Program-made: the position numbers and the translations under genes
Origin: Kiritimatiellia bacterium
GTDB taxonomy: Bacteria; Verrucomicrobiota; Kiritimatiellia; RFP12; DVOR01
DNA length: 64,000 nt
NCBI GenBank assembly: GCA_031552845.1
Contig: JAVBMC010000028.1
Location: 4,047-68,046 of the forward strand
Reading direction: 5' to 3'
In this document: piece by piece, positions 1 to 64,000 of the stretch
Layout of the letters: every line of letters starts with the position of its first letter
How positions within the stretch are numbered: position 1 is the stretch's first letter
The notes under the pieces: generated by a model
Database searches by the model: none
Told to the model about the DNA's origin: nothing
Seen by the model: only the letters and a program-made list of their open reading frames with translations

Positions 1-32
1 TGGCGATTTGTTGGGGTTTGGGGGTATTTTGC

Positions 33-61
33 TTGTGGGTTGGGGGAGTTTATGGTATTAT
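33..61 (+). promoter_or_regulatory. Putative sigma70 promoter of rplM-rpsI (extended -10 TGgTATTAT)
   Basis: TTGTGG(33-38)-17 bp-TATTAT(56-61), preceded by TG; weak -35. Confidence 0.4.
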
Positions 62-190
62 TTCTGGCCTTTAGCGGTGTTTGTTGGTTGATGCGCGTTA
101 TTACTCCCTGTCGCGTCACCCCGGCAGAACGGATGTCGCAGTGTGCAGTTCACGGCGGGATTATTGTCTCCGCCATTTTACAGGGCATGA

Positions 191-619
191 ATGAAAACTA
201 CAGTTCCTAAGAATCCGGGCAATGACCGGAAGTGGCATCTGGTGGATGCCGCAGATCAACCTCTCGGCCGATTGGCCGTGAAGATAGCTAATGTGTTGCG
301 CGGAAAGAATCGCGCAGATTTCTCGCCGAGCGTGGATATGGGCGATTTTGTGATCGTCATCAACGCACGGAAGGTCAAACTGACCGGTAAGAAGGAAGAG
401 CAGAAGACTTACGAGACGTATTCCGGCTGGCGCGGCGGTCATAAGTATTTTGACGTCGAGACGATGCGCGAACGTCATCCTGACCGGATGATCAGCGAGG
501 CGGTTTGGGGGATGCTCCCGAAGACGAATAATGCACGGACGATGATGACGCGCCTGCGCGTGTTTGCCGATGGCGAGCACACTCATGCGGCTCAGAAGCC
601 GGAACCGATGCCCCTTTAA
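191..619 (+). CDS. rplM: 50S ribosomal protein L13
   Basis: RKWHLVDA..LGRLA, DMGDFVIVINA, GMLPK, HTHAAQKP motifs; upstream of S9. Confidence 0.98.
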   Translation: MKTTVPKNPGNDRKWHLVDAADQPLGRLAVKIANVLRGKNRADFSPSVDMGDFVIVINARKVKLTGKKEEQKTYETYSGWRGGHKYFDVETMRERHPDRMISEAVWGMLPKTNNARTMMTRLRVFADGEHTHAAQKPEPMPL

Positions 620-642
620 ACCTTCAGCGGAGATTTTGACAA

Positions 643-1041
643 ATGGCTAAAGAAAAAGAAATTGCAGCAGGGACCGGGCGGCGTAAAACAGCTGTCGCGC
701 GCGTCCGTTTGTTCAACGGTGCAGGGCAGTATGAGGTTAATGGCGCGAAGATGGAGAATTATATCCCCAGCGAAGCGTTGCGTAACTTCCTGCTTCAACC
801 GCTGGTGATTACCAGCACTCTGGGCAAGGTGGATCTGAAGGTCAGCGCCAATGGCGGTGGCATTGCAGGCCAAGCCGGTGCGATCCGTCATGGGTTGTCC
901 CGCGCCCTTATCGCGATGGATGCGTCTTTGCGTGACGTTCTGAAAAAGGCAGGCTGCCTGACGCGTGATCCGCGTATGAAAGAACGTAAGAAACCCGGCC
1001 AGCCCGGCGCGCGCAAACGCTTCCAATTCTCAAAACGTTAA
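643..1041 (+). CDS. rpsI: 30S ribosomal protein S9
   Basis: [27 protein letters not shown]-terminal [16 protein letters not shown]. Confidence 0.98.
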
Positions 1042-1146
1042 TATACGTGCGAGTTACAAGTCAAGCGCCCCGCCGTGGCGCCGCATGATTGCGGTTCAGT
1101 GGCGCAGGCGCTTGTGTTTACTTCTAACTTGCCGCACTTTTTTATC

Positions 1147-3162
1147 ATGATTTCATTGTTTAAAAAAGTGGTGACGGCATTAAAGGGCGGAGGCGCCAAA
1201 GACAAAGCGCCGAAGAAAGAGAAAGTATCTGCCCCGAAGTCCCCGCAGCATAAGCCGCGGGGCAACAAGGCGCAACAGGAACCGCGCCGTCCCCACCATA
1301 TTCCGAATCAACCGCAGCCGCATAAGTCCGGCTCCGGCAACAAACGCCCGCATACGGGCAGTGCGCCGCAGCCGAAGGCTCCGGCCGCAAATAGTGCAGG
1401 CCACCCGATCCGTCACCGCTCTCAAGCGGCCGCTAAACCCGCAAGCCGCCGTGGCGGCAGCGGCAGGCCCGCAGGCGGCAGTACGCCTGCTTCACAAGTT
1501 CGTCCCGGCGGCGCGATTGCATCTGCCGAAGTCCAGAAGCGCATGGATGCGCACAAGGCTTGGGACGTGGCGAGTTATGTTGTGCCGGCTGAGGAGGGCA
1601 AGGTGCGCTTTTGCGACTTGCAGCTCCCGACGGAGATTTTGCATGCTGTGGCTGATTTGGACTTCAAGTATTGCACGCCGATTCAGGCGCAGAGCTTGGA
1701 ATCCGCATTGGCCGGCAAGAACGTAACCGGCCGCGCCCAGACGGGCACCGGCAAGACGGCGGCGTTTTTGATTGCCATCCTGACGCGGTATCTGCGTAAC
1801 CCCGAGGGGCGTAATATGAGCGGCGGTTCGCCGCGTGCGTTGGTGATTGCGCCGACCCGCGAGCTGGTCATTCAGATCTGCAAGGACGCCGATGCGTTGG
1901 GCAAGTACTGCGGCGACATCCGTTCGCTGGCGGTGTATGGCGGTATGGACTATGAGCGTCAACGGGGCGAATTGCATGATGCGCCGGTTGATTTGCTGGT
2001 GGCTACGCCGGGGCGTCTGTTGGACTTCTGCCGTAACCGCATTATCGACCTGTCGAAGGTGGATACGCTGGTGATTGACGAGGCCGACCGTATGCTCGAC
2101 ATGGGCTTTATTCCCGACGTAAAGGCGATTATCCGCCGCTTGCCGCCGAAGGAGCAGCGCTGTACGATGATGTATAGCGCCACGCTCAGCGACGACGTGC
2201 TGCGTTTGGCCGCACAATGGATGCAGGAGCCGGTGCGCGTGGAGGTTGAGTCCGACACGCTGACGACCGACACCATCAAGCAGATCGTGTACATCGTTAC
2301 CGCGCAGGAAAAGTTCCAGGTGCTGTACAACCACATCAAGCAGTATGAAGATGCGCGCATGATCATCTTCTGCAACCGCAAGGTGACGACCGAGCATTTG
2401 GCCGACAACCTGCGCCGCTTCGGGATTCCGTGCGAGACGCTCAGCGGCGATGTGAACCAGAACAAGCGCTTGCAAGTGCTGGAAGACTTCCGCGAAGGCA
2501 AGATTCGCACCGTGGTGGCGACTGACGTGGCCGGCCGCGGAATTCACGTGGATGACATTGCGTTTGTGGTCAACTTCGACTTCCCCTATGAGGCAGAGGA
2601 TTATGTCCATCGCATTGGCCGCACCGGCCGCGCGGGGCACACCGGCACAGCGATTTCGTTTGCCGATGAGAACGAATCGTTTGCCATCCCGGATATTGAG
2701 AAGTACATCAACGAGCCGTTGAAGTGCAGCGTGCCCGAAGAGGCGCTTTTTGCGCCCCTGCCGGAACCGCCGCCGCGTCCGGCGCACCATCACCAGTCGC
2801 CCCGCGGGCAGAGCCGCCGTAATACGCCGCGCCCCCACGTGATTCAGCAGGAACCGCCTGCGTCCGTGCCGGCCGCGGAGAGTGCTGCTGAGGCTAAGCC
2901 TGCTGTTGAAGCGCCCGCGCCGAAACCGGAAGCCCCCAAGGCTGAAGCTCCCGCCCGTCACAAGGCGGAGGGTCACCCGGCCCCGGCTAAACCGGCACAG
3001 AAGGCCCATCATCACGATGCGCCGCGCCAAGGCCATAATAAGCCGCGTTACGACCGCGACCGTCATGCCCCGGAACGGGCACGCCGCGAGGAACCGAAGC
3101 CGGCGCAATATGTGCCGCCGACGCAGCCGTCCGGCGGTGAGGTCTGGCGTCCGGGGGAGTGA
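1147..3162 (+). CDS. DEAD-box RNA helicase (RhlB-like) with long disordered N- and C-terminal extensions
   Basis: Q motif CTPIQ, AQTGTGKT, PTREL, DEADRMLDMGF, SAT, HRIGRTGRAG; likely start ATG 1147 (MISLFKK). Confidence 0.93.
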   Translation: MISLFKKVVTALKGGGAKDKAPKKEKVSAPKSPQHKPRGNKAQQEPRRPHHIPNQPQPHKSGSGNKRPHTGSAPQPKAPAANSAGHPIRHRSQAAAKPASRRGGSGRPAGGSTPASQVRPGGAIASAEVQKRMDAHKAWDVASYVVPAEEGKVRFCDLQLPTEILHAVADLDFKYCTPIQAQSLESALAGKNVTGRAQTGTGKTAAFLIAILTRYLRNPEGRNMSGGSPRALVIAPTRELVIQICKDADALGKYCGDIRSLAVYGGMDYERQRGELHDAPVDLLVATPGRLLDFCRNRIIDLSKVDTLVIDEADRMLDMGFIPDVKAIIRRLPPKEQRCTMMYSATLSDDVLRLAAQWMQEPVRVEVESDTLTTDTIKQIVYIVTAQEKFQVLYNHIKQYEDARMIIFCNRKVTTEHLADNLRRFGIPCETLSGDVNQNKRLQVLEDFREGKIRTVVATDVAGRGIHVDDIAFVVNFDFPYEAEDYVHRIGRTGRAGHTGTAISFADENESFAIPDIEKYINEPLKCSVPEEALFAPLPEPPPRPAHHHQSPRGQSRRNTPRPHVIQQEPPASVPAAESAAEAKPAVEAPAPKPEAPKAEAPARHKAEGHPAPAKPAQKAHHHDAPRQGHNKPRYDRDRHAPERARREEPKPAQYVPPTQPSGGEVWRPGE

Positions 3163-3169
3163 TGTTTGA

Positions 3170-3198
3170 TTGACGCCCCCGAGGGCATCAGGTATAAT
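3170..3198 (+). promoter_or_regulatory. sigma70 promoter of the rpoZ-smpB-tatA operon
   Basis: TTGACG-17 bp-TATAAT, then GAGGAG RBS before GTG 3222. Confidence 0.75.
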
Positions 3199-3221
3199 TA
3201 GGGTTTCAGAGGAGAAAACGA

Positions 3222-3470
3222 GTGAATGTTGAATTGATCGAAAAAGCACGCACGCGCGTGCCGAGCGTGCCGGTGCTGATTAACATGGTTTCACGCCGCG
3301 TGAAGCAGCTGATCGCCGGGGACCGTCCGTTGGTCAAGCCGAAGTCCGTCGAAGAGGATAAGGCCGATATCGCCCTGCGCGAGATCGCCGAGGGTTTGTT
3401 GATCGCCGAAGTGGACTTCGACGCCATCAACCGTGCTGAAGATGCGCAGACGCGCTGGACGCGTAAGTAA
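3222..3470 (+). CDS. rpoZ: RNA polymerase omega subunit (PVC-type)
   Basis: LINMVSRRVKQL..G.RPLV...DIALREIAEG pattern; 82 aa; strong RBS. Confidence 0.85.
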   Translation: MNVELIEKARTRVPSVPVLINMVSRRVKQLIAGDRPLVKPKSVEEDKADIALREIAEGLLIAEVDFDAINRAEDAQTRWTRK

Positions 3471-3484
3471 TCGGGAGGCCCGCA

Positions 3485-3970
3485 ATGGCCGGCGACGATA
3501 AACCCCGTAATGGCGGCAATCTCGCAACCAACCGTAAGGCGTTGCATGATTACAGCGTTGTGGAAAAGTTCGAAGCCGGCATTGAGCTCCTTGGGACGGA
3601 GATCAAGGTCGTGCGGGCAGGTTCGGCAGGGCTGGTCGGAGCTTGGGCGAAGATCGAGCAGGACGGCCAGCTGTTCGTCAACCAGATGCACATCCCGCCG
3701 TATGAGTTCGGCAACCGCTTCAATCACGAAGCCATGAGGCCGCGGCGGCTGCTGATGCACAAGAAAGAGATTCTCAAGCTGAAGGCGCAAAGCGAGCAGA
3801 AGGGGCTCGCACTCATTCCTCTGCGCCTCTACCTCACCCCCAAGGGTAAGGTTAAAGTGGAGTTGGGCCTCTGCCGGGGGAAGGCAGTGGCCGATAAACG
3901 CGAGACTGTCAAGCGCCGCGACGCCGATCGGGAGACTCGGCGGGCAATAGCCGACCGCGGGCGCTATTAA
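3485..3970 (+). CDS. smpB: SsrA-binding protein
   Basis: NRKALHDY..FEAGIELLGTEIK, R.RRLLMHKKEI, GK..DKRETVKRRD. Confidence 0.97.
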   Translation: MAGDDKPRNGGNLATNRKALHDYSVVEKFEAGIELLGTEIKVVRAGSAGLVGAWAKIEQDGQLFVNQMHIPPYEFGNRFNHEAMRPRRLLMHKKEILKLKAQSEQKGLALIPLRLYLTPKGKVKVELGLCRGKAVADKRETVKRRDADRETRRAIADRGRY

Positions 3971-3980
3971 GGAGAGAGTT

Positions 3981-4220
3981 ATGCAGATGCCGTTAGGATT
4001 CATTCAAAACATCGGGCCCGTCCAACTGTTGATCGTTGTGGGCGTTTTGATTCTCGTCTTCGGACCGAAGAAGCTGCCCGATTTCGCCCGTTCGCTGGGG
4101 CGCAGCCTTGGCGAGTTCAAGAAGGGCAAGGCCGAAGGCGACCGCTTGGCCGATGAGAAAATCAACGATATGCTCAAGGAAGGCGACAAGGATAAGACGG
4201 ACGACGCCGACAAGGCGTAA
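3981..4220 (+). CDS. tatA: Twin-arginine translocase TatA/E subunit
   Basis: IG..QLLIV...LVFGPKKLPDFARSLGRSLGEFKK; acidic tail. Confidence 0.93.
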   Translation: MQMPLGFIQNIGPVQLLIVVGVLILVFGPKKLPDFARSLGRSLGEFKKGKAEGDRLADEKINDMLKEGDKDKTDDADKA

Positions 4221-4246
4221 TCCCTCGAACCTTGCGTGCGTTGGCG

Positions 4247-5083
4247 ATGGTCATCATTGAGCCCCATATTCACATGACCACCCGGACGACGGATGACTAC
4301 GCCGCCATGTATGCGGCAGGCATCCGGGCGTGCGTCGAGCCTGCATTCTGGCTCGGCGTCAACCGCCGTTATGCGGGGTCGTTCTTCGACCAATTCAATC
4401 TCATGCTTGAGTTTGAAACCGTGCGCGCACGGCGGATGGGCATCGACCATTTCTGCGCGGTGGCGCTCAATCCCAAAGAGGCCGATGATGAGGGACTGGC
4501 AAATGAAGTGCTCTCAGGGCTCGACGAATATTTAAATCATCCCCGGTGCGTCGCACTCGGCGAGATCGGCTTCAACAACATCACACCTGCGGAAGAGCGC
4601 GCGTTCGTGCGTCAGCTCGAGATGGCCAAAGCGCGGCAGATGCCCGTCATCATCCACTCGCCGCACGTTAACAAACTCGAAGGCGTCAAACGGATCTGCG
4701 CGATTGTCAAAGAGTCAGACATGAATCCTGACTTAATCGAGATCGACCACAACACCGAAGAGACCATTGCCCTCAGCCGTGCAACCGGCTGTTATTGCGG
4801 CATGACCGTCTATCCAATTTCCAAACTCAATCCGCAACGGGTGTCGGCCATTATCCGCGAATACGGCTCCGAGCGCATGGTCGTCAACGGCAGCGCCGAC
4901 TGGGGTGTTTCAGATCCACTCAGCCTGCCCAAAACCGTGGCCGTCATGCGCGAAGAAGGCCATGACGATGCCGCCATCAAACGCATCGTGTTCGACAACG
5001 CCATGGCATTTTATTCGGCCTCGCCGAATTGGAAACCGGACCTGGCCATCGCGCCACTGCCGGTCAATGAGTTCCAGCGCTAA
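4247..5083 (+). CDS. eboB: TatD-family metallohydrolase, EboB-like
   Basis: PHIHMTTRTTDDY..M..AG...EPAFWLG, LNPKEA, GEIG, DHN, SADWGVSDPL; next to an EboC-like gene. Confidence 0.8.
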   Translation: MVIIEPHIHMTTRTTDDYAAMYAAGIRACVEPAFWLGVNRRYAGSFFDQFNLMLEFETVRARRMGIDHFCAVALNPKEADDEGLANEVLSGLDEYLNHPRCVALGEIGFNNITPAEERAFVRQLEMAKARQMPVIIHSPHVNKLEGVKRICAIVKESDMNPDLIEIDHNTEETIALSRATGCYCGMTVYPISKLNPQRVSAIIREYGSERMVVNGSADWGVSDPLSLPKTVAVMREEGHDDAAIKRIVFDNAMAFYSASPNWKPDLAIAPLPVNEFQR

Positions 5084-5110
5084 CGCTTAACATCCAAAAG
5101 GAGATCGGTT

Positions 5111-5998
5111 ATGGCTTCGACGGCTCTCGCGAAATTACGGGCGTGGTGTACGTTGATCCGCCTGCCGAATATTTTTACGGTTCCCGGTGATGTGGCAGTT
5201 GGATTCATGCTCACGGGGCAACGTCCGAACTGGGCATTCGCCGCAAGCGTCACGGCGGGCGTGCTGCTCTACTGCGCCGGCTTGATTCTAAACGACGCAC
5301 ATGATTTAGCCGAAGACCAAGCGGAGCGTCCGCTGCGGCCATTACCCAGCGGAGCGATTGCTGTCTCGACGGCGATCTCGGCTCTGTGTTTGTGCATGAC
5401 GGCGGCATTTGTGCTGGGGCTGACCGTGCTGAATGTCTACTCCTTCGCAATCATCTGCGGCGTATCGTTGTTGATTGTTCTGTACAACACAATCCTCAAA
5501 ATGGGCTGGGTCGTTGGCCTGTGCCGCGTAGGATTGATTGGCTTAGGCGCGAGCACCGCGGACTTCGCTTCGCTCGAGTTGGCGCAGATAAAGACCGTTG
5601 GGATTGTCGCATTGACGGTGTTTGCCTACGTGGTGTCAGTCAGTTGGGTTGCGGCACGTGAAACACAAAAACGCCGCGTGGTGCCATTCAACTACTTACC
5701 TGCGCTGTGCCTAGCGATTGGATGCGGAGCATTGCGACTCTTGGGGCTATCCTCGATGCTCTTTAATTACAGTGCCATGATAATCGCCTTTTCGGCAGTC
5801 ACAATTGGACTCAACCTCGGGGGCGTGCCCGAACCCCGCACCGTGCAACGCGCCGTCGGCTATTGGCTCGTGTTGCTGCCGCTTGTGCAAGCCAGCTTCA
5901 TACTCCTAGCCCTGCCCATCTGCTGGCCCGTCCTCGCCGGACTCTGCATCTGCTGGGCCGCCAGCCTTGCGCTCAGCTTTATATTTCCACCATCGTGA
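5111..5998 (+). CDS. eboC: UbiA-family prenyltransferase, EboC-like
   Basis: LIRLPNIFT..GD, LND..D..ED..ERPLRPLPSG motif; multiple TM helices. Confidence 0.75.
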   Translation: MASTALAKLRAWCTLIRLPNIFTVPGDVAVGFMLTGQRPNWAFAASVTAGVLLYCAGLILNDAHDLAEDQAERPLRPLPSGAIAVSTAISALCLCMTAAFVLGLTVLNVYSFAIICGVSLLIVLYNTILKMGWVVGLCRVGLIGLGASTADFASLELAQIKTVGIVALTVFAYVVSVSWVAARETQKRRVVPFNYLPALCLAIGCGALRLLGLSSMLFNYSAMIIAFSAVTIGLNLGGVPEPRTVQRAVGYWLVLLPLVQASFILLALPICWPVLAGLCICWAASLALSFIFPPS

Positions 5999-6247
5999 GC
6001 TCATGGCACTCTTTTCCGACGAAGTCGCTGCAATCGTGTTAAGAAAATGTTCGGTTAACGCGGGTAGGTGTGTTCGTCGCGTGTGCCGCGTTACGTTAAT
6101 TTTTTCAGATTAACGAACTCTCCTTTTCATCCAAAGCATCACTTCGACTGTTGTTGCGTGAATGTGTTGTATTTGCGTTCTGCCGGACTGACCTTCGTAA
6201 ATTATTTTCCACCCTTTAGCTGTATAAAGTGGACTGTATTTAAATCA

Positions 6248-6346
6248 GATCACACCTAGCTTCGGAGGTAGAGGTCACTTGACCTCAGAGTACGATCTGA
6301 CCTGACCTCAAAGTCAGAGGTCGCCTGACCTCAGGGTACGAGGTCA
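6248..6346. repeat. Degenerate tandem array, 23-bp period, palindromic core GAGGTCA-N2-TGACCTC
   Basis: TGACCTC at 6280, 6303, 6326; GAGGTC at 6271, 6317, 6340. Confidence 0.85.
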
Positions 6347-6573
6347 GGCGTGATGTGGGGCCGAGTCAAAATCCGCTTTGTTGTTGATGTGGGGTATTAC
6401 ACAGGGTTATTGGGTGATAAGGGGTTGTTTGGTGTTTTATTTGGATTGCGGTTGGGTTGTTCCGGCAATTTGCATGGATGGGGTTGGTGGTGTGAAAATG
6501 TTTGAGCGGGATGTTCTTGGGGAGGGGCGGAAATCTGTGGTGCAGGTCGCGGGCGGGTGGGGGTAGTTTGGGG

Positions 6574-6602
6574 TTGCTTTTGGGCGTGGGGTGTGGTAAA
6601 AT
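6574..6602 (+). promoter_or_regulatory. Putative sigma70 promoter of oxidoreductase 1
   Basis: TTGCTT-17 bp-TAAAAT with TG extension; GAGGAGG RBS before 6638. Confidence 0.55.
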
Positions 6603-6637
6603 GCGGGCAGTTTTTATAAATTAGAGGAGGTTGTGTC

Positions 6638-7996
6638 ATGTCTGGTTTTGAGTTAAACCGCCGTGAGTTTGTGGCGGCGGGCGGGGTGGCTACGGCTGCG
6701 GTGTTGGCGGGGTGTTCGACGTGTTCGGCTGCGGATTTGTATAAGCCGCCGGCTACCGTGAAGAAGGGGCAGTTGATTAAGGATCGCAAGATCAATATCG
6801 CTTGCGTGGGTATCGGGGGCATGGGCGCGGGCGATGCGGGCCATTGGACGAATGAGAATGTGGTGGCTTTGTGCGACGTGGATGATCGTAACGCGGGTAA
6901 GACGCGCGAGAAGTATCCGAATGCGCCGTACTTTAGGGACTATCGTGAGATGCTGGCGAAGCTGGGGGATCAGATTGATGCGGTGACGGTTTCGACGCCG
7001 GATCATATGCACTTCCCGATTGCTTTGGCGGCGATTCAGGCGGGCAAGCATGTGTATGTGCAGAAGCCGCTGACGCAGACGATTCATGAGGCGCGTGCGT
7101 TGCGCGAGGCTGCGCGGATTCATAATGTGAAGACGCAGATGGGTAACCAAGGTCACAGCAATGAGGGGACGCGGCTGTGTAAGGAGTGGATTGAGGCGGG
7201 GGTGATTGGCGATGTGACGCGTGTGGATATTTGGACGAACCGTCCGATTTGGCCGCAGAACTGTCAGTTGCCTACGGATACGCCGCCGGTACCGGAGGGC
7301 GTGGATTGGAATCTGTGGCTGGGCGTGGCTCCACAGCGTCCGTATAATGGTTGTTATATGCCGTTTAAGTGGCGCGGCTGGTGGGATTATGGCTGTGGCG
7401 CGATTGGCGATATGGGCTGTCATACGATGGATGCGGCGTTTTGGGCGTTGGATCTGGCGGCGCCGACTCGCGTGGAGTTGGTGGAGATTGACGGCGGGAC
7501 GGAGTGGTCGCCTGCGAAGGGTGCGATTGTGAAGTTCACGTTCCCGGCGCGCGGCAAGCTGCCGCCTTGCACGATGACGTGGTATGAGGGTTCGAAGAAG
7601 GCGCCGATGCCGCCGACGTTGGAGGCGGGACGTGACTTGGGTAACTCGGGCCAGCTGTTCTATGGTACGAAGGGTATCTTGCACGGCGGCGGCGATTATT
7701 GCAATAGTGTGCGTCTGATTCCGGAGTCTGCGATGGGTGAGTTTAAGAACAAGCCTGAGAAGACGTTGCCGCGCGTTGAACGGGGCGATCATTATAATAA
7801 CTGGCTGGATGCAATCCGCGGCAAGGTGGAGGAGGCGTGCTCGAACTTTGAGCATGCGGCGCCGTTGTCGGAGCTGGGATCGTTGGGTAATCTGGCGATC
7901 CGTTCGGGCAAGAGTTTTAATTGGGATGCGAAGGCGATGAAGGCTTCGGACCCGATTGCCCAGCAGTATGTGACGAAGGCGTACCGTAAGTTCTAA
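6638..7996 (+). CDS. Gfo/Idh/MocA NAD(P)-dependent oxidoreductase, predicted Tat lipoprotein
   Basis: NRREFV twin-Arg signal, LAGC lipobox, GIGGMG, TPDHMH, QKPLT, GDMGCH. Confidence 0.92.
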   Translation: MSGFELNRREFVAAGGVATAAVLAGCSTCSAADLYKPPATVKKGQLIKDRKINIACVGIGGMGAGDAGHWTNENVVALCDVDDRNAGKTREKYPNAPYFRDYREMLAKLGDQIDAVTVSTPDHMHFPIALAAIQAGKHVYVQKPLTQTIHEARALREAARIHNVKTQMGNQGHSNEGTRLCKEWIEAGVIGDVTRVDIWTNRPIWPQNCQLPTDTPPVPEGVDWNLWLGVAPQRPYNGCYMPFKWRGWWDYGCGAIGDMGCHTMDAAFWALDLAAPTRVELVEIDGGTEWSPAKGAIVKFTFPARGKLPPCTMTWYEGSKKAPMPPTLEAGRDLGNSGQLFYGTKGILHGGGDYCNSVRLIPESAMGEFKNKPEKTLPRVERGDHYNNWLDAIRGKVEEACSNFEHAAPLSELGSLGNLAIRSGKSFNWDAKAMKASDPIAQQYVTKAYRKF

Positions 7997-8019
7997 CGGA
8001 TTGCTTTGTAGTGCACGAG

Positions 8020-8053
8020 AGCCGGCCAGTTTCTGGCCGGCTTTTCCTTTTTT
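8020..8053 (+). terminator. Intrinsic terminator
   Basis: GCCGGCCAG-ttt-CTGGCCGGC followed by TTTTCCTTTTTT. Confidence 0.85.
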
Positions 8054-8155
8054 GTGGCACCCATGGGGGTGGTTTTGCGCAGGGTGGTTTAGCTCTCGGG
8101 GGAAGGGCTTGATTTGGCGGAAATATTCGTTTTGCAGGGGATTTTCTTTTTTGAG

Positions 8156-8184
8156 TTGCGTTGCATATCGCTTTATGGTACACT
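8156..8184 (+). promoter_or_regulatory. Putative sigma70 promoter of oxidoreductase 2
   Basis: TTGCGT-17 bp-TACACT with TG extension. Confidence 0.55.
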
Positions 8185-8220
8185 TTGGACGCGTTTGTCT
8201 TTCCTTTATGCGAGGGTAGT

Positions 8221-9582
8221 ATGTCCGATTTTGAACTAAGCCGCCGAAATTTTGTAGTTACCGCCGCCGTGGCTGCCGCTTCGGTGTCGATTGCTAATGA
8301 GAAAATTAAACCGTCCGCTGCGTCGGAAGCGCCGAAGGCGTTGAAAAAAGGCAAGCTGGTTAAGGGGCGCAAGATTAACATTGCCTGCGTGGGAGTTGGC
8401 GGCGTGGGTGAACGCGATGCGTTGCATTGGGAAGACGAGAATGTTGTGGCGCTGTGCGACGTTGATGAGCGCATGAGCACGAAAACGCGCGAACGTTATC
8501 CGGATGCGGAGTTCTATCAGGACTATCGGGAGATGTTTGCCAAGTGCGGGGATAAATTTGATGCGGTAACGATTGCGACGCCTGACCATATGCATTATCC
8601 GATTGCGTTGGCGGCGATTCAGATGGGCAAGCATGTGTTCATGCAGAAGCCGCTGGCGCAAACGGTGACGGAGATGCGAGCATTGGCCAAGATGGCGAAG
8701 CTGCATGATGTGAAAACGCAGATGTGCAATCAAGGGCACAGCAACGAAGGAACGCGGTTGTGCAAGGAGTGGATTACTGCGGGTTTGATTGGCGATGTGA
8801 CGCGTGTGGATGTTTGGACGAACCGTCCGGTGTGGCCGCAGAATTGTCAGCTGCCGGCCGATGTGCAGCAGGTGCCGGAGGGGTTGGATTGGAATTTGTG
8901 GCAGGGCGTTGCCGCGGAGCGGCCTTATAATGAGTGTTATCTGCCGCTGAAGTGGCGCGGCTGGTGGGACTACGGTTGTGGGGCGACGGGCGATGCGTGC
9001 GGGCATACGATGGATGCGATGTATTGGGCTTTGGAGCTGGGGGCGCCTTCACGTGTCGAGCTGACGGCGATTGAAGGCGGGACTGAATGGTCGGCGCCTG
9101 CGGGATTGAGTTTGAAGTACCACTTCCCCAAGCGCGGCGGTTTCCCGGCTTGCGTGGTCAATTGGTATGAAGGCACGAAGCGTCCGCCGCTGCCGCAGGG
9201 GTTGGGCGAGGGCGTAAAGCTTGATCCTGCCGGACAGCTGTTTTACGGCAGCAAGGGATTTTTGTATGCGGTGGGGGATTATTGCAATAGCGTGAGGCTG
9301 TTGCCCGATGCTTTCATGGAGTCTGTCAAGGATAAGCTGCCAGCCAAAACGTTGCCGCGCATTGAGCGGGGCGATCATTATAATAATTGGCTGGACGCCA
9401 TCCGTGGCAAAGTAGATGAAGCGTGTTCGCACTTCGGCTATTCCGCCGGATTGTCCGAGCTCGGCGCATTGGGCAGCATGGCCGCACGTGCCGGACGCAG
9501 CTTCGATTGGGATGCTGCACAGGCCAAGGCCTCAGACCCGTTGGCGCAGCGGTATGTGACCAAAACATACCGTGTGTTCTAG
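8221..9582 (+). CDS. Gfo/Idh/MocA oxidoreductase, Tat signal (paralog 2)
   Basis: SRRNFV signal, GVGGVG, TPDHMH, QKPLA; collinear with 6638-7996; start ATG 8221. Confidence 0.92.
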   Translation: MSDFELSRRNFVVTAAVAAASVSIANEKIKPSAASEAPKALKKGKLVKGRKINIACVGVGGVGERDALHWEDENVVALCDVDERMSTKTRERYPDAEFYQDYREMFAKCGDKFDAVTIATPDHMHYPIALAAIQMGKHVFMQKPLAQTVTEMRALAKMAKLHDVKTQMCNQGHSNEGTRLCKEWITAGLIGDVTRVDVWTNRPVWPQNCQLPADVQQVPEGLDWNLWQGVAAERPYNECYLPLKWRGWWDYGCGATGDACGHTMDAMYWALELGAPSRVELTAIEGGTEWSAPAGLSLKYHFPKRGGFPACVVNWYEGTKRPPLPQGLGEGVKLDPAGQLFYGSKGFLYAVGDYCNSVRLLPDAFMESVKDKLPAKTLPRIERGDHYNNWLDAIRGKVDEACSHFGYSAGLSELGALGSMAARAGRSFDWDAAQAKASDPLAQRYVTKTYRVF

Positions 9583-9700
9583 GAGCGCCGCTGCGGCGGA
9601 CGGTTGACGCTATCAAGCGCCGCAAAATCAGTTTAGGTGTAGGGCGTGGACATCGAGACGTCCTGATGGTTATTAGTATAAGAATTGAAAAGCAGTTATC

Positions 9701-11032
9701 ATGTCAGAAGCAGAATTAAATAACCGTGACATTGCGGCGGCGGCCACACCGGCAACAGTCAGCCGCAATGGACATTACGTGCCGCCGGAAATTGTACGGC
9801 AGGGCAGTTTAGTTATTGGCCGCAAGATCAATATTGCTTGTGTCGGCATTGGCGGTATGGGATTCAACGACGCCGCGCATTGGTCGGGCGAGAACATCGT
9901 CGCGCTGTGCGACGTCGATAACAGAGCCGCGCGCAAAACCCGCGAGCGCAACCCTACGGCGCAGTACTTCCGTGACTACCGGGAAATGCTGGCGAAGTAT
10001 GGAGATAAAATTGACGCGGTGACAGTCACCACGCCTGACCACACGCATTTCTCGATTGCTGTGGCGGTGCTGCAAGCCGGCAAACACCTTTATCTGCAGA
10101 AGCCGTTGACGTACTCTATTGAAGAATCACGCCTGCTGCTTGAGGCCGCCCGCGTGCATGGCGTCAAAACGCAGATGGGCAATCAAGCGCATAGCACTGA
10201 AGCGCCGCGCTTGTGCAAAGAATGGATCGCCGCCGGTGTGATTGGCGACGTCAAGCATATTGATGTTTGGACCGACCGCCCCGTCTGGCCGCAGAACTGC
10301 ATGCCGCCGTCAGCGGGACAGACGCTGCCGGGCGGCGTGGATTGGGAGTTGTGGCTGAACGTGGGGCCGGTGCGGCCCTATCACAGCTGTTATATGCCAT
10401 TCCGCTGGCGCGGCTGGTGGGAGTTCGGTACCGGTGCTTTAGGTGATATGGGCTGCCAGCTGCTCAATGACGCTTACTTCGCTTTGGATTTGAAGGCGCC
10501 TTCGCACGTCGAGCTCCTCGAGGCTGACGGCGGTAACGAACATGCGCCGCCGGCCGGCGCCAAGATCAAATACAGCTTTCCGCAGCGTGGTCACTTTGCG
10601 CCCTGTACGCTCACCTGGCACGAGGGCACGTGCAAGCCGCCGGTTCCGAAAGAACTCAGCGAAGACGGGCACCATATCTCCGCCAACGGAACTTTGTTCT
10701 ATGGCACCAAGGGCATTCTCTATTCAAGCGAGGGTGGCGTCGTGCGCCTGTTGCCCGATGCTGTTATGGCGACCTTCAAGAAGCGTCCGCCTAAATCACT
10801 GCCGCGCATCACCGGGAACGACCACTATTGGAATTGGCTTGAGGCCATCCGCGGCAACATTCCTGAGGCGTGCTCGAACTTTGAATATGCCGCACCGCTG
10901 AACGAACTGTGTGCGATCGGCAATCTCGCCATCCGTTCAGGCCGCAGCTTTGATTGGGACTCCGCGGCGATGCAAGCCTCTGACCCGCAAGCGCAGGCCT
11001 ACGTGCGGCGCAGCGTTTACCGCAAATTTTAA
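9701..11032 (+). CDS. Gfo/Idh/MocA oxidoreductase with degenerate signal peptide (paralog 3)
   Basis: GIGGMG, TPDHTH, QKPLT, GDMGCQ; N-terminus ELNNRDIA lacks RR. Confidence 0.92.
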   Translation: MSEAELNNRDIAAAATPATVSRNGHYVPPEIVRQGSLVIGRKINIACVGIGGMGFNDAAHWSGENIVALCDVDNRAARKTRERNPTAQYFRDYREMLAKYGDKIDAVTVTTPDHTHFSIAVAVLQAGKHLYLQKPLTYSIEESRLLLEAARVHGVKTQMGNQAHSTEAPRLCKEWIAAGVIGDVKHIDVWTDRPVWPQNCMPPSAGQTLPGGVDWELWLNVGPVRPYHSCYMPFRWRGWWEFGTGALGDMGCQLLNDAYFALDLKAPSHVELLEADGGNEHAPPAGAKIKYSFPQRGHFAPCTLTWHEGTCKPPVPKELSEDGHHISANGTLFYGTKGILYSSEGGVVRLLPDAVMATFKKRPPKSLPRITGNDHYWNWLEAIRGNIPEACSNFEYAAPLNELCAIGNLAIRSGRSFDWDSAAMQASDPQAQAYVRRSVYRKF

Positions 11033-11068
11033 AAGCCCTTCTGCCGCAGTGGAAAGGGCGGTGAAACT

Positions 11069-13012
11069 ATGGTTGATTTTAAGAATGTCGAAGTCCGCTT
11101 CGGGCGTGAAGCGCTTTTGGAAGACGTCACCTTTCGGATCAATGCAGGCGAACGTATCGGCATTGTCGGCCCCAACGGTGCGGGCAAGTCTACGCTCTTC
11201 CGATTAATTCTCAATGAGCATGGCCCCGACGGCGGCGAAGTCAACCTTGAGGGTAGCCCGCGCATTGGATATGTGCGGCAGCACCTGCAGCCCGATACAC
11301 CGGATGAGACGCTGCTTGAATACAGCCTGCGCGGCATTCCAGGACTCCACGAAATGGAGCAGCGGATTCACGAGCTTGAGCATCGCCTTGCTGAGTCCGA
11401 TGATGCTGCGGAGAAGAACCGTATCCTGCGCGAACTGGGTGATTTGAGCGTTGAGTTTGAACACCTCGGCGGTTATACGATTGAAGCGCGCGTGAAAGAA
11501 TCGCTCGGCGGCTTGGGTTACAGCACGGCAGACTTTGAAAAGCCTTTCGTCAGTTTCAGCGGCGGCTGGCGCATGCGTGCGGAGCTTTCACGCGTGTTGG
11601 CCTCCAACCCGACGATGCTGCTGCTCGACGAACCCTCCAACTATCTCGACGTGCCTGCTGTTGAATGGTTGCAGCGTTACCTGCGTACATATGAAGGTAC
11701 GCTCGTATTGATTTCTCATGACCGCTATCTGCTGCGCAACCTCACTAACATCACCGTGGAGGTCGATGGCGGCACCGCTACGCGGTATAACGGCGATTTG
11801 GATTTTTACCTGCGCGAGCGAGATGTCCGTTACGAACAGCTGCTCGCCCGCAAAGCCAATCAAGACCGTAAGGTTGAGCAGATGGAAAAGTTCATCGCCA
11901 CCTTCAAAGCCAAAGCCGCCACCGCCGCCATGGCACAAAGCCGCGCTAAGCAGTTGGAGAAGATGGAAATCGTTAAGCTCCCTGCGCGCAGCCGTTCGGC
12001 GGGCGTGCTGCGGATTGCCCCGGCACCGCATGCGGGCGCCGAGATTGTCCGGCTGGAGGCGCTCAGCTTTGGTTACGATGCCGCCAAGCCCATTATCAAA
12101 GATCTGGACTTGCGGATCGTGCGCGGCGAGAAGGTCGCCATCGTCGGTTACAACGGCATGGGCAAAACGACCCTCCTGCGTTTGCTCTCCGGTCAGCGTC
12201 AACCCACTGCGGGCAAGCTCGTGTATGGACATCATGTAATTCCGGGCTACCAGTCCCAAGAGTTTGCCGAGACGATGGATCCCGACATGACCGTCTTTGA
12301 GCTCGCCAAGCAGGTCGCCGGTGTTGTCGAGAAAGATCTGCGCAACTGCCTCGGCAGTTTCGGGTTCTCGCAGGATGACACTTTCAAGCCCGCTAAAGTG
12401 CTCAGCGGCGGTGAGAAAATCCGTTTGGCCTTTCTGCGCCTCTTCCTCTCTCCGCCGAACTTCATGCTGCTCGACGAACCGACCACGCACTTGGATATGG
12501 AAGGGCGCACGGCGCTCGAAGCCGCCCTCAAGAAATACGACGGGACTCTGTGCGTCGTCAGCCATGATATTGAGTTTGTGCGGGCGGTTGCGGATTGCAT
12601 TATTGAGATATCACCCTCAGGCGTACGGCGTTTCCCTGGGGGCTACGACTATTATTCGGAGAAGATCGCGGAAGAACAGGGACGCTCCAGCGCTCAAGCA
12701 TCTCCGTCCGCATCCGCCACAAAAACGAAGGCGGCCGACGAACCGAAGTTGAGCTCCAAGCAGCTGCGCCAGCTACGCGCCCAGCAACGGGCGCAGAACC
12801 AGAATCCGGATCAAAAGCGCCTCAAGGCCAAGGTGGAGAAGTTGGAACGCGACATCGCCGAGCGCGAGCAGAAAGTTGCCGAGCTGACCCAATCCCTGAC
12901 CGTTGACGGGGCCGATTATGCCGGAATCTCAAAACAGATAAAAGCACTTCAGTTCGAACTGCACCAGTTAACGCTTGACTGGGAAGCTACAGCTGTTAAA
13001 ATAGAGGCGTAG
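11069..13012 (+). CDS. ABC-F family ATP-binding protein
   Basis: Two ABC domains (GPNGAGKS/FSGGWRMR/LLDEP; GYNGMGKT/LSGGEK/LLDEPT), no TM, C-terminal coiled coil. Confidence 0.95.
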   Translation: MVDFKNVEVRFGREALLEDVTFRINAGERIGIVGPNGAGKSTLFRLILNEHGPDGGEVNLEGSPRIGYVRQHLQPDTPDETLLEYSLRGIPGLHEMEQRIHELEHRLAESDDAAEKNRILRELGDLSVEFEHLGGYTIEARVKESLGGLGYSTADFEKPFVSFSGGWRMRAELSRVLASNPTMLLLDEPSNYLDVPAVEWLQRYLRTYEGTLVLISHDRYLLRNLTNITVEVDGGTATRYNGDLDFYLRERDVRYEQLLARKANQDRKVEQMEKFIATFKAKAATAAMAQSRAKQLEKMEIVKLPARSRSAGVLRIAPAPHAGAEIVRLEALSFGYDAAKPIIKDLDLRIVRGEKVAIVGYNGMGKTTLLRLLSGQRQPTAGKLVYGHHVIPGYQSQEFAETMDPDMTVFELAKQVAGVVEKDLRNCLGSFGFSQDDTFKPAKVLSGGEKIRLAFLRLFLSPPNFMLLDEPTTHLDMEGRTALEAALKKYDGTLCVVSHDIEFVRAVADCIIEISPSGVRRFPGGYDYYSEKIAEEQGRSSAQASPSASATKTKAADEPKLSSKQLRQLRAQQRAQNQNPDQKRLKAKVEKLERDIAEREQKVAELTQSLTVDGADYAGISKQIKALQFELHQLTLDWEATAVKIEA

Positions 13013-13047
13013 GCAAAACCGCTTACGCCAACAGAAGGGAACGCCCC

Positions 13048-16000
13048 ATGTCTCAATATCGGCAGGTGACGCAATCTGTTTTCAGCAGAGTATTTTTGCT
13101 GTTGGGCCTTTGTTTTGCCTGGCAGACCATGGCGGCGGTGATTACGCCTCAGCAATCAAAGACAGCCGTCAGCAACTGGCTGCGTAAGGATGCCCGTCCG
13201 ATGGGTGCGGCATTTCGCGGCGTGGTGCGGGATGCACAGGTTTTTGCGGATGCCCAAGGCACGCCGCTTTTCAACTGCGTTAATCTCGAGAATGGCGGTT
13301 TCGTCATTACCTCAGCTGATGACGGCATCATGCCGATTGTGGCCTTCTCCGGCTCCGGCACGTTTGATGCCGATCCCCGCAATCCCTTGTGGACGCTCCT
13401 CAACCGCGACATGCCCAAGCGCGCCGCGCGGGTGCAACAAGGCGCCGGTGCTGCTTTAAAGATGATGGCTGCTTCAACTGCTCCGACGATGGCCGCGGAT
13501 GCGCCGCAACAGGCATGGGCTAAACTTCTGACAGCACCCGGTCCGGCGTTGAAGATGTCATCCGGTGGTGCGGCTCAAGAAACCATTAGCGACGTACGCG
13601 TCGCGCCGTTGGTCCAAGCGCGTTGGAATCAGGCTGAGGCTGGCGGGCAGAACGTGTTCAACTACTACACGCCTAACAATTACGTCTGTGGTTGTGTTGC
13701 TACGGCGACCGCGCAAATCATGCATTATCACCGCTATCCGACCGCATCGGTCACTCCGGTGCTGGAACGTAAGTGTTCCGTGGATAGAGTGCTGACGCCG
13801 CTCTCGATGCTCGGCGGCGTGTATGACTGGGATAACATGCCGGCGGAGCCCGACTGGGATACCACCGAAACAGAGGCGGAGGCTATTGGCAAGTTGACGT
13901 TCGACCTCGGTGTTGCATTTTACGCTGATTATACGGATTTTGAAACAGGGGCCTATTCTTATTTTGTCGGCAAAGAACTCCAAGCAACATTCGGCTATGC
14001 GTCAGCACGATACATTACGCGTTACAACGAGAGCGCCGGAGTACTTCCATTCGTGGCCGATGCCGTATTGTCGAATCTGGATGCCGGTTATCCTGTGGAG
14101 TTTGGCATACAGGGATCATCCGGCGGCCACGCGATTGTCGGTGATGGTTACGGGTATCAAGAGGGCTTGCTTTACGTCCATCTGAATATGGGCTGGGGCG
14201 GGGTGGAAGATATGTGGTATAACCTGCCAACTGTTGAAGGTCGTTTCTCCTTTTCTGTCGTAGATGACATTGTTTACAACATCTTTCCGGATGCTACGGG
14301 CGAAATCATCAGCGGGCGCGTTTTAACTAACGGTGTTCCGGTTGCAGGCGCGACGGTCATTCCCCGGCAGGCGGGCGCTGCTACCGATTTGCCTGCGGTG
14401 CAAACCAACGACAAAGGCATTTATTGGTTCAGGGTGCCTTCTCCAAACTCCGGCACGGTCAATTATGACATTCAGGTGATTGCGGAAGAGGGAGCGTTCA
14501 CCGGCCTTCAGACCGTTGGCGTCACCAAGAGCATTTCCACCGAAATGGATTATGATGAAGATGAACAGATTCTTTGGTACTCCTTCCCGGTCGGCAGCGT
14601 TGGCAATCGCTGGGGCGTTGATATCACTCTTGAGAGAACCGTCGAATTAGCCGAAGCGCTGGGCACGACCGGTTTGATTTGGATTACCGGCGGCAGTGCG
14701 CCATGGTTTGGGCAGAGCGTCAAAACCGCAGATGGCGTGAGTGCTGCGCAAAGCGGCGAGGTTCCTGTTGGCGAAAACTCTTGGCTGCAGACCACGGTCA
14801 CCGGTCCCGGCACATTGATTTTCAAATGGAGTCTGGATAGCAAGGTCAGTGGTGATAAAGTTGATTTTACCGTTGATGGCAGCCGCAAAAAAGTCGTGTC
14901 CGTCACCACACCTTGGACAACCATCACCAACACAATAGGCGAAGGTGTGCACACTTTGCGTTGGACATTTATACGCGGCGTTGACTCTCCTCCCCCTTCC
15001 GTTGCCGCCTGGCTGGATCAGGTCGTTTGGCGTTCCACGCTGCTGGTTGATGTCACGTTTGATTATCAGGACGGCATCACGCTGCCCACCCGGCAGTCTC
15101 TCCAAGCCGGTTTAGCCTACGGCACGCTGCCCGCGCCTAAACGTACGGGATATGTGTTTGAAGGCTGGTATACCGATCCGACTGCCGGTGTTCAAGTTAC
15201 AGCCGCTTCAACGGTGCCGACTGCTGCGCTCACGCTCTACGCCCGTTGGTCAGTTGAACCGGTGCTGATTCTTATCACCTTTAATCCCAACAGCGGTAAA
15301 GTCTCCCCAACAAGCAAGTCGTTTGAGGTGAACGTCCCTTTTGGCGAACTGCCGGTGCCCACGCGCGCCGGCTACGTGTTTGACGGCTGGTTCAGCGCAC
15401 AAAGCGGTGGCAGTGAAATCACCGCTGATGATTTAGTGCCCGAGGTCAAAACCACGCTCTACGCCCAATGGATCAAGGCATATACGCTCACGGTTAAAAA
15501 TGGAGCCGCATCCGAATCGGCACTCTTCCCCGAAGCTCTTGCGGATATCACGGCTGATGCTGCGCCAGCCAATCAAGAGTTCCAAAAGTGGACCCTCTCG
15601 CCCGCCTCGGTTACTTTTGCGGCTGGATTCAGCGCAACGGATGCTTCAACTCGGATTGTCATGCCTGCTGCAAATGTCACGCTGACGGCAGTGTATATCA
15701 AAGCCGCAGGTTCGCTGGGAGTTGAGTGGGTATCGAACATCCCTGGCAAGACTGTCGATGGCGTGCAATGGTCAACCGATAAAAAGACATGGTATAACGC
15801 TGATGAAATCCAGCGTCTGACATCCGGCACGTACACCCTTTCGCTCCGTTCGACGAACGGCCAATGGCTCCTGCCTGCATCAGTAAAGGTTACGCTGAAC
15901 GCAGGGCCGGCTGATTCGCCGACTCTGGCGTCGGTGGCCTGCGAATACGCCCCCGCGTTTAACCCCGATACGCTTGCGGGACTTGGCGGTGCTGAGCCGA

Positions 16001-17430
16001 CCGATGCTTCCGGCACATGGGATGCCGCAGCGCAGCAGATGAGTTGGGATGGTTTATATGTCGGCCTGCGTGCCAAGCTCGGGCCGTTGCCGTTGAGCGA
16101 CAACGCCCCTGCGGTCAAGCTCGCCAGCGGCAAGCTGCCTACGGGACTTGCGCTGACGGTGGTGGATGGGGCTTATTACATTGCAGGGATTCCCTCCAAG
16201 GCGGGTGTTTGCGCGGGCGTGCTGCAGGCGATCAATGGCAAAAAGAACGGCGAGCGCATCGCCGCCGCATGGAACGTGGCTGATCTGCCTGCGGAATACG
16301 TGGGCACCTTCAACGGCGTTTATACCGCGACGACTAATGACGTCACCAGCCACAGCGCCTTGACGCTGACCGTTGCCAAGACCGGCAAGCTCACAGGCTC
16401 GGTTAACCTCGGCGGTAAAAAATACACGCTCAAAGCCGATGCGTTTGACGCGGTTGATCACGCCACCGGCGCGATGACGCTCACCAATGGCGCCCTCATC
16501 TGCACCAGCCCCAAACTCACCCATGCAGTGGCTTTGACCATCAGCTTGAGCGGTGCCGGGTTGGGAGTCTTTAGCGTAGCGAATGCTCTTGATGGTGATG
16601 CTGATTTCTTTGCCGGCCAAGCTGTCCGCAACGGCTGGAGCGATAAGACTGTCACTGCACAAAAAGAACTGCGCACCAACGCGCTCGCTTGGACAAAGGG
16701 CTACTACACGCTCGCGCTCGCACCGGAGGTGGATGGTTCTTATGGCGCGGGCTACGTCACCCTCACGGTCGATGCCAAGGGAGCGGTCAAAGCCGCAGGC
16801 AAACTTGCCGACGGCACCTCTGCCAGCGGCAGCGGGGTGCTGCTCGTGACCGATGCCGATGTCTCGACAGTCATCGCCCTTGCGCCCAGCGCGTATAAGG
16901 GAGGGGAGTTCTACCTCAACGTCAGATTCATTCAAGATGCAGGCGGCACTCGCATTGAAACTGTGGAAGACGCCAGCTGGGTCAACCGTGTACTCACAAG
17001 CACCTCGGACGGACCCTTTGAACGTGCGCCGATTGTGCAAGGTGGCTGGTACAGCCCGCTGGCCAACCTGCGTGCGGTTTATGCCAACGCCATTGACAGC
17101 GTTCACCTGCAAGCCGACCGGATCGAGCAAGATGTTGAAGTCTTCTTTAACGCCAAAGGCACAGGCGTCGATGCCCTGCCCAAAGGCAACGCCCACAGCG
17201 TCAAGCTCACCCTTACTCCCAAGACGGGACTCTTCAGCGGCAGCTTCAACGAGACGGGGGTCAAAACCGCCTACAAACTCTACGGCGTACTCACCCCCTA
17301 CTTAACTGATAGCGACAACACCGCCGGACTCGGCTACTACAGCATCCCTGTGGCAGGTCCGCCCAAAACGCAAGTCTCGGAACTCTTCCGCCTCCTGACG
17401 GAAGCCCCGGAACCTGTAGAACAACCTTAA
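13048..17430 (+). CDS. Secreted C10-family (streptopain-like) cysteine protease with InlB B-repeats and large C-terminal region
   Basis: Signal peptide; Spi-like prodomain GGFVITSADD; catalytic CGCVATA and GGHAIVGDGY..H.NMGWGG; two LP.P.R.GY.F.GW..LYA.W repeats. Confidence 0.88.
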   Translation: MSQYRQVTQSVFSRVFLLLGLCFAWQTMAAVITPQQSKTAVSNWLRKDARPMGAAFRGVVRDAQVFADAQGTPLFNCVNLENGGFVITSADDGIMPIVAFSGSGTFDADPRNPLWTLLNRDMPKRAARVQQGAGAALKMMAASTAPTMAADAPQQAWAKLLTAPGPALKMSSGGAAQETISDVRVAPLVQARWNQAEAGGQNVFNYYTPNNYVCGCVATATAQIMHYHRYPTASVTPVLERKCSVDRVLTPLSMLGGVYDWDNMPAEPDWDTTETEAEAIGKLTFDLGVAFYADYTDFETGAYSYFVGKELQATFGYASARYITRYNESAGVLPFVADAVLSNLDAGYPVEFGIQGSSGGHAIVGDGYGYQEGLLYVHLNMGWGGVEDMWYNLPTVEGRFSFSVVDDIVYNIFPDATGEIISGRVLTNGVPVAGATVIPRQAGAATDLPAVQTNDKGIYWFRVPSPNSGTVNYDIQVIAEEGAFTGLQTVGVTKSISTEMDYDEDEQILWYSFPVGSVGNRWGVDITLERTVELAEALGTTGLIWITGGSAPWFGQSVKTADGVSAAQSGEVPVGENSWLQTTVTGPGTLIFKWSLDSKVSGDKVDFTVDGSRKKVVSVTTPWTTITNTIGEGVHTLRWTFIRGVDSPPPSVAAWLDQVVWRSTLLVDVTFDYQDGITLPTRQSLQAGLAYGTLPAPKRTGYVFEGWYTDPTAGVQVTAASTVPTAALTLYARWSVEPVLILITFNPNSGKVSPTSKSFEVNVPFGELPVPTRAGYVFDGWFSAQSGGSEITADDLVPEVKTTLYAQWIKAYTLTVKNGAASESALFPEALADITADAAPANQEFQKWTLSPASVTFAAGFSATDASTRIVMPAANVTLTAVYIKAAGSLGVEWVSNIPGKTVDGVQWSTDKKTWYNADEIQRLTSGTYTLSLRSTNGQWLLPASVKVTLNAGPADSPTLASVACEYAPAFNPDTLAGLGGAEPTDASGTWDAAAQQMSWDGLYVGLRAKLGPLPLSDNAPAVKLASGKLPTGLALTVVDGAYYIAGIPSKAGVCAGVLQAINGKKNGERIAAAWNVADLPAEYVGTFNGVYTATTNDVTSHSALTLTVAKTGKLTGSVNLGGKKYTLKADAFDAVDHATGAMTLTNGALICTSPKLTHAVALTISLSGAGLGVFSVANALDGDADFFAGQAVRNGWSDKTVTAQKELRTNALAWTKGYYTLALAPEVDGSYGAGYVTLTVDAKGAVKAAGKLADGTSASGSGVLLVTDADVSTVIALAPSAYKGGEFYLNVRFIQDAGGTRIETVEDASWVNRVLTSTSDGPFERAPIVQGGWYSPLANLRAVYANAIDSVHLQADRIEQDVEVFFNAKGTGVDALPKGNAHSVKLTLTPKTGLFSGSFNETGVKTAYKLYGVLTPYLTDSDNTAGLGYYSIPVAGPPKTQVSELFRLLTEAPEPVEQP

Positions 17431-17466
17431 ATATTTCTTCTGCGTACGCTGCTAAACGGTTCAATT

Positions 17467-17517
17467 TGTGCCAGTCTTGTGAAATAGAAGTTTCACTAGG
17501 CTGGCGCATTTGTTTCT
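17467..17517. terminator. Long hairpin between convergent genes, likely terminator
   Basis: GTGCCAGTCTTGTGAAA-tagaag-TTTCACTAGGCTGGCGC then ATTTGTTTCT. Confidence 0.55.
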
Positions 17518-17530
17518 CTAGAGTGACATA

Positions 17531-17621
17531 TTTGCGTTAAACGTTTGACGCAAACTTGGCAAACATTGGATCCTGCGTTGGCAAACGTTGAAAACCTACT
17601 TGCCAAACGTTTGGCACAAAA
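17531..17621. repeat. Degenerate tandem array, 22-bp period, core TTGGCAAACGTTTG
   Basis: AAAC(G/A)TT at 17539, 17561, 17583, 17605; perfect palindrome TGCCAAACGTTTGGCA at 17601-17616. Confidence 0.85.
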
Positions 17622-17691
17622 TCCCCCTTTACATCATGCCGGATTTTTACGTGCGGCGCGCTTGGCGCGGTGCCACAGGCACATTCATGCC

Positions 17692-19497
17692 CTACCTTTG
17701 GGGAGTAGGGCGGGCTGGCACTTCACACAAGCGCGGTAGATGAACGTAGGTGACGCGTCCGTCGGAGTGGCGACGGAAGGCTTCGATGGTGGTGTTCTTG
17801 CGGACGAAGCGGAGGTCTTCAAAGCAGGTGTCGCCATCGGCATCGGTTTCGATAACCTGCCAGTCAGCATCAAGCGGATAGGTGCGGGTGGTGATTTGGT
17901 TGTGGTGGTCGGTGATGAGGATGAGGCGTTTGTCACGGTAGATGTTGATGGTGAGGCGTACGCCGTCTAAGGGGTCGATGTCGCATGCGGTGACGGCGCA
18001 GGTGAGGGCGGGGTCTTCCGGATCGAAGCGGTAGTGATTGGGCGGGGTAACGCAAGTCTGGCGGGCGGTGGTTTTCTTTTTGAATGGGAAGGTGAGATCA
18101 AGTAGAGATTTGGCAAGTTCATTTGTTTCGGCAGCTTTGTAGAATGGGAGCAAGGCCATCGGAACAAAGGGCTTGCCCGGTGAGGCCAGAAATACCTCGT
18201 TGCGATCGTTTATGGAGCTGATGCTGATGACGTTGGTGCCGTGATCGATGCTGTGTCGGAAAGAGTAGTTGATTTCTTTGGCGGCATGGATGTTGTAGGA
18301 GTAACAGCAACTGCCACTCGTATATTGCATGACATCGGCAATACGCTTATCTTCTCGGATAAGAACGGAGTGGCGCGGAGGCGTGGAGGCGGTTTTGTAG
18401 AGTTTGCGATGGTTGGGGTTGGTTACCAGAAACACTTCAAATAGCGCTGGTTCCGTTGGGGTATAGGTGTGAGTCACGTAACGTAAATTGTTGCTGACGG
18501 TTATGCTTGTTTGTGCCGGAGTCTCGAGGAAGGAGAGGCGTATGCGTTCCGCATCAGTCGGGATAATGAGGGGATGGTATTGAGCTTCAATGAAGTTGTT
18601 GTTGCTTTGGATGAGGGGGCGGAAGCATTCAATGTCGGGCTCATGCGTCAAAGTATCGAGTGCTGCGAGTTGTTCGAACGAGATACGCTTGAGGATTCGT
18701 TGCATGGCGTTAGCGACGTCAATGGGAGTGAGTTTACGGGTTGTGTCCGTGTGATAGGCGGCAAAGCAGTTGGTGCCGTTGTAGAGGGTAATAAGAGTAT
18801 CACACGAGTCGCCGTAAATCCTAAATTGATAGGGCGGCATGTTGTAGGCGGTGACTTCTAGCTTGTGTGTTTCGTTGGTGGCTGGCATCGCAATCGTGCT
18901 GTTGACGACAATGCCATCTTTGACAATTTGGATGATGCTGTTGCGGCTAATATCCGTAGCACCTGTGATGCGGTGTGCTGTATAATTTGTACAACCGGCG
19001 AAGACGCTATGGTTGAGTGTGATGTTGCCGATCGTATTGGTTTCAATTATCTGCAGAAACTTGGTGCGGAAATCCCATAGCCGGACTTGAGAGTCTTCAT
19101 AAGAAAGAACGGCGGGATAAACGGCCTCCCATGAAGAGAAGGATGACGGAGTTGTGTAAACATCTTGCAGGATGTCACCGCGGCGGATGACAATCGTGCC
19201 GGGCATGAGGTGCTTGGCAGCGTTGAATTTATCATCGCGTTTTTGCCAGTTTTCCTCAGTATCCCAAGGAGCTGTCATATACTCCTCCCATGCGGTGGCG
19301 GTTGTATAGGTGAGGGTGTAGTCGCCGAGTGTGAATGTACGGATAGTCTCACGATTGTTGGTTTGGGTGGTGAGATAGTCACCCGATTTATTCACCCATC
19401 CGATGTATGTTCCGTAAAGGTAGACGCTGCCGATGAAGACACTGAGAATAACGGCGAGGGCTAAGAGCGTGAACAAACAACCTTTGACGTACTTCAT
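17692..19497 (-). CDS. Hypothetical membrane-anchored protein (601 aa)
   Basis: N-terminal TM helix; AAGGA RBS 3 bp after upstream stop; C-terminal ETDADGD domain shared with neighbour. Confidence 0.75.
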   Translation of the reverse strand: MKYVKGCLFTLLALAVILSVFIGSVYLYGTYIGWVNKSGDYLTTQTNNRETIRTFTLGDYTLTYTTATAWEEYMTAPWDTEENWQKRDDKFNAAKHLMPGTIVIRRGDILQDVYTTPSSFSSWEAVYPAVLSYEDSQVRLWDFRTKFLQIIETNTIGNITLNHSVFAGCTNYTAHRITGATDISRNSIIQIVKDGIVVNSTIAMPATNETHKLEVTAYNMPPYQFRIYGDSCDTLITLYNGTNCFAAYHTDTTRKLTPIDVANAMQRILKRISFEQLAALDTLTHEPDIECFRPLIQSNNNFIEAQYHPLIIPTDAERIRLSFLETPAQTSITVSNNLRYVTHTYTPTEPALFEVFLVTNPNHRKLYKTASTPPRHSVLIREDKRIADVMQYTSGSCCYSYNIHAAKEINYSFRHSIDHGTNVISISSINDRNEVFLASPGKPFVPMALLPFYKAAETNELAKSLLDLTFPFKKKTTARQTCVTPPNHYRFDPEDPALTCAVTACDIDPLDGVRLTINIYRDKRLILITDHHNQITTRTYPLDADWQVIETDADGDTCFEDLRFVRKNTTIEAFRRHSDGRVTYVHLPRLCEVPARPTPQR

Positions 19498-19500
19498 GAG

Positions 19501-21171
19501 TTATTCCTTTGTCGGATAGAGGTCGGTGGGGACTAAGCTATAGTTGGGGCGGCGGGTGTAGGTTTGGAGGGGCTGGCCGTTGTGGCGGATGGTGATGGTT
19601 TCGTAGTGGTGGTCGCCATCGGCATCGGTTTCTTGGTAGGTGTAGCCGTCGGGGAAGCTGTAGGTGTGAGTGGTGGAGGTGCCGTCAGTGGTGGTTTGGA
19701 TGGTGAGGTTTTTGTCGTGGTGGTTGATGTTGGTTTGGTTGGAGGTTTTACTGTAACAGCAGATGTCTTCTCTTTCAAAGTCATAGGGATGCGGAAGAAG
19801 TTTTGCAAAGCGGCCGATGTATGGGGAACGGCGGTAGGTGAGGGTAGTTTTTGCTTGGTGGGTGGTGTTATCGATGATAATGTCCTCGACAATGTCTGGG
19901 CCTTGTCTGCCGTGAGGGATATGAGTGAAGGAGAGGTATGTGGTGGTGTTAGTATTGTTGTGGTTGGGGATGGTAGTGAAGCTGGTGTCGAGGATTTGGG
20001 TGTTGTTTTTGTGGAGGATGATGTGGGGGATCTTTACAATGGAGAGAAACATTGCTTTGAAGAAAATCTCTTTGTAGTGGGGGTTGTCGGCAGAGGTGCA
20101 GACGGTGATGCTGGTGTCTTGATCACGCGCGATGAGTTCTTGTTGAAGGATGTTGGTGATGGCGCGATAGGGGACGAAGGCGGAGGTGTCCGGGAGCAGG
20201 GGAGGCGAGGCGTTGTCTGAGTCGTCGAGGAAGGGGTCTTTGTCGGAGGAGAATGAACTCTCGATTATGGCTTGGACGTAGGTGTAGTCGTTGGCGGGGA
20301 GGGCTTGGGCGAGGTGTTGAATTGTGCCGACGGCTTGGTGTTTGCCGAGAAAGGGGTGGAGGATGGGGTGTTGGAGTGTGAGTTGAAGAGGGGTGATTTG
20401 TCCGTCGGGTTGGATTGCGTAGTAGCGTTTAATGGTGTTGGGGAGGTTGCGGTTTTCACGAAGCCAGTTGAATAACGTAAGACTGTAGGTGTCGTCGTCA
20501 GCGGGTCGCGGGGGGAGGGGTTTGTATTGGGTGTAGGTGATGAAGGTGTCGGGGACCCAGTCCCGGTTGCTGTCGACGGCGGTGAGGATGGTGTCGTCGA
20601 GGAAGTAGCAAGCGTAGCGTTTGCCGTAGCGGGTATGGGCTGTGGCGAAGATGAGGGTGTTGGAACGCCAGAGGTGGGTGTAGGTTTCGCGGCTGTAGGT
20701 ACGGAAAATGGTGGTGCGGATTTCGCGTAGGGTGGGATCTCTGGAGGGGATGAGTTGGACGTGGACGAGGTGGTTGCTGTAGAGGGTTTGGGGCGGGGTG
20801 TCGGCACGCTGAGGACGGAGAAGTGTGGTGTTGCCGTAGCTGTCTTGTTCAAAACTTGCGAGGAGGATGTTGTCACGCACGAGCGTGATTTCGTCAAAGA
20901 GGCCGTCAACGCCATGAAGGTTGTCGGACATGGTGATCACATAATCGTTCAGCATGAAGGTGTGGACGGTGGAACGCCCTGTTTGGGCGGTATTGATGTG
21001 AAGCTGGTCTTCCGCAAAGAATGCACGCAAGGGGGCGTGTGAATTGCCGGTCAGACATGCGGGAAGGGCGATGCAGTATTCATAACAGACGAATCCGCCA
21101 CGGAGTAATCCGGCGAGCAGGAGGAGCGAGGCAACAGTCCAAAGGCAGCGCTTGAGGGACGGTTTCTTCAT
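19501..21171 (-). CDS. Hypothetical membrane-anchored protein, paralog of 17692-19497
   Basis: Likely start ATG 21171 (MKKPSLKRCLW + hydrophobic helix); T.HTF.L.DY and ETDADGD shared with neighbour. Confidence 0.75.
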   Translation of the reverse strand: MKKPSLKRCLWTVASLLLLAGLLRGGFVCYEYCIALPACLTGNSHAPLRAFFAEDQLHINTAQTGRSTVHTFMLNDYVITMSDNLHGVDGLFDEITLVRDNILLASFEQDSYGNTTLLRPQRADTPPQTLYSNHLVHVQLIPSRDPTLREIRTTIFRTYSRETYTHLWRSNTLIFATAHTRYGKRYACYFLDDTILTAVDSNRDWVPDTFITYTQYKPLPPRPADDDTYSLTLFNWLRENRNLPNTIKRYYAIQPDGQITPLQLTLQHPILHPFLGKHQAVGTIQHLAQALPANDYTYVQAIIESSFSSDKDPFLDDSDNASPPLLPDTSAFVPYRAITNILQQELIARDQDTSITVCTSADNPHYKEIFFKAMFLSIVKIPHIILHKNNTQILDTSFTTIPNHNNTNTTTYLSFTHIPHGRQGPDIVEDIIIDNTTHQAKTTLTYRRSPYIGRFAKLLPHPYDFEREDICCYSKTSNQTNINHHDKNLTIQTTTDGTSTTHTYSFPDGYTYQETDADGDHHYETITIRHNGQPLQTYTRRPNYSLVPTDLYPTKE

Positions 21172-21398
21172 GGTGTATTTTCTTGTGTTGCAGATGACGA
21201 GGGGTAGGAAAGTGGCGCTGTGCGATGGGGGAGGAGCAGGACAATTGCGGCGGCGATGAGGGAGAGGATGAGCAGTCCAACGGCGATGCTTTTGCGCCAT
21301 GGGTAGGGAATACGTGAGGCGATGTAGGAGAAGGGGGAGATTATCGCCATGAGGACGTAGAGGTAAAAGTAGTGATAGTTATAGGGCGGAAGGCGCAT
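21168..21398 (-). CDS. Small hypothetical membrane protein (76 aa, 2 hydrophobic segments)
   Basis: Stop overlaps next ATG (ATGA coupling at 21168-21171); two hydrophobic stretches. Confidence 0.5.
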   Translation of the reverse strand: MRLPPYNYHYFYLYVLMAIISPFSYIASRIPYPWRKSIAVGLLILSLIAAAIVLLLPHRTAPLSYPSSSATQENTP

Positions 21399-21510
21399 GG
21401 CGGGAGAAGTCGGGGACGGGGCAGAGTACGGTCAGGAGGGTTTGCACATGAACAATGTAATTAGTGTAGCGTATTGTGCGGGAAATTGCAATGTTTTTGC
21501 ACGCGCGGCG

Positions 21511-21620
21511 GGTACTAGGTGGAGACGAGGTTGGGAAGCAGGTGGTACCAGGGTCGGGTACTTAGTGGTACCGGAGTTGGGTACTTAGAAGTACCGGGGT
21601 GTGGTACTTGGAGGTGGCAA
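21511..21620. repeat. Degenerate tandem array, 23-bp period, core GGTACTT-AG-AAGTACC
   Basis: GGTACT at 21511, 21557, 21580, 21603; degenerate unit at 21534. Confidence 0.85.
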
Positions 21621-21654
21621 CGGCAGCAAAATAAGAAAAAAAGCGATGAAATAA

Positions 21655-23088
<1,434 letters not shown>

Positions 23089-23099
23089 AAGCTGACGCT

Positions 23100-23798
23100 A
23101 TGGCAGTGCCCCGCCACATCGCCTGTATAATGGATGGCAACGGCCGTTGGGCCTTGGCCCGCGGCGAGCATCGTTTGGCAGGGCATCAGGCAGGAGCCGA
23201 AACGGTGCGCCGAGTGTTGGGGTATTGCCGCGATGCGGGGGTGCAGGTGTTGACGTTGTATGCGTTCAGCGTCGAGAACTGGCGGCGTCCGTCGGAGGAG
23301 GTTCAGGGTTTGATGGGACTCTTCTCGCACTTCCTGAAGGCCGAAGAGCCGACCCTGCATGAGCATAAAGTCAGACTGCGGGTGATTGGCCGGCGTGAAG
23401 ATTTGGCGCCGGAGCTGTTGGCGCAGATTGAGGCCGTGGAAGCCGCGACGCGTGAGTATCCTTTTCAATTAGTACTGGCGGTGAGCTATGGCGGGCGGAC
23501 GGAGATTGCCGCCGCGGCGCGTCAGTTGGCCGAGCGTGTGGCACGGGGCGAGCTTGTGCCTGCTGAGATTGATGAGGCCGCTGTGGCGGGGTGTTTGTAT
23601 GCGCCCGACTTGCCCGACCCGGATTTGATTATCCGCACAAGCGGCGAGATGCGCCTGAGTAACTTTTTGATGTGGCAAGCGGCCTACTCCGAGCTGTATG
23701 TCACGCCGGTGCTGTGGCCGGATTTTGACGAGGCGGAGTTTGAGGCCGCGTTGGCCGCGTATTCACAACGGGACCGCCGGTTCGGCGGCCATGCGTAA
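23100..23798 (+). CDS. uppS: Undecaprenyl-diphosphate synthase
   Basis: PRHIACIMDGNGRWA, YAFSVENWRRP, DLIIRTSGEMRLSNFLMWQ. Confidence 0.97.
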   Translation: MAVPRHIACIMDGNGRWALARGEHRLAGHQAGAETVRRVLGYCRDAGVQVLTLYAFSVENWRRPSEEVQGLMGLFSHFLKAEEPTLHEHKVRLRVIGRREDLAPELLAQIEAVEAATREYPFQLVLAVSYGGRTEIAAAARQLAERVARGELVPAEIDEAAVAGCLYAPDLPDPDLIIRTSGEMRLSNFLMWQAAYSELYVTPVLWPDFDEAEFEAALAAYSQRDRRFGGHA

Positions 23799-23809
23799 GG
23801 ATCCTGCGA

Positions 23810-24703
23810 GTGAAATTATCAGCTATACAACGTCGAATTATCGTAGGAGTTAGCGTCGCGCTGTTCTGGGTGGTGGCTGTGGCGTGGATGCCGTCGTGGG
23901 TGGTATTCCTGCTGTTCTTGGGCGCGGTGGTGGTGTGTCAGCTGGAGTTCGCCAAGATGATGTCCCCGGAGAAATCATTCCGCGGTGCGAAGTGTTATGT
24001 GACGGCGGGTGCGCTTTGGCTGGCCTCGTGTTATATCTTCCCATTTACGTTGATGGCGCAGTCGCCGAAGTTGGTTTGGCTGGAGGCTTTACTGCTGATT
24101 TCGTTTGGGTTCCTGCTGCTCTGCCGATTGCTGTTTGATGAGCGCGTCAAAGACCCCGTGCACTGCGCGGCGTATTCGATTCTCGGATTCTTCTACCTGC
24201 CATTCATGCTGTCGTTCTTCCTGCGGTTGGCGCAATGGGGTGCAAAGGGGCAATGCGAAATTACGGCGGAGGGATTGTTTCTCGCGGCTTATACCGCGAT
24301 CGTTGTGAAGTTCAGCGACATCGGCGGATTTGCATTGGGCGTGACGTGCGGCAAGCATAAGATGTTCCCGAGGATTTCTCCTGCGAAATCGTGGGAAGGT
24401 TTGGCCGGCGGGATTGCAGCATCGATGGGGGTGAGTATGGGACTTGTGGCGTTGGCGCAATGCTGTCCGTGGCTGCATGGCGGAGTGCTGGCGGGATTCT
24501 CGATGGTGCAAGCGGCGGGTGTGGGCGCGGTGCTGGCGGGTGTGGGTGTGCTGGGAGATTTGATTGAGTCGATGTTCAAGCGGTCAGCCAAGATTAAGGA
24601 TTCCGGAGGCGTGTTCCCCGGCCTCGGCGGCCTGCTGGATACGTTCGATAGTTTGATCTTCGCGCCTGCGGCGTTGTTCTTCTATCTGATCTGGATATCA
24701 TGA
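23810..24703 (+). CDS. cdsA: Phosphatidate cytidylyltransferase
   Basis: ISPAKSWEG, GDLIESMFKR..KIKDSG..PG.GGLLD.FDS; TM-rich. Confidence 0.95.
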   Translation: MKLSAIQRRIIVGVSVALFWVVAVAWMPSWVVFLLFLGAVVVCQLEFAKMMSPEKSFRGAKCYVTAGALWLASCYIFPFTLMAQSPKLVWLEALLLISFGFLLLCRLLFDERVKDPVHCAAYSILGFFYLPFMLSFFLRLAQWGAKGQCEITAEGLFLAAYTAIVVKFSDIGGFALGVTCGKHKMFPRISPAKSWEGLAGGIAASMGVSMGLVALAQCCPWLHGGVLAGFSMVQAAGVGAVLAGVGVLGDLIESMFKRSAKIKDSGGVFPGLGGLLDTFDSLIFAPAALFFYLIWIS

Positions 24704-25899
24704 AGTCGATCGCCATTCTCGGCAGCACGGGGTCAATCGGTTGTAACGCGCTGCGGGTGGCAGAGGCGTTGCCGGACGAACTGCGCATTGTAGGCTTGGC
24801 GGCACGCTCCAACTATCAGCTCTTGCTTGAGCAGGCAGTTAAATATCACGTGTCTGTGGTGGCATTGCAGGATGAACAAGCTGCCGAAGCCGCGCGGCGC
24901 GTGGCGCCTCCAAACATCAAAGTGCTCAGCGGCGTGGGAGGCTTAGAAGAACTCGCCGCATTGCCCGAGGCCGATGTTGTAGTCTCTGCTTTGGTAGGGA
25001 TGGCAGGGTTGCGTCCGACGCTTGCGGCGTTAGAAGCCGGGCATGATGTGGCGCTGGCAACGAAGGAAGTTTTGGTGGCGGCGGGTGAGCCGGTGATGCG
25101 GCTGTGCGCAGAGAAAGGCACGCGCCTGTTGCCGGTGGATAGCGAGCATTCGGCATTGTTCCAGTGTTTGCAATCGGCAGGCTGGGAACCCGCCTGCGTG
25201 CGCCGCGCCAATGCGCCGGTTGAGCGTTTTGCCGAGAGCCGGATTGCCAAGGTGGTGCTGACGGCGTCGGGCGGTCCTTTCTTTGCGAACCCTGAAGTGG
25301 ACTTTTCAACCGTGACGCCGGAGCAGGCGTTAGATCATCCGCGTTGGAAGATGGGCGCGAAGGTGACGATTGATTCCGCCACGATGATGAACAAGGGTTT
25401 GGAAATGATCGAAGCGCGCTGGCTGTTCAACCTGCCTGCGGAGCAGATCGACATTGTCATCCATCCCGAAAGCGCGGTGCATTCGCTCGTGCAGTTCTGC
25501 GACAGCTCACTGCTGGCGCAGCTCTCGCCGCCGGATATGCGGTTTGCGATTCAATATGCCCTCACTTGGCCGGACCGTAAGCCCGCGCCGATGGAGCCGT
25601 TGGATTTGACGGTGATGGGCGCGTTGCATTTCCATGCGCCGGATGCGGTGCGATTTCCGTGTCTGCGGCTGGCGCGTGAGGCGATCCGTGCAGGCGGCAC
25701 ATTGCCCGCGGTGATGAACGCGGCGAACGAGGTGGCGGTGGAATTGTTCTTGCAGAAGCAATTGGATTTTCCGGGCATCTGGCGGGTGATTGAGGAGACG
25801 ATGGCCACGCATACGCTGATGCCGCACCCGACGTTGAACGATATTTTTGAGACTGATGAAGAGACGCGGCGCTTGGTTCGCCGTGCGTGTCATATTTAG
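24700..25899 (+). CDS. dxr: 1-deoxy-D-xylulose-5-phosphate reductoisomerase
   Basis: LGSTGSIG, LPVDSEHSA, HPRWKMGAKVTIDSATMMNKGLE, NAANE. Confidence 0.97.
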   Translation: MKSIAILGSTGSIGCNALRVAEALPDELRIVGLAARSNYQLLLEQAVKYHVSVVALQDEQAAEAARRVAPPNIKVLSGVGGLEELAALPEADVVVSALVGMAGLRPTLAALEAGHDVALATKEVLVAAGEPVMRLCAEKGTRLLPVDSEHSALFQCLQSAGWEPACVRRANAPVERFAESRIAKVVLTASGGPFFANPEVDFSTVTPEQALDHPRWKMGAKVTIDSATMMNKGLEMIEARWLFNLPAEQIDIVIHPESAVHSLVQFCDSSLLAQLSPPDMRFAIQYALTWPDRKPAPMEPLDLTVMGALHFHAPDAVRFPCLRLAREAIRAGGTLPAVMNAANEVAVELFLQKQLDFPGIWRVIEETMATHTLMPHPTLNDIFETDEETRRLVRRACHI

Positions 25900-25907
25900 G
25901 AGCATCT

Positions 25908-27026
25908 ATGAAAAAAGCTGTGTGGCTGTTATCTCTCTTTGTGTTGACCGTGAGCGCGGCGGAGTGTGATCCGAAGTTTACGCCGAAGCTGTTCCATCGT
26001 TTCGCCGATAACGTGACGACGCCGGATGGTATGGCGTTGGATGCGTCGGGCAATCTGTATATCTCCGGCGCGAACTTCAACAACAAGCTTTATCCCGGCG
26101 TGATTTATAAGTTCAAAGGCGCAAAGGGCGATAAGGCGGAGCTGTGGTTCTCGCTGCCGGCGCATCCGGAGACGGGTTATGCCGCGCCGATGGGCATGGG
26201 CTGGGGAGCGGATGGGTGTTTGTATTATGCGGACAATCAGTTCTTCAACAATCCTAATAGCAAGTCGCGCGTGATGCGTATCCGCGTGAATGAGAAAGGC
26301 GAGCCGCTGGGTGCTGAACCGGTGATTGAGAACTTGAAGTTCGCCAACACCATCCGCTGTGATGATAAATATGTCTATGTGAGCGATACCACATTTGATT
26401 TGTCGGACTCGCTGTTCTCTGCCGGCAAGAAGACCCGCTTGAGCGGCGTTTATCGGGTGCCGTATGAGGCGTTTAAGAATGCGCCGGTGAAGCTGGGCTC
26501 GAAGAAGGATGCGGAGTTTGATCCATATTGCATCGCAGTCTCTGAGATGTTCCCCAAGCGCAAGGGCGATGAGTTCGGCGTGAATGGCGTGGCGTTGGAT
26601 AAGAACGGCACGCTCTACTACGGGCATTTCGGCGATGGACAGTTTTTCCGCGTGACCTTTGATAAGGACGGCAAGCCCAACAAGCCCGAGCTGTTGGATG
26701 ATAAGTCCACCGACTGCATCGATGGCATTTGTTATTACGCGAAGAAGGATTGGATCATCATCACCGACTCCGCCGCGAATGCCATCCGCTACTGGGATAT
26801 CAAGGCGGGCAAGATGGGGCTGTTGTGGGAGAATGGCGATACGAACGGCGCCGATGGTTTGCTGGATCAGCCGTCCGACTCAATTGTTGTGAACGGCAAG
26901 CTGATTGTCGCGAATTTCGATATGCCATTGCCCGGGATGAAGAATACTGCGTGGGATAACGTCAACACCATGAGCGTGATTGATTTGCACGAGGGTTGTC
27001 CGTTCCTGCGCTGGCTGGGCTTCTAA
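25908..27026 (+). CDS. Secreted beta-propeller, SMP-30/gluconolactonase-like
   Basis: Signal peptide MKKAVWLL..; blades TPDGMALD, APMGMGWG.DG.LYYAD, GVNGVALD, CIDGI. Confidence 0.75.
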   Translation: MKKAVWLLSLFVLTVSAAECDPKFTPKLFHRFADNVTTPDGMALDASGNLYISGANFNNKLYPGVIYKFKGAKGDKAELWFSLPAHPETGYAAPMGMGWGADGCLYYADNQFFNNPNSKSRVMRIRVNEKGEPLGAEPVIENLKFANTIRCDDKYVYVSDTTFDLSDSLFSAGKKTRLSGVYRVPYEAFKNAPVKLGSKKDAEFDPYCIAVSEMFPKRKGDEFGVNGVALDKNGTLYYGHFGDGQFFRVTFDKDGKPNKPELLDDKSTDCIDGICYYAKKDWIIITDSAANAIRYWDIKAGKMGLLWENGDTNGADGLLDQPSDSIVVNGKLIVANFDMPLPGMKNTAWDNVNTMSVIDLHEGCPFLRWLGF

Positions 27027-27027
27027 G

Positions 27028-27807
27028 ATGGAAACGCTCCACTTGATGGGTTTGCCGGATGACTCGCTCCCGATATCAGCACCAGGGGCAATCGGGTTCT
27101 TTGACTCGGGCATTGGTGGCATGTCGGTGTGGCGCGAAGTGCGCGCACGGGTGCCGCAAGCCGACACCGTCTATATTGCCGACACCGCATTTGCTCCCTA
27201 CGGTACGAAGACCGAAGATGTGATTTACCGTCGCGCTGAACTGCTGACGGATTATCTGATTCGCTGCGGTGTGCGGATGGTGGTGATTGCGTGCAACACC
27301 GCAACAGCCGTTGCCGCTGACCGCCTGCGGGCGAAGTTCGACATCCCGATTGCTGCGGTGGAACCGCCGGTCAAGCCCGCCGCCAAACTTACGCGCAGCG
27401 GTACCATCGGTGTGTTAGCCACAGAGCGCACGTTGGCGTGCAACCGCTTTATGAGTTTGGTGGAGCGTCACGCTGGCGGCGTGAAAGTGTTGACGAGTCC
27501 GTGTCAGGATTGGGTGGCGTTGGTCGAGGCGAGAGAGACCGACACGCCGCGCGCACGGAAGGCTGTTGAGCGGGCCGTGAGACCGTTGATTGATGCGGGT
27601 GCCGATACGCTGGTGTTGGGTTGCACGCACTATCCTTTTTTGCTGCCGTTGATTCAGGAGGTTGTCGGTGCGGATGTGGCGGTGCTGAATCCGTGTCCTG
27701 CGGTGGCGGATCATGTCGCGGCGCTCTTGGCGGTGGAGACGCCCCTTGAGGGCAGCGGGCGTTCGCTGATGTTTGCAACAGAACGGCAGGAGGCCGAGCA
27801 TGTCTGA
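27028..27807 (+). CDS. murI: Glutamate racemase
   Basis: [31 protein letters not shown]. Confidence 0.96.
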
Positions 27808-28450
27808 TACGGATGTTAATATTGATTTAGAGCGACTCACGCGGCGCGGTTTGCCGGAAGCGGTTTTCGGTGCAGGTAAAACTCCGGAGCAGATTGTGCG
27901 GGCGATGCAAGCGCTCAATGCTGCGGGGCAGAATGCGTTTGTGACGCGTGTCTCACCGGAGGCCGCCGCTGAGGTGAAGACTGCATTGCCGCACGTGGTG
28001 TATCATGCGGAAGCGCGGATATTGACTTCGCTGGTGACTGCGTTGCCGAAGTCGCATGGCAGTGTGGCGGTGATTACAGCCGGGACGTCGGACAAGCCGG
28101 TGGCGGAAGAGGCGGCGGTGACGTTGGAGCATTGCGGCGTGGAGGTGAAGCGGTTTTACGACCTTGGCGTGGCGGGGATTCACCGATTGTTCAAACAGCT
28201 CGACGCGATCCGTGAAGCGCGGGTGTTGATTGTGATTGCCGGGATGGAGGGGGCGTTGCCGTCGGTGGTGGGCGGGTTGACCGACCGTCCGTTGATTGCC
28301 GTGCCGACCAGCGTGGGTTATGGCGCGAGCTTGAATGGCTTGGCGGCTTTGCTGGGGATGATGAACTCCTGTGCCGCCGGTGTGACGGTGGTGAACATTG
28401 ATAACGGATTCGGCGCGGCGGTGGCCGCGAGTTTGATTTTGCGTGCGTAG
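27800..28450 (+). CDS. larB: Nickel-pincer cofactor biosynthesis protein LarB
   Basis: [55 protein letters not shown]. Confidence 0.92.
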
Positions 28451-28464
28451 AGAGGAAGAGCGTC

Positions 28465-29214
28465 ATGAAGCTGGATAAACTTGCCGCGGATATTGATACC
28501 CTGCTGAAGGTGAAAGCTTTTGCCGATAGCTCCCATAATGGATTGCAGCTTGCGAACAAAGGCACTGTCACGAAGATTTGTACGGGTGTTGATGCGTCGC
28601 TGCGGTTCTTCGAGGAGGCGGTGAAGCGCGGGGCGGATTGCGTGCTGGTGCATCATGGGCTGAGCTGGGGAGATTCGCTGACGCGGATTACGGGACGCAA
28701 CTATGATTTGATTTCCTTTGCCGTGAAACACAACTTGGCTGTCTATGGTTGTCACTTGCCGCTCGACGCGCATCCGACGCTTGGAAACAATGTACTGTTG
28801 GCGAAGTGCCTTGGCGTAAAGAACATCAAGCCGTTTTACGACTATCACGGCGCAACCATCGGCGTGAAGGGAACGTTGAACACTTCGCTGGCATCTATCC
28901 AGCGGCAAATCGCGTTGAAGATTTCCCCTATGGCGCTGACGCTGCCTTTCGGCAAGAAGCAGGTGAAGAGTATCGGGATTGTTTCCGGCGGGGCGTCGGA
29001 CGGAGTCGAGCAGGCTGCCTTAGAGGGGCTTGACCTTTTTCTAACAGGAGAAAGCGGGCTGGTCGGCTATAACTTCGCCGAACATTACAAAATCAACGCT
29101 ATCTTTGCCGGGCACTACGCGACCGAGGTTTTCGGCGTGCGGGCGCTGGGTGAACATATCGCCAAGCGGCACAAGATCCCCGTGGAGTTCATTGATTTCG
29201 GCATTCCGGTGTAG
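28465..29214 (+). CDS. Nif3-like dinuclear metal centre protein
   Basis: D.S.NGLQ, VHHG, HLPLDAHP..GNN, AGHYATE.FGV. Confidence 0.95.
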   Translation: MKLDKLAADIDTLLKVKAFADSSHNGLQLANKGTVTKICTGVDASLRFFEEAVKRGADCVLVHHGLSWGDSLTRITGRNYDLISFAVKHNLAVYGCHLPLDAHPTLGNNVLLAKCLGVKNIKPFYDYHGATIGVKGTLNTSLASIQRQIALKISPMALTLPFGKKQVKSIGIVSGGASDGVEQAALEGLDLFLTGESGLVGYNFAEHYKINAIFAGHYATEVFGVRALGEHIAKRHKIPVEFIDFGIPV

Positions 29215-29287
29215 TTTTGGCGCGAAACGGGTGGCTGGATGCGGAAAGAGCGTGTTCTGTTTCTTATTTCGGACATTTATGCAGTGC

Positions 29288-29397
29288 CGTGATTACGGGC
29301 ATAGTTGGCCACGATCACGGGCGTGATCGCGCGTGGTTACGAACGTAGTTGTGCAAGATTATACGCGTAATCGCGGAGGATTCTTGGCGGAGGCTAT
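29288..29397. repeat. Degenerate tandem array, 22-bp period, core GATYACG-N2-CGTRATC
   Basis: In-phase units at 29291, 29313, 29335, 29357, 29379; CGATCACG-gg-CGTGATCG at 29312-29329. Confidence 0.75.
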
Positions 29398-29444
29398 TCA
29401 TTAGTACGAGAGAAACGGCAGATTGGGACAGTTGGCGTATAGGT

Positions 29445-29473
29445 TTGACATTAAACGGCAAATAAATTATACT
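29445..29473 (+). promoter_or_regulatory. sigma70 promoter of the T2SS operon
   Basis: TTGACA-17 bp-TATACT, 24 bp before gspF ATG. Confidence 0.75.
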
Positions 29474-29497
29474 TTTCTGCGTTTATAATGGAACATT

Positions 29498-30733
29498 ATG
29501 CCCGGGTATAATTATAAAGCTATGACGCGCGACGGGCGTCGTATTGAGGGGTCTTTGGAGGCCGCGGATAAGCGTGCCGCGATGGCGGCTGTGGAGCGGT
29601 TGGGCCATGTGCCGCTGTCGGTTTCGGAAGCGGTGGGCAAGGCACCTGTTTTGAAGGCGTCAAAGTGGAAGCTGGATGCCGCGAAGGACATGAAGCCGGG
29701 TGAGGTTTTGCTGTTCACGTCCGAATTGGCCGATTTGATTGAAGCAGGTATGACGCTGGGAAATGCGTTGAACTGTCTGGCCAACCAAGGTGGCGGGCAG
29801 GATGCGCCGGGCAAGATTGCAGGCGATTTGCGTGACCGTATTATGCGTGGCGAGCCGCTCTCAGACGCGATGAAGGCTCATCCTAAGTCTTTTCCGCCGA
29901 TCTATTCCAACATGATTCGCGCGGGCGAAGCGTCGGGTGCGATGACGGAGGTATTGCATCGTTTGGGCGAGCATTATGAACGCCAGCTCAGTATGCGCGG
30001 CAAAATCATTACCGCGTTGACGTATCCGGCGATCGTGTTGTTTTTTGGCGTGATTGTTGTGATTGTGGCCATGGTGAAGATTGTGCCGAAGTTTGCAAAG
30101 ATTTTTGACTCTATGGGCGCAGGGTTGCCTTTGCCGACTAAGATTTTGGTCGAGGGCAGTAATTTTGTCATCCATTACGGTTGGCTTGTGCTGATTATCG
30201 GCTTCATGTTTTTTGTTTGGTTCGGGCGTTATATTCGAACCGAAAAGGGCACTTACTGGTGGGATGGGTTAAAGCTGAAGGTGCCGTTAATCAAAGGCAT
30301 CATCGCTTGCGGCACCTATTCCTCGACAGCTTACACGTTGCGGACGCTGATGTCGAATGGCGTGCATGTATTGCAGGCGTTGCGGATTGCTTCCGAGACT
30401 TGCGGCAATGCAGTGATTGCCCGTGCGTTGAACAATGCACGCGAGCGGGTCACCGACGGCGCGACAATCTCAGGTCCGTTGGCTGCAAGCGGGGTGTTCC
30501 CGCAAATGATGACCGACATGCTGTCTATTGGCGAACAGACCGGCGATATGCCGACCTCCCTCAACCACATCGGCAAGCGGTATGAGGGGGAGATGGACCG
30601 TAATATCAAAATCTTCACCGCCGCATTGGAACCGCTGCTGATTGTCATGGTCGCCGTTCTCGTGGGATTTGTAGCTGTCAGTATCTTGATGGCTGTTTTC
30701 AAGGCAACCTCTGCCATGGGGGCAAGCGGTTAG
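29498..30733 (+). CDS. gspF: T2SS inner-membrane platform protein F (PilC family)
   Basis: MP.Y.YKA, AGEASG, ALTYP, GEQTG, LEPLLIV. Confidence 0.93.
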   Translation: MPGYNYKAMTRDGRRIEGSLEAADKRAAMAAVERLGHVPLSVSEAVGKAPVLKASKWKLDAAKDMKPGEVLLFTSELADLIEAGMTLGNALNCLANQGGGQDAPGKIAGDLRDRIMRGEPLSDAMKAHPKSFPPIYSNMIRAGEASGAMTEVLHRLGEHYERQLSMRGKIITALTYPAIVLFFGVIVVIVAMVKIVPKFAKIFDSMGAGLPLPTKILVEGSNFVIHYGWLVLIIGFMFFVWFGRYIRTEKGTYWWDGLKLKVPLIKGIIACGTYSSTAYTLRTLMSNGVHVLQALRIASETCGNAVIARALNNARERVTDGATISGPLAASGVFPQMMTDMLSIGEQTGDMPTSLNHIGKRYEGEMDRNIKIFTAALEPLLIVMVAVLVGFVAVSILMAVFKATSAMGASG

Positions 30734-30766
30734 TCTGTTTCACATTAACTCAAACGAAGGTCCATT

Positions 30767-31168
30767 ATGCAAACCACATCAGTCACATCCAAGATTCTCC
30801 GCCGTTCACGCCGCGGTTTTACGCTCGTTGAGCTTCTGTTGGTGGTGATGATCCTCGGTATCCTCGGCACAGTGGCGTTTGTGCAATTCGCCGGCGCCGG
30901 TGACGAAGCCCGCCGTACTGCAACACGCATGAGCATTAAGGCCGTGGCTGATGCTGTGCGCGTTTACGAAATTCAAGTTGGCCGTTATCCCGACAGTCTT
31001 GAAGCTTTGACGGCACCAATCAATGAGCGTCCCCCGCTGTTGCAAGCCGGTGCGTTGGTGGACTCTTGGGGCACACCCTTTACTTACAAGCGCACAGGGA
31101 TGCAGTACGAAGTGCGCTCGGCAGGCCCAGACCTACAAGTGGGCACCGAGGACGATCTGACCAATTAA
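30767..31168 (+). CDS. gspG: Major pseudopilin G
   Basis: G|FTLVELL; G.YP.SL..L; DSWG.PF.Y; SAGPD...GTEDD. Confidence 0.9.
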   Translation: MQTTSVTSKILRRSRRGFTLVELLLVVMILGILGTVAFVQFAGAGDEARRTATRMSIKAVADAVRVYEIQVGRYPDSLEALTAPINERPPLLQAGALVDSWGTPFTYKRTGMQYEVRSAGPDLQVGTEDDLTN

Positions 31169-31176
31169 AGTGAACC

Positions 31177-31875
31177 ATGCGCTTCTCTCCTCCGGCAGAT
31201 ACGTCGCCGGCGTCATCCGGTGCCGGTGGAGCTCGATGGCAGTTCAAGCGGGGGTTTACCCTCATTGAGCTGCTGTTGGTAATTGCGATTGTCGGCGTGA
31301 TGCTGGCGGTCGTAACCACGGAGTTTGCAGGAGGAATCGGGGGCACGCGTTTGCAGATGACAGCGCAGGGGGTGATGCGTATGTCGCGTTACGCGCGCAG
31401 CATGTCGGTATTACAGCAGCAGCCGGCCTACCTTGTGTTTGGCAGCAACGGCACGTTGCGCGTGATTACCCAAGTCACGTTGACCAATTCAGTTGAGAAA
31501 AGCGCGGCCGACCTTGCGGAGGCTCAAGCACTGACCACCTCTTCCACGGTCTATGATGCCGAAGGCGCTGCGGCACCTAAAACCGCCGATGGGCACTCGA
31601 TTACGCAGACGGAAGCCGAGCAGGCTTATGAACGGGTGCGCTACAAGATCGAGTATACCGACACGGTGGATTCAAGCCATTATAAATCCACAGCCCGACG
31701 GAAATACGAACACCTCATGGATCAGCCCTTGGACCGGGTATTCTATAAGTCGAACGGCACCTGCCGCCCTTACAAAGTGACTATTTACGACACGGATGAT
31801 CCTGAAGAACGGGTCAAGATTGAAGTCCAAGTTGACATGCTTGGACAAGCTAAAATCATTGATGGCCACTCCTAA
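31177..31875 (+). CDS. Minor pseudopilin (GspH-like)
   Basis: G|FTLIELL motif; position after gspG. Confidence 0.8.
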   Translation: MRFSPPADTSPASSGAGGARWQFKRGFTLIELLLVIAIVGVMLAVVTTEFAGGIGGTRLQMTAQGVMRMSRYARSMSVLQQQPAYLVFGSNGTLRVITQVTLTNSVEKSAADLAEAQALTTSSTVYDAEGAAAPKTADGHSITQTEAEQAYERVRYKIEYTDTVDSSHYKSTARRKYEHLMDQPLDRVFYKSNGTCRPYKVTIYDTDDPEERVKIEVQVDMLGQAKIIDGHS

Positions 31876-32297
31876 TGCACACGCAAACATCCATATCCGC
31901 CAAACGCCTCGCCCGACAGCGCGGTATGACCTTGATTGAGGTGCTCATGGGCACCATGATCTTGGCGGGCGGCTTGATAGTTTTGTTAACGTGCTTGTCC
32001 ACCTGTATTGAAATGATTGCCGCCTCCAAGCAAGTGCAGCAGGTGCAGTATGTGTTTGATCTGGCGGAGTTGAAGTATCCCATCAACGAAGATCAGCTCA
32101 AAAACGTCGAAGAGCTGGTGCCTGTCAGCCGCGACAGCAGCATCGTCGATGGCTTCACATTTGAGCGGACGGTGGATGAGAAGGACAAGTTTGCCGATGT
32201 TGTGGATGATAAACTCTATATCGTCCGCTCCATCGTGAGTTGGAATTACGGCAAGCAAAGCGAAGAGGTGATGGAGTATGTCCGCCAGACAGACTAA
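31875..32297 (+). CDS. Minor pseudopilin (GspI-like)
   Basis: G|MTLIEVL motif; operon position. Confidence 0.8.
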   Translation: MHTQTSISAKRLARQRGMTLIEVLMGTMILAGGLIVLLTCLSTCIEMIAASKQVQQVQYVFDLAELKYPINEDQLKNVEELVPVSRDSSIVDGFTFERTVDEKDKFADVVDDKLYIVRSIVSWNYGKQSEEVMEYVRQTD

Positions 32298-33180
32298 GTC
32301 AAACTCCGCCTTTACTCTGTTGGAGCTCATGCTGGCCGTCTCAATTTTGGCGGTCATGACGGTCGTGACGTTCTTCTGCTTTGATATTGTCGTGAACACG
32401 TGGCAGTCCGGGTTGGAGGTCGCCAATTCCAACAACGAGGGCGCCTATGCGATTGACCAGTTGGCGGCGGGATTACGCTCGGCTTATTATCCCAATACCG
32501 GCGAGAGCGACTACAAATACGGCTTTGCCTTCATCGACGGCGGCGACGGCACCTATACAACCGATACCATCGAATGGACCAAAATGGGCCCCGCGTTGGT
32601 GGGTGAAGATGCCAGCTTTGTCGAAATGCCGCACCGCGTCGTGGTGCGGGTACAGCAGTATGGCAAGAACGGTAACGACGGCGACGGGTTGAGCGTCAAA
32701 GCTTGGCGTCAGGATCTCCAGTTGGATGAGTTTAAGCCGGATGAGGACTTGGAGTTCTTTCTGCTGGCGCCGCGTGTCGTCGGGTTCAACTGTCGCATGC
32801 TCGACAAAGACAACCCAATCAAAGATGAAGAGCCCAATTGGATTGACGAATGGACATGGTCAAACTCCATCCCATCGAAAGTAGAGCTGACAATCTATTT
32901 AAAGCCTGCCAAAGAAAAAGCCGACCCCATCGCCATTAAGCGTATCGTCGACATCCCCATGGCGGCCTTCTCGCAAAACCCGCAGGCAAAAGATTCCGGC
33001 AGCGGCACGACAGGCGGTAACCGTACGCTTGACGGAGGCGCCGATGGAGGCAGCGATATCATTTATCGTCCGGGCGGCAGAACTCCCGGGGGTAACTCAA
33101 GGCCAGGGGGCACCACCCCAGGTGGAAGGACACCAGGTGGCGGTATGGCGCCTCCCGGTGGCGGAGGCGGACCGCCATGA
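32278..33180 (+). CDS. Minor pseudopilin (GspJ-like) with Gly/Pro repeat tail
   Basis: A|FTLLELM motif; W...W....IP..V.L; (R/T)PGG repeats at C-terminus. Confidence 0.8.
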   Translation: MSARQTKSNSAFTLLELMLAVSILAVMTVVTFFCFDIVVNTWQSGLEVANSNNEGAYAIDQLAAGLRSAYYPNTGESDYKYGFAFIDGGDGTYTTDTIEWTKMGPALVGEDASFVEMPHRVVVRVQQYGKNGNDGDGLSVKAWRQDLQLDEFKPDEDLEFFLLAPRVVGFNCRMLDKDNPIKDEEPNWIDEWTWSNSIPSKVELTIYLKPAKEKADPIAIKRIVDIPMAAFSQNPQAKDSGSGTTGGNRTLDGGADGGSDIIYRPGGRTPGGNSRPGGTTPGGRTPGGGMAPPGGGGGPP

Positions 33181-34274
33181 TTTGCACGAACTTAAACAAA
33201 GGCTCGGCGCTGATTTCGGCATTGTGGACGGTGGCGTTGCTGTCCTTGCTAGTCATGGCGTTTGCGGTAGATGCCAACTTAGAAGCCAAACTGGTAACCT
33301 ATACCCGCACCAAGCGGCAGTCAACTTATCTGATCCGTTCCGGCATCTGCATTGCTGAACTGGTTTTGGATAAGCAGTCCAAGGTGACCGGCAGCGAAAC
33401 GATTGAAGAGGTGGAACGCGACCGTTGGATCAAACCGGCGGTGAGTTTGAAGCGGGGGCAAATCACCTATATTGACGAGCCGTTGAGTAATGGCGTGATC
33501 CACATCGAAATTGAGCCCGAACCTGCACGGTGGAATATTAATAAGCTGGTGCCGATGCAGGGGCAGGACAGCGAACGGATTGATGCTGTGTGGGCGCAGA
33601 TTTTCATGTCGCATGGTTTTCCGGAAGATTACTATCTGCCGCTGATTGCTTGCTTTAACGACTGGACCGATACCGATAGCATTGCAGATCCGGATGGTGC
33701 AGAAGATGAATATTACACGATGTTGGATCCGCCCTACCGCACAAAAAACGGACTTTTAAGCACGAAGGGCGAATTAAGTCTTGTCAAAGGCTTCACGGAT
33801 ACGGTATTATATGGGGGTGTAATCAATCCTGAAGCTCCGCCGGACAATCAAATCCAGGTGAAGGGGATTGATTATCTTTTCACGGTACACGGCGAGGACA
33901 CTTTGACGATCAATGTCAACGCCGCGGGTAAGGATGTTTTGATGACGGTTCCGGGGATGGACGAACTCCTCGCAGGAGCGATTATCGAGGAGCGCGAAGG
34001 CCGCGGGGAGTCTGTTGCTTCACAACGGCAGACGAACAAGATGGGCACTTCGACCGAGATGGCATTTGAGGATTTTTCTTTTAAGAACACGGGGGATGTG
34101 TCCGCGCGTATTCCGGGTATTCCGTCTTCGACGTTGGACTACCTGAGCACCAGCATCGGCACGTATCGGCTGACGATTGAAGGCCGCATCGGCGCCATTA
34201 CGCGGCGGGTGCAGGCGATTGTGACTTTTAGCGACAACGTGTTGCAATACGTGCAATACCGGGAAGACCCTTGA
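33177..34274 (+). CDS. gspK: Pseudopilin K
   Basis: G|SALISALW, R.NIN, DW.D.D....DGAE..YY, EL.LVKGF, INVNAA..DVL..VPG. Confidence 0.88.
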   Translation: MICTNLNKGSALISALWTVALLSLLVMAFAVDANLEAKLVTYTRTKRQSTYLIRSGICIAELVLDKQSKVTGSETIEEVERDRWIKPAVSLKRGQITYIDEPLSNGVIHIEIEPEPARWNINKLVPMQGQDSERIDAVWAQIFMSHGFPEDYYLPLIACFNDWTDTDSIADPDGAEDEYYTMLDPPYRTKNGLLSTKGELSLVKGFTDTVLYGGVINPEAPPDNQIQVKGIDYLFTVHGEDTLTINVNAAGKDVLMTVPGMDELLAGAIIEEREGRGESVASQRQTNKMGTSTEMAFEDFSFKNTGDVSARIPGIPSSTLDYLSTSIGTYRLTIEGRIGAITRRVQAIVTFSDNVLQYVQYREDP

Positions 34275-34295
34275 TCGGGCCGCCGCCAAGAAGGA

Positions 34296-35789
34296 TTGAA
34301 CAACCAGATCATGTTGAAAAAAGATTTTATAGCGCTGGCGGTCGGTAACGGCAGGCTCTGCGGCGTGCGGATGAAAAGAGACCGCGGCCAATGGGTGTCT
34401 GCCGGGGCTGGCGAATGGATGCTGGCGGATTTTGAGGCGCCGCCGGAAGAGAACGCCTCCGCCGTCACAGTTGATGTGGCCGATAAACCACTGGCCCGGG
34501 CGTTGCGTCAGGTGGTCAAGGAGTTAGGTTCGGCGGACATCGTGCTGACGATTCCGGACGAGCAGATTTTGTGCCAGGTTATCCGCGTGCCCGTTGCGGC
34601 GAAGTCTGAATTGGGCGAGCTGGTGCGCCTGCAGGTTGAGAAGATACTCCCCTTCAACGAAGAAGAACTGTCAGTCGGTTATGAAGTGCTGGCGGAGAGT
34701 GAGGACGAATGCACCGTCTTTGTTGCGACTGTGCCGACCTCAGTCACGGATGAATGGGGCGAAGCGCTTGAAGCCAATAAACTTCGTGCTGTGCGCGTGG
34801 AGGTCAGCTTGCTCGCATGGTGGCGTAGCTTGTGCGAACCGCTGGAGCTGACCCGCGCCGGGCGTCATGCGGTGCTGATGAACGACGGCTCCGGTTGGGA
34901 CTTGCTGGTATTGGATCACGGCATCCCGGTGTTGGCGCGTACGCTAGGTAAGATTTATGCACCGTCCGACTTTATCCGCGAATTGACGCTCTCATTTCTT
35001 AACATTGAAGTCGTCATGGGCGCGCAGCCTTTTACTGAAATCTTGGTTCTGCGTCCGCCGGCAACGTTCGAGAGCGTCGAGGCATTTACGATTTCGGATA
35101 CGCTTGATCAAACTTTGGCAACGACTCCTTTGGTCAACCCGGAGTCCATGGAAGCCGTCAAAAATGCGCTCTCCTGCTCCATCCGTTATAAGACGCTGCC
35201 CGAAGTCAACGTTTGCGCTCAAGGTGCGGCGAACCGTTCGGTTGAACCTGATACCATTGATTTGATGCCGGTGAAGTGGCGTGCCGCCGAGGTCGAGCGT
35301 AAGGCCCGTCAGCGGCTCTTCACTGGTGCAGGCGCCGCGGGAATCGTCTGGGTGTTTCTGGCAGCGATCTTGTTCCTCTCGCCGATCGGCTGTGATAAGA
35401 TGGTCCAAGGAGTACAGAAAAACTCCCAAGCAATCGCGCAAGAATATAAAGAAGCAACCGACCTCATGGCACGCGTCCGTTTAATCCGTGCCTACATGGA
35501 TCGCGACTTGGCAGCTGTTGAAGTGTTGAGGCAAATGTCGTTGGTTCAGCCGGCTGGCATTACCTTGACCTCGTTCACCTATCGCCGCGAGGAGGGCTTG
35601 CGCATCTCGGGCGAGGCCGATGACCCCGCACAGGTGTACGAGTTCAAGGACGGCATTGCCGCTTTACGGCGTGGGAAAACGGAGACGTTACTGTTTGATC
35701 CGGTAACGCTGACGGGGCCTTCACAAGCGCAGCGTGGCAAGCACCGCTTTGACATCGCAGCGCAATTTCCGGGAGGGAAGGCGCAATGA
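34296..35789 (+). CDS. T2SS assembly protein, GspL/PilM-PilN-like fusion
   Basis: Cytoplasmic PilM-like region, IDLMP..W, one TM, periplasmic PilN-like domain (P.GI.LTS...I.GEA); start may be ATG 34311. Confidence 0.75.
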   Translation: MNNQIMLKKDFIALAVGNGRLCGVRMKRDRGQWVSAGAGEWMLADFEAPPEENASAVTVDVADKPLARALRQVVKELGSADIVLTIPDEQILCQVIRVPVAAKSELGELVRLQVEKILPFNEEELSVGYEVLAESEDECTVFVATVPTSVTDEWGEALEANKLRAVRVEVSLLAWWRSLCEPLELTRAGRHAVLMNDGSGWDLLVLDHGIPVLARTLGKIYAPSDFIRELTLSFLNIEVVMGAQPFTEILVLRPPATFESVEAFTISDTLDQTLATTPLVNPESMEAVKNALSCSIRYKTLPEVNVCAQGAANRSVEPDTIDLMPVKWRAAEVERKARQRLFTGAGAAGIVWVFLAAILFLSPIGCDKMVQGVQKNSQAIAQEYKEATDLMARVRLIRAYMDRDLAAVEVLRQMSLVQPAGITLTSFTYRREEGLRISGEADDPAQVYEFKDGIAALRRGKTETLLFDPVTLTGPSQAQRGKHRFDIAAQFPGGKAQ

Positions 35790-36664
35790 GTACTGTATCC
35801 GCCCGCGAACGCACGCTTTTAATCATTACCGTATTAATCGCACTTTACGGTGTACTGGGCTTCTCGCTCAGGAAGCAGCTCGATTCGTTGAAAATCAAGC
35901 GCACGGCTTATACAAATGCCAAGTCCCAACTGGCCCTTGAGCGTCAGACCATTGCCGACCGCCCGTTAATTCAGGCGCGATATGATGATCTCAAAGCGCT
36001 CATGCCGGTGTTTTCGATGACCAAGGCTGTCGATACGCATTGGCTGAGCATCATGGACAACATCGCCACCAAGGAAAAACTCAACATCGCCAAGCGCCAG
36101 ACCGGTAAAGAAAACCGCGTCGGCGAAGTATACGAATCTGCGATTGAGTGCCGTGAATGGGATGGCCGTCTCGACGCGCTTACGCGTTTTCTCTACGACT
36201 TGGAGTCTGAGGGCGTAATGTTCGACCTGCGCCATCTCTTCATCCGTCCGCATCCACAGAACCCGGGCTTTCTACGCGGTTCCTTCACCTTGTATTGCGC
36301 TTACATGCGTTCGCCAAACGCGGTGGACGAACCTGCCAAGACCGCTCCGTCAGAAGGCGGCGCCGATGAAGGCGATACTGACGAAGATGGTGCAGAGAAG
36401 AATGACGCTGCCGTGACTGACACTAATGCGGTGCCTGCCACAGTTTCGCCATCTGAAAGCGTGACACCTGCGGCAACAAACGTGGTGCCCAAACCGGCTG
36501 TCAAGCCGGCACCCAAAACCAACGCCACTCCGCGGCGTTCCAGTTCACCCCGTCAACCCGCCGCCCGCCAAACATCGGCTGCGGCGACGAACGCCTCTCC
36601 TGAAGATGCTGTTGTGCTCGCCTCGGATGATGAGCAGCCCGTGGCAAAGAATGCGGAACAGTAA
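35786..36664 (+). CDS. T2SS GspM/PilO-like protein with long low-complexity tail
   Basis: S.RER + TM helix, coiled coil, L.RFLY.LE; acidic/Pro-Ala tail. Confidence 0.7.
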   Translation: MSTVSARERTLLIITVLIALYGVLGFSLRKQLDSLKIKRTAYTNAKSQLALERQTIADRPLIQARYDDLKALMPVFSMTKAVDTHWLSIMDNIATKEKLNIAKRQTGKENRVGEVYESAIECREWDGRLDALTRFLYDLESEGVMFDLRHLFIRPHPQNPGFLRGSFTLYCAYMRSPNAVDEPAKTAPSEGGADEGDTDEDGAEKNDAAVTDTNAVPATVSPSESVTPAATNVVPKPAVKPAPKTNATPRRSSSPRQPAARQTSAAATNASPEDAVVLASDDEQPVAKNAEQ

Positions 36665-36692
36665 GTTATTTTGATTTCAAAGGAATGAAGTT

Positions 36693-39398
36693 ATGAAGAA
36701 GTTTTTACTTTCAATCGTCATGCTGGCCGCCGTGCTAGTAGCACAGGCGCAGACGGCGGCTCCGTCCCGCTCCCGTCTTACGCCCGGGCGCCCGACCGGC
36801 GCTCCCGCCACTCCCGCCGGCGGACGGACAACTACTCCTACTCGGACGCCGCCGGTGACAACCGTCAGCTCAACCGATATCGCTGAACAGATTGACGCCG
36901 CTGAAAAAGGGACCAACGGTTTGCCGGCGCTCAAGTTCGCGGAAGCTCCCTCTGATCTCTTCCTGCAGCTCTACTCCATGGCTACCGGTAAGACGCTGCT
37001 CGTCGGTCCCGATGTGCCCAAGGCGACGATTACCCTGCGCAGTCAAGTTGAGCTTTCCGAGGAGGAATATCTGCGTGCGATTGAAGACGTGCTGCTGATG
37101 CACGGCATTGCACTGTTGCCAACCGAAGACGACGTCTTCATCCGCGTCGTTCCCGGTAAGGACATCCGTACTAAAGGCATCATCACCGAATTTACCGGCG
37201 AAAAGAACTACCCGGACAAAGGGCAGATGGTCAGCCGCATGATTACGCTCAAGGCAATCTTGGTGGAAGAGGCCAAGAAAGCCATTGAAGGCTTGAAGCG
37301 TACTGATGGCGTTATTCAAACCTTTGAGCGCACCAACTCCATTTTGATTACCGACACGCAGGCCAATGTCAACCGCATGTTGGAAATCATCAAATTCATC
37401 GATCAGCCCCTCCCCGTGATGGAAGAGGTGTTTGTCCGTGCTATCAAATACGCCAAGGCCGAAGACATCAAGAGCCGCATCGAAGCCATGGTCACCGAAT
37501 CGCAGCAGTCGCAAAAATCAACCACCGCCGCTGAGCCTTCGCGCTCCGGTTCCCCGGGTATCAGCACTCGCGCCTCGATCCCCGGTGTGACGCGCCCCGG
37601 CGCGGCGGCGCAGCCGGAGATCGTTCCCAGCGCGATTCTCGAAACGCTCGTAAGTGATGCCGACCGCGGCATGATCCGCGGCAAGGTGCAGATCATTTCC
37701 GACGAGCGCTCCAACAAGCTTATCATCATCACCCGCAAAGCAAACATGGACTTCTTTGACAAGGTGATTGATGTACTCGATGTCGAAACCGCCCCCGACG
37801 TGCAGGTCAAAATCATCCGCCTCAAGTACGCGTCCGTCGAAGGCAAGGACAGTGATAAAGGCGTTGTGGACATCCTGAACGAACTCATCGGCAACGCCTC
37901 TTCTTCCAAGGGTTCCTCCTCCGGCAAGAGCGGCAGCTCCTCTTCGTCTTCCACAACTCGCAGCGGTGCCACGCCGGGCGACAACCGCAGCCTGACGACC
38001 GGCACCACTCCGCCTCCCACTCCGGCACCTGCGGCCTCGCGTGCGGCAAGCGGCGACAAATCCTCCACCGGCAAAGTCGGCGAATTGAACAAGGATAACA
38101 TCACTGTCTTGGCCGACCGCCGGATTAATGCCGTTATCGTGATGGCCAGCCCGGGCGACATGATGGTGCTTGAAGCAATCATTGAAGCACTGGACGTTGA
38201 TTTGGCGCAGGTGCTCATCGAAACCGTCGTGTTGCAAGTCGAGCTGGGCGAAGACATCAGCACCGGCATTGACTGGGTGCAGCGCATCAAACATCGCGGC
38301 GACACCTACTTCGCCGGCGGCGGCGGCGGCGGACTCAATACCCCGCTTGACCTGCAGATCCTGCCGAGTGCAATCGGCGATGCCAGCTCCAACGCCGTAT
38401 CCTTTGCCTCGAAGGGCATCAAGTACTTCGCCACCTTTGCGAACCTGAACTTGGATATGGTGATCAACGCCAGCAAGACCGACAACCGCACCAAGATCAT
38501 TTCCTCGCCCATCATCATGACGCTGGACAATAAGGAAGCCACCATTGAAGCCACCGAGATGCGCTACCTCTATAAAGGCGTGCGTTATTCCGGCAACTAC
38601 AACTACGGTCAGGAAGTTCCGGACTACGACCAGCGCGACATCGGCCTGACTGTCAAAGTCACTCCGCGCATCAGCCCTAGCGGCAACGTGGTGCTGACGG
38701 TCGATGAAAAATTCGAGACGATCGGTCCAAACCAACAAGTGGGTAATGACTCCTACCCCACCGTCAACACGCGCAAACTGCAAGCCGATGTGGCTGTTAA
38801 AGACGGGCAGACCGTGGTGCTTGGCGGCTTGGTGCAAGGAGAGAAAAAGAACGACCGCACCGGCATTCCATTCTTAATGGATATTCCCATCCTTGGGTAT
38901 CTGTTCGGTTCCACGACCACCAACGAAAAGCGGGTCGAGCTGCTGGTCTTCTTGACGCCCTACGTAATGAAGACTTCCGAAGACGCCCAGCGCGAAGCAT
39001 TATACCGTAAGGATGCTCTCAACGCCTCCGACATCTGGACGACGCGTTGGTCCCGAAGTCCGCTGGCTGATCCGATGACCAAGGACGAGCTCCTCGAGGC
39101 AGAGAAGAGCCAAGAAGATCGCATCAAAGCTGAGGAAGAAGCTGGCAAAGCGTTGAAGCAGTATCGCGAGAAAGCCCTCAAGGAGCGCGAAGCCCGCCGC
39201 TTGAAGGAACTCAAGGAACAGGCCAAGAATCCCGCCAACGTCTCGATCATTCCTCCTGCCAGCGTCAAGCAGGAAGAACCGACCCCCGTCTCTTTTGACA
39301 TTGAGCACTACCTCAACAAATCCAACCAGGACGCCAAGGCGGAAGAGTCCACAGTCAACTCCATTCGCGGGTCCGACACCACCGAAGTCCTCAAATAA
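36693..39398 (+). CDS. gspD: Secretin GspD
   Basis: Signal peptide; ERTNSILI, DERSNKLII, D.RINAVIV N-domains; QVLIE, S.P.IMTLDN, GL...VTPRI, GIPFLMDIPILGYLF, ELLVFLTP. Confidence 0.93.
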   Translation: MKKFLLSIVMLAAVLVAQAQTAAPSRSRLTPGRPTGAPATPAGGRTTTPTRTPPVTTVSSTDIAEQIDAAEKGTNGLPALKFAEAPSDLFLQLYSMATGKTLLVGPDVPKATITLRSQVELSEEEYLRAIEDVLLMHGIALLPTEDDVFIRVVPGKDIRTKGIITEFTGEKNYPDKGQMVSRMITLKAILVEEAKKAIEGLKRTDGVIQTFERTNSILITDTQANVNRMLEIIKFIDQPLPVMEEVFVRAIKYAKAEDIKSRIEAMVTESQQSQKSTTAAEPSRSGSPGISTRASIPGVTRPGAAAQPEIVPSAILETLVSDADRGMIRGKVQIISDERSNKLIIITRKANMDFFDKVIDVLDVETAPDVQVKIIRLKYASVEGKDSDKGVVDILNELIGNASSSKGSSSGKSGSSSSSSTTRSGATPGDNRSLTTGTTPPPTPAPAASRAASGDKSSTGKVGELNKDNITVLADRRINAVIVMASPGDMMVLEAIIEALDVDLAQVLIETVVLQVELGEDISTGIDWVQRIKHRGDTYFAGGGGGGLNTPLDLQILPSAIGDASSNAVSFASKGIKYFATFANLNLDMVINASKTDNRTKIISSPIIMTLDNKEATIEATEMRYLYKGVRYSGNYNYGQEVPDYDQRDIGLTVKVTPRISPSGNVVLTVDEKFETIGPNQQVGNDSYPTVNTRKLQADVAVKDGQTVVLGGLVQGEKKNDRTGIPFLMDIPILGYLFGSTTTNEKRVELLVFLTPYVMKTSEDAQREALYRKDALNASDIWTTRWSRSPLADPMTKDELLEAEKSQEDRIKAEEEAGKALKQYREKALKEREARRLKELKEQAKNPANVSIIPPASVKQEEPTPVSFDIEHYLNKSNQDAKAEESTVNSIRGSDTTEVLK

Positions 39399-39421
39399 CC
39401 TCTTCCTCCGAAAGACCGTCC

Positions 39422-40786
39422 ATGAATTTCTCTCGCAGAAACTTTTTGAAAGCCGGCGCCATCGCGGGCACTCCCCTGATTCTTCCCAACTATGCTTTCG
39501 CCGCCGCAGAGGCGAATGAAAAACTCACCATGGGTTTTATCGGTCTTGGCATCCAAGGCCGCAGCCTGCTTGACAACTTCCTGTGGCGCGACCTCGTCAT
39601 CACCGCAGTCAGCGACGTCGATACCAACCGCCGCGAGGATGCCCTGCGCCGCGTCGATGCGTTTTACACCAAGAACCCTGAGCGCGGCAAACCCGGCAAC
39701 TGCAAAGCCTACAACGACTATCGCGAAATCCTCGCCCGCAAAGACATCGACGTCGTCTGCATCGCAACGCCTGACCACTGGCACGCCATCATGACCATCG
39801 AAACCCTACGCGCCGGAAAAGACGTCTATTGCGAAAAGCCCCTCACCTACAATGTTGCCGAAGCCGTCGCCGTGATGCAGGTTGCCAAAGAGACCGGGCG
39901 CATCATTCAGACCGGCGCGATGCAACGCTCCGGCGTCGAGTTCCGCACCGCCGCCGAGCTCGTGAGAAACGGCGTTATCGGCAAAGTCAAAACAGTCGAC
40001 TGCATGTTCGGCGGCCCCTCCAAACCGCACACCGACCCCGCACAAGAACAAGCCATGGAACCCGGCCTCGACTGGGACCGCTGGTGCGGACCCGCCCCGC
40101 TGGTCAAATACAACCCCGAGCTTTCACCGCGCGGCGTTCACGATTTCTTCCCGATGGTCTGGCGCATGGATGATTTATTCGGCACCGGCTATTGCGGCGA
40201 CTGGGGCGCACACCACCTCGACATCGCCCAATGGGGACTCGACATGGACAGCAGCGGCCCGGTCAAAATGATTAAGGCCGACCGCAAAGATTCCAACAAG
40301 CGTTCGCAATCCGGCGCACAGATGATCTTTGCTGATGGCGTCGTTCTCACCCACAAACCCTTCGGCGAATTCGGCGCAGTCTTCTCCGGCACCGATGGCG
40401 TCGTGTCCGTCAACCGTGACAAGTTCGAGATTATCCGCGATGGACAAGTCTTCAGCCGCTTCTCCAAGAAAGAAGACGGCGGCTCACTCGAAAGCGCCGT
40501 GCAGAAAGCCCGCAAAGAATTCCTTAAAGACGCCAAGGTCAAACTCTACGCCACCAAAGGCGGCCACTTGGAAGACTTTGTTGCCTGCTGTAAATCGCGC
40601 CAGCAGCCCTGTTCGCCTGCCGAAGTCGGCGCGCGCTCGGCAATCCTCTGCCAGCTCTTCAACACCTCCTACGTCGAAGACGCCGGCTTTGATTGGGACC
40701 CCGTCCGCAACATCTTCGCCAATGGCACAGGCAATCCCGCTTGGCGTACGCGTAACTACCGCGACGGCTACACGCTCAAAGTTTAA
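39422..40786 (+). CDS. Gfo/Idh/MocA oxidoreductase, Tat signal
   Basis: SRRNFLK, GLGIQG, TPDHWH, YCEKPLT, DWGAHHLDIAQW. Confidence 0.93.
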   Translation: MNFSRRNFLKAGAIAGTPLILPNYAFAAAEANEKLTMGFIGLGIQGRSLLDNFLWRDLVITAVSDVDTNRREDALRRVDAFYTKNPERGKPGNCKAYNDYREILARKDIDVVCIATPDHWHAIMTIETLRAGKDVYCEKPLTYNVAEAVAVMQVAKETGRIIQTGAMQRSGVEFRTAAELVRNGVIGKVKTVDCMFGGPSKPHTDPAQEQAMEPGLDWDRWCGPAPLVKYNPELSPRGVHDFFPMVWRMDDLFGTGYCGDWGAHHLDIAQWGLDMDSSGPVKMIKADRKDSNKRSQSGAQMIFADGVVLTHKPFGEFGAVFSGTDGVVSVNRDKFEIIRDGQVFSRFSKKEDGGSLESAVQKARKEFLKDAKVKLYATKGGHLEDFVACCKSRQQPCSPAEVGARSAILCQLFNTSYVEDAGFDWDPVRNIFANGTGNPAWRTRNYRDGYTLKV

Positions 40787-40843
40787 TCCCACACACGCGC
40801 CACGCCGGCTGCGCTCCATCCATCCTCGTCAAAAGGCAACACC

Positions 40844-41704
40844 ATGAAAACCAAACTCGCGCTCCTCACCCTCGGCCTCAGCCTTACCCTCTGCGCCGCA
40901 CCGGCCCTCAAGCCGGTCTCCGCCGAGAACCAAGCAACGATGAAAGGTTTCATTGAGAAAAACTTGACCGAGCTCAAAAAGGCCTTCCCCGCCCCGGCTC
41001 CGCGCGTGCTCGTCTTCTCGCATTGTGAAGGCTTCGTCCACGGTGAAGCGATTGTTCATGCCAACGCCATGTACCGCGCCGCCGGAGAAGCCGGACTCAT
41101 CCGCCCCGACTTCAGCACTGACTACACCGCGCTCACGGCAGACAACCTCGACCAATACCAAGTGCTCATCATCAACAACGCCACCCACCTCAAAATCAAA
41201 GAAGGCGATGACCTCCAAAAATCAATCGCCGGCTTCGTCCGCGGCGGCGGCGGCTACGTCCTCCTCCATGGCGGGCTCGACACCTTCACCGAAGCACCCA
41301 CCCTCTGCGACATCTCTCAAGGCCTCTTCGACGGACACCCCTGGCACGCCGGCGGCACATGGACATTCAAAATCGACGCCCCCAATTCGCCCCTCACAGC
41401 GATGTTCGGCAAAGAACCCTTCAAGTTCAGCGACGAAATCTACCAGCACAAACGCCCCTACGCCGACCGCTCTAAAATCAACGTCCTCATCTCACTCGAC
41501 ATGAGCGACCCCGTGACGGCCAAATCCAACGAGCCCGAAAAACAAAACAACAAAGAGAAAAACGACTACCCCGTCTCCTGGACGCGTAACTACGGCAAAG
41601 GCAAAGTCTTCGCCACCAGCTTTGGCCACGACCAACGCGCCTACCTCAACGAACCCACCTTCATGCACATGCTCCTCGGCACTGCATGGACCCTCCCCAA
41701 ATAA
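40844..41704 (+). CDS. Secreted ThuA-domain (class I GATase-like) protein
   Basis: Signal peptide; LVFSH.EGF.H, FV.GG.G...H, F..HPW, DEIY, PVSW.RNYGKGKVF.TSFGH. Confidence 0.85.
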   Translation: MKTKLALLTLGLSLTLCAAPALKPVSAENQATMKGFIEKNLTELKKAFPAPAPRVLVFSHCEGFVHGEAIVHANAMYRAAGEAGLIRPDFSTDYTALTADNLDQYQVLIINNATHLKIKEGDDLQKSIAGFVRGGGGYVLLHGGLDTFTEAPTLCDISQGLFDGHPWHAGGTWTFKIDAPNSPLTAMFGKEPFKFSDEIYQHKRPYADRSKINVLISLDMSDPVTAKSNEPEKQNNKEKNDYPVSWTRNYGKGKVFATSFGHDQRAYLNEPTFMHMLLGTAWTLPK

Positions 41705-41729
41705 ACCCATTCACATTTTACTTTTCAAC

Positions 41730-41765
41730 AAAACGCCGCCGCGAAACCACGCTGCGGCGTTTTTA
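41730..41765 (+). terminator. Intrinsic terminator closing the T2SS/oxidoreductase run
   Basis: AAAACGCCGC...GCGGCGTTTTT. Confidence 0.75.
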
Positions 41766-41790
41766 TTTATCTCCTTTCTCGTCCCCTCCC

Positions 41791-42091
41791 AACGCAACCC
41801 GCAAAACAGTACGATCAAGGGTGCGAAACAGTACGCTGATGGATTCGTTTTAGTACGTTTGTGTATTGGGTTTAGTACGATCAAACGTTTATGCGTACTG
41901 TTCCGCGGGTGTGAACGTACTGTTTCACGGGTTCGTGCGTACTGTCACGCGGGTTCGTCACAAATGTTTCACGGGTGTGAAAGTACTGTTGTGCGGGCGT
42001 GGAAGAATTGTCACACGGGTGTGTGCGTACTGTGACACGGGTGGCAAACAAATGTGACACGGGTGTGTGAGAGTTGTGACACGGGGGGCAC
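41791..42091. repeat. Bipartite 22-bp-period array: 4 left units and 9 right units, mirror-symmetric about 41886
   Basis: Right units start every 22 bp from 41894 to 42070, all with TGT-N4-CGGG; left AGTACG at 41808, 41830, 41852, 41874; centre AGTACGatcAAACGTTTatgCGTACT. Confidence 0.9.
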
Positions 42092-42481
42092 GTGGAGGTT
42101 TAAAACGGGAGAATGCTTTAATTCATCCGTTTTACGGAATATTTCTTGGGCGGAAAGCGGTCAGGCTGACGTTGTATTTTGAGTGTCTTTTCCGGAGTGA
42201 TTTGCAATGCGGGCATACGCGTCTAACCCCCACCAATTGGGCGCGAAATGCGTATTTGGGGTGTTGGTAAATGTAGATGTTGACGTGCGTTGCATGGGGT
42301 GCAGTTTAGCAGATTTTGCGGCAAAGTCAAGCCGAAGTTGAAGGAAAGTTATTTGGGGTGGCGGTTGGTTTTGTGGAGGTGGATTTGGTGAGTTGGGTGG
42401 AGATGAGGAGGAGAGAAGCGGTAAATGGAGCGTTTATAGGCGGGTTTTTGTGAAGTATTTGTTTTGGCACATTTATCTGGG

Positions 42482-42510
42482 TTGACAAGATGGGGGGGAG
42501 TGTTTATAAT
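42482..42510 (+). promoter_or_regulatory. Perfect consensus sigma70 promoter
   Basis: TTGACA(42482-87)-17 bp containing G7-TATAAT(42505-10). Confidence 0.85.
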
Positions 42511-42557
42511 GTATCCGTGCGTTGGAGTGGATTTGTAGAGTTGTTGGATTTTTGTTG

Positions 42558-44306
42558 ATGGATAGTGGTTTGACATGGGAGGAGCTGTTGGAGTCCCCGG
42601 AATTGGCGGAGCAATTCACGGGGTGGGATTCTTTGGCTCGTTTGAAGTGGGGCGATTTGTTGGCGCGTCACCCGGAACTGGCGTCTAAATGTAACGACTT
42701 GTACGCGAGTTTTGATAATCTGTTTTGGGCGGAGTTGATTGCTGCGCGGCCGGAGTTTGCGGAGCGGTTTGTGCGGTGGGAAATTTTCTCGCCACAGGAT
42801 TGGTGTTATGTGATTTTGCCGGCGCAGCCGCAGTTTGCGGAGCTGTGTCCGTTTTGGCGGCGGTTTGAGTTTGAACAGATCCGGGAGCTGTTGGTGAGGC
42901 ATCCGCAGTTGGAGAGGCATTGCCGTTTGCCCGAGGTGGCGTTATCGATTTATCCGGAGCGAGCGGGGGACTTTGATGGATGGGGGCGGATTCCGGTGCA
43001 TAATTGGAGCGAGCTGTTGAAGTATTGTCCGCAGTTCGCGGCGCAGTGTCCGTGCTGGGATCGTTTTCAGTTTAAGCCGCTGCGTGAGATTTTGATGCGT
43101 GCGCCGGATTTGGAGCCGTATTGTCAGATGCCGTCGGTGTTGTTGTCGTTGTATCCGTGGCGGAGTAATGGGTTTGCCGAGTGGGAGTCGCTTTCGTTGG
43201 AGGAGTGGCCGGAGTTGTTGTTGTGGCAGCCTGGGTTTGAGCGTCACTGTCAGTTATGGGATCGGATTAGTCCGGAGCGTTGGGCGAAGCTTTTGCAGGG
43301 CCGGCCGGAGCTGGCGAAGCATTGTCACTGTTGGGAGCAGATGCCGATTGGCGATTGGGTGCGATTGATTCAGGCGCAGCCGGGACTGGCGGCGAAGTGT
43401 CCGCGTTGGGATGAGCTGGGCGGAGTGTATTGGCGGATGTTGTTGGAGAATCAGCCGCAGTTTGCATCGCATTGTACGAAGTGGAATGAGATCAGCGTGT
43501 TGGATTGGCTGAACTTATTGTGGCGTCAGCCGCAGCTGGCGGATAAGTGTCAGGTGTGGAGTCGGTTTACGTTTGAACAGGCGTGGGACCTGTTATCGCG
43601 CCGCCCGAAGTTGGAGAAGTATTTTACACGTCCGGAGGTTCTGCTGCCGCGCAAGCCTGAGCGGGCGACTGAGGTGACGGACTGGCAGGCGATTGGCTTT
43701 GCGGACTGGCTGTTTTTGCTGCGCAAGCAGCCGCAGTTCGCAGATCAGTTCACGCAGTGGGCGCGTTTGGACATCAGCGAGTGGATTGATCTGCTGCAAG
43801 TGCAGCCGCAGCTGGCGGAGTATTTTAAGGATTGGGAGCAACTGCGTTTGTCGGACTGGGTGCAGCTGTTGTGTCATCAGCCGCAATTTGCAGAACGGTT
43901 TGCGGCGTGGGAGCAAGTGCCTGTGAATGCGTGGCGGAAATTATTGCGTGAACATCCGCAATTGACTCAGCATTGCGATAAGTGGGATGAGTTGAGGGTC
44001 GAGGACTGGACGTTGATTTTGCACAAACAGCCGGAACTGGCGGAGCGTCATGACAAGTGGCAGGAGATGAGTGCCGATCAATGGTCTTTCCTGTTGGCAG
44101 CGCAGCCACAGTTTGCGGAGCGTTGCGATAAGTGGAAAGAGTTTCAGCCGCGGTGTTGGACGCGCCTTTTGCGCGACCGGCCGGAGTTCAGCACGAAGTG
44201 CGACAAGTGGAAGCAGCTGAAGGATGAGGATTGGCGGGAGCTGTTGGCCTTCCGTCCGGAGCTGGCCAAGCACCGCACCCGCTTCATCCTTGGTGTGACA
44301 GAATAA
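42558..44306 (+). CDS. Uncharacterised Trp-rich tandem-repeat protein (about 21 units of 25 aa)
   Basis: Repeat W-x2-h-x3-[DE]-W-x2-LL-x2-QP[QE][FL]A-x2-C-x2 across the whole ORF; likely start ATG 42558. Confidence 0.88.
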   Translation: MDSGLTWEELLESPELAEQFTGWDSLARLKWGDLLARHPELASKCNDLYASFDNLFWAELIAARPEFAERFVRWEIFSPQDWCYVILPAQPQFAELCPFWRRFEFEQIRELLVRHPQLERHCRLPEVALSIYPERAGDFDGWGRIPVHNWSELLKYCPQFAAQCPCWDRFQFKPLREILMRAPDLEPYCQMPSVLLSLYPWRSNGFAEWESLSLEEWPELLLWQPGFERHCQLWDRISPERWAKLLQGRPELAKHCHCWEQMPIGDWVRLIQAQPGLAAKCPRWDELGGVYWRMLLENQPQFASHCTKWNEISVLDWLNLLWRQPQLADKCQVWSRFTFEQAWDLLSRRPKLEKYFTRPEVLLPRKPERATEVTDWQAIGFADWLFLLRKQPQFADQFTQWARLDISEWIDLLQVQPQLAEYFKDWEQLRLSDWVQLLCHQPQFAERFAAWEQVPVNAWRKLLREHPQLTQHCDKWDELRVEDWTLILHKQPELAERHDKWQEMSADQWSFLLAAQPQFAERCDKWKEFQPRCWTRLLRDRPEFSTKCDKWKQLKDEDWRELLAFRPELAKHRTRFILGVTE

Positions 44307-45420
44307 CAACGCTTTCGAAATGTGCCGTGCGCGGGAACATGTCAAACAGCGTGGCGTGTTGAATTGTGAAGCCGTTCATCTTGAGCACGCCTAAATCCCG
44401 TGCGAGCGTATCGGGCGAACAGGAGATGTAGCATAATTGGTGAGGGGGCGTGTCACACAGTGCTTGCAGGATGGTCGGCGTGAGGCCGCGGCGGGGCGGG
44501 TCGACAATGACGGCAGCGTCTTTGCCTTTTGTGTGCAGGGCAAGGATGTTGCCAATGTGCTGTTCAATGTCGGCATGGCGGAAGCGTACGTCTAGGTGTA
44601 AGTTGACGGCATTTTGGGTGGCATTGACGACGGCCTCGGTGCTGTATTCATAACCAAAGATTGATTGCGCGACTTCGTCACGGCAGGCACTGAGCGCGAA
44701 GCCGCCGACACCGCAGTATAAATCCAGCAGCGTGCCACAGGGACGGATTGAGCGGGTCACGTGTTCGAGGAGCAAGTCTGTAACCGGCGGATTGACTTGG
44801 AAAAATCCACCGGCATGCACGAGCAGGTCACCTAGGCAGGTCTGTTCTGTCAGCACGAGATTCGGCGGCGTGTTCTGCCAGACGTGGACGCCATTACGCG
44901 GCGTGTACCGCAGGATTGTTTTGTGTCCGGGAATGCGGTTGTTCATGAAGGTCCGATCGGCGCGAAGCTCGGTCAGGCGCAGGTTGATGGCCGGATGCGC
45001 CAAGGGGTCTTGCGGCATATCGACGATGGAGGTGTTGTCCTCGCCCAAGTAGCCGAGCGTTCCGTTGGCACCGGCTTCGAAGCGTATTTTGTTGCGGTAG
45101 TTGAGGTAGGGGCGTGAGCTGATAACTTGTGCCACGGGATGCTTGATGAAGTACTCCAGCTGGGTCTTCTTTGCGTCTAACTCGGCCGCGTGGGACATGT
45201 GTACATAGCAACAGCCCGGTGTGTAGTGGTAGCCGGGCAGGCGATCCGGAGAGGCTTCGACAATACGCGTCACGCGGCCTCGCGCAAAGCGTTCGCGGTC
45301 TTCGACGATTTCCACGTCGACGGTTTCGCCCACGCAGGTCAGGGGCACAAAGATAACCTTGCCTTCGTGGCGGGCAACGCCGCTGCCTAGGTAAGCAATC
45401 GATTCAATCTGTAATATCAT
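44284..45420 (-). CDS. RlmD/TrmA-family RNA m5U methyltransferase with TRAM domain
   Basis: G.GVAR..G..IFVP...GE; YRNK; FFQVN; DLYCGVG; VDPPR.G; YISC.P.TLARD; DMFP.T.H.E. Confidence 0.93.
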   Translation of the reverse strand: MILQIESIAYLGSGVARHEGKVIFVPLTCVGETVDVEIVEDRERFARGRVTRIVEASPDRLPGYHYTPGCCYVHMSHAAELDAKKTQLEYFIKHPVAQVISSRPYLNYRNKIRFEAGANGTLGYLGEDNTSIVDMPQDPLAHPAINLRLTELRADRTFMNNRIPGHKTILRYTPRNGVHVWQNTPPNLVLTEQTCLGDLLVHAGGFFQVNPPVTDLLLEHVTRSIRPCGTLLDLYCGVGGFALSACRDEVAQSIFGYEYSTEAVVNATQNAVNLHLDVRFRHADIEQHIGNILALHTKGKDAAVIVDPPRRGLTPTILQALCDTPPHQLCYISCSPDTLARDLGVLKMNGFTIQHATLFDMFPRTAHFESVVILSHQG

Positions 45421-45430
45421 AATATTTCCA

Positions 45431-45538
45431 TCAGTCGTGATTTTCCGGATGGCAGACGGCCAGAATTAGAAAATAGATGCTGAACCCAAAGGTCAGCGTC
45501 CATGAAGCTCCAAGGAGAATCCAACCATACTCGTTCAT
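45431..45538 (-). CDS. Small single-TM protein (35 aa), candidate NSS-transporter accessory subunit
   Basis: MNEYGWILLGASWTLTFGFSIYFLILAVCHPENHD; GGAGG RBS; ATGA overlap with transporter stop. Confidence 0.65.
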   Translation of the reverse strand: MNEYGWILLGASWTLTFGFSIYFLILAVCHPENHD

Positions 45539-47085
45539 GCAACCTCCTGTGGCGCCTCGGCCGGGGCATCGTCCGCAACTGTATTCGGGTGAGTCTTTTG
45601 AATCAGCCAAATCGTGACGGCTACTAGTGTAGCACACATCAGGCGCACCGTCAAGATTCCTAATAGTTTTTCGTGTGGAACATCTAACAGCAAAATGCTG
45701 CGCCAGCCGCTGGTCAATAGCCACGATAGCAGGATTGATGCCAGCACCACGGGCGTGACGAAACCTAAGACATACTTGAAGCATCCGGGGATGCGGATGA
45801 TGGCGTGTTCGTGCAGCAGTTTCCAGCCGTTATCCAATCCAATGTAGCGCAAGAAGACGCAGAGCTCAATGAATGCGAACAACGGCAGGCCGAATGAGCT
45901 GAACCAAAAATCCATTTCGTCCACCGCGCCATCGATAAAGAGCACCGCAGGAGAGCAAAGCAGCACTACCGCCCCAATCCCTAAAACTGTTTTATGTTTG
46001 GATGCATGCAGGCGTTCTTCAACAAAGGCAACGCTCGGTTGGAAAATAGACACCGAGCTGGTCACGCCTGCAATGAACAACAGCAGGAACCAAACAAGCC
46101 CCACGAGTCCGCCGCCTGCGGTGTGGTTGAAAATCAACGGCATTGTGCGGAAGGCTAATCCGAACATGCCGCCGTCAATCGCAGTCTGCGTGCCGATGGG
46201 CCCGAAAAAACAAAACGCAGCAGGGATAACGATGGAGGCACCAATGATCACCTCCATAAACTCGTTCAAGAATGCAGACGTCATGGAGGAGAGCGTAACA
46301 TCGTGCTTCTCGTGCAAATAAGAAGCATAAGTCATCAGGCAGCCAATGCCGATGGACAATGTAAAGAATATCTGCCCCGCCGCCGCGAGCCAGACTTTTG
46401 GTTTGAGGAGGCTGCTGAAGTCCGGGTTCCACAGAAACCCGAAGCCGTTGTTGACATTCCACTCCGGCTGCTCCGGGAGCGGTGCGCCCAGAAAAGCTAC
46501 GCGTATCGCCAGCACAATACCGATTACCGCCAGGAGCGGAATGGTTGCGCGGCAGAACTTTTCAATCCCTTTACTGACCCCGCGATAGATGATCAGCATA
46601 TTGACGATGAAGGTCAGCGCAAAGAAAATAAAACGTGTCTTGCCGGAAAGGAACTCCGTGAAGAACGCATTCATCTCCTGAGGATCGGTAATACCATGAT
46701 AGGCCGCGGTGAACGCAAACCACGTATAACCCAGCGTCCACGATTCGATATAGATGTAGTAGATGAAAATGCCCAGCGGTCCCACCACGCCTAGCGTCCC
46801 GAAATATTTGAGGAAGGGACGGTTGGGTTTGAGCTTATCGAAAATAGCCGGAGAGTTGCCGCAGTGATGCTTGCCGCCGAAACGCCCCAGCGTCCATTCC
46901 ACCCAGCACAAGGGCAAGCCGAGGACAAACAACGCCACGAAGTAAGGGATGATGAAAGCGCCGCCGCCGTTCTGCGAAGCAATCGCCGGGAAGCGGAGCA
47001 GGTTGCCAAGACCGATTGCACTGCCGGCCGCCGCCAAGATAATTCCAAGGCGGCCCGTCCAGCGCTCACGGGTCTTGTTATGCAC
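45535..47085 (-). CDS. Sodium-dependent transporter, NSS/SNF family
   Basis: RERW..R.G.ILAAAGSAIGLGNLLRFP, NGGGAF..PY, W.AAAGQIFFTLS, TYASY; start GTG 47085. Confidence 0.95.
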   Translation of the reverse strand: MHNKTRERWTGRLGIILAAAGSAIGLGNLLRFPAIASQNGGGAFIIPYFVALFVLGLPLCWVEWTLGRFGGKHHCGNSPAIFDKLKPNRPFLKYFGTLGVVGPLGIFIYYIYIESWTLGYTWFAFTAAYHGITDPQEMNAFFTEFLSGKTRFIFFALTFIVNMLIIYRGVSKGIEKFCRATIPLLAVIGIVLAIRVAFLGAPLPEQPEWNVNNGFGFLWNPDFSSLLKPKVWLAAAGQIFFTLSIGIGCLMTYASYLHEKHDVTLSSMTSAFLNEFMEVIIGASIVIPAAFCFFGPIGTQTAIDGGMFGLAFRTMPLIFNHTAGGGLVGLVWFLLLFIAGVTSSVSIFQPSVAFVEERLHASKHKTVLGIGAVVLLCSPAVLFIDGAVDEMDFWFSSFGLPLFAFIELCVFLRYIGLDNGWKLLHEHAIIRIPGCFKYVLGFVTPVVLASILLSWLLTSGWRSILLLDVPHEKLLGILTVRLMCATLVAVTIWLIQKTHPNTVADDAPAEAPQEVA

Positions 47086-48373
47086 GCCCCAGCCTCCGTG
47101 CCAAACGCGGCAGGTCGGGGTCACGGGCGCCGAAGGTCACGAGGCAGCCGCATGCCGGCGCCAACGCCCGCAGCAGTTCTTCCGCCTCGTCCATCGTTTG
47201 CGGCATGGCGGGCATCGCACCGCCCGCTTGCACAATCGCCTGTGCCAACGCATCGCTCGTGATAGAACGGTCGGCATTACCACCTGCATCATACACCGGC
47301 AACAGCAAGAGCTTGTCAACCGGACGCAGACGGGTGGCGAACATCTCGGCCAGCGCAGTGCACATTTTACGCAGCGGGGCATAACCGTGCGGACGCCACA
47401 ACGCTGCAACGCCTTGCGGATAAATCGCCTGCAATGCAGTCAGGGCCGCCGCGAGCTTTTCGGGGTTATGCGCGTAGTCGTCAAACACCGGCGTGGAACC
47501 GCAGTTGCCTGTGAACTCCAAACGGCGATGCAGCCCGCGAAAGCCTGCGAGGCTTTTCTTCAGCAACGCGGCATCGGTGCCCAAAAGCCGCGCTAGCCGT
47601 ACAGCATTCCACGCGTTCTGTACATTATGCACGCCCGGCAATGGAACGCAGTAATCAACGCCTTCGTCGGTGAAATAACCGCGCCAACCATCAAGACGGA
47701 TGTTCTGCGGCATCGCACCATCGCGGCCATCGATTACAGAACCGGTGACTTTAGCTTTGAACGCATCGAACAGCACCGTGGTTTCTTCCAAGCTGAAGTG
47801 ATCGGCCGATTCATTGGTAATCAACGCATGGACAGGGTTGAACGCCATCAATGATTTGTCCGACTCGTCGGCCTCGGCAACCAAATAGCGCGCACCTTTA
47901 CGAACAGAGGCCACGCGTGTGCCGTCGGCTTCCCAGCCGATGATGCCCGCGCCGTTGACAACGCAGGGGTTGAGTCCCGCGCCTTCAAGAAGCCATCCCA
48001 ACAGAGCCGTCACGGTACTCTTGCCGGAGGTGCCGGTCACAGCAATCAATTCGTAAGCCTGTGCGAGTTCGGCCAATGCTGCGGAGCGGTGTAAGATGGG
48101 GATGTTCAACGCCTGTGCGCGGCACACTTCCGGATTGTCCGGTTCAATCGCCGTGCTGACGACTAACGCATTCACATGGGGCGTAACCGCCGAGCCGTCC
48201 TGCGGGAAGAGTTCGACACCTTGGCGACGGAAGATGCCAAACACTGGCGCATCGTCTCCGCCATCTAGCTGACGGTCGGAACCGCTGACGGTGTGCCCGG
48301 CATCCAGCAACGCCTGCGCTAGCGCACTCATACCGACACCGCCGATTCCGGCAACATGGTAATGTTTAACCAT
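47078..48373 (-). CDS. MurC/Mpl-family Mur ligase
   Basis: GIGGVGMSALA..L...G..VSGSD, AVTGTSGKST, EADESD, DDYAHNP. Confidence 0.88.
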   Translation of the reverse strand: MVKHYHVAGIGGVGMSALAQALLDAGHTVSGSDRQLDGGDDAPVFGIFRRQGVELFPQDGSAVTPHVNALVVSTAIEPDNPEVCRAQALNIPILHRSAALAELAQAYELIAVTGTSGKSTVTALLGWLLEGAGLNPCVVNGAGIIGWEADGTRVASVRKGARYLVAEADESDKSLMAFNPVHALITNESADHFSLEETTVLFDAFKAKVTGSVIDGRDGAMPQNIRLDGWRGYFTDEGVDYCVPLPGVHNVQNAWNAVRLARLLGTDAALLKKSLAGFRGLHRRLEFTGNCGSTPVFDDYAHNPEKLAAALTALQAIYPQGVAALWRPHGYAPLRKMCTALAEMFATRLRPVDKLLLLPVYDAGGNADRSITSDALAQAIVQAGGAMPAMPQTMDEAEELLRALAPACGCLVTFGARDPDLPRLARRLGRA

Positions 48374-48380
48374 GAGCCGT

Positions 48381-48989
48381 TTAGAGTGCTTTTGGATTAA
48401 AGCTGGTCAACGCTTGCCACAATGCCGTATTCAAACCCTCGGCCAGAGTGGCGGGGCGCTTGTCGTTCAGGGGCACTTCCGCACGGAGCAATTCTTGATG
48501 GATCGGCGCAAAGCCATTCTTCTGCGCATCCACCAAATACAGCCGCACGGATGCCACGGCAAGCGGTTTATCGGGGTTACGGTAATCGCCGCAAAGTTCT
48601 TCCAGCACCGTTTCAATACGCCACTTGATATCGGACTGCGGCAGTTGTGTCATGACAGCCCCAAAAGCATTTGCACGGCGGAGAGCCTCCGCCAGTAGCT
48701 CAGGAACTTGTAATGCCGGCGGTGCGTAATACTCGTGCAAGGTGTAGTTGCGGATTTGATTGTCCGGCAGTTTCGCCGTGAGCATTTTCGTATCGCTAAG
48801 CGTTGTGGTGCGAGTCTTGGCAATCAGCACGTTGTCCTTCGCATAAGGCGAGGAGACGGCTTGTTGCTCCGCCGCCGCGGGCAAGGCGTTCAGCACATAA
48901 AAGGTTTTCTTGGGCGGCTCGTGTGACGTACTGCTGACGCAGCCGGCTAACACAAGCAATGGCAGAGCGAAACGTAATGAAGCAAACAT
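48381..48989 (-). CDS. PqiC-like ABC auxiliary lipoprotein
   Basis: Lipobox LAGC; Y.L after signal; PP....ELLAEALRRAN.F; follows an MCE gene; GGAGG RBS. Confidence 0.7.
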   Translation of the reverse strand: MFASLRFALPLLVLAGCVSSTSHEPPKKTFYVLNALPAAAEQQAVSSPYAKDNVLIAKTRTTTLSDTKMLTAKLPDNQIRNYTLHEYYAPPALQVPELLAEALRRANAFGAVMTQLPQSDIKWRIETVLEELCGDYRNPDKPLAVASVRLYLVDAQKNGFAPIHQELLRAEVPLNDKRPATLAEGLNTALWQALTSFNPKAL

Positions 48990-49005
48990 GTGGGTTCCTC
49001 CGGAG

Positions 49006-49989
49006 TTATTCGTCAAAGGTGGCTGCGGGCTTGCTGAAAATCAGCAACGACGGATTGGCTTTAATCTCGTTCACCAAGTCCGTTGCGCCGATAACCAACT
49101 TATCGACATTCTGCAAGGTCTGGTCGAGATTATCATTCTGCTCTGACACCGAACGGCCGATGGTACGCCCCAGCAATTCCATCTTGTCGAAGAGGCGCGG
49201 CACTTCGTTGGTCAGGTTGCCGGTCAGCGCAATCACATTATTGATCGCCTCATTAACACCGCGCAAGCCGTTGTGAATCTCCTCGCTTTCGAGAATCTTG
49301 TTCAACCGTTCGCTGGAGGCGGTGGCGTTCTCCGCAAGGGTTTTGATTTGCGCCGAGAGCTCGCCGATCTTCGCGTCCTTCACTGCAACTTCAATCGCCT
49401 GCAGCGTGGAGTTGAACTGCTCAACGCCCTTTTCAATCTCAAGCTTGTTCAAGCGGTCAAACACGCCCTGCAGTGACGTCGTCAATTCCGTCATCGTATT
49501 CGGCATTGAGGGGATGTAGAAATACTCCGGCTCCCAGAAAATCGGCAAGTCTTCCGCCATGCGATTGGCATCGGCGAAATCGGTTTCCAGCAGCATGGTG
49601 CCTGTAATACCCTGTGCCCGAATGCAAATTCGCAGGCCGTAAGTAATTAACTTTCTGACCGTCTCAAACGTCTGATCCTTGCGCGTGGATGTGATTGCCA
49701 CAACAATCCGGACATAACGGGAAGCTTTGCGCTGCTTACGGTCGTTCTCATCAACCTTGTAATGCTCATGCACAAAACCAATCTCTTTGACCCGCCCGAT
49801 CTTGACGCCACGGTGCTTGACATCAGAGCCGACCTCCAGCCCTTGCACGCTTTGGTCAAAATAGGTCTCTACTAACACCGGCGATTCAAAGATGTGGGCC
49901 GCACCGAAGACAACCACGCCGCCGATGATCAGCGAAACTGCCAGGACGACAAAGAATCCGATTCGAACATAGTGTACTTTTGCACTCAT
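49006..49989 (-). CDS. MlaD/MCE-domain protein
   Basis: IG.FV + TM; F.QSV.GL.VGS.V..RGV.IG.V; QGITG; C-terminal NPS.LIF. Confidence 0.9.
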   Translation of the reverse strand: MSAKVHYVRIGFFVVLAVSLIIGGVVVFGAAHIFESPVLVETYFDQSVQGLEVGSDVKHRGVKIGRVKEIGFVHEHYKVDENDRKQRKASRYVRIVVAITSTRKDQTFETVRKLITYGLRICIRAQGITGTMLLETDFADANRMAEDLPIFWEPEYFYIPSMPNTMTELTTSLQGVFDRLNKLEIEKGVEQFNSTLQAIEVAVKDAKIGELSAQIKTLAENATASSERLNKILESEEIHNGLRGVNEAINNVIALTGNLTNEVPRLFDKMELLGRTIGRSVSEQNDNLDQTLQNVDKLVIGATDLVNEIKANPSLLIFSKPAATFDE

Positions 49990-50759
49990 GGTGTTTCTTG
50001 GGGTTGGCTGGGTTTACGATGGAAAAAGTCACGGACTTTCTGATGCGGACTTTGGTTCTTCAAATAATCGAGCGTCCCTTGGTCGAGGACGCCGCCGATC
50101 TCTGCATCGAGGAATACGGCGCGGTCGGCGATTGATTCAATGCTGGCCAGCTCGTGCGAAATAATCATCACGGTAATGCCCAGCGTTTGCGTCAGCTGCT
50201 TGATCAATTGATCCAAGTCCGCCGAGGTGACCGGGTCGAGCCCGGCAGAGGGTTCGTCTAAAAACAAGATGTCCGGGTCCAGTGCCAGCGCACGTGCAAT
50301 CGCCGCACGCTTCTTCATGCCGCCGCTGATTTCCGATGGCGTGTGATTGGCCCGATGCAGCAAGCCCACCTGTGACAGCTTCAAATGCGCCGTGTCACGC
50401 CGTGCCTGATACGGCAGCTCGGTAAACTCCTCCATCGGCAGCATGACATTCTCCAGCAGCGTCATATTGCCAAACAGCGCCCCGCCTTGATAGGCCACGC
50501 CAAACCGCCGCATCAGCCGCTGCCGGACCTCCTCCGACGCCGCCGGAGCAAAACGCTCGCCGCAAAGATTCACGTAACCTTTAATCGGCGGCAGCAAACC
50601 GATCACATGTTTCAATAGCGTGCTCTTGCCGCATCCCGAACCGCCCAGGATGAAAACAATCTCCCCGCGGTTCACCTGTAATGTGATGCCGCGTAAAATC
50701 GCTTTGCCGTTATAACCGACCGACAAATTATTCAGATCAATAATCGGAGCCTCGGGCAT
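49986..50759 (-). CDS. MlaF-like ABC ATPase
   Basis: GGSGCGKSTLLK, Q.GALF..MT..ENV, ISGGMKKRA.IARALALDP..LFLDEPSAGLDP. Confidence 0.93.
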   Translation of the reverse strand: MPEAPIIDLNNLSVGYNGKAILRGITLQVNRGEIVFILGGSGCGKSTLLKHVIGLLPPIKGYVNLCGERFAPAASEEVRQRLMRRFGVAYQGGALFGNMTLLENVMLPMEEFTELPYQARRDTAHLKLSQVGLLHRANHTPSEISGGMKKRAAIARALALDPDILFLDEPSAGLDPVTSADLDQLIKQLTQTLGITVMIISHELASIESIADRAVFLDAEIGGVLDQGTLDYLKNQSPHQKVRDFFHRKPSQPQETP

Positions 50760-50766
50760 AATACGA

Positions 50767-52170
50767 CTAAACGTCCTCGGGCTGTTCTTTGACAGGCGCG
50801 TCCGACTCCCGCATGCCATACTTCGTCATCAACCGCTGCAGATACGCTCGCTCGATGTCGGCATCACGGGCGGAACGCGAGATATTCTGCCGGTTACGCG
50901 CCAGCAGCTCATTCAGATACGCCTTTTCAAACCGCTCAATCAACTCGTTCTTCGCATCCTTAAAAGGCTTGTCGATGTCAAACGTCGGGTCAGACTCCAC
51001 ACTCCCCTTACGCACCGTTCCAATATTCAGGAATGCACTCAAATCCACCGGGCGATGTTCGCTGTAAAACGCCAGCTCAATCAAATTCCGCAGCTCGCGC
51101 ACATTCCCCGGCCACTCATAATTCTTAAAAATCTCCACCGTCCGCGGGAAGTCCACCACATCCTCAATCGCCTCGGCCCCATGCAAGTCGGTGATGAACT
51201 GCTTGATGAACAGCGGCACATCATCACGCCGACGCCGCAGCGGCGGAATCTCCAAATGCACCACCGACAGCCGATAATACAAATCCTTGCGGAACTTATT
51301 ATCCTCCACCTCCAGCGACAGATTCTTATTTGTGGCGCAAATGATCCGCACGTCAATCTTACGCACCTCATTGCTCCCCACGCGGCGGATCTCACGCTTC
51401 TCCAACACCCGCAACAGCTTCGGCTGCAGCTCCGGCGCCAAATCCCCAATCTCATCCAACAGCACCGTCCCGCCATCCGCCACTTCAAACGCACCCTCAC
51501 GGTCGCTATCCGCTCCGGCAAACGCGCCCTTCATATGCCCGAACAGCTCGCTCTCAATCTGATCCTTCGAAATCGCCGCACAATCAATCACCACAAACGG
51601 CTTCTCGCGGCGGTTCGAATGCAGATGAATCTCCTCCGCCAAAACCTCCTTGCCCGTCCCCGTCTCGCCCGAAATCATAATCGTCGCATCCGACGGCGCA
51701 TACGTCTCCGCCAAATAAAACAGCCGCCGCATGCTCACCGACCGCCCCAAGCACCTGCCAAAACTCTCGCTCGTACTCAGCGGCACCTCGCCATCCACCT
51801 CACGGATCGGACAGAAAATCAAACGCGTCTTCCCCAAGCGGATCTCCGAGCCCGGAATCAAATGCGCCGACGTTACCCGGATACCCTGAACGGTTGTGCC
51901 ATTGGTGCTCTTCAAATCTCGAATCAAACACCCCTTATCATCCACATCAATCCGGCAATGACTATGCGACACCGTCGAATCCGGCACCACCAACTCATTA
52001 TCCTCCCCCGAGCCAATCCTAAACGCCTGCTTATTGATCAACACCTCGCGCCCCTGCAACGGCCCGCTCACAATCAACAGCTTCAAACGCCCCGCCTGTT
52101 CCGCCTGCTCCTCAGACGAAAACACAATAGTCGGCGCCTCCGCCCTAATACCCGGTTTATGTGGACTCAT
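50767..52170 (-). CDS. FHA-domain sigma54-type enhancer-binding protein (FHA-AAA+-HTH)
   Basis: FHA (IGS...N......[12 protein letters not shown]); GETGTGKE; ESELFGH.KGAFAGA; LDEIG; FRKDLYYRL; WPGNVREL; C-terminal HTH. Confidence 0.92.
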
Positions 52171-52664
52171 AGATACACTAAGCTCAACACGGCTTTAAGC
52201 GGCCATTATACCATTTCTCCATCTTCCCATACAACCCAAAACCCCCTTCTATCAGCAAACTTCTCAGTTTTCTGACAAAATGATGCAGGCGCGGATATTT
52301 TCCCGCACAACGTGGTGATGCCTTGCGGGCAGTAGGCGAGACGGAGGTGGGGAGGTGGCGGTTTTAAAGGAGCTCTTGGAGGGGATGAGGAGCTTTTAAT
52401 GGAGGAGGGCGTCTTGCTTGTTCCTGATAGGGCATATCCGTTGGGGCTTTCGGGGCGAAAAGGTGTTTGCGTAGACCGGTATGCGTGGCCGAAGTTTGAA
52501 AATGTAAAAATTAGCACTCGACATTTTGTACGGTTATGCTATACTGAAGCTTCCATTGTTTTCGTTTATGGTAGCCATGGCGTGCTTGGGGAACGTGTCA
52601 GTTTTCGGGGGTGCGCCGGCATGGGGTCAACGGATACGTCTCAAAGCTTATGAATACAAATATA

Positions 52665-54263
52665 ATGAATACTTCCGCGTGGAAGGATGTGAAGGATCAT
52701 CTCGTTAACAAGAACCTGCGCGAGCTTTTCGATGAGGATCCTAAACGCGCCGAGCGTTTCCTGCTGAAGGCGGCGGGCTGGCGGTTGGATTATTCGAAGA
52801 ATCTGATTGATCAAGATCTCATGAACAAGTTGGTGGCGTTGGCTTATCGCGCCGATGTGAAGTCTTGGATTCAGAAGATGTTCGAGGGCGAGAAGATCAA
52901 CGTGACCGAAGATCGCGCTGTGTTGCATACGGCTTTGCGTAATCGTTCCGATGAACCTGTTTTTGTCGACGGACAGGATGTGATGCCGGAGATCAAGGCC
53001 GTGCTGGCGAAGATGAGCGCTTTCGCAACACGCGTGCGGGCAGGGGAGTGGATCGGGTTTACCGGGAAGCCGATCCGCCACATCGTGAACATCGGCATCG
53101 GGGGTTCGGACTTGGGACCTTTGATGGCGTATCAAGCGCTGCGTCCTTATGGCAAGCGGCATATAAAGTGTCATTTTGTTTCCAATGTGGATGGTACGCA
53201 TCTGGCCGAAGTGCTGCGCGAGGTGAAGGCCGACCGCACGTTGTTTGTTGTGGCCTCCAAAACGTTCACCACGCAGGAGACGATGGCGAATGCGTTGAGC
53301 GCCCGTGCTTGGCTGGTAGACGAGCTGGGTGACGAGAAGGCTGTCGCGAAACATTTTGTGGCGGTCTCGACGAACGCGGAGGAAGTCAGCAAGTTCGGCA
53401 TTGATACAGCGAACATGTTTGAGTTTTGGGATTGGGTTGGCGGACGTTATTCGTTGCCGAGTGCAATCGGATTGTCGCTGATGTGTTATATCGGTCCGCG
53501 CAGCTTCGAGCGTTTGCTGGAGGGTTATCATCAGATGGACCGCCACTTCCGCACGGCGGCGTTGAACTCGAACATGCCGGTGATTCTTGCGCTGTTGGGC
53601 ATTCTTTATAACAATGTTTACGAAGCCGAGAGTTATGCCGTGCTGCCGTATGATCAATACCTCGCACGCTTCCCGGCCTATTTGCAGCAGCTGGATATGG
53701 AGAGCAACGGCAAGAGCGCCACGCGTGACGGCACCCCGGTCCGTCATTCGACCGGGCCGATTGTCTGGGGTGAACCCGGCACCAACGGCCAGCATGCGTT
53801 CTATCAGCTGATTCACCAAGGCACCAAGATGATTCCCGCCGACTTCATCGGCTTCTGCCAGTCGCACAACGCGCTGGCCGGGCATCATGACAAGCTGATG
53901 GCAAACTTCTTTGCGCAAACGCAGGCTCTTGCTTTCGGCAAGACTGCCGCCGAGTGCCGCCAAGAAGGCGTGCCGGAAGAACTCGTCGTGCACAAGACGT
54001 TCAGCGGCAACCGCCCCACGAACACCCTTATGGCGAAAAAGCTCACGCCCGAAACCCTTGGCTCGCTCATCGCGCTTTATGAGCACAAGGTCTTTGTGCA
54101 AGGGATTATCTGGAACGTGTTCTCCTTCGACCAATGGGGCGTGCAGTTGGGCAAAGTCTTGGCCTCCAAGATACTGCCGCAGCTGGAAGACGATTCCAAG
54201 CCGTTGGCGCACGATGCCTCCACCAACTCCCTGATCGCCTACTACCGCTCTTACAGCAAGTAA
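52665..54263 (+). CDS. pgi: Glucose-6-phosphate isomerase
   Basis: [47 protein letters not shown]; start ATG 52650 or 52665. Confidence 0.98.
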
Positions 54264-54311
54264 GCACGGGAACAAAGCGACGCCGCGAACAACTGTTCAC
54301 GCGGCATACTC

Positions 54312-54346
54312 AAAAGCCCCGCAACACTGCGGGGCTTTTTCTTTTT
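54312..54346 (+). terminator. Intrinsic terminator of pgi
   Basis: AAAAGCCCCGCA-acac-TGCGGGGCTTTTT. Confidence 0.9.
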
Positions 54347-54460
54347 CAGCGATCGGCGCAGTGACAAGACAAACATTAATGCCTTTCAGCATGCTCCACC
54401 ATGCCCGCGTGCTGTATCCCACGCATGTGCGTACAGATACCGCAACAGTCGCTTCAAAGA

Positions 54461-54570
54461 ACCAACACGGCCATATTTGAAGAAAAACACTCAAGTGATT
54501 CTGAAAAAACACTTAAGTGTTTTTGTAAAAACATCCGAGTGTTTTTCAAGAAACATTCATATGTTTTTTC
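54461..54570. repeat. Degenerate tandem array, 22-bp period, core AAAAACACTTAAGTGTTTTT
   Basis: Units at 54461, 54483, 54505, 54527, 54549; perfect 20-bp palindrome at 54505-54524. Confidence 0.9.
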
Positions 54571-54892
54571 ATCAATGTGCCCGTATGCGCAACATCATAC
54601 GCATCTATCGTAACCTTTACAAAGCCGAAGCGGACTGTAAAGACGGAGGTTGTGTTGTTGGCGTGCGGAAATATGTTGCGCACCTTTTTATACGGCAGCA
54701 ACACCTTCGACGAGATCGACGAGGCCGATGAAATCGCGTACAAACAATAAAGCAGGCAGTGTCGTCGACGCTGCCGTGCCAAACAAACTCAACAGCTTTG
54801 GCAAAGCCGCCTGCCATATACACTCAACTCGATTTCACCGACTTCTTCGATTTCGTCGATTCTCTCAAGGGGAATGGCGGGCTAATGCCGTA

Positions 54893-55030
54893 CGGCGGTT
54901 TCGGCGAAACGCGCCCTACCTTTTTGAGTAGAGCTGACGCGAGTGAATGTTCAGTGCGTTAGCGGGTAGGGCGGGCTCGCCGAGCGCACCGTGTGGGGTA
55001 ATGTCTTGTAGGGCAGGCTTGGTGGCACCA
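54893..55030. repeat. Cluster of GTAG-type REP-like palindromes
   Basis: GGTAGGGCGCGTTTCGCCGAAACCGCCG (-, 54893-54920); GGTAGGGCGGGCTCGCCGAGCGCACCG (+, 54965); GTAGGGCAGGC (55008). Confidence 0.55.
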
Positions 55031-55034
55031 AAAG

Positions 55035-55070
55035 AAAAAGCCTTGAGAACTTAACGTTCTCAAGGCTTTT
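55035..55070 (-). terminator. Intrinsic terminator after tRNA-Arg
   Basis: AAAAGCCTTGAGAAC-ttaac-GTTCTCAAGGCTTTT perfect stem. Confidence 0.9.
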
Positions 55071-55075
55071 ATAGA

Positions 55076-55152
55076 TGGCGCGCCTGGCGTGGCTCGAACA
55101 CGCGACCGCCGGATTAGAAATCCGATGCTCTGTCCAACTGAGCTACAGGCGC
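55076..55152 (-). tRNA. tRNA-Arg (anticodon TCT)
   Basis: GCGCCTGTAGCTCAGTTGGACAGAGCA-TCGGA-TTTCTAA-TCCGG-CGGTC-GCGTGTTCGAGCCACGC-CAGGCGCG-CCA; 77-nt cloverleaf. Confidence 0.95.
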
Positions 55153-55181
55153 AAAGTCGGCTGCCACTGCCAGCGTAAAGC

Positions 55182-56012
55182 TTAGGCGGCGCCGAGTTGG
55201 AAGCGGACGAAGCGGCGGATTGTCACCGTATCGCCGGTCTTCTTGGAGCACTCATCCACAAGCTGCGTGATGCTTTGCTTGGGCTCTTTAACGAAGGGCT
55301 GGTGAATCAGGCAGATTTCAGAGTAGAACTTCTGGACCTTGCCTTTGAGGATGCCTTCGACGATGTTTGCAGGCTTGCCTTCGACTTGCTTGCGGTAGAT
55401 GTCTTTCTCGCCTTCGAGAACGTCAGCGGGAACTTCTTCCGGGAGCAGGTAGCGTGGCGCAGCGGCGGCGACTTGCAGGCAGAGGTCGTGCAGCAGTGCG
55501 TCGAACGCCGGGTTGGCGGCGGTGTCAGCCTTGGTGCAGCCGAGCTCGACGAGTACGCCGACCTTGCCGCCCATGTGGATGTAGGAGGCAACCTTGCCTT
55601 CGCCTTGCTTGGTGAAGTAAGCGACGCGGCGGATCTTGACGTTTTCGCCGGTGGCGGAAACGAGCGCGACGAGTTCTTCGTTCATCGTGGTGGCGGCGTT
55701 CAGATCGCCCGTGGCAACGGTGGTGGCGACAGCTTTGGTGAACGCGATGAACTTGTCGGTCTTGGCGACGAAGTCGGTTTCGCAGTTGACCTCGGCCATG
55801 CCGATGGCACCGTTGTTCTCGACGGCGTCGATGATGCCCTGGTTGGATTCTTTGTCGGCGCGCTTGACTTGGATGGCCAAACCTTTTTCGCGGAGCTGCT
55901 TGATTGCGGCTTCCTTATCGCCATTGCAGTCAATCAAAGCTTTTTTGCAATCCATCATGCCCGCGTTCGTAATCGAGCGGAGTTCGTTGATATCGGCTAC
56001 TGTGATTCCCAT
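55182..56012 (-). CDS. tsf: Elongation factor Ts
   Basis: LR..T.AGMMDCKKAL, EVNCETDFVAK, YIHMGGK, RFVRFQLG. Confidence 0.98.
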   Translation of the reverse strand: MGITVADINELRSITNAGMMDCKKALIDCNGDKEAAIKQLREKGLAIQVKRADKESNQGIIDAVENNGAIGMAEVNCETDFVAKTDKFIAFTKAVATTVATGDLNAATTMNEELVALVSATGENVKIRRVAYFTKQGEGKVASYIHMGGKVGVLVELGCTKADTAANPAFDALLHDLCLQVAAAAPRYLLPEEVPADVLEGEKDIYRKQVEGKPANIVEGILKGKVQKFYSEICLIHQPFVKEPKQSITQLVDECSKKTGDTVTIRRFVRFQLGAA

Positions 56013-56095
56013 GATTTCTCCTTAATTCAAAGTGGGGTTAGTGGTGATGAAACCGGGTGAAGCGGACAGCGCGGTGCCGTCCGCTTCACGGGGCA

Positions 56096-57037
56096 TTATT
56101 CCGCGGCAGGAGCTTCAACTGCTGCTGCAGGAGCCTCGGTGGCAACCGGCGCTTCAGCGGCGGGAGCTTCGGCTGCGTCTTTCTTCACAGCCGGCTTGCG
56201 TGCGCCGAGAGGTTTGCGTGCGCCTGCGGGACGGTCACCGGCAGGGCGGCGCGGACGTGCAGGACGTGCGGCAGCTTCATCGCCGCCTTCGGAGGCACGC
56301 TTGGCGCGTTCGTCGGCTTGGGTCTTTGCGTATTGGTCGGCGACTTCCTTGATAGCTTTGGAGAGGCCGTCCATGATGATCTTCACGCCGCGGACTGCGT
56401 CGTCGTTGCCGGGGATGACGTAGTCGATCGGGTCCGGGTCGGCGTTCGTATCAACGATGGCCACCACGGGGATGCCGAGGCGCACGGCTTCTTTGATTGC
56501 GTTGGATTCGCGGCAGATGTCCACGACGACGAGCGCGCCGGGCATGTTCTGCATGTCAACGATACCGCCGAGGTTGGCTTGGAGCTTGTCCAGCTCGCGG
56601 CGCAGGGTCGCGGCTTCCTTTTTAAAGGGAGAGAGCACGCCGTTGTTGTTGCGGCCGATGGTCTCGATCTGGCGCATGCGCTTGACGCTGCGGCGGATGG
56701 TCTGGCTGTTGGTCAGCGTGCCGCCGAGCCAGCGTTGGGTCATGTGGAATTGGCCGCAAGCTTCGGCAGCTTCGCGGACGACTTCCTGCGCCTGCTTCTT
56801 GGTGGCGACGAAAAGGACCTTCTTGCCGTCGAGGACGGTCTGCTTCAGGAACTCAGCGGCCTCGTCGATCAGCGTCATGGTCTGGGTGAGGTCGATGATG
56901 TGAATGCCGTTGCGCTTGTCGAAGATGTACGGCTTCATCTTGGGGTTCCAACGCTTGGTCTGGTGGCCGAAGTGCAAACCGGCATCCAGCAAATCTTTCA
57001 ATGCGATACCGGTCTTGTTAGGAGCTAATGCGTCCAT
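56096..57037 (-). CDS. rpsB: 30S ribosomal protein S2
   Basis: LLDAGLHFGHQTKRWNPKM, RWLGGTLTN, DTNADPD..DYVIPGNDDA. Confidence 0.98.
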   Translation of the reverse strand: MDALAPNKTGIALKDLLDAGLHFGHQTKRWNPKMKPYIFDKRNGIHIIDLTQTMTLIDEAAEFLKQTVLDGKKVLFVATKKQAQEVVREAAEACGQFHMTQRWLGGTLTNSQTIRRSVKRMRQIETIGRNNNGVLSPFKKEAATLRRELDKLQANLGGIVDMQNMPGALVVVDICRESNAIKEAVRLGIPVVAIVDTNADPDPIDYVIPGNDDAVRGVKIIMDGLSKAIKEVADQYAKTQADERAKRASEGGDEAAARPARPRRPAGDRPAGARKPLGARKPAVKKDAAEAPAAEAPVATEAPAAAVEAPAAE

Positions 57038-57151
57038 GTCTATTCCTCTAATAGGCTCTTTGAGCCGATTAATCCGCTTTGACGGCTGCCCACACGGACT
57101 GCTGCGTCGTTCGCTTCTTTCACATGCCGAATTTCGGCTGTGAAGGGGTGG

Positions 57152-57160
57152 ATTATAGCA
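57152..57160 (-). promoter_or_regulatory. Extended -10 promoter of rpsB-tsf
   Basis: TGcTATAAT on minus strand about 115 bp upstream of rpsB. Confidence 0.6.
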
Positions 57161-57283
57161 TATTGGCGCCGTGAAACAAAGGAAAAAGTGCTAAAAATGG
57201 GGGTTTCTATTCTTTGTACTTGATTTCGTGACATTTTCTGGTATTTTGTCTCACAGCAAACTGGGTTATATGTGGAAACACGG

Positions 57284-58947
57284 ATGACTTTTCGTACCTT
57301 ACTAGAGACAGCCGTTCGCAAACGGCCGGATGGAATAGCCTTTAACTTCAAGCGCGCCGGCGAATGGCGGCAGCTGAGTTATCGTGAGTTTACCCTGCGG
57401 GTTGAGGCCTTGGCCGAAGCCGCCGGGACGGCGTTTGGCTTGAAGCCGCGCGAGGACAAAGTCGCATTTATTATCGACAACGATGTCCGCTGGATTGAGT
57501 TTTATTCCGCGCTGGCGTCAGTCGGCATCACCGTCGTGCCGATGGATCACAAGCTCCGCGCTGAAGAAGTCGCTTATATATTGAAAGACTCCGGAGCCGC
57601 CGCCGTCTTTACCGACGCCAAGCACAAAGAGCTGCTGGAGCAGATTCTGCCGGAGCTCCCGTCCGTCCGATTGGTTATCTACGATGAAGCCGGCGACCAA
57701 CGCGGCAGCGAGCTGTGCGGACGCCCGGTGCGGGATTACGAAGAGGCCCTCGCCGCCTGCTTTGGCAAGCCGCATCCGTTCTATATTGCCAACGCCCCGG
57801 TGGAGCAGGATATCGCCTCCATCATTTACACCTCCGGGACCACTGGCAAACCCAAAGGCGCGATGCTCACGCAGAACAACTTCTGCAGCGATGCCTCCGG
57901 CTGTTTGGATCATATTCCTGAGTTTGGGTCGAGTGACAGCTTCTTGATTGTGCTGCCGCTTTTCCACTCCTTCTCCTTTACCACCAACTTCGTGGTGCCA
58001 CTCACCTGTCAGGCAACGATGAGCTTTGTCGAAAACCTGCGCACCGTGGGCGAAGACATTAAGACGTTGAAGCCGACCGTCCTCATTGCGGTGCCGCTGT
58101 TGATTGATAAGCTGTACCAGCGCATCAAAGAGAAGATCGACGCCAGCACCATGGCACGGGTCTTGATGAGCATCGGTTTAGGCAAGATTGTCGGCAAGAA
58201 GGCCAAGCAAGCCCTCGGCGGCGCTTTGCGCCTCGTAATTGTCGGCGGAGCACCGTGCCCTCAGCATGTCCTGCGCGGATTGAACGCCCTAGGCATTGCC
58301 ACGACAGAAGGCTACGGCTTGACTGAAGCCTCGCCCGTTGTCACGGTGGCACAATTCCGCAAGCAGCGCATCGGTACGATTGGCACGCGCATCCCGAACA
58401 TCGAAATCCGCATTGCCGAGCCGGACGCACAAGGCGTCGGCGAACTGCAGATCCGCGGGCCGATTGTCATGAAGGGTTATTACAATAACGTCGAAGCCAC
58501 CCAAGCGAGCTTTGATGGCCCTTGGCTGCGCACCGGCGATTTGGCGTCGATGGATAAAGAAGGCTACGTCACCATCCGCGGACGCAGCAAGGCACTCATC
58601 GTCAACCGCGAAGGCAAGAACATCTATCCCGAAGAGGTTGAAAACTGCATTGCCCGCGACCCATTGGTTGGCGATATTGTCGTTGTCGGTTATCGTGAGA
58701 ATGGCGAGACCGGCGAACGCGTAGGTGCGATTCTCGCTCCGAACGTTGAGCTCTTCAAGACCCGCAACAATGGGCAGGACGTTCCTTTTGACGAGATGAA
58801 GGCCGCCTTGGAAGAGATTGTCAAGGTCAGCTGTAAACGGCTTGCGGATTACAAACATCCGCGCAAAATAATCGTTTCGGCTGAACCGCTCGAACGCACC
58901 GCGACGCAAAAAGTGCGCCGTTGCGTCTATCAAGGCCAGCTGGACAC

Positions 58948-58951
<4 letters not shown>
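57284..58951 (+). CDS. Long-chain acyl-CoA synthetase (AMP-binding enzyme)
   Basis: IIYTSGTTGKPKG, LPLFH, EGYGLTEASP, W.RTGD, GR.K.LIV..GKNIYPEEVE. Confidence 0.92.
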
Positions 58952-62451
<3,500 letters not shown>

Positions 62452-62460
62452 ATCCCTCCG

Positions 62461-62489
62461 ACTATACCAAAACTCCCCCCGACATTCAA
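62461..62489 (-). promoter_or_regulatory. Putative sigma70 promoter of dnaE
   Basis: TTGAAT-17 bp (contains G6)-TATAGT with TG extension, 10 bp before ATG. Confidence 0.55.
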
Positions 62490-62721
62490 GGTAGAACGCC
62501 GCCCCTCCCCTGGGAGCGCCGGCGTCCCTGCCGGCATTGCGTGGCCAGCCTCTCAACTTATTACCTAATCACCTATTACATATTACTTCGTCTCTCACGG
62601 CTGCTCGATTTCTTCTGCTGTGGCGTACTGCGGGATAACCTATATTTTTGATAGAGCAGGTTTTTAACTTGTTTTAGTGCCTGAAGCATGTTACTATCAG
62701 TGCTTTTCAAGAGGGAGTATT

Positions 62722-63177
62722 ATGAGGAAAACTTTACGTGTTGTGCTGGCTCTGATGTTGATGTCCGCCTTGGTGCAGGCGGCTGAGGATATCTCCGGGG
62801 TTTGGAGAACGGTTGACGATGAAACTAACGAGCCGAAAAGCCTTGTTCAGATTTACAAGCACCAAGACAAATATTTTGGGCGCGTCATTAAGCTATTCAA
62901 AAATCCGGATGCCACAGCCAAGGACATCAAAGGCTCGCCAAAAATTCTAGGGCTGGATGTCATTTGGAATATGGCGGAGGATGGTAAGGAGTTCTCAGGC
63001 GGCAAGATATTGGACCCGAAAAAAGGCAAAATCTACAGCTGCGTCATCTGGAAGAAAGAAGACGGCAACCTCAATGTCCGTGGAAAAATCGGTCCCTTCG
63101 GGCGTAGCCAAACGTGGTTTCCCACCACAGAACCACCGTTGTCAGGCCTGACTCCGCAAATCCCAGAGAAGGAATGA
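62722..63177 (+). CDS. DUF2147-family secreted protein
   Basis: Signal peptide; I.G.W.T.DD, V.IY, G.ILDP..GK.Y.C, L.VRG.IG..GRSQTW. Confidence 0.88.
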   Translation: MRKTLRVVLALMLMSALVQAAEDISGVWRTVDDETNEPKSLVQIYKHQDKYFGRVIKLFKNPDATAKDIKGSPKILGLDVIWNMAEDGKEFSGGKILDPKKGKIYSCVIWKKEDGNLNVRGKIGPFGRSQTWFPTTEPPLSGLTPQIPEKE

Positions 63178-63280
63178 GGCGTCTGAATTCGTATGAGCTG
63201 TCATAGGGAGGCTCAAATGGAACGTTGGCTGGTGCGTCTTGCGGCAAATTAAGATTGCCGAACGCGCGCATCGGGTTTAG

Positions 63281-63325
63281 CCTCACTCTCCCCTCTACCA
63301 TTGGGAGAGGGGCAGGGGTGAGGGG
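63281..63325. repeat. REP-like palindrome (CCCTCACCCC..CCCTCTCCC type)
   Basis: CCTCACTCTCCCCTCT-accattggg-AGAGGGGCAGGGGTGAGG between convergent genes. Confidence 0.6.
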
Positions 63326-63366
63326 CCTGCGGAGCACGCTACTTCTCTCCCCCGGCTCCGCGTGGT

Positions 63367-64000
63367 TCACAGCTCAACAACGCCCTTACATTTCGGATAA
63401 TCCGAACACCCCCAAAATTGATGCCCGGCACGCTTACCGCTCTTCGCGGTACGCACAACCATCTCCTCCCCACACTTCGGGCACACAGGCACAACCCTCT
63501 GCGAAGGCTCCATCTCCGCCGTTTGCTTTTGCCGTTGACGCTCCACCAACCGTGCACCCGCCAGTTGCTCACTATAACCGCCATCCTCAACAAAAGCTTT
63601 TTCAAGTGCGACGATTTGCTTATCCAGCAGAAAGTTCGCCTGATGAATCAAACAAATCAACGCATTCGCCCGTATCACGGCATCAGCATCCTCCAGCCAT
63701 CTCGCATAAAGCTGCCACCGCTCCTGATCCGTCAAATCAGTCAGATCCGACTGACCATTTCTATTCTGCCGCGGAACATTCCGCACGGCTTCTGCCTCCA
63801 GGGAATCAACCGCCCACTGCGGCAAATGCCGTTGCCGCAGAAAATCCTCATAATCCAGCAACAACTCCTCAAGACTCGCCCGAGCCACATTCACAAGCCG
63901 CAACTCCGTTTGCGACGAAGTCGCCGCGGCACGGCTCCCCTCAGCAATATTTTGCCGACCCGAACGCGCTGCCTGCACCATCTGATCAACAGTACGGCTG
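63367..64000 (-). CDS. Four-helix-bundle protein with suffix domain and topoisomerase-type C4 zinc finger (5' end outside window)
   Basis: DQMVQAARSGRQNIAEGS, VARASLEELLLDYEDFLRQ, F..GGYSE.L, CPKCG..MV.R....G..FWGCS.YP.C. Confidence 0.9.
   Translation of the reverse strand, partial: SRTVDQMVQAARSGRQNIAEGSRAAATSSQTELRLVNVARASLEELLLDYEDFLRQRHLPQWAVDSLEAEAVRNVPRQNRNGQSDLTDLTDQERWQLYARWLEDADAVIRANALICLIHQANFLLDKQIVALEKAFVEDGGYSEQLAGARLVERQRQKQTAEMEPSQRVVPVCPKCGEEMVVRTAKSGKRAGHQFWGCSDYPKCKGVVEL

What the first reader, a model, noticed from the sequence alone, without database searches (positions are those of the whole stretch)
1..64000. Sawtooth strand-composition skew with several origin-like flips inside 64 kb
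Seen: the + strand switches abruptly from C/A-rich to G/T-rich near 6.3, 17.6, 41.9 and 52.3 kb, more weakly near 29.3 and 54.5-55 kb, and probably just left of position 1. It then drifts back to C/A-rich before the next flip. Hand counts of single 60-nt lines: 41101-41160 is 43/60 A+C and 42721-42780 is 47/60 G+T, both + strand coding; 17281-17340 is 38/60 A+C and 17881-17940 is 48/60 G+T. The skew reaches synonymous sites: KPLT is AAG CCG CTG ACG at 7064 but AAG CCC CTC ACC at 39836 in same-strand paralogs. Flips fall at tandem (6.3, 41.9), convergent (17.6) and divergent (52.3) junctions, so transcription direction alone does not explain them. Established: bacterial chromosomes normally show one such polarity switch at oriC and the reverse at ter. 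Inference: fixed sites repeatedly expose single-stranded DNA outward in both directions (local replication initiation or restart, helicase loading, or repair hotspots), leaving a mutational footprint.
Basis: partly seen in the sequence, partly recalled or inferred. Interest (0 to 1): 0.85.

Follow-up and report, generated by a model that had tools for sequence, protein, structure and literature searches.

The report
Sawtooth strand skew in a bacterium
This gut bacterium's DNA strands swap abruptly between G-rich and C-rich at many gene boundaries and drift back over about six kilobases, a strong mutation-like footprint of unknown cause that gene direction does not explain.

Summary
All four hand counts and both codon strings are exact. 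Upward flips at 6.3, 17.6, 41.9, 52.3 and 54.8 kb hold at fourfold-degenerate sites; 29.3 kb does not.

The pattern is genome-wide. Per-gene fourfold GC skew spans -0.75 to +0.75, and gene strand explains 0.6% of the variance. Sharp jumps are mostly upward: 43 up against 12 down at 1.0 or more, 25 against 2 at 1.2 or more. They sit at gene boundaries and decay to zero by about 6 kb on both sides.

There are two layers: a contig-scale skew of about ±0.3 and local two-sided "butterflies". Both show the same base-change proportions and both affect non-coding DNA. That points to mutation, not codon choice.

The 22/23-bp arrays are not enriched at flips once spacer length is controlled. No shared motif, promoter excess, AT excess or DnaA-box cluster marks the flips.

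My best reading is repeated outward single-strand exposure seeded at gene-unit boundaries, probably by R-loops. True extra origins are not excluded. I found no description of this in print.

The parts
5999..6637 (.). Upward flip in a tandem (+|+) spacer. It contains a 23-bp array (6271-6346), followed by about 300 nt of C-poor, G/T-rich non-coding DNA.
   Evidence: Fourfold skew -0.09 to +0.56; sequence; array.
6638..13012 (+). Right wing. The + strand fourfold skew declines gene by gene: +0.61, +0.31, -0.01, -0.21.
   Evidence: contig coordinates minus 4046; Pfam.
17431..17691 (.). Upward flip in a convergent (+|-) spacer; refined position is about 17640.
   Evidence: Fourfold skew -0.17 to +0.65; refined flip at C37:21686.
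17692..21300 (-). Two orphan ORFs (601 and 599 aa, rich in T/H/N/P) whose coding strand is strongly C-rich (-0.63 and -0.80). The + strand is at its most G-rich here.
   Evidence: No Pfam hit, no homologue, only weak collinear similarity to each other.
21655..41704 (+). A 20-kb run of + strand genes. The + strand fourfold skew drifts from +0.59 (purA) to -0.71 (GFO-type oxidoreductase and ThuA) without a reset.
   Evidence: Pfam.
41705..42521 (.). The strongest flip, refined to about 41818. It lies after a terminator-like hairpin with a T-run (read by eye; not listed by the scan) and at the start of the 22-bp arrays (41830-42085). That is about 650 nt upstream of the only consensus promoter (42482-42510).
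   Evidence: Fourfold skew -0.72 to +0.82; refined flip at C37:45864; sequence; arrays; promoter scan 12/12 match.
42522..45420 (.). Right wing that crosses a convergent junction: a + gene at +0.75, then a - gene at +0.28 on the + strand.
50767..52170 (-). Left wing of the 52.3-kb flip: the sigma-54 activator gene, with + strand fourfold skew -0.67.
52171..52610 (.). Upward flip in a divergent (-|+) spacer.
   Evidence: Fourfold skew -0.60 to +0.09; spanned by an independent DNA contig covering 42048-54920.
54264..55181 (.). Upward step between pgi (+) and tRNA-Arg/tsf (-). It contains a 22-bp array at 54483-54533.
   Evidence: Fourfold skew +0.08 to +0.60.
55182..57037 (-). tsf and rpsB. These have the highest RNA-contig depth in the laid 20 kb, yet their coding strand is C-rich (-0.63 and -0.57).
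57038..57271 (.). Sharp downward step at a divergent junction. It was not in the finding.
   Evidence: Fourfold skew +0.60 to -0.25; listed as a down jump.
58948..62556 (-). dnaE, with + strand fourfold skew -0.50. All-base skew falls to -0.385 toward its 5' end.

Best explanation
The sawtooth is a real, mutation-type strand asymmetry with two layers.

Layer 1 is a long-range skew of about ±0.3 at fourfold sites. It is constant over whole contigs and is probably the ordinary leading/lagging-strand skew, though unusually strong.

Layer 2 is a local two-sided footprint at a subset of gene or transcription-unit boundaries. The strand that runs 5'->3' away from the boundary gains G and loses C. 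At twofold sites it gains T over C and G over A. The effect fades to zero by about 6 kb. Seen on one strand, this gives sharp upward flips and slow downward drifts whatever the gene orientation.

Inferred mechanism: events start again and again at these boundaries and move outward, leaving the outward-running strand single-stranded and prone to base damage. I favour R-loops at unit starts and ends as the seed. R-loops need no sequence motif, and RNase HI and endonuclease V were not found. The wings would then be made either by untranslated outward transcripts or by DNA unwinding or synthesis primed from the R-loop. The second option fits the blindness to gene direction and to terminators better.

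Shown: the pattern, its polarity, its spectrum, and its independence from gene strand and from the arrays. Inferred: single-strand exposure, R-loop seeding and the machinery.
For: Real and genome-wide:
- SD of 1-kb skew is 0.206, against 3 of 77 control loci above 0.15.
- Fourfold skew per gene spans -0.75 to +0.75, median 0.04, in 1,641 genes.

Sawtooth shape:
- Fourfold-only jumps are 43 up / 12 down at 1.0 or more and 25 / 2 at 1.2 or more.
- Of 81 cumulative-skew minima, 60 are intergenic. Of 105 maxima, 94 are inside genes.
- Of 77 refined flips, 58 are intergenic. Of the 7 in-gene flips among the 45 strongest, which were listed, 4 lie within 50 nt of a gene end.
- Skew on the outward strand decays +0.57, +0.52, +0.42, +0.28, +0.20, +0.12, 0.00 over 0-8 kb.
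- It declines 5'->3' within 72% of 188 genes of 2.4 kb or more.

Blind to gene direction:
- Gene strand explains 0.6% of variance.
- With contig means removed, neighbours across convergent junctions keep the same + strand skew: r=0.42, n=144.
- In the sign table of 187 convergent junctions there are 31 upward flips, 45 continuations and no downward flip. The other 111 have a near-zero skew on at least one side. Continuity is r=0.43, 0.33 and 0.38 with 0, 1 and 2 predicted terminators.

Mutation rather than codon choice:
- Non-coding spacers show complementary compositions: G .38 / C .13 against C .385 / G .13.
- Ratios of twofold-site and purine/pyrimidine shifts to ln(G/C) are about 0.75, 0.68 and 0.63 in the wings, against about 0.75, 0.75 and 0.59 for the contig-scale skew.

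Other points:
- The right wing at 41.9 kb starts about 650 nt upstream of the only consensus promoter.
- RNase HI (PF00075) and endonuclease V (PF04493) were found in 0 of 5 genomes searched.
- In E. coli, antisense R-loops occur at more than 500 loci, with transcripts over 10 kb, when Rho is compromised (abstract of PMC5909445).
- A second genus of the family (G012) shows the same sawtooth.
Against: - Nothing found distinguishes flip spacers from other spacers. There is no shared k-mer. Outward promoter-like motifs number 28 and 26, against 29.3 and 26.6 in controls, and GC is the same.
- Rho, two RNase HII-family genes, Mfd and UDG are present.
- Two order-level relatives also lack RNase HI and endonuclease V, yet are nearly flat: SD of gene skew 0.12 and 0.21. 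Those losses cannot be sufficient.
- Against the pure transcription version: tsf-rpsB have the highest RNA-contig depth but a C-rich coding strand. Predicted terminators raise rather than lower the odds of an upward flip at convergent junctions: 24-33% against 15%.
- Sharp downward steps exist: 12 at 1.0 or more, and 13 of 156 divergent junctions. These need a second, gene-direction-linked component.
- All gene calls come from my own ORF and codon model, not a standard gene finder.
- No direct data on RNA strands, R-loops or replication were available. The runs found are kept only as contigs.
Confidence: 0.42

Rival explanations
1. True extra replication origins. Many fixed sites fire bidirectional forks that end at variable places, as in human skew N-domains, so fork direction and therefore skew alternate every 10-25 kb.
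For: - The polarity is right, with sharp upward and gradual downward changes.
- It is blind to gene direction and to terminators.
- Its spectrum matches the contig-scale skew.
- N-domains with upward skew jumps at origins are described in humans. I saw only the search listings and abstract starts of PMC2764438 and PMC3320577.
Against: - 77 to 162 flips in 3 Mb share no motif.
- There is no DnaA-box cluster: 12 matches against 9.0±2.9 expected in the window. There is a single dnaA.
- Wings fade to about zero by 6 kb instead of running linearly to the next site. In the long 156-183 kb domain of the contig, gene values fall to near zero and stay there for about 12 kb.
- Flips sit on terminator hairpins of convergent pairs.
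- A separate contig-scale skew of ±0.3 persists. This suggests ordinary long-range fork movement.
Confidence: 0.1
2. A mutational regime that depends on transcription phase, without long single-strand exposure. [quoted passage not shown] This resembles the opposite 5'/3' skews of fungal genes, with the sign reversed.
For: - Flips lie at unit boundaries of every type.
- There is a 5'->3' decline within genes.
- G-rich genes lie mostly in the first third of units: 47% against 11% in the last third.
- The 3' ends are more C-rich when a terminator is predicted: -0.22 against -0.01.
- The fungal precedent reaches fourfold sites, promoters and 3' UTRs (abstract of PMC3315797).
Against: - By strand symmetry, all of these follow from any upward flip placed between genes, so they do not discriminate.
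- Unselected starts of same-strand gene runs (directons), at divergent junctions, average only -0.01 over the first 0.5 kb; +0.11 for runs of 8 kb or more.
- Only 5-21% of junctions of any type show a large upward jump.
- Continuity of + strand skew across convergent junctions (r=0.42) is not expected if each unit sets its own skew.
Confidence: 0.15
3. Selection on strand or transcript composition, for instance G-rich, C-poor 5' RNA to avoid Rho and C-rich 3' RNA to favour it, or selection on RNA folding or nucleotide cost.
For: - At fourfold sites only G and C change (C .16 to .36, G .57 to .36). A and T stay at .12-.15.
- GC at fourfold sites rises in both extremes: 0.80-0.83 against 0.64.
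- Rho is present.
Against: - The same shifts occur in non-coding spacers, with strand-complementary compositions.
- They start about 650 nt upstream of the promoter at 41.9 kb.
- They are independent of which strand is transcribed.
- They share the proportions of the contig-scale skew.
- C-rich 3' ends go with intrinsic terminators rather than replacing them.
Confidence: 0.1
4. A patchwork made by frequent inversions or by imported gene blocks, in a genome with strong replication or codon skew.
For: - The contig-scale skew is strong, about ±0.3.
- Sister genomes have a gene-direction-linked skew. In G001 the coding strand carries 62% C at fourfold sites.
- Coding-strand skews of orthologues in the two genomes are uncorrelated: r=0.03, n=137.
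- Per-gene GC skew has been used in print to infer inversions (listing of PMC6220195).
Against: - A patchwork predicts equal numbers of up and down steps and flat blocks. Observed jumps are 25 up / 2 down at 1.2 or more.
- There are gradients within genes.
- Local values reach ±0.9, beyond the ±0.3 an inversion could give.
Confidence: 0.04

Closest known systems
Classical bacterial replication skew (one switch at oriC, the reverse at ter)
   Same: The polarity is the same: the strand running away from the switch is G-rich. The base-change proportions match the contig-scale layer of this genome.
   Different: There are tens of switches per Mb instead of two per chromosome. Wings are about 6 kb. 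Amplitude at fourfold sites reaches ±0.9. No DnaA-box cluster or shared element is present.
Human skew N-domains (upward skew jumps at master origins, linear decrease between them; PMC2764438 and PMC3320577, search listing and abstract starts only)
   Same: Sharp upward jumps, gradual decline, and jumps located in non-coding regions.
   Different: The scale is kilobases rather than megabases and the amplitude is far larger. Here the decay reaches zero by about 6 kb rather than running linearly to the next jump. The organism is a bacterium.
[quoted passage not shown]
   Same: There is a gradient of GC skew along genes. It reaches fourfold sites and amino-acid use, and extends into flanking non-coding DNA.
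   Different: The sign is reversed: fungi are C-biased at the 5' end and G-biased at the 3' end, whereas here the 5' end is G-rich and the 3' end C-rich. Here the skew also continues across convergent gene pairs.
R-loop-linked GC skew at human CpG-island promoters and terminators (PMC3787257, listing and abstract start)
   Same: G-rich non-template DNA begins sharply at unit boundaries, at both starts and ends of units.
   Different: In this genome the skew at 3' ends has the opposite sign relative to the gene. R-loops were not measured.
Gradient of strand skew with single-strand exposure time in vertebrate mitochondrial DNA (PMC4182315 and PMC3269012, listings; the C>T and A>G details are recalled)
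   Same: Skew at fourfold sites is very large and graded with position. The shifts are T over C and G over A at twofold sites.
   Different: This is a chromosome with many start points and two-sided wings. There is also an extra purine-over-pyrimidine shift, ln(R/Y) 0.80.
R-loop-primed replication (cSDR, oriK) and antisense R-loops in E. coli RNase H or Rho mutants (PMC7045392 and PMC12000880, listings; PMC5909445, abstract)
   Same: These are motif-free, R-loop-dependent start sites. Hundreds of loci and tracts over 10 kb are possible. No RNase HI was found here.
   Different: Those are laboratory mutant states with few mapped oriK regions. Here it would be a natural, long-lasting state strong enough to shape composition. 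This is untested.

Membership tests
Bacterial chromosomal origin (oriC type) | A cluster of DnaA boxes with an AT-rich unwinding element, usually near dnaA | tested here: not met
   DnaA-box-like 9-mers with up to 1 mismatch: 12 in the window against 9.0±2.9 in shuffles, none clustered at a flip. GC at flips is 0.506 against 0.514 in control spacers. The single dnaA lies on another contig.
Bacterial chromosomal origin (oriC type) | One upward polarity switch per replicon | tested here: not met
   43 to 77 strong upward jumps at fourfold sites in 2.98 Mb.
Iteron-type origin (phased 17-23-bp repeats bound by an initiator) | Flips coincide with phased repeat arrays more often than other spacers do | tested here: not met
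   17 of 55 flip spacers carry an array, against 128 of 662 spacers overall (OR 2.0, p=0.03). Among spacers of 300 nt or more it is 15 of 44 against 105 of 373 (OR 1.37, p=0.37).
Multi-origin skew domains (N-domain type) | Sharp upward jumps outnumber sharp downward ones; downward changes are not anchored to gene boundaries | tested here: met
   19 up / 2 down; 43 / 12 and 25 / 2; 94 of 105 cumulative-skew maxima lie inside genes.
Multi-origin skew domains (N-domain type) | Linear decrease from one jump to the next, and measured fork-direction switches at the jumps | tested here: inconclusive
   The pooled wings reach zero by 6-8 kb, and one 27-kb domain has a flat middle. Pooling over variable spacing blurs the shape. 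Fork direction cannot be measured with these tools.
Transcription-associated strand asymmetry (coding strand G+T-rich) | The sign of the skew follows the transcribed strand | tested here: not met
   Coding-strand fourfold skew has median 0.04 and is symmetric. Gene strand explains 0.6% of variance. tsf-rpsB are C-rich on the coding strand.
R-loop-forming GC-skew regions | G-rich non-template DNA downstream of a transcript start, with RNA-DNA hybrids detected | not testable with these tools
   G-rich tracts start sharply at boundaries. No transcript ends or hybrid data exist, because the RNA runs are held only as contigs.
Single-strand deamination footprint (mitochondrial type) | On the exposed strand, T rises over C and G rises over A at synonymous sites, graded with position | tested here: met
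   T/(T+C) falls from 0.70 to 0.45 and G/(G+A) from 0.73 to 0.53 with distance from the flip. By gene class the values are 0.77 (0.23 as C/(C+T)) and 0.87. An added purine excess shows that deamination alone is not enough.
Fungal-type opposite 5'/3' gene skews | Coding strand C-biased at the 5' end and G-biased at the 3' end | tested here: not met
   The sign is reversed here. Thirds of 188 long genes average +0.13, +0.05 and -0.06.

The most novel reading that the evidence does not exclude
A free-living-type bacterium whose chromosome is repeatedly opened at a hundred or more motif-free boundary sites. Short bidirectional DNA synthesis or unwinding, primed by R-loops, would be a natural cSDR-like state in an RNase HI-less lineage. 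These events, not oriC-driven forks or transcription, would then be the main source of point mutations over about a third of the genome.
Probability: 0.13. Interest if true: 0.95.

Novelty: new variant of a known kind. Interest (0 to 1): 0.72.

Why it matters
Strand skew is the standard way to find origins, infer gene inversions and model neutral mutation in bacteria. In this genome a local process outweighs both replication direction and gene direction at synonymous sites. It drives single bases to 70-74% at fourfold sites and visibly reshapes some proteins.

If the cause is mutational, it marks a recurrent single-strand DNA state at gene-unit boundaries that has not been described in bacteria. 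It would also make a natural system for studying R-loop-linked or origin-independent DNA transactions.

There are practical consequences too. Origin prediction from skew, inversion calls from per-gene skew, codon-usage measures and standard gene finders would all be misled in this lineage. My first gene model mis-called the strand of a 600-aa ORF for this reason.

Tried and rejected
- Arrays as flip markers: rejected once spacer length is controlled.
- Shared motif at 77 flips: only composition-driven k-mers appeared. TATAAT is present at 22 of 77 flips against 136 of 1,005 control pieces (uncorrected p=4.5e-4). A full promoter-pattern scan showed no excess and no outward bias.
- AT-richness at flips: no difference from controls.
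- DnaA boxes: at the chance level.
- Gene inventory, comparing three sawtooth or skewed family members with two flat relatives. Rho, UDG, RNase HII-family (two copies), Mfd and DnaA were found in 5 of 5. RNase HI and endonuclease V were found in 0 of 5. Nothing differs between the groups. These are Pfam searches of draft genomes 90-95% complete, so absences mean "not found".
- Public reads: one search found one DNA run (possibly the source of this genome) and two RNA runs, all kept as contigs. Laying them gave no depth, strand or transcript ends. No conclusion about expression or copy number is drawn beyond which genes carry RNA contigs.
- Close relatives for polarising substitutions: none found. 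The best dnaE match in 30 relatives is 62% identical. The best ThuA match in metagenome contigs is 46-47% identical.
- Homologues of the orphan ORF at 17692-19497: none other than itself.
- Simple transcription-unit model (G-rich start, C-rich plateau): fails at divergent junctions, which show 14 up and 13 down. The unselected averages are also small.
- Read-through antisense transcription at convergent pairs: weakened, because predicted terminators go with more flips, not fewer.
- Literature: searches for GC skew with Kiritimatiell*, sawtooth, local GC skew, R-loop/operon, and strand asymmetry with fourfold sites found no description of this pattern in bacteria. Supplements were not consulted.
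- Scripts stopped on errors partway. Only the rows they printed are used.


Full report
WHAT THE WINDOW IS. The window is bases 4047-68046 of a 193-kb contig in a draft genome of 2.98 Mb, 83 contigs and 55% G+C. The closest dnaE matches are MAGs of Kiritimatiellia and related groups at 59-62% identity.

The genes are ordinary housekeeping and envelope genes. They include purA, uppS, cdsA, a secretin, several GFO/IDH/MocA oxidoreductases, ThuA, pgi, tsf, rpsB, dnaE and a sigma-54 activator.

No gene finder is on hand, so I called genes with my own ORF model using three codon classes: 2,100 genes covering 87% of the genome. A first, single-class model picked the wrong strand in the most skewed region. 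The improved model agrees with Pfam for the window ORFs I tested. Ten of 10 have hits. Eight of 10 have hits. In one search, 6 of 10 have hits, and the 4 without are alternative-frame ORFs that the model also rejects.

The 1-kb GC skew in the window runs from -0.385 to +0.554.

At fourfold-degenerate sites, + strand, 2 kb left against 2 kb right:
- 6.3 kb: -0.09 / +0.56
- 17.6 kb: -0.17 / +0.65
- 41.9 kb: -0.72 / +0.82
- 52.3 kb: -0.60 / +0.09
- 54.8 kb: +0.08 / +0.60

The proposed weak flip at 29.3 kb is not upward (+0.40 / +0.07). A flip just left of the window is supported.

An independent contig of a public DNA run spans 42048-54920, so the 52.3-kb flip is not an assembly join.

IT IS GENOME-WIDE AND FAR BEYOND NORMAL. 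Over 5,846 windows of 1 kb the SD of GC skew is 0.206, and 15% of windows exceed |0.3|. Among 77 loci of 6 kb or more around dnaE in other bacteria (80 fetched, 3 shorter ones dropped), only 3 have an SD above 0.15.

In 1,641 genes of 600 nt or more, coding-strand GC skew at fourfold sites has 5th, 50th and 95th percentiles of -0.75, 0.04 and +0.75. In the extreme classes a single base takes 70% (G) or 74% (C) of fourfold sites.

IT IS A SAWTOOTH. Reverse-complementing a sequence keeps an upward jump upward, so any process without polarity gives equal numbers of up and down jumps. That is not what is seen:
- All bases, 1.5-kb flanks: 54 up / 17 down at 0.4 or more; 19 / 2 at 0.5 or more.
- Fourfold sites only: 77 / 35 at 0.8 or more; 43 / 12 at 1.0 or more; 25 / 2 at 1.2 or more.

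Minima of cumulative skew are intergenic in 60 of 81 cases. Maxima lie inside genes in 94 of 105. After refinement, 58 of the 77 strong upward jumps are intergenic: 18 +|+, 16 -|-, 15 divergent and 9 convergent. Of the 7 in-gene flips among the 45 strongest, which were listed, 4 lie within 50 nt of a gene end.

On the strand that runs 5'->3' away from the flip, pooled over both sides, fourfold GC skew decays +0.57, +0.52, +0.42, +0.28, +0.20, +0.12, 0.00 over 0-8 kb. The decline also runs inside genes. In 188 genes of 2.4 kb or more the three thirds average +0.13, +0.05 and -0.06 on the coding strand, and 72% of genes decline.

TWO LAYERS. Gene-level + strand skew stays correlated at about 0.25 out to 50 kb, whatever the relative orientation of the genes. 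Contig means range from -0.41 to +0.45. Of 62 large contigs, 49 have |mean| above 0.15, and 58% of their genes lie on the G-rich strand. I read this as an ordinary but strong replication skew. The draft state prevents a test of that reading.

Removing contig means lowers the variance from 0.204 to 0.135. Sampling noise is 0.007. Gene strand adds nothing: it explains 0.6% on its own, with a coefficient of -0.017. The remaining local layer has a correlation length of 2-4 kb.

BLIND TO GENE DIRECTION, WITH A MINOR DIRECTION-LINKED COMPONENT. With contig means removed, neighbours across convergent junctions keep similar + strand skew (r=0.42, n=144). This is more than across divergent junctions (0.21) or long tandem spacers (0.26).

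Of 187 convergent junctions, 31 flip up, 45 continue with the same sign and none flips down. The other 111 have a near-zero skew on at least one side. Of 156 divergent junctions, 14 flip up and 13 flip down. The downward steps at divergent junctions, such as rpsB | acyl-CoA-ligase-like gene at 57.15 kb, involve genes that are C-rich on the coding strand. Ribosomal-protein genes and tuf are mildly so. This suggests a separate preference for C-ending codons in some well-expressed genes.

Averages by position in transcription units are small beside the spread. The first gene of tight operons averages +0.27 and the last -0.02. The last 0.5 kb before a convergent junction averages -0.21, and the first 0.5 kb after a divergent one -0.01.

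By strand symmetry, any upward flip placed between genes makes "5' G-rich, 3' C-rich" units. Those associations therefore do not tell a transcription-based cause from a DNA-based one.

MUTATION-LIKE, NOT CODON CHOICE. Spacer halves show the same asymmetry with complementary compositions: G .38, C .13, T .28, A .21 against C .385, G .13, A .28, T .21. GC and TA skews correlate at r=0.39.

At twofold sites the outward strand gains T over C (0.70 near the flip, 0.45 far from it) and G over A (0.73 to 0.53). At fourfold sites G replaces C while A and T stay flat. This happens because a purine-over-pyrimidine shift, ln(R/Y) 0.80, is added to the two transition shifts.

Scaled to ln(G/C), the three shifts are about 0.75, 0.68 and 0.63 in the wings and about 0.75, 0.75 and 0.59 for the contig-scale skew. 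The same chemistry seems to act at both scales.

First and second codon positions move the same way. Some proteins are visibly affected: two T/H/N/P-rich orphans on the C-rich side and a W/E/Q-rich repeat protein on the G-rich side.

WHAT MARKS THE FLIPS? NOTHING I COULD FIND.
- The genome has 146 merged arrays of 22/23-bp period. They are twice as common in flip spacers (p=0.03), but flip spacers are long (median 560 nt against 334). Among spacers of 300 nt or more the odds ratio is 1.37, p=0.37.
- No k-mer beyond composition stands out.
- Promoter-like patterns and G+C equal those of 513 control spacers.
- DnaA-box-like words are at chance.
- At 41.9 kb the flip lies between what reads by eye as a terminator hairpin with a T-run and the arrays, about 650 nt upstream of a perfect consensus promoter.
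- At several convergent junctions the flip sits on a terminator hairpin. Predicted terminators raise the share of large upward jumps from 15% to 24-33%.

RELATIVES. No close relative exists in the collections searched.
- G012, same family but another genus, 171 kb sampled: shows the same orientation-blind sawtooth (gene skew -0.58 to +0.78; profile).
- G001, 407 kb sampled: has equally large skew, but it follows gene direction. Opposite-strand neighbours correlate at r=-0.5 to -0.7. Its coding strand has 62% C at fourfold sites and a pyrimidine-rich signature unlike the wings.
- Skews of 137 orthologue pairs between G000 and G001 are uncorrelated, r=0.03. The skew is therefore set by context, not by the gene.
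- G010, G013, G015 and G024 resemble G001, though my gene calls are less secure at 66-70% G+C.
- G022 and G029 are nearly flat.

Rho, UDG, two RNase HII-family genes, Mfd and one DnaA are found in all five genomes compared. RNase HI and endonuclease V are found in none. The inventory therefore does not explain who has the sawtooth.

MECHANISM. The polarity excludes end resection from breaks and fork stalling with downstream re-priming. Both would expose the inward-running strand and give sharp downward steps (my inference from the known polarity of those processes). It allows three classes of process that start at a point and move outward: replication-type synthesis, strand displacement or unwinding, and transcription.

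Against plain transcription:
- Blindness to gene strand.
- The C-rich coding strand of tsf-rpsB, which carry the deepest RNA contigs in the 20 kb laid.
- Indifference to terminators.
- The start of the wing upstream of the promoter at 41.9 kb.

Against true origins:
- Their number.
- The lack of any element.
- Wings that fade by 6 kb.
- The persisting contig-scale skew.

I therefore favour a hybrid. R-loops at unit starts and ends would seed the events. This explains the boundary location without a motif, and it fits the missing RNase HI. The wings would come from untranslated outward transcripts or, better, from DNA unwinding or synthesis primed there. E. coli shows that antisense R-loops can arise at more than 500 loci with tracts over 10 kb (abstract of PMC5909445), and that R-loops can prime replication in RNase H mutants (listings of PMC7045392 and PMC12000880).

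This is inference and none of it is measured. The flat relatives that also lack RNase HI show that something else is needed.

NOVELTY. Searches of the held library found no description of such a pattern in bacteria. The nearest analogues are human N-domains, the reversed-sign 5'/3' skews of fungal genes (PMC3315797, abstract), R-loop-linked promoter and terminator skew in humans, and the exposure-time gradient of mitochondrial DNA.

I class it as a new variant of a known kind, strand-asymmetric mutational footprints. It is unusual for its scale, its amplitude and its independence from both gene direction and the global replication direction.

Noticed in passing
whole genome; in the window 6271-6346, 21542-21609, 41830-42085, 54483-54533: There are 146 merged tandem arrays of 22/23-bp (or 44/46-bp) period. 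They fall into families, each with its own palindromic core that recurs on many contigs. The units are oriented, and the same family appears in both orientations at different loci.
   Followed up: partly
window 17692-19497 and 19501-21300 (- strand): Two adjacent orphan ORFs of about 600 aa, rich in T, H, N, P and Q, each with a hydrophobic stretch near the N-terminus and a shared ETDADGD motif near the C-terminus. They have no Pfam hit. For the first ORF there is no homologue among 5.8 billion proteins. Their composition looks driven by the local C/A-rich strand bias.
   Followed up: partly
window 42482-44306: A perfect-consensus sigma-70 promoter (TTGACA-17-TATAAT) lies just upstream of a 594-aa protein made of tryptophan-rich repeats of about 40 aa (W..L....P.LA..C..W), with a match to DUF285 just above the cut-off (28.9 bits against 25).
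   Followed up: no
G000 contig C39, 37289-46000: dnaA lies next to tuf. The + strand fourfold skew drops sharply from +0.26 (tuf) to -0.90 (dnaA), stays near -0.85 across a divergent junction for 7 kb, and then rises slowly. This is the reverse of the usual sawtooth tooth and is not what an oriC next to dnaA would predict.
   Followed up: no
genomes G000, G001, G012, G022, G029: RNase HI (PF00075) and endonuclease V (PF04493) were found in none of the five Kiritimatiellia-order genomes searched. Two RNase HII-family genes are present in each.
   Followed up: partly
G001 (same family), 407 kb sampled: The coding strand carries 62% C and 23% G at fourfold sites in nearly all genes. This is an extreme gene-direction-linked pyrimidine bias, with a signature different from the sawtooth of G000.
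   Followed up: partly
window, e.g. 1492-3249(-) against 1075-3162(+), and 52641-54275(-) against 52611-54263(+): Very long antisense ORFs (up to 585 aa) overlap real genes. In skewed regions a single codon model picks the wrong strand, so automatic annotation of this lineage deserves caution.
   Followed up: partly
window 41985-42048 and 54920-55102: The independent contigs of the public DNA run break at the 22-bp array and near the tRNA-Arg. One RNA contig lacks one base at 54911.
   Followed up: no

Follow-up and report, generated by a model that had tools for sequence, protein, structure and literature searches.

The six repeat arrays considered here lie within a window of 64,000 nucleotides from a gut bacterium of the Kiritimatiellia (contig JAVBMC010000028.1). 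A first-pass annotation had reported arrays with a 22- or 23-bp period at these six places, and all are present in the sequence:

6245..6350: array 1, period 23, four to five units GAGGTCA-NN-TGACCTC; TIR-like ends GATCACACCT ... AGGCGTGATG; orphan member of a 10-locus family
17443..17646 (core 17531-17625): array element 2, period 22, units around GGCAAACGTTTGCC
21511..21626: array 3, period 23, units GGTACC-N6-GGGTACTT
29286..29376: array 4, period 22, three to four degenerate units GAT(T/C)ACG-NN-CGT(A/G)ATC
41791..42101: array 5, period 22 (super-period 44 bp), about 13 units TGT(C/G)ACACGGGTGTG
54461..54581: array 6, period 22, about five units AAAAACAC-N4-GTGTTTTT, between pgi and a convergent tRNA-Arg gene

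Array element 2 has a conserved left flank and a right tail (GGCACAAAATCCCC), array 3 is flanked by the divergent genes of a 599-aa ORF (minus strand) and purA, array 4 is located between a NIF3-like gene and T2SS gene F, and array 5 begins about 30 bp past the terminator of a ThuA-like gene. TRF (score ≥30) calls period-23 repeats in the window at 6271-6346 and 21542-21609, and period-22 repeats at 41830-42085 (three rows) and 54483-54533. The arrays at 17531 and 29288 are uncalled by TRF at period 22; the latter is picked up in an autocorrelation catalogue (29287-29376), and array 2 falls below the threshold of both methods.

The tandem self-similarity of the whole 2.98-Mb Kiritimatiellae genome (93% complete) is dominated by periods 22 and 23 and their multiples, with almost none at neighbouring periods or in shuffles. 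TRF reports 100 rows at period 22 and 70 at period 23, together with 38 at 44 and 9 at 46, as compared with 5, 25 and 5 at periods 20, 21 and 24. An independent lag test, requiring at least 31 of 44 self-matches and grouping the matches as clusters by lag, gives 63, 47, 72, 37, 58 and 31 clusters genome-wide at lags 22, 23, 44, 46, 66 and 69, and 0, 7, 5 and 1 at the off-period lags 20, 21, 24 and 25; block shuffles yield 0-1 clusters whatever the lag, so that the period proposed earlier is well beyond chance. Comparison DNA from other genomes (80 loci, 1.31 Mb) contains five TRF rows at period 22 and two at period 23.

The autocorrelation catalogue contains 167 arrays in this genome, in which 22-23-nt units, mostly four or five of them and dyad-symmetric, follow head-to-tail without spacers. 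All but six (161 of 167) are intergenic, overlapping ORF-based gene calls by less than 30%, against a coding fraction of 85% for the genome, in agreement with the location originally described. Scoring of dyad symmetry shows the units to be inverted repeats (median 3.9 vs 1.1 for random 110-bp segments), and this extends to the array 5 type (TGT-N4-CGGG), the one type not initially recognized as symmetric, which is a partial palindrome too (TCACAC-GG-GTGTGA). Units are homogenised within an array, with those at the edges more eroded than those inside. The arrays have no match among Rfam families, and the genes flanking them show no functional coherence. Folded as single strands, arrays 1 to 6 have z scores against shuffles of -4.7, -2.0, -3.0, -1.75, -0.9 and -3.9; single-strand folding is not consistently unusual, and the common trait is geometry on duplex DNA.

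At least about 20 array families are present in this one genome. Type 1 recurs at 10 loci, type 4 at 7 (as counted with a strict pattern that the degenerate window copy itself does not match) and type 5 at 17; a near-copy of type 2 exists in at least one other place, and a GGGCTTGCAAGCCC family has 15 loci with a common five-unit pattern of strong and weak units. The array 3 family is small (2-3 loci), and the exact motif of array 6 forms an array at a single place, with related A/T-rich palindrome arrays elsewhere. The view that the arrays share a period and not a sequence therefore describes the window, but not the genome, in which families recur: over 7-17 loci, the members of a family have their units in one fixed order, TIR-like ends, and conserved flanks specific to the family. 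Copies at distant loci agree in unit order, linkers and flanking sequence, and from this agreement it follows that whole elements have been copied and dispersed, rather than arrays being made in place.

The largest paralog family in this genome consists of 37 genes coding for proteins with an HU-HIG and a DUF4469 Ig-like domain, and 27 of these have an array downstream, just past the terminator and 19-195 bp past the 3′ end; none has one upstream. This compares with a background of 14.8% of all 2094 called genes that adjoin an array (binomial P = 2.8e-15), and with 0-5 array-adjoining members in each of the other 11 large paralog families. By eye, some periodic array can be seen downstream of about 30 of the 32 full-length HU-HIG genes. 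C-terminal fragments of HU-HIG genes adjoin further 'orphan' arrays, with gene followed by array in nine of nine cases, and among 89 leader-like stretches there is an array within 1600 bp downstream in 55 and upstream in two.

About 125 of the 167 arrays are orphans, without an adjoining cassette, but there are instances of orphans that are copies of gene-linked elements. Array element 2 is about 85% identical over about 170 bp, encompassing the array and both flanks, to an element that begins about 25 bp beyond the terminator of the HU-HIG gene C39:46151-46894, and array 1 has a relative (C49:30854-30971) just past the terminator of another. A member of the array 4 family (C24:81018-81111) is likewise placed after an HU-HIG gene; no cassette-linked copy of the array 3 family was found in this genome. 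In the array 5 family, the largest here, a cassette precedes 8 of the 17 loci, with the same type of promoter and leader as HU-HIG genes but a small, hydrophobic ORF, and the linkage thus goes partly with the promoter-leader-terminator cassette rather than with the protein.

The relationship between individual proteins and their arrays is not a simple one. Paralogs that are 73-90% identical in protein sequence bear quite different arrays, and only 44% of the pairs with at least 80% identity have downstream 9-mers in common, which is hard to square with a specificity of one protein for one motif. Close paralogs with unrelated arrays have nonetheless kept the period in 14 of 17 pairs, vs 46% of distant pairs. 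Placed on the tree, the period changes 6 times vs 8.4 in shuffles, but 110 of 2000 shuffles are as low and the pairs are non-independent, and the signal is weak. In this genome, moreover, the arrays come after the terminator, where an operator would be unusual.

The HU/IHF superfamily binds bent, structured DNA. Few DNA-binding-like families of gut Bacteroidota have expanded as much or evolve as fast as the HU-HIG proteins, for which we know of no function or target. All ten of the proteins tested match PF14734 above the curated cut-off, and with PF18291 five are above the cut-off, three are below it, and in two it is absent at E ≤ 0.01. There is a profile match to 4fmr_A (BVU_2165, PDB 4FMR; E = 2.4e-13), and in a fold prediction with a pLDDT of 90 the best four Foldseek matches are 4FMR chains (E about 2e-14), with TM scores of 0.42-0.43 at which the predicted domain arrangement is different or uncertain. 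These appear to be the same two-domain proteins (HU-HIG plus DUF4469, with a 4FMR-like fold) as those reported in Bacteroidetes to undergo rampant lineage-specific expansion and fast divergence with no conserved operon partner (Burroughs et al. 2017, PMC5499826). In its sections on these proteins that report names no DNA partner, whereas the Kiritimatiellae genes have a conserved phased array as neighbour. It describes 4FMR, the nearest solved relative, as a homodimer, which the dyad-symmetric units would fit; from the same structure its authors argue that the Ig domain leaves the HU clasp too narrow for DNA binding to be likely, and that HU-HIG proteins are unlikely as sequence-specific factors (PMC5499826).

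Gene and array are also found together in other genomes. In four related genomes (G003, G004, G011 and G012) an array is positioned upstream of the reading frame at 10 of the 20 HU-HIG loci examined: in G004 a 22/23-bp array abuts the promoter of five of six HU-HIG genes, the sixth having 98 bp upstream on its contig, and G003, G011 and G012 together contribute five more. G004 has six HU-HIG genes, yet seven arrays in just 200 kb, a stretch without a single DUF4469 match at the cut-off; in G001, 200 kb contain no array, and there is only one HU-HIG match, a weak one. Two of three distant genomes with a single-copy DUF4469 gene have an array beside it, of period 23 just downstream in G459 and of period 22 about 100-170 bp upstream in G529, and neither array motif is in excess over background elsewhere in its own genome; in the third, G319, a 7-bp repeat comes next, and not a 22/23-bp array. 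A gene with one adjoining array that is not dispersed elsewhere has the look of a functional gene-site pair rather than of a spreading parasite. Arrays beside HU-HIG genes of other genera are unrelated in sequence, but their period is still 22 or 23. The first-pass annotation had also entertained a structure-reading protein that polymerises every two helical turns, and the linkage to HU/IHF-superfamily genes (27 of 37, 10 of 20 and 2 of 3) lends this indirect support. A candidate protein partner for the arrays is a new finding.

The explanation we favor, on balance and by a reading of sequence patterns, is that the arrays are docking rows for HU-HIG dimers that have spread in a MITE-like manner. 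They would be dispersed intergenic elements of a lineage-specific class, rows of dyad sites exactly 22 or 23 bp apart, and be the cis partner of HU-HIG/DUF4469 proteins, in which a HU dimerisation and DNA-binding domain is fused to an Ig-like domain. We infer that each palindromic unit could take one HU-HIG homodimer, with the two-turn phasing placing successive dimers on nearly one helix face where they would contact one another, such that a row of about 110 bp may form one cooperative nucleoprotein block. The ancestral state might be one gene with one adjoining array, as in the single-copy genomes. Here the gene family would have grown to about 40 members, and the array parts would have gone on multiplying in a MITE-like way, each family with ends of its own, giving the roughly 125 orphan rows in intergenic DNA, all six window arrays among them. 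For the orphan rows the most plausible role would be that of boundaries, roadblocks or architectural sites bordering transcription units, and in either of the first two roles they would be a new bacterial way of partitioning these units.

More speculatively, and with distinctly less confidence, HU-HIG/DUF4469 proteins and phased palindrome rows could together be a new two-part system, in which co-diversifying, Ig-assisted HU dimers nucleate on the rows to form a block of fixed geometry, and which multiplies as gene-plus-array cassettes and as array-only copies. If this were true, there would be a DNA partner for the HU-HIG expansions that are so puzzling in gut Bacteroidota, BrickBuilt-type 23-nt minisatellites could be explained likewise, and the rows could be programmable chromosomal boundary or insulator marks, or marks of self versus non-self in a conflict system. 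A conserved non-coding neighbour with two-turn geometry makes the target question for HU-HIG proteins testable at the bench, with a protein and its own array.

In partition loci the centromere may lie on either side of the genes, F sopC being downstream of sopB and R1 parC upstream of parMR. The arrangement here is similar in that the gene for a (putative) dimeric DNA-binding protein is directly beside a tandem array, up- or downstream, with unrelated sequences, but it differs in being chromosomal, with about 167 arrays, a period of 22/23 bp where partition centromeres have 43 or 11, and another protein family; none of 20 downstream cassette neighbours scanned is a ParA, ParM or TubZ partner. 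Plasmid iterons of the 22-bp class are direct repeats bound by Rep beside the rep gene and origin. They resemble the arrays in the phasing of repeated sites at about 22 bp and in having four to seven per row, but the array units are inverted repeats, the rows number about 167, and there is no Rep gene beside those examined (28 window proteins and the 20 cassette neighbours).

An alternative explanation, improbable in our estimation though deserving of attention, is that the arrays are purely selfish MITE minisatellites like BrickBuilt and are not bound by HU-HIG proteins, the link to these genes being due to co-duplication or to a preference for insertion past strong terminators. Conserved flanks, TIR-like ends, fixed unit order and the large number of orphans would all be expected of such elements, and near-identical genes with differing arrays and the arrays borne by the small-ORF cassette point the same way. 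BrickBuilt itself, a 23-nt tandem repeat present at 19 intergenic loci of Porphyromonas gingivalis, comes with a leader and a tail, TIRs and target-site duplications (Klein et al. 2015, PMC4596501), and shares with the arrays the head-to-tail units of 22-23 nt without spacers, the many dispersed intergenic copies, the family-specific leader and tail beside the repeats and the variable unit number. The parallel to BrickBuilt was drawn in the first-pass annotation and holds for period and dispersal, but the contrast made there, that the arrays have no common consensus, is true across families and not within them. BrickBuilt is one family with one consensus, likened here by layout and not by sequence to at least about 20 families; it has 1-22.8 units, whereas the arrays have mostly four or five that are strongly dyad-symmetric; and in the parts of the report that list its loci no HU-HIG link is given, with one of 19 loci in Table 1 adjoining a PF00216 gene (PMC4596501). 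The selfish explanation is at odds with the single-gene genomes in which a single palindrome array adjoins the gene and has no dispersed copies, and with a period that stays at 22 or 23 between genera and in sequences that are otherwise unrelated. The arrays have no associated transposase, and no RAYT (Y1 transposase, PF01797) was found, the sole PF01797 match being of 25.4 bits inside a 1352-aa frame.

REP and BIME elements consist of short palindromic units mobilised by RAYT transposases, and the arrays are similar in forming several families of palindromic units that are clustered, intergenic and present in hundreds per genome. It is thus conceivable, if unlikely, that the arrays act as RNA or single-strand DNA structures, their tandem hairpins stabilising mRNA as REP/BIME do, backing up terminators or being recognised by a hairpin-reading enzyme. 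Many arrays do come directly after terminators and arrays 1, 3 and 6 fold better than shuffles, but arrays 5, 4 and 2 fold about like them, and hairpins do not need a strict 22/23-bp period. Of 123 orphans with genes on both sides, 46 lie between divergent genes with no 3′ end near. The arrays also differ from REP and BIME in their strict period, in a hairpin stability that varies from array to array, and in lacking a RAYT and an alternating Y/Z orientation with variable linkers.

Another possibility, one with very little in its favor overall, is that the arrays are operator sets of many conventional transcription factors, one for each sequence family. The units resemble ordinary dimer operators of 14-16 bp, 111 of the 123 two-sided orphans are in regions holding a gene start, and two GntR/LacI-type regulators are found downstream of HU-linked arrays. 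However, none of the six window arrays has a conventional regulator gene beside it, which speaks against the idea that each is served by a different known factor, and the genes flanking arrays are functionally incoherent. Twelve of the 123 orphans have convergent genes on either side, a share close to the 13% seen in gaps of at least 150 bp generally. Unrelated factors would not all impose a 22/23-bp period with four or five units, nor account for linkers and flanks conserved among copies. Slippage or template switching in place at each locus without common descent, including the duplications of about 11 bp suggested earlier, is the least credible: the homogenised units and eroded edges would suit it, but it is contradicted for families 1, 2, 4 and 5 by the sequence agreement of distant copies and could survive for singletons like array 6, and replication error would not select exactly 22/23 bp or dyad symmetry in every family.

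Whichever explanation applies, we note that there are 161 intergenic arrays vs 550 gaps of at least 200 bp in this genome. Nearly one third of the long intergenic gaps thus bear a single class of structured element, which has a bearing on annotation, on promoter and terminator prediction, and on assembly.

The six arrays that the first-pass annotation reported at window positions 6248, 17531, 21511, 29288, 41791 and 54461 (arrays 1 to 6, which give types 1 to 6 their names) are all present in the sequence, and all six lie between genes as it had described. Tandem Repeats Finder (TRF) assigns a period of 22 or 23 to four of the six. The other two, at 17531 and 29288, are more degenerate as well as shorter; a lag-based catalogue recovers 29287-29376, and the 17531 array, although below the thresholds of both detectors, matches a catalogued array elsewhere in the genome at ∼85% identity over ∼170 bp. 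The gene content is that of ordinary chromosome (purA, uppS, cdsA, dxr, pgi, tsf, T2SS genes and three GFO/IDH/MocA paralogs), and an Rfam search of the window gave a tRNA as its sole match and nothing for the arrays. Words from the window sequence are nearly absent from two RNA runs, and one DNA run of the same study, possibly the source, contains the stretch. Three neighboring regions have the following content:

Window 6638-11032: three tandem GFO/IDH/MocA oxidoreductase paralogs, immediately 3′ of array 1.
Window 13048-17430: a protein of 1460 aa, combining Spi inhibitor, Peptidase_C10 and Listeria-Bacteroides repeat domains, whose frame ends ∼15 bp before array 2.
Window 17692-21300, minus strand: two adjoining ORFs of 601 and 599 aa without a Pfam match, located where the GC skew of the window is most extreme (plus strand, +0.36 to +0.49), which makes their coding strand very C-rich.

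The periodicity extends to the whole genome (G000; 2.98 Mb in 83 contigs, ∼55% G+C; the window is C37:4047-68046), confirming the initial observation. Judged by the nearest PurA sequences, the best of which is 74% identical, the genome is a Kiritimatiellae-type MAG. The numbers of TRF rows are 5, 25, 100, 70 and 5 at periods 20 to 24, with 38 at 44 and 9 at 46. An independent lag test, requiring at least 31 of 44 self-matches, yields 63 clusters at lag 22, 47 at 23, 72 at 44, 37 at 46, 58 at 66 and 31 at 69, against 0, 7, 5 and 1 at lags 20, 21, 24 and 25, and shuffling within 200-bp blocks leaves 0-1 clusters at every lag. The comparison of the 22/23 period with neighboring periods and with shuffles, named beforehand as the check on which the observation could fail, thus gave a signal far above both. 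No comparable peak is seen in 1.31 Mb from 80 other genomes (five TRF rows at period 22 and two at 23), and no comparable arrays were found in the orthologous purA neighborhoods of those 80. The TRF and lag peaks, the near-empty shuffles and the lack of a peak elsewhere together establish a genuine and strict 22/23 periodicity that is characteristic of this genome.

Merging of the lag matches gives a census of 167 arrays with a median length of 109 bp, 99 of period 22 and 68 of period 23. In 161 of them less than 30% overlaps ORF-based gene calls, in a genome that is 85% coding. When units are counted as consecutive in-phase copies that share at least 60% identity with the consensus of their array, 29 arrays have three, 70 have four, 38 have five and 15 have six, the maximum being 10; the units have a median dyad-symmetry score of 3.9 versus 1.1 for random segments. 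The flanking genes are divergent at 46 arrays, co-directional at 85 and convergent at 17 (13 arrays are at contig edges), divergent regions being mildly enriched relative to gaps of at least 150 bp.

The earlier description of a shared period without a shared sequence holds within the window but not genome-wide, where unit types recur; these include GGGCTTGCAAGCCC, AGTAACGTTACT, TGACAGC-NNNN-GCTGTCA, TGTCACACGGGTGTG, GAGGTCA-NN-TGACCTC, GATTACG-NN-CGTAATC and CGAGTGA-N3-TCACTCG. Strict patterns locate 10 loci of type 1, 17 of type 5 and seven of type 4, the last excluding the degenerate window copy (array 4). The GGGCTTGCAAGCCC family has an identical five-unit row, strong-weak-strong-weak-strong, at 15 loci, with four clear units and one degenerate unit at one of them, and in many copies the linkers are the same and a flanking unit is weakly conserved; other families have end sequences of their own. 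Because family copies have row pattern, linkers and end sequences in common, we conclude that whole elements were copied from locus to locus. The proposal that each array was generated in place does not account for unit order, linkers and flanks common to distant copies, and it is not supported. The family 1 pattern GGCTTGCAAGCC-N10-GGCTT has 137 matches in G000 versus 7 for a reversed control, and counts in 30 related genomes are at control level, from which we take it that array families are not conserved between genera.

All-against-all comparison of the 2094 called proteins of G000 reveals one outstanding paralog family, of 37 proteins of ∼240 aa, and this family is statistically linked to the arrays. 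An array is the next neighbor of 27 of the 37 genes, always on the 3′ side at a distance of 19-195 bp and never on the 5′ side (0/37), whereas 14.8% of all genes are array-adjacent (binomial P = 2.8e-15) and array neighbors number 0-5 in each of the eleven paralog families that follow. Visual inspection shows a periodic row 3′ of ∼30 of the 32 full-length members whose flanking sequence is long enough. Nine further arrays adjoin C-terminal fragments of such genes, all nine in gene-then-array orientation, providing further support for the linkage.

The proteins combine an HU-HIG domain (PF18291) with an Ig-like DUF4469 domain (PF14734), the Pfam cut-offs being passed by five and ten, respectively, of ten proteins tested; TIGR01201 matches weakly. 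A profile search finds PDB 4FMR (E = 2.4e-13) followed by HU and IHF chains, and an AlphaFold model (mean pLDDT 90) is best matched by the four 4FMR chains and then by HU/IHF, with weak matches to DNA-bound Rel-homology Ig domains. A PHROGs search gave a weak, generic 'DNA binding protein' match for two of five proteins.

The order HU-HIG gene, array, next gene is co-directional in 20 of 25 cases, which equals the genome background (∼79%). Among 20 scanned proteins encoded downstream of HU-linked arrays, three have BspA-type LRR domains and three the Listeria-Bacteroides repeat (two of these proteins carry both), two are GntR/LacI-type and five have no match, the remainder including N6 DNA methylase, Fic, EF-G, Rnf, MoxR and TPR proteins; functions are heterogeneous, and no regulon logic is apparent.

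In five close paralogs, homology begins just 5′ of a sigma-70-like promoter (TTGACT-N17-TAAACT), spans a conserved leader of ∼270 nt and the gene, and stops at a rho-independent terminator, with 20-60 bp between its T-tract and the beginning of the array. The genome has 89 leader-like stretches, some of which are two pieces of one leader, and an array lies within 1600 bp downstream of 55 and upstream of two; none of the 89, and no cassette, is in the window. A second type of cassette has the HU-HIG promoter, a shorter leader that is part of the HU-HIG leader, a small hydrophobic ORF whose product begins MFTLFAIAITLAV..., a terminator, and then directly a type 5 (TGTCACACGGGTGTG) array; it is linked to eight of the 17 type 5 loci. 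The combination of a small hydrophobic peptide and a long structured leader recalls type I toxins. Copies of the second cassette (loci L172-L178) are at:

C4:50050-50950
C63:27280-28200
C62:780-1900
C3:37600-38600
C73:15950-16750
C43:16400-17350
C4:38450-39330

Comparison with these units suggests that the window arrays are orphan copies, related to cassette-linked arrays in the case of arrays 1 and 2 and types 4 and 5. Array 2 aligns through left flank, units and tail with the element 3′ of the HU-HIG gene at C39:46151-46894, array 1 is similar, also in the ...AGGCGTGAT end, to the one that follows C49:31039-31965, a copy of type 4 at C24:81018 is gene-linked, and type 5 is that of the small-ORF cassette; no cassette-linked copy of arrays 3 and 6 was found in G000.

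The association recurs in other genera. In a 200-kb sample of G004, from another genus of the same family, lag peaks occur at 22, 23, 44 and 46 and there are seven real arrays with motifs of their own (an eighth detected interval is a run of N); a 200-kb sample of a second relative, G001, has peaks at multiples of three only. Across 31 genomes, DUF4469 matches above the cut-off number 42 in G000 and one in G005; it is found in five of 401 sampled genomes of the phylum, with expansion in G000 only. HU-HIG matches are wider, with six in G004, 1-5 in genomes of genus g4 and one weak match in G001. HU-HIG loci were retrieved from relatives, 20 in all; a 22/23 array precedes the frame in 10, five of which are among the six G004 loci. 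The contig of the sixth G004 locus has only 98 bp of upstream sequence. One G004 array type is common to two paralogs and another to three, the arrays adjoin either the −35 element or a conserved tail that immediately precedes the start codon, and orphan arrays are of the same two types with the same tail. The architecture is probably that of the G000 proteins, since DUF4469 matches two of these G004 proteins below the threshold.

Three distant genomes have one DUF4469 gene each. In G459 a period-23 row of ACAACC-NNN-GGTTGT lies immediately 3′ of the gene and in G529 a period-22 row of AAGTGCTAGCACTT lies ∼100-170 bp upstream, neither motif exceeding a reversed-pattern control elsewhere in its own genome. 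The third, G319, has a near-perfect heptamer repeat rather than a 22/23 array:

L182 (G319:C73) ∼1857-1960, gene orientation, downstream of the gene: TCACCAC/TCACTCT, lags 21 and 28.

It looks as if the basic unit is one gene with one adjacent row, and that G000 has multiplied both. DUF4469 was found in none of 151 Bacteroidota genomes, a sample uninformative for that phylum, and a metagenome scan with an eight-sequence alignment gave 139 pattern matches, none confirmed. In genus g4 and relatives (L138, L140, L145, L146, L148-L151) a conserved mini-ORF of ∼25 codons comes after the HU-HIG genes. It reads, for example, M(D/E)NP(L/I)(I/L)...LL(G/R)GLL..LLG and has a Shine-Dalgarno-like GGAGG of its own; upstream of these HU-HIG genes no 22/23 array was seen.

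The alternative in the first-pass annotation, a protein polymerising along the row, gains indirect support in that the HU-HIG/DUF4469 protein is now a named candidate partner of the arrays, although that it binds them is something we infer. Paralogs 73-90% identical can carry unrelated arrays. Protein identity correlates with sharing of downstream 9-mers (0 of 2000 permutations reach the observed value), as expected from co-duplication; 44% of pairs at least 80% identical have at least eight in common. The period gives a weak signal on the protein tree, with 6 changes versus 8.4 in shuffles (110 of 2000 as low), and it is kept in 14 of 17 close pairs with unrelated arrays versus 46% of distant pairs, although the pairs compared are not independent. 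Variable residues among close paralogs are scattered, with no obvious single specificity patch. The small-ORF cassette, which also carries arrays, shows that the linkage is in part with the cassette and not with the protein. Single-strand folding of the six window arrays gives z from −0.9 to −4.7; hairpins are thus unlikely to be the shared property, which favors, without proving, recognition of duplex DNA. The available part of Burroughs et al. (PMC5499826) describes the Ig domain of 4FMR as narrowing the clasp, and regards HU-HIG proteins as unlikely to be sequence-specific factors.

REP/BIME membership is excluded because G000 lacks a RAYT. A gene with an adjacent tandem row also resembles partition centromeres beside their binding-protein genes, and 22-bp iterons; there is no partition NTPase or Rep gene among the window genes and the scanned neighbors of HU-linked arrays. 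The nearest described element is BrickBuilt of P. gingivalis, which, in the available part of its description (PMC4596501), has intergenic 23-nt units at 19 loci with leader, tail, TIRs and promoter activity. BrickBuilt is one family where G000 has many, and that part of the account describes neither dyad symmetry nor an HU-HIG link. Its Table 1 also places C10 peptidase genes beside BrickBuilt loci, a neighbor in common with array 2 that is possibly coincidental. The literature searched does not mention DUF4469, nor did we find tandem repeats described in Kiritimatiellae. The present analysis adds the array census, the families, the cassette, and the gene linkage with its replication in other genera.

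Two further observations concern the HU-HIG genes. At C55:785-1567, an apparent transposase-like reading frame occupies the expected array position. The flanks of one or two of the genes match ∼110-150 bp at many G000 contig ends, which suggests that the assembly is broken by an IS-like element present in multiple copies; examples of such ends are:

C24:1-141
C71:1-147
C14:1-151
C49:106869-107017
C48:37908-38046
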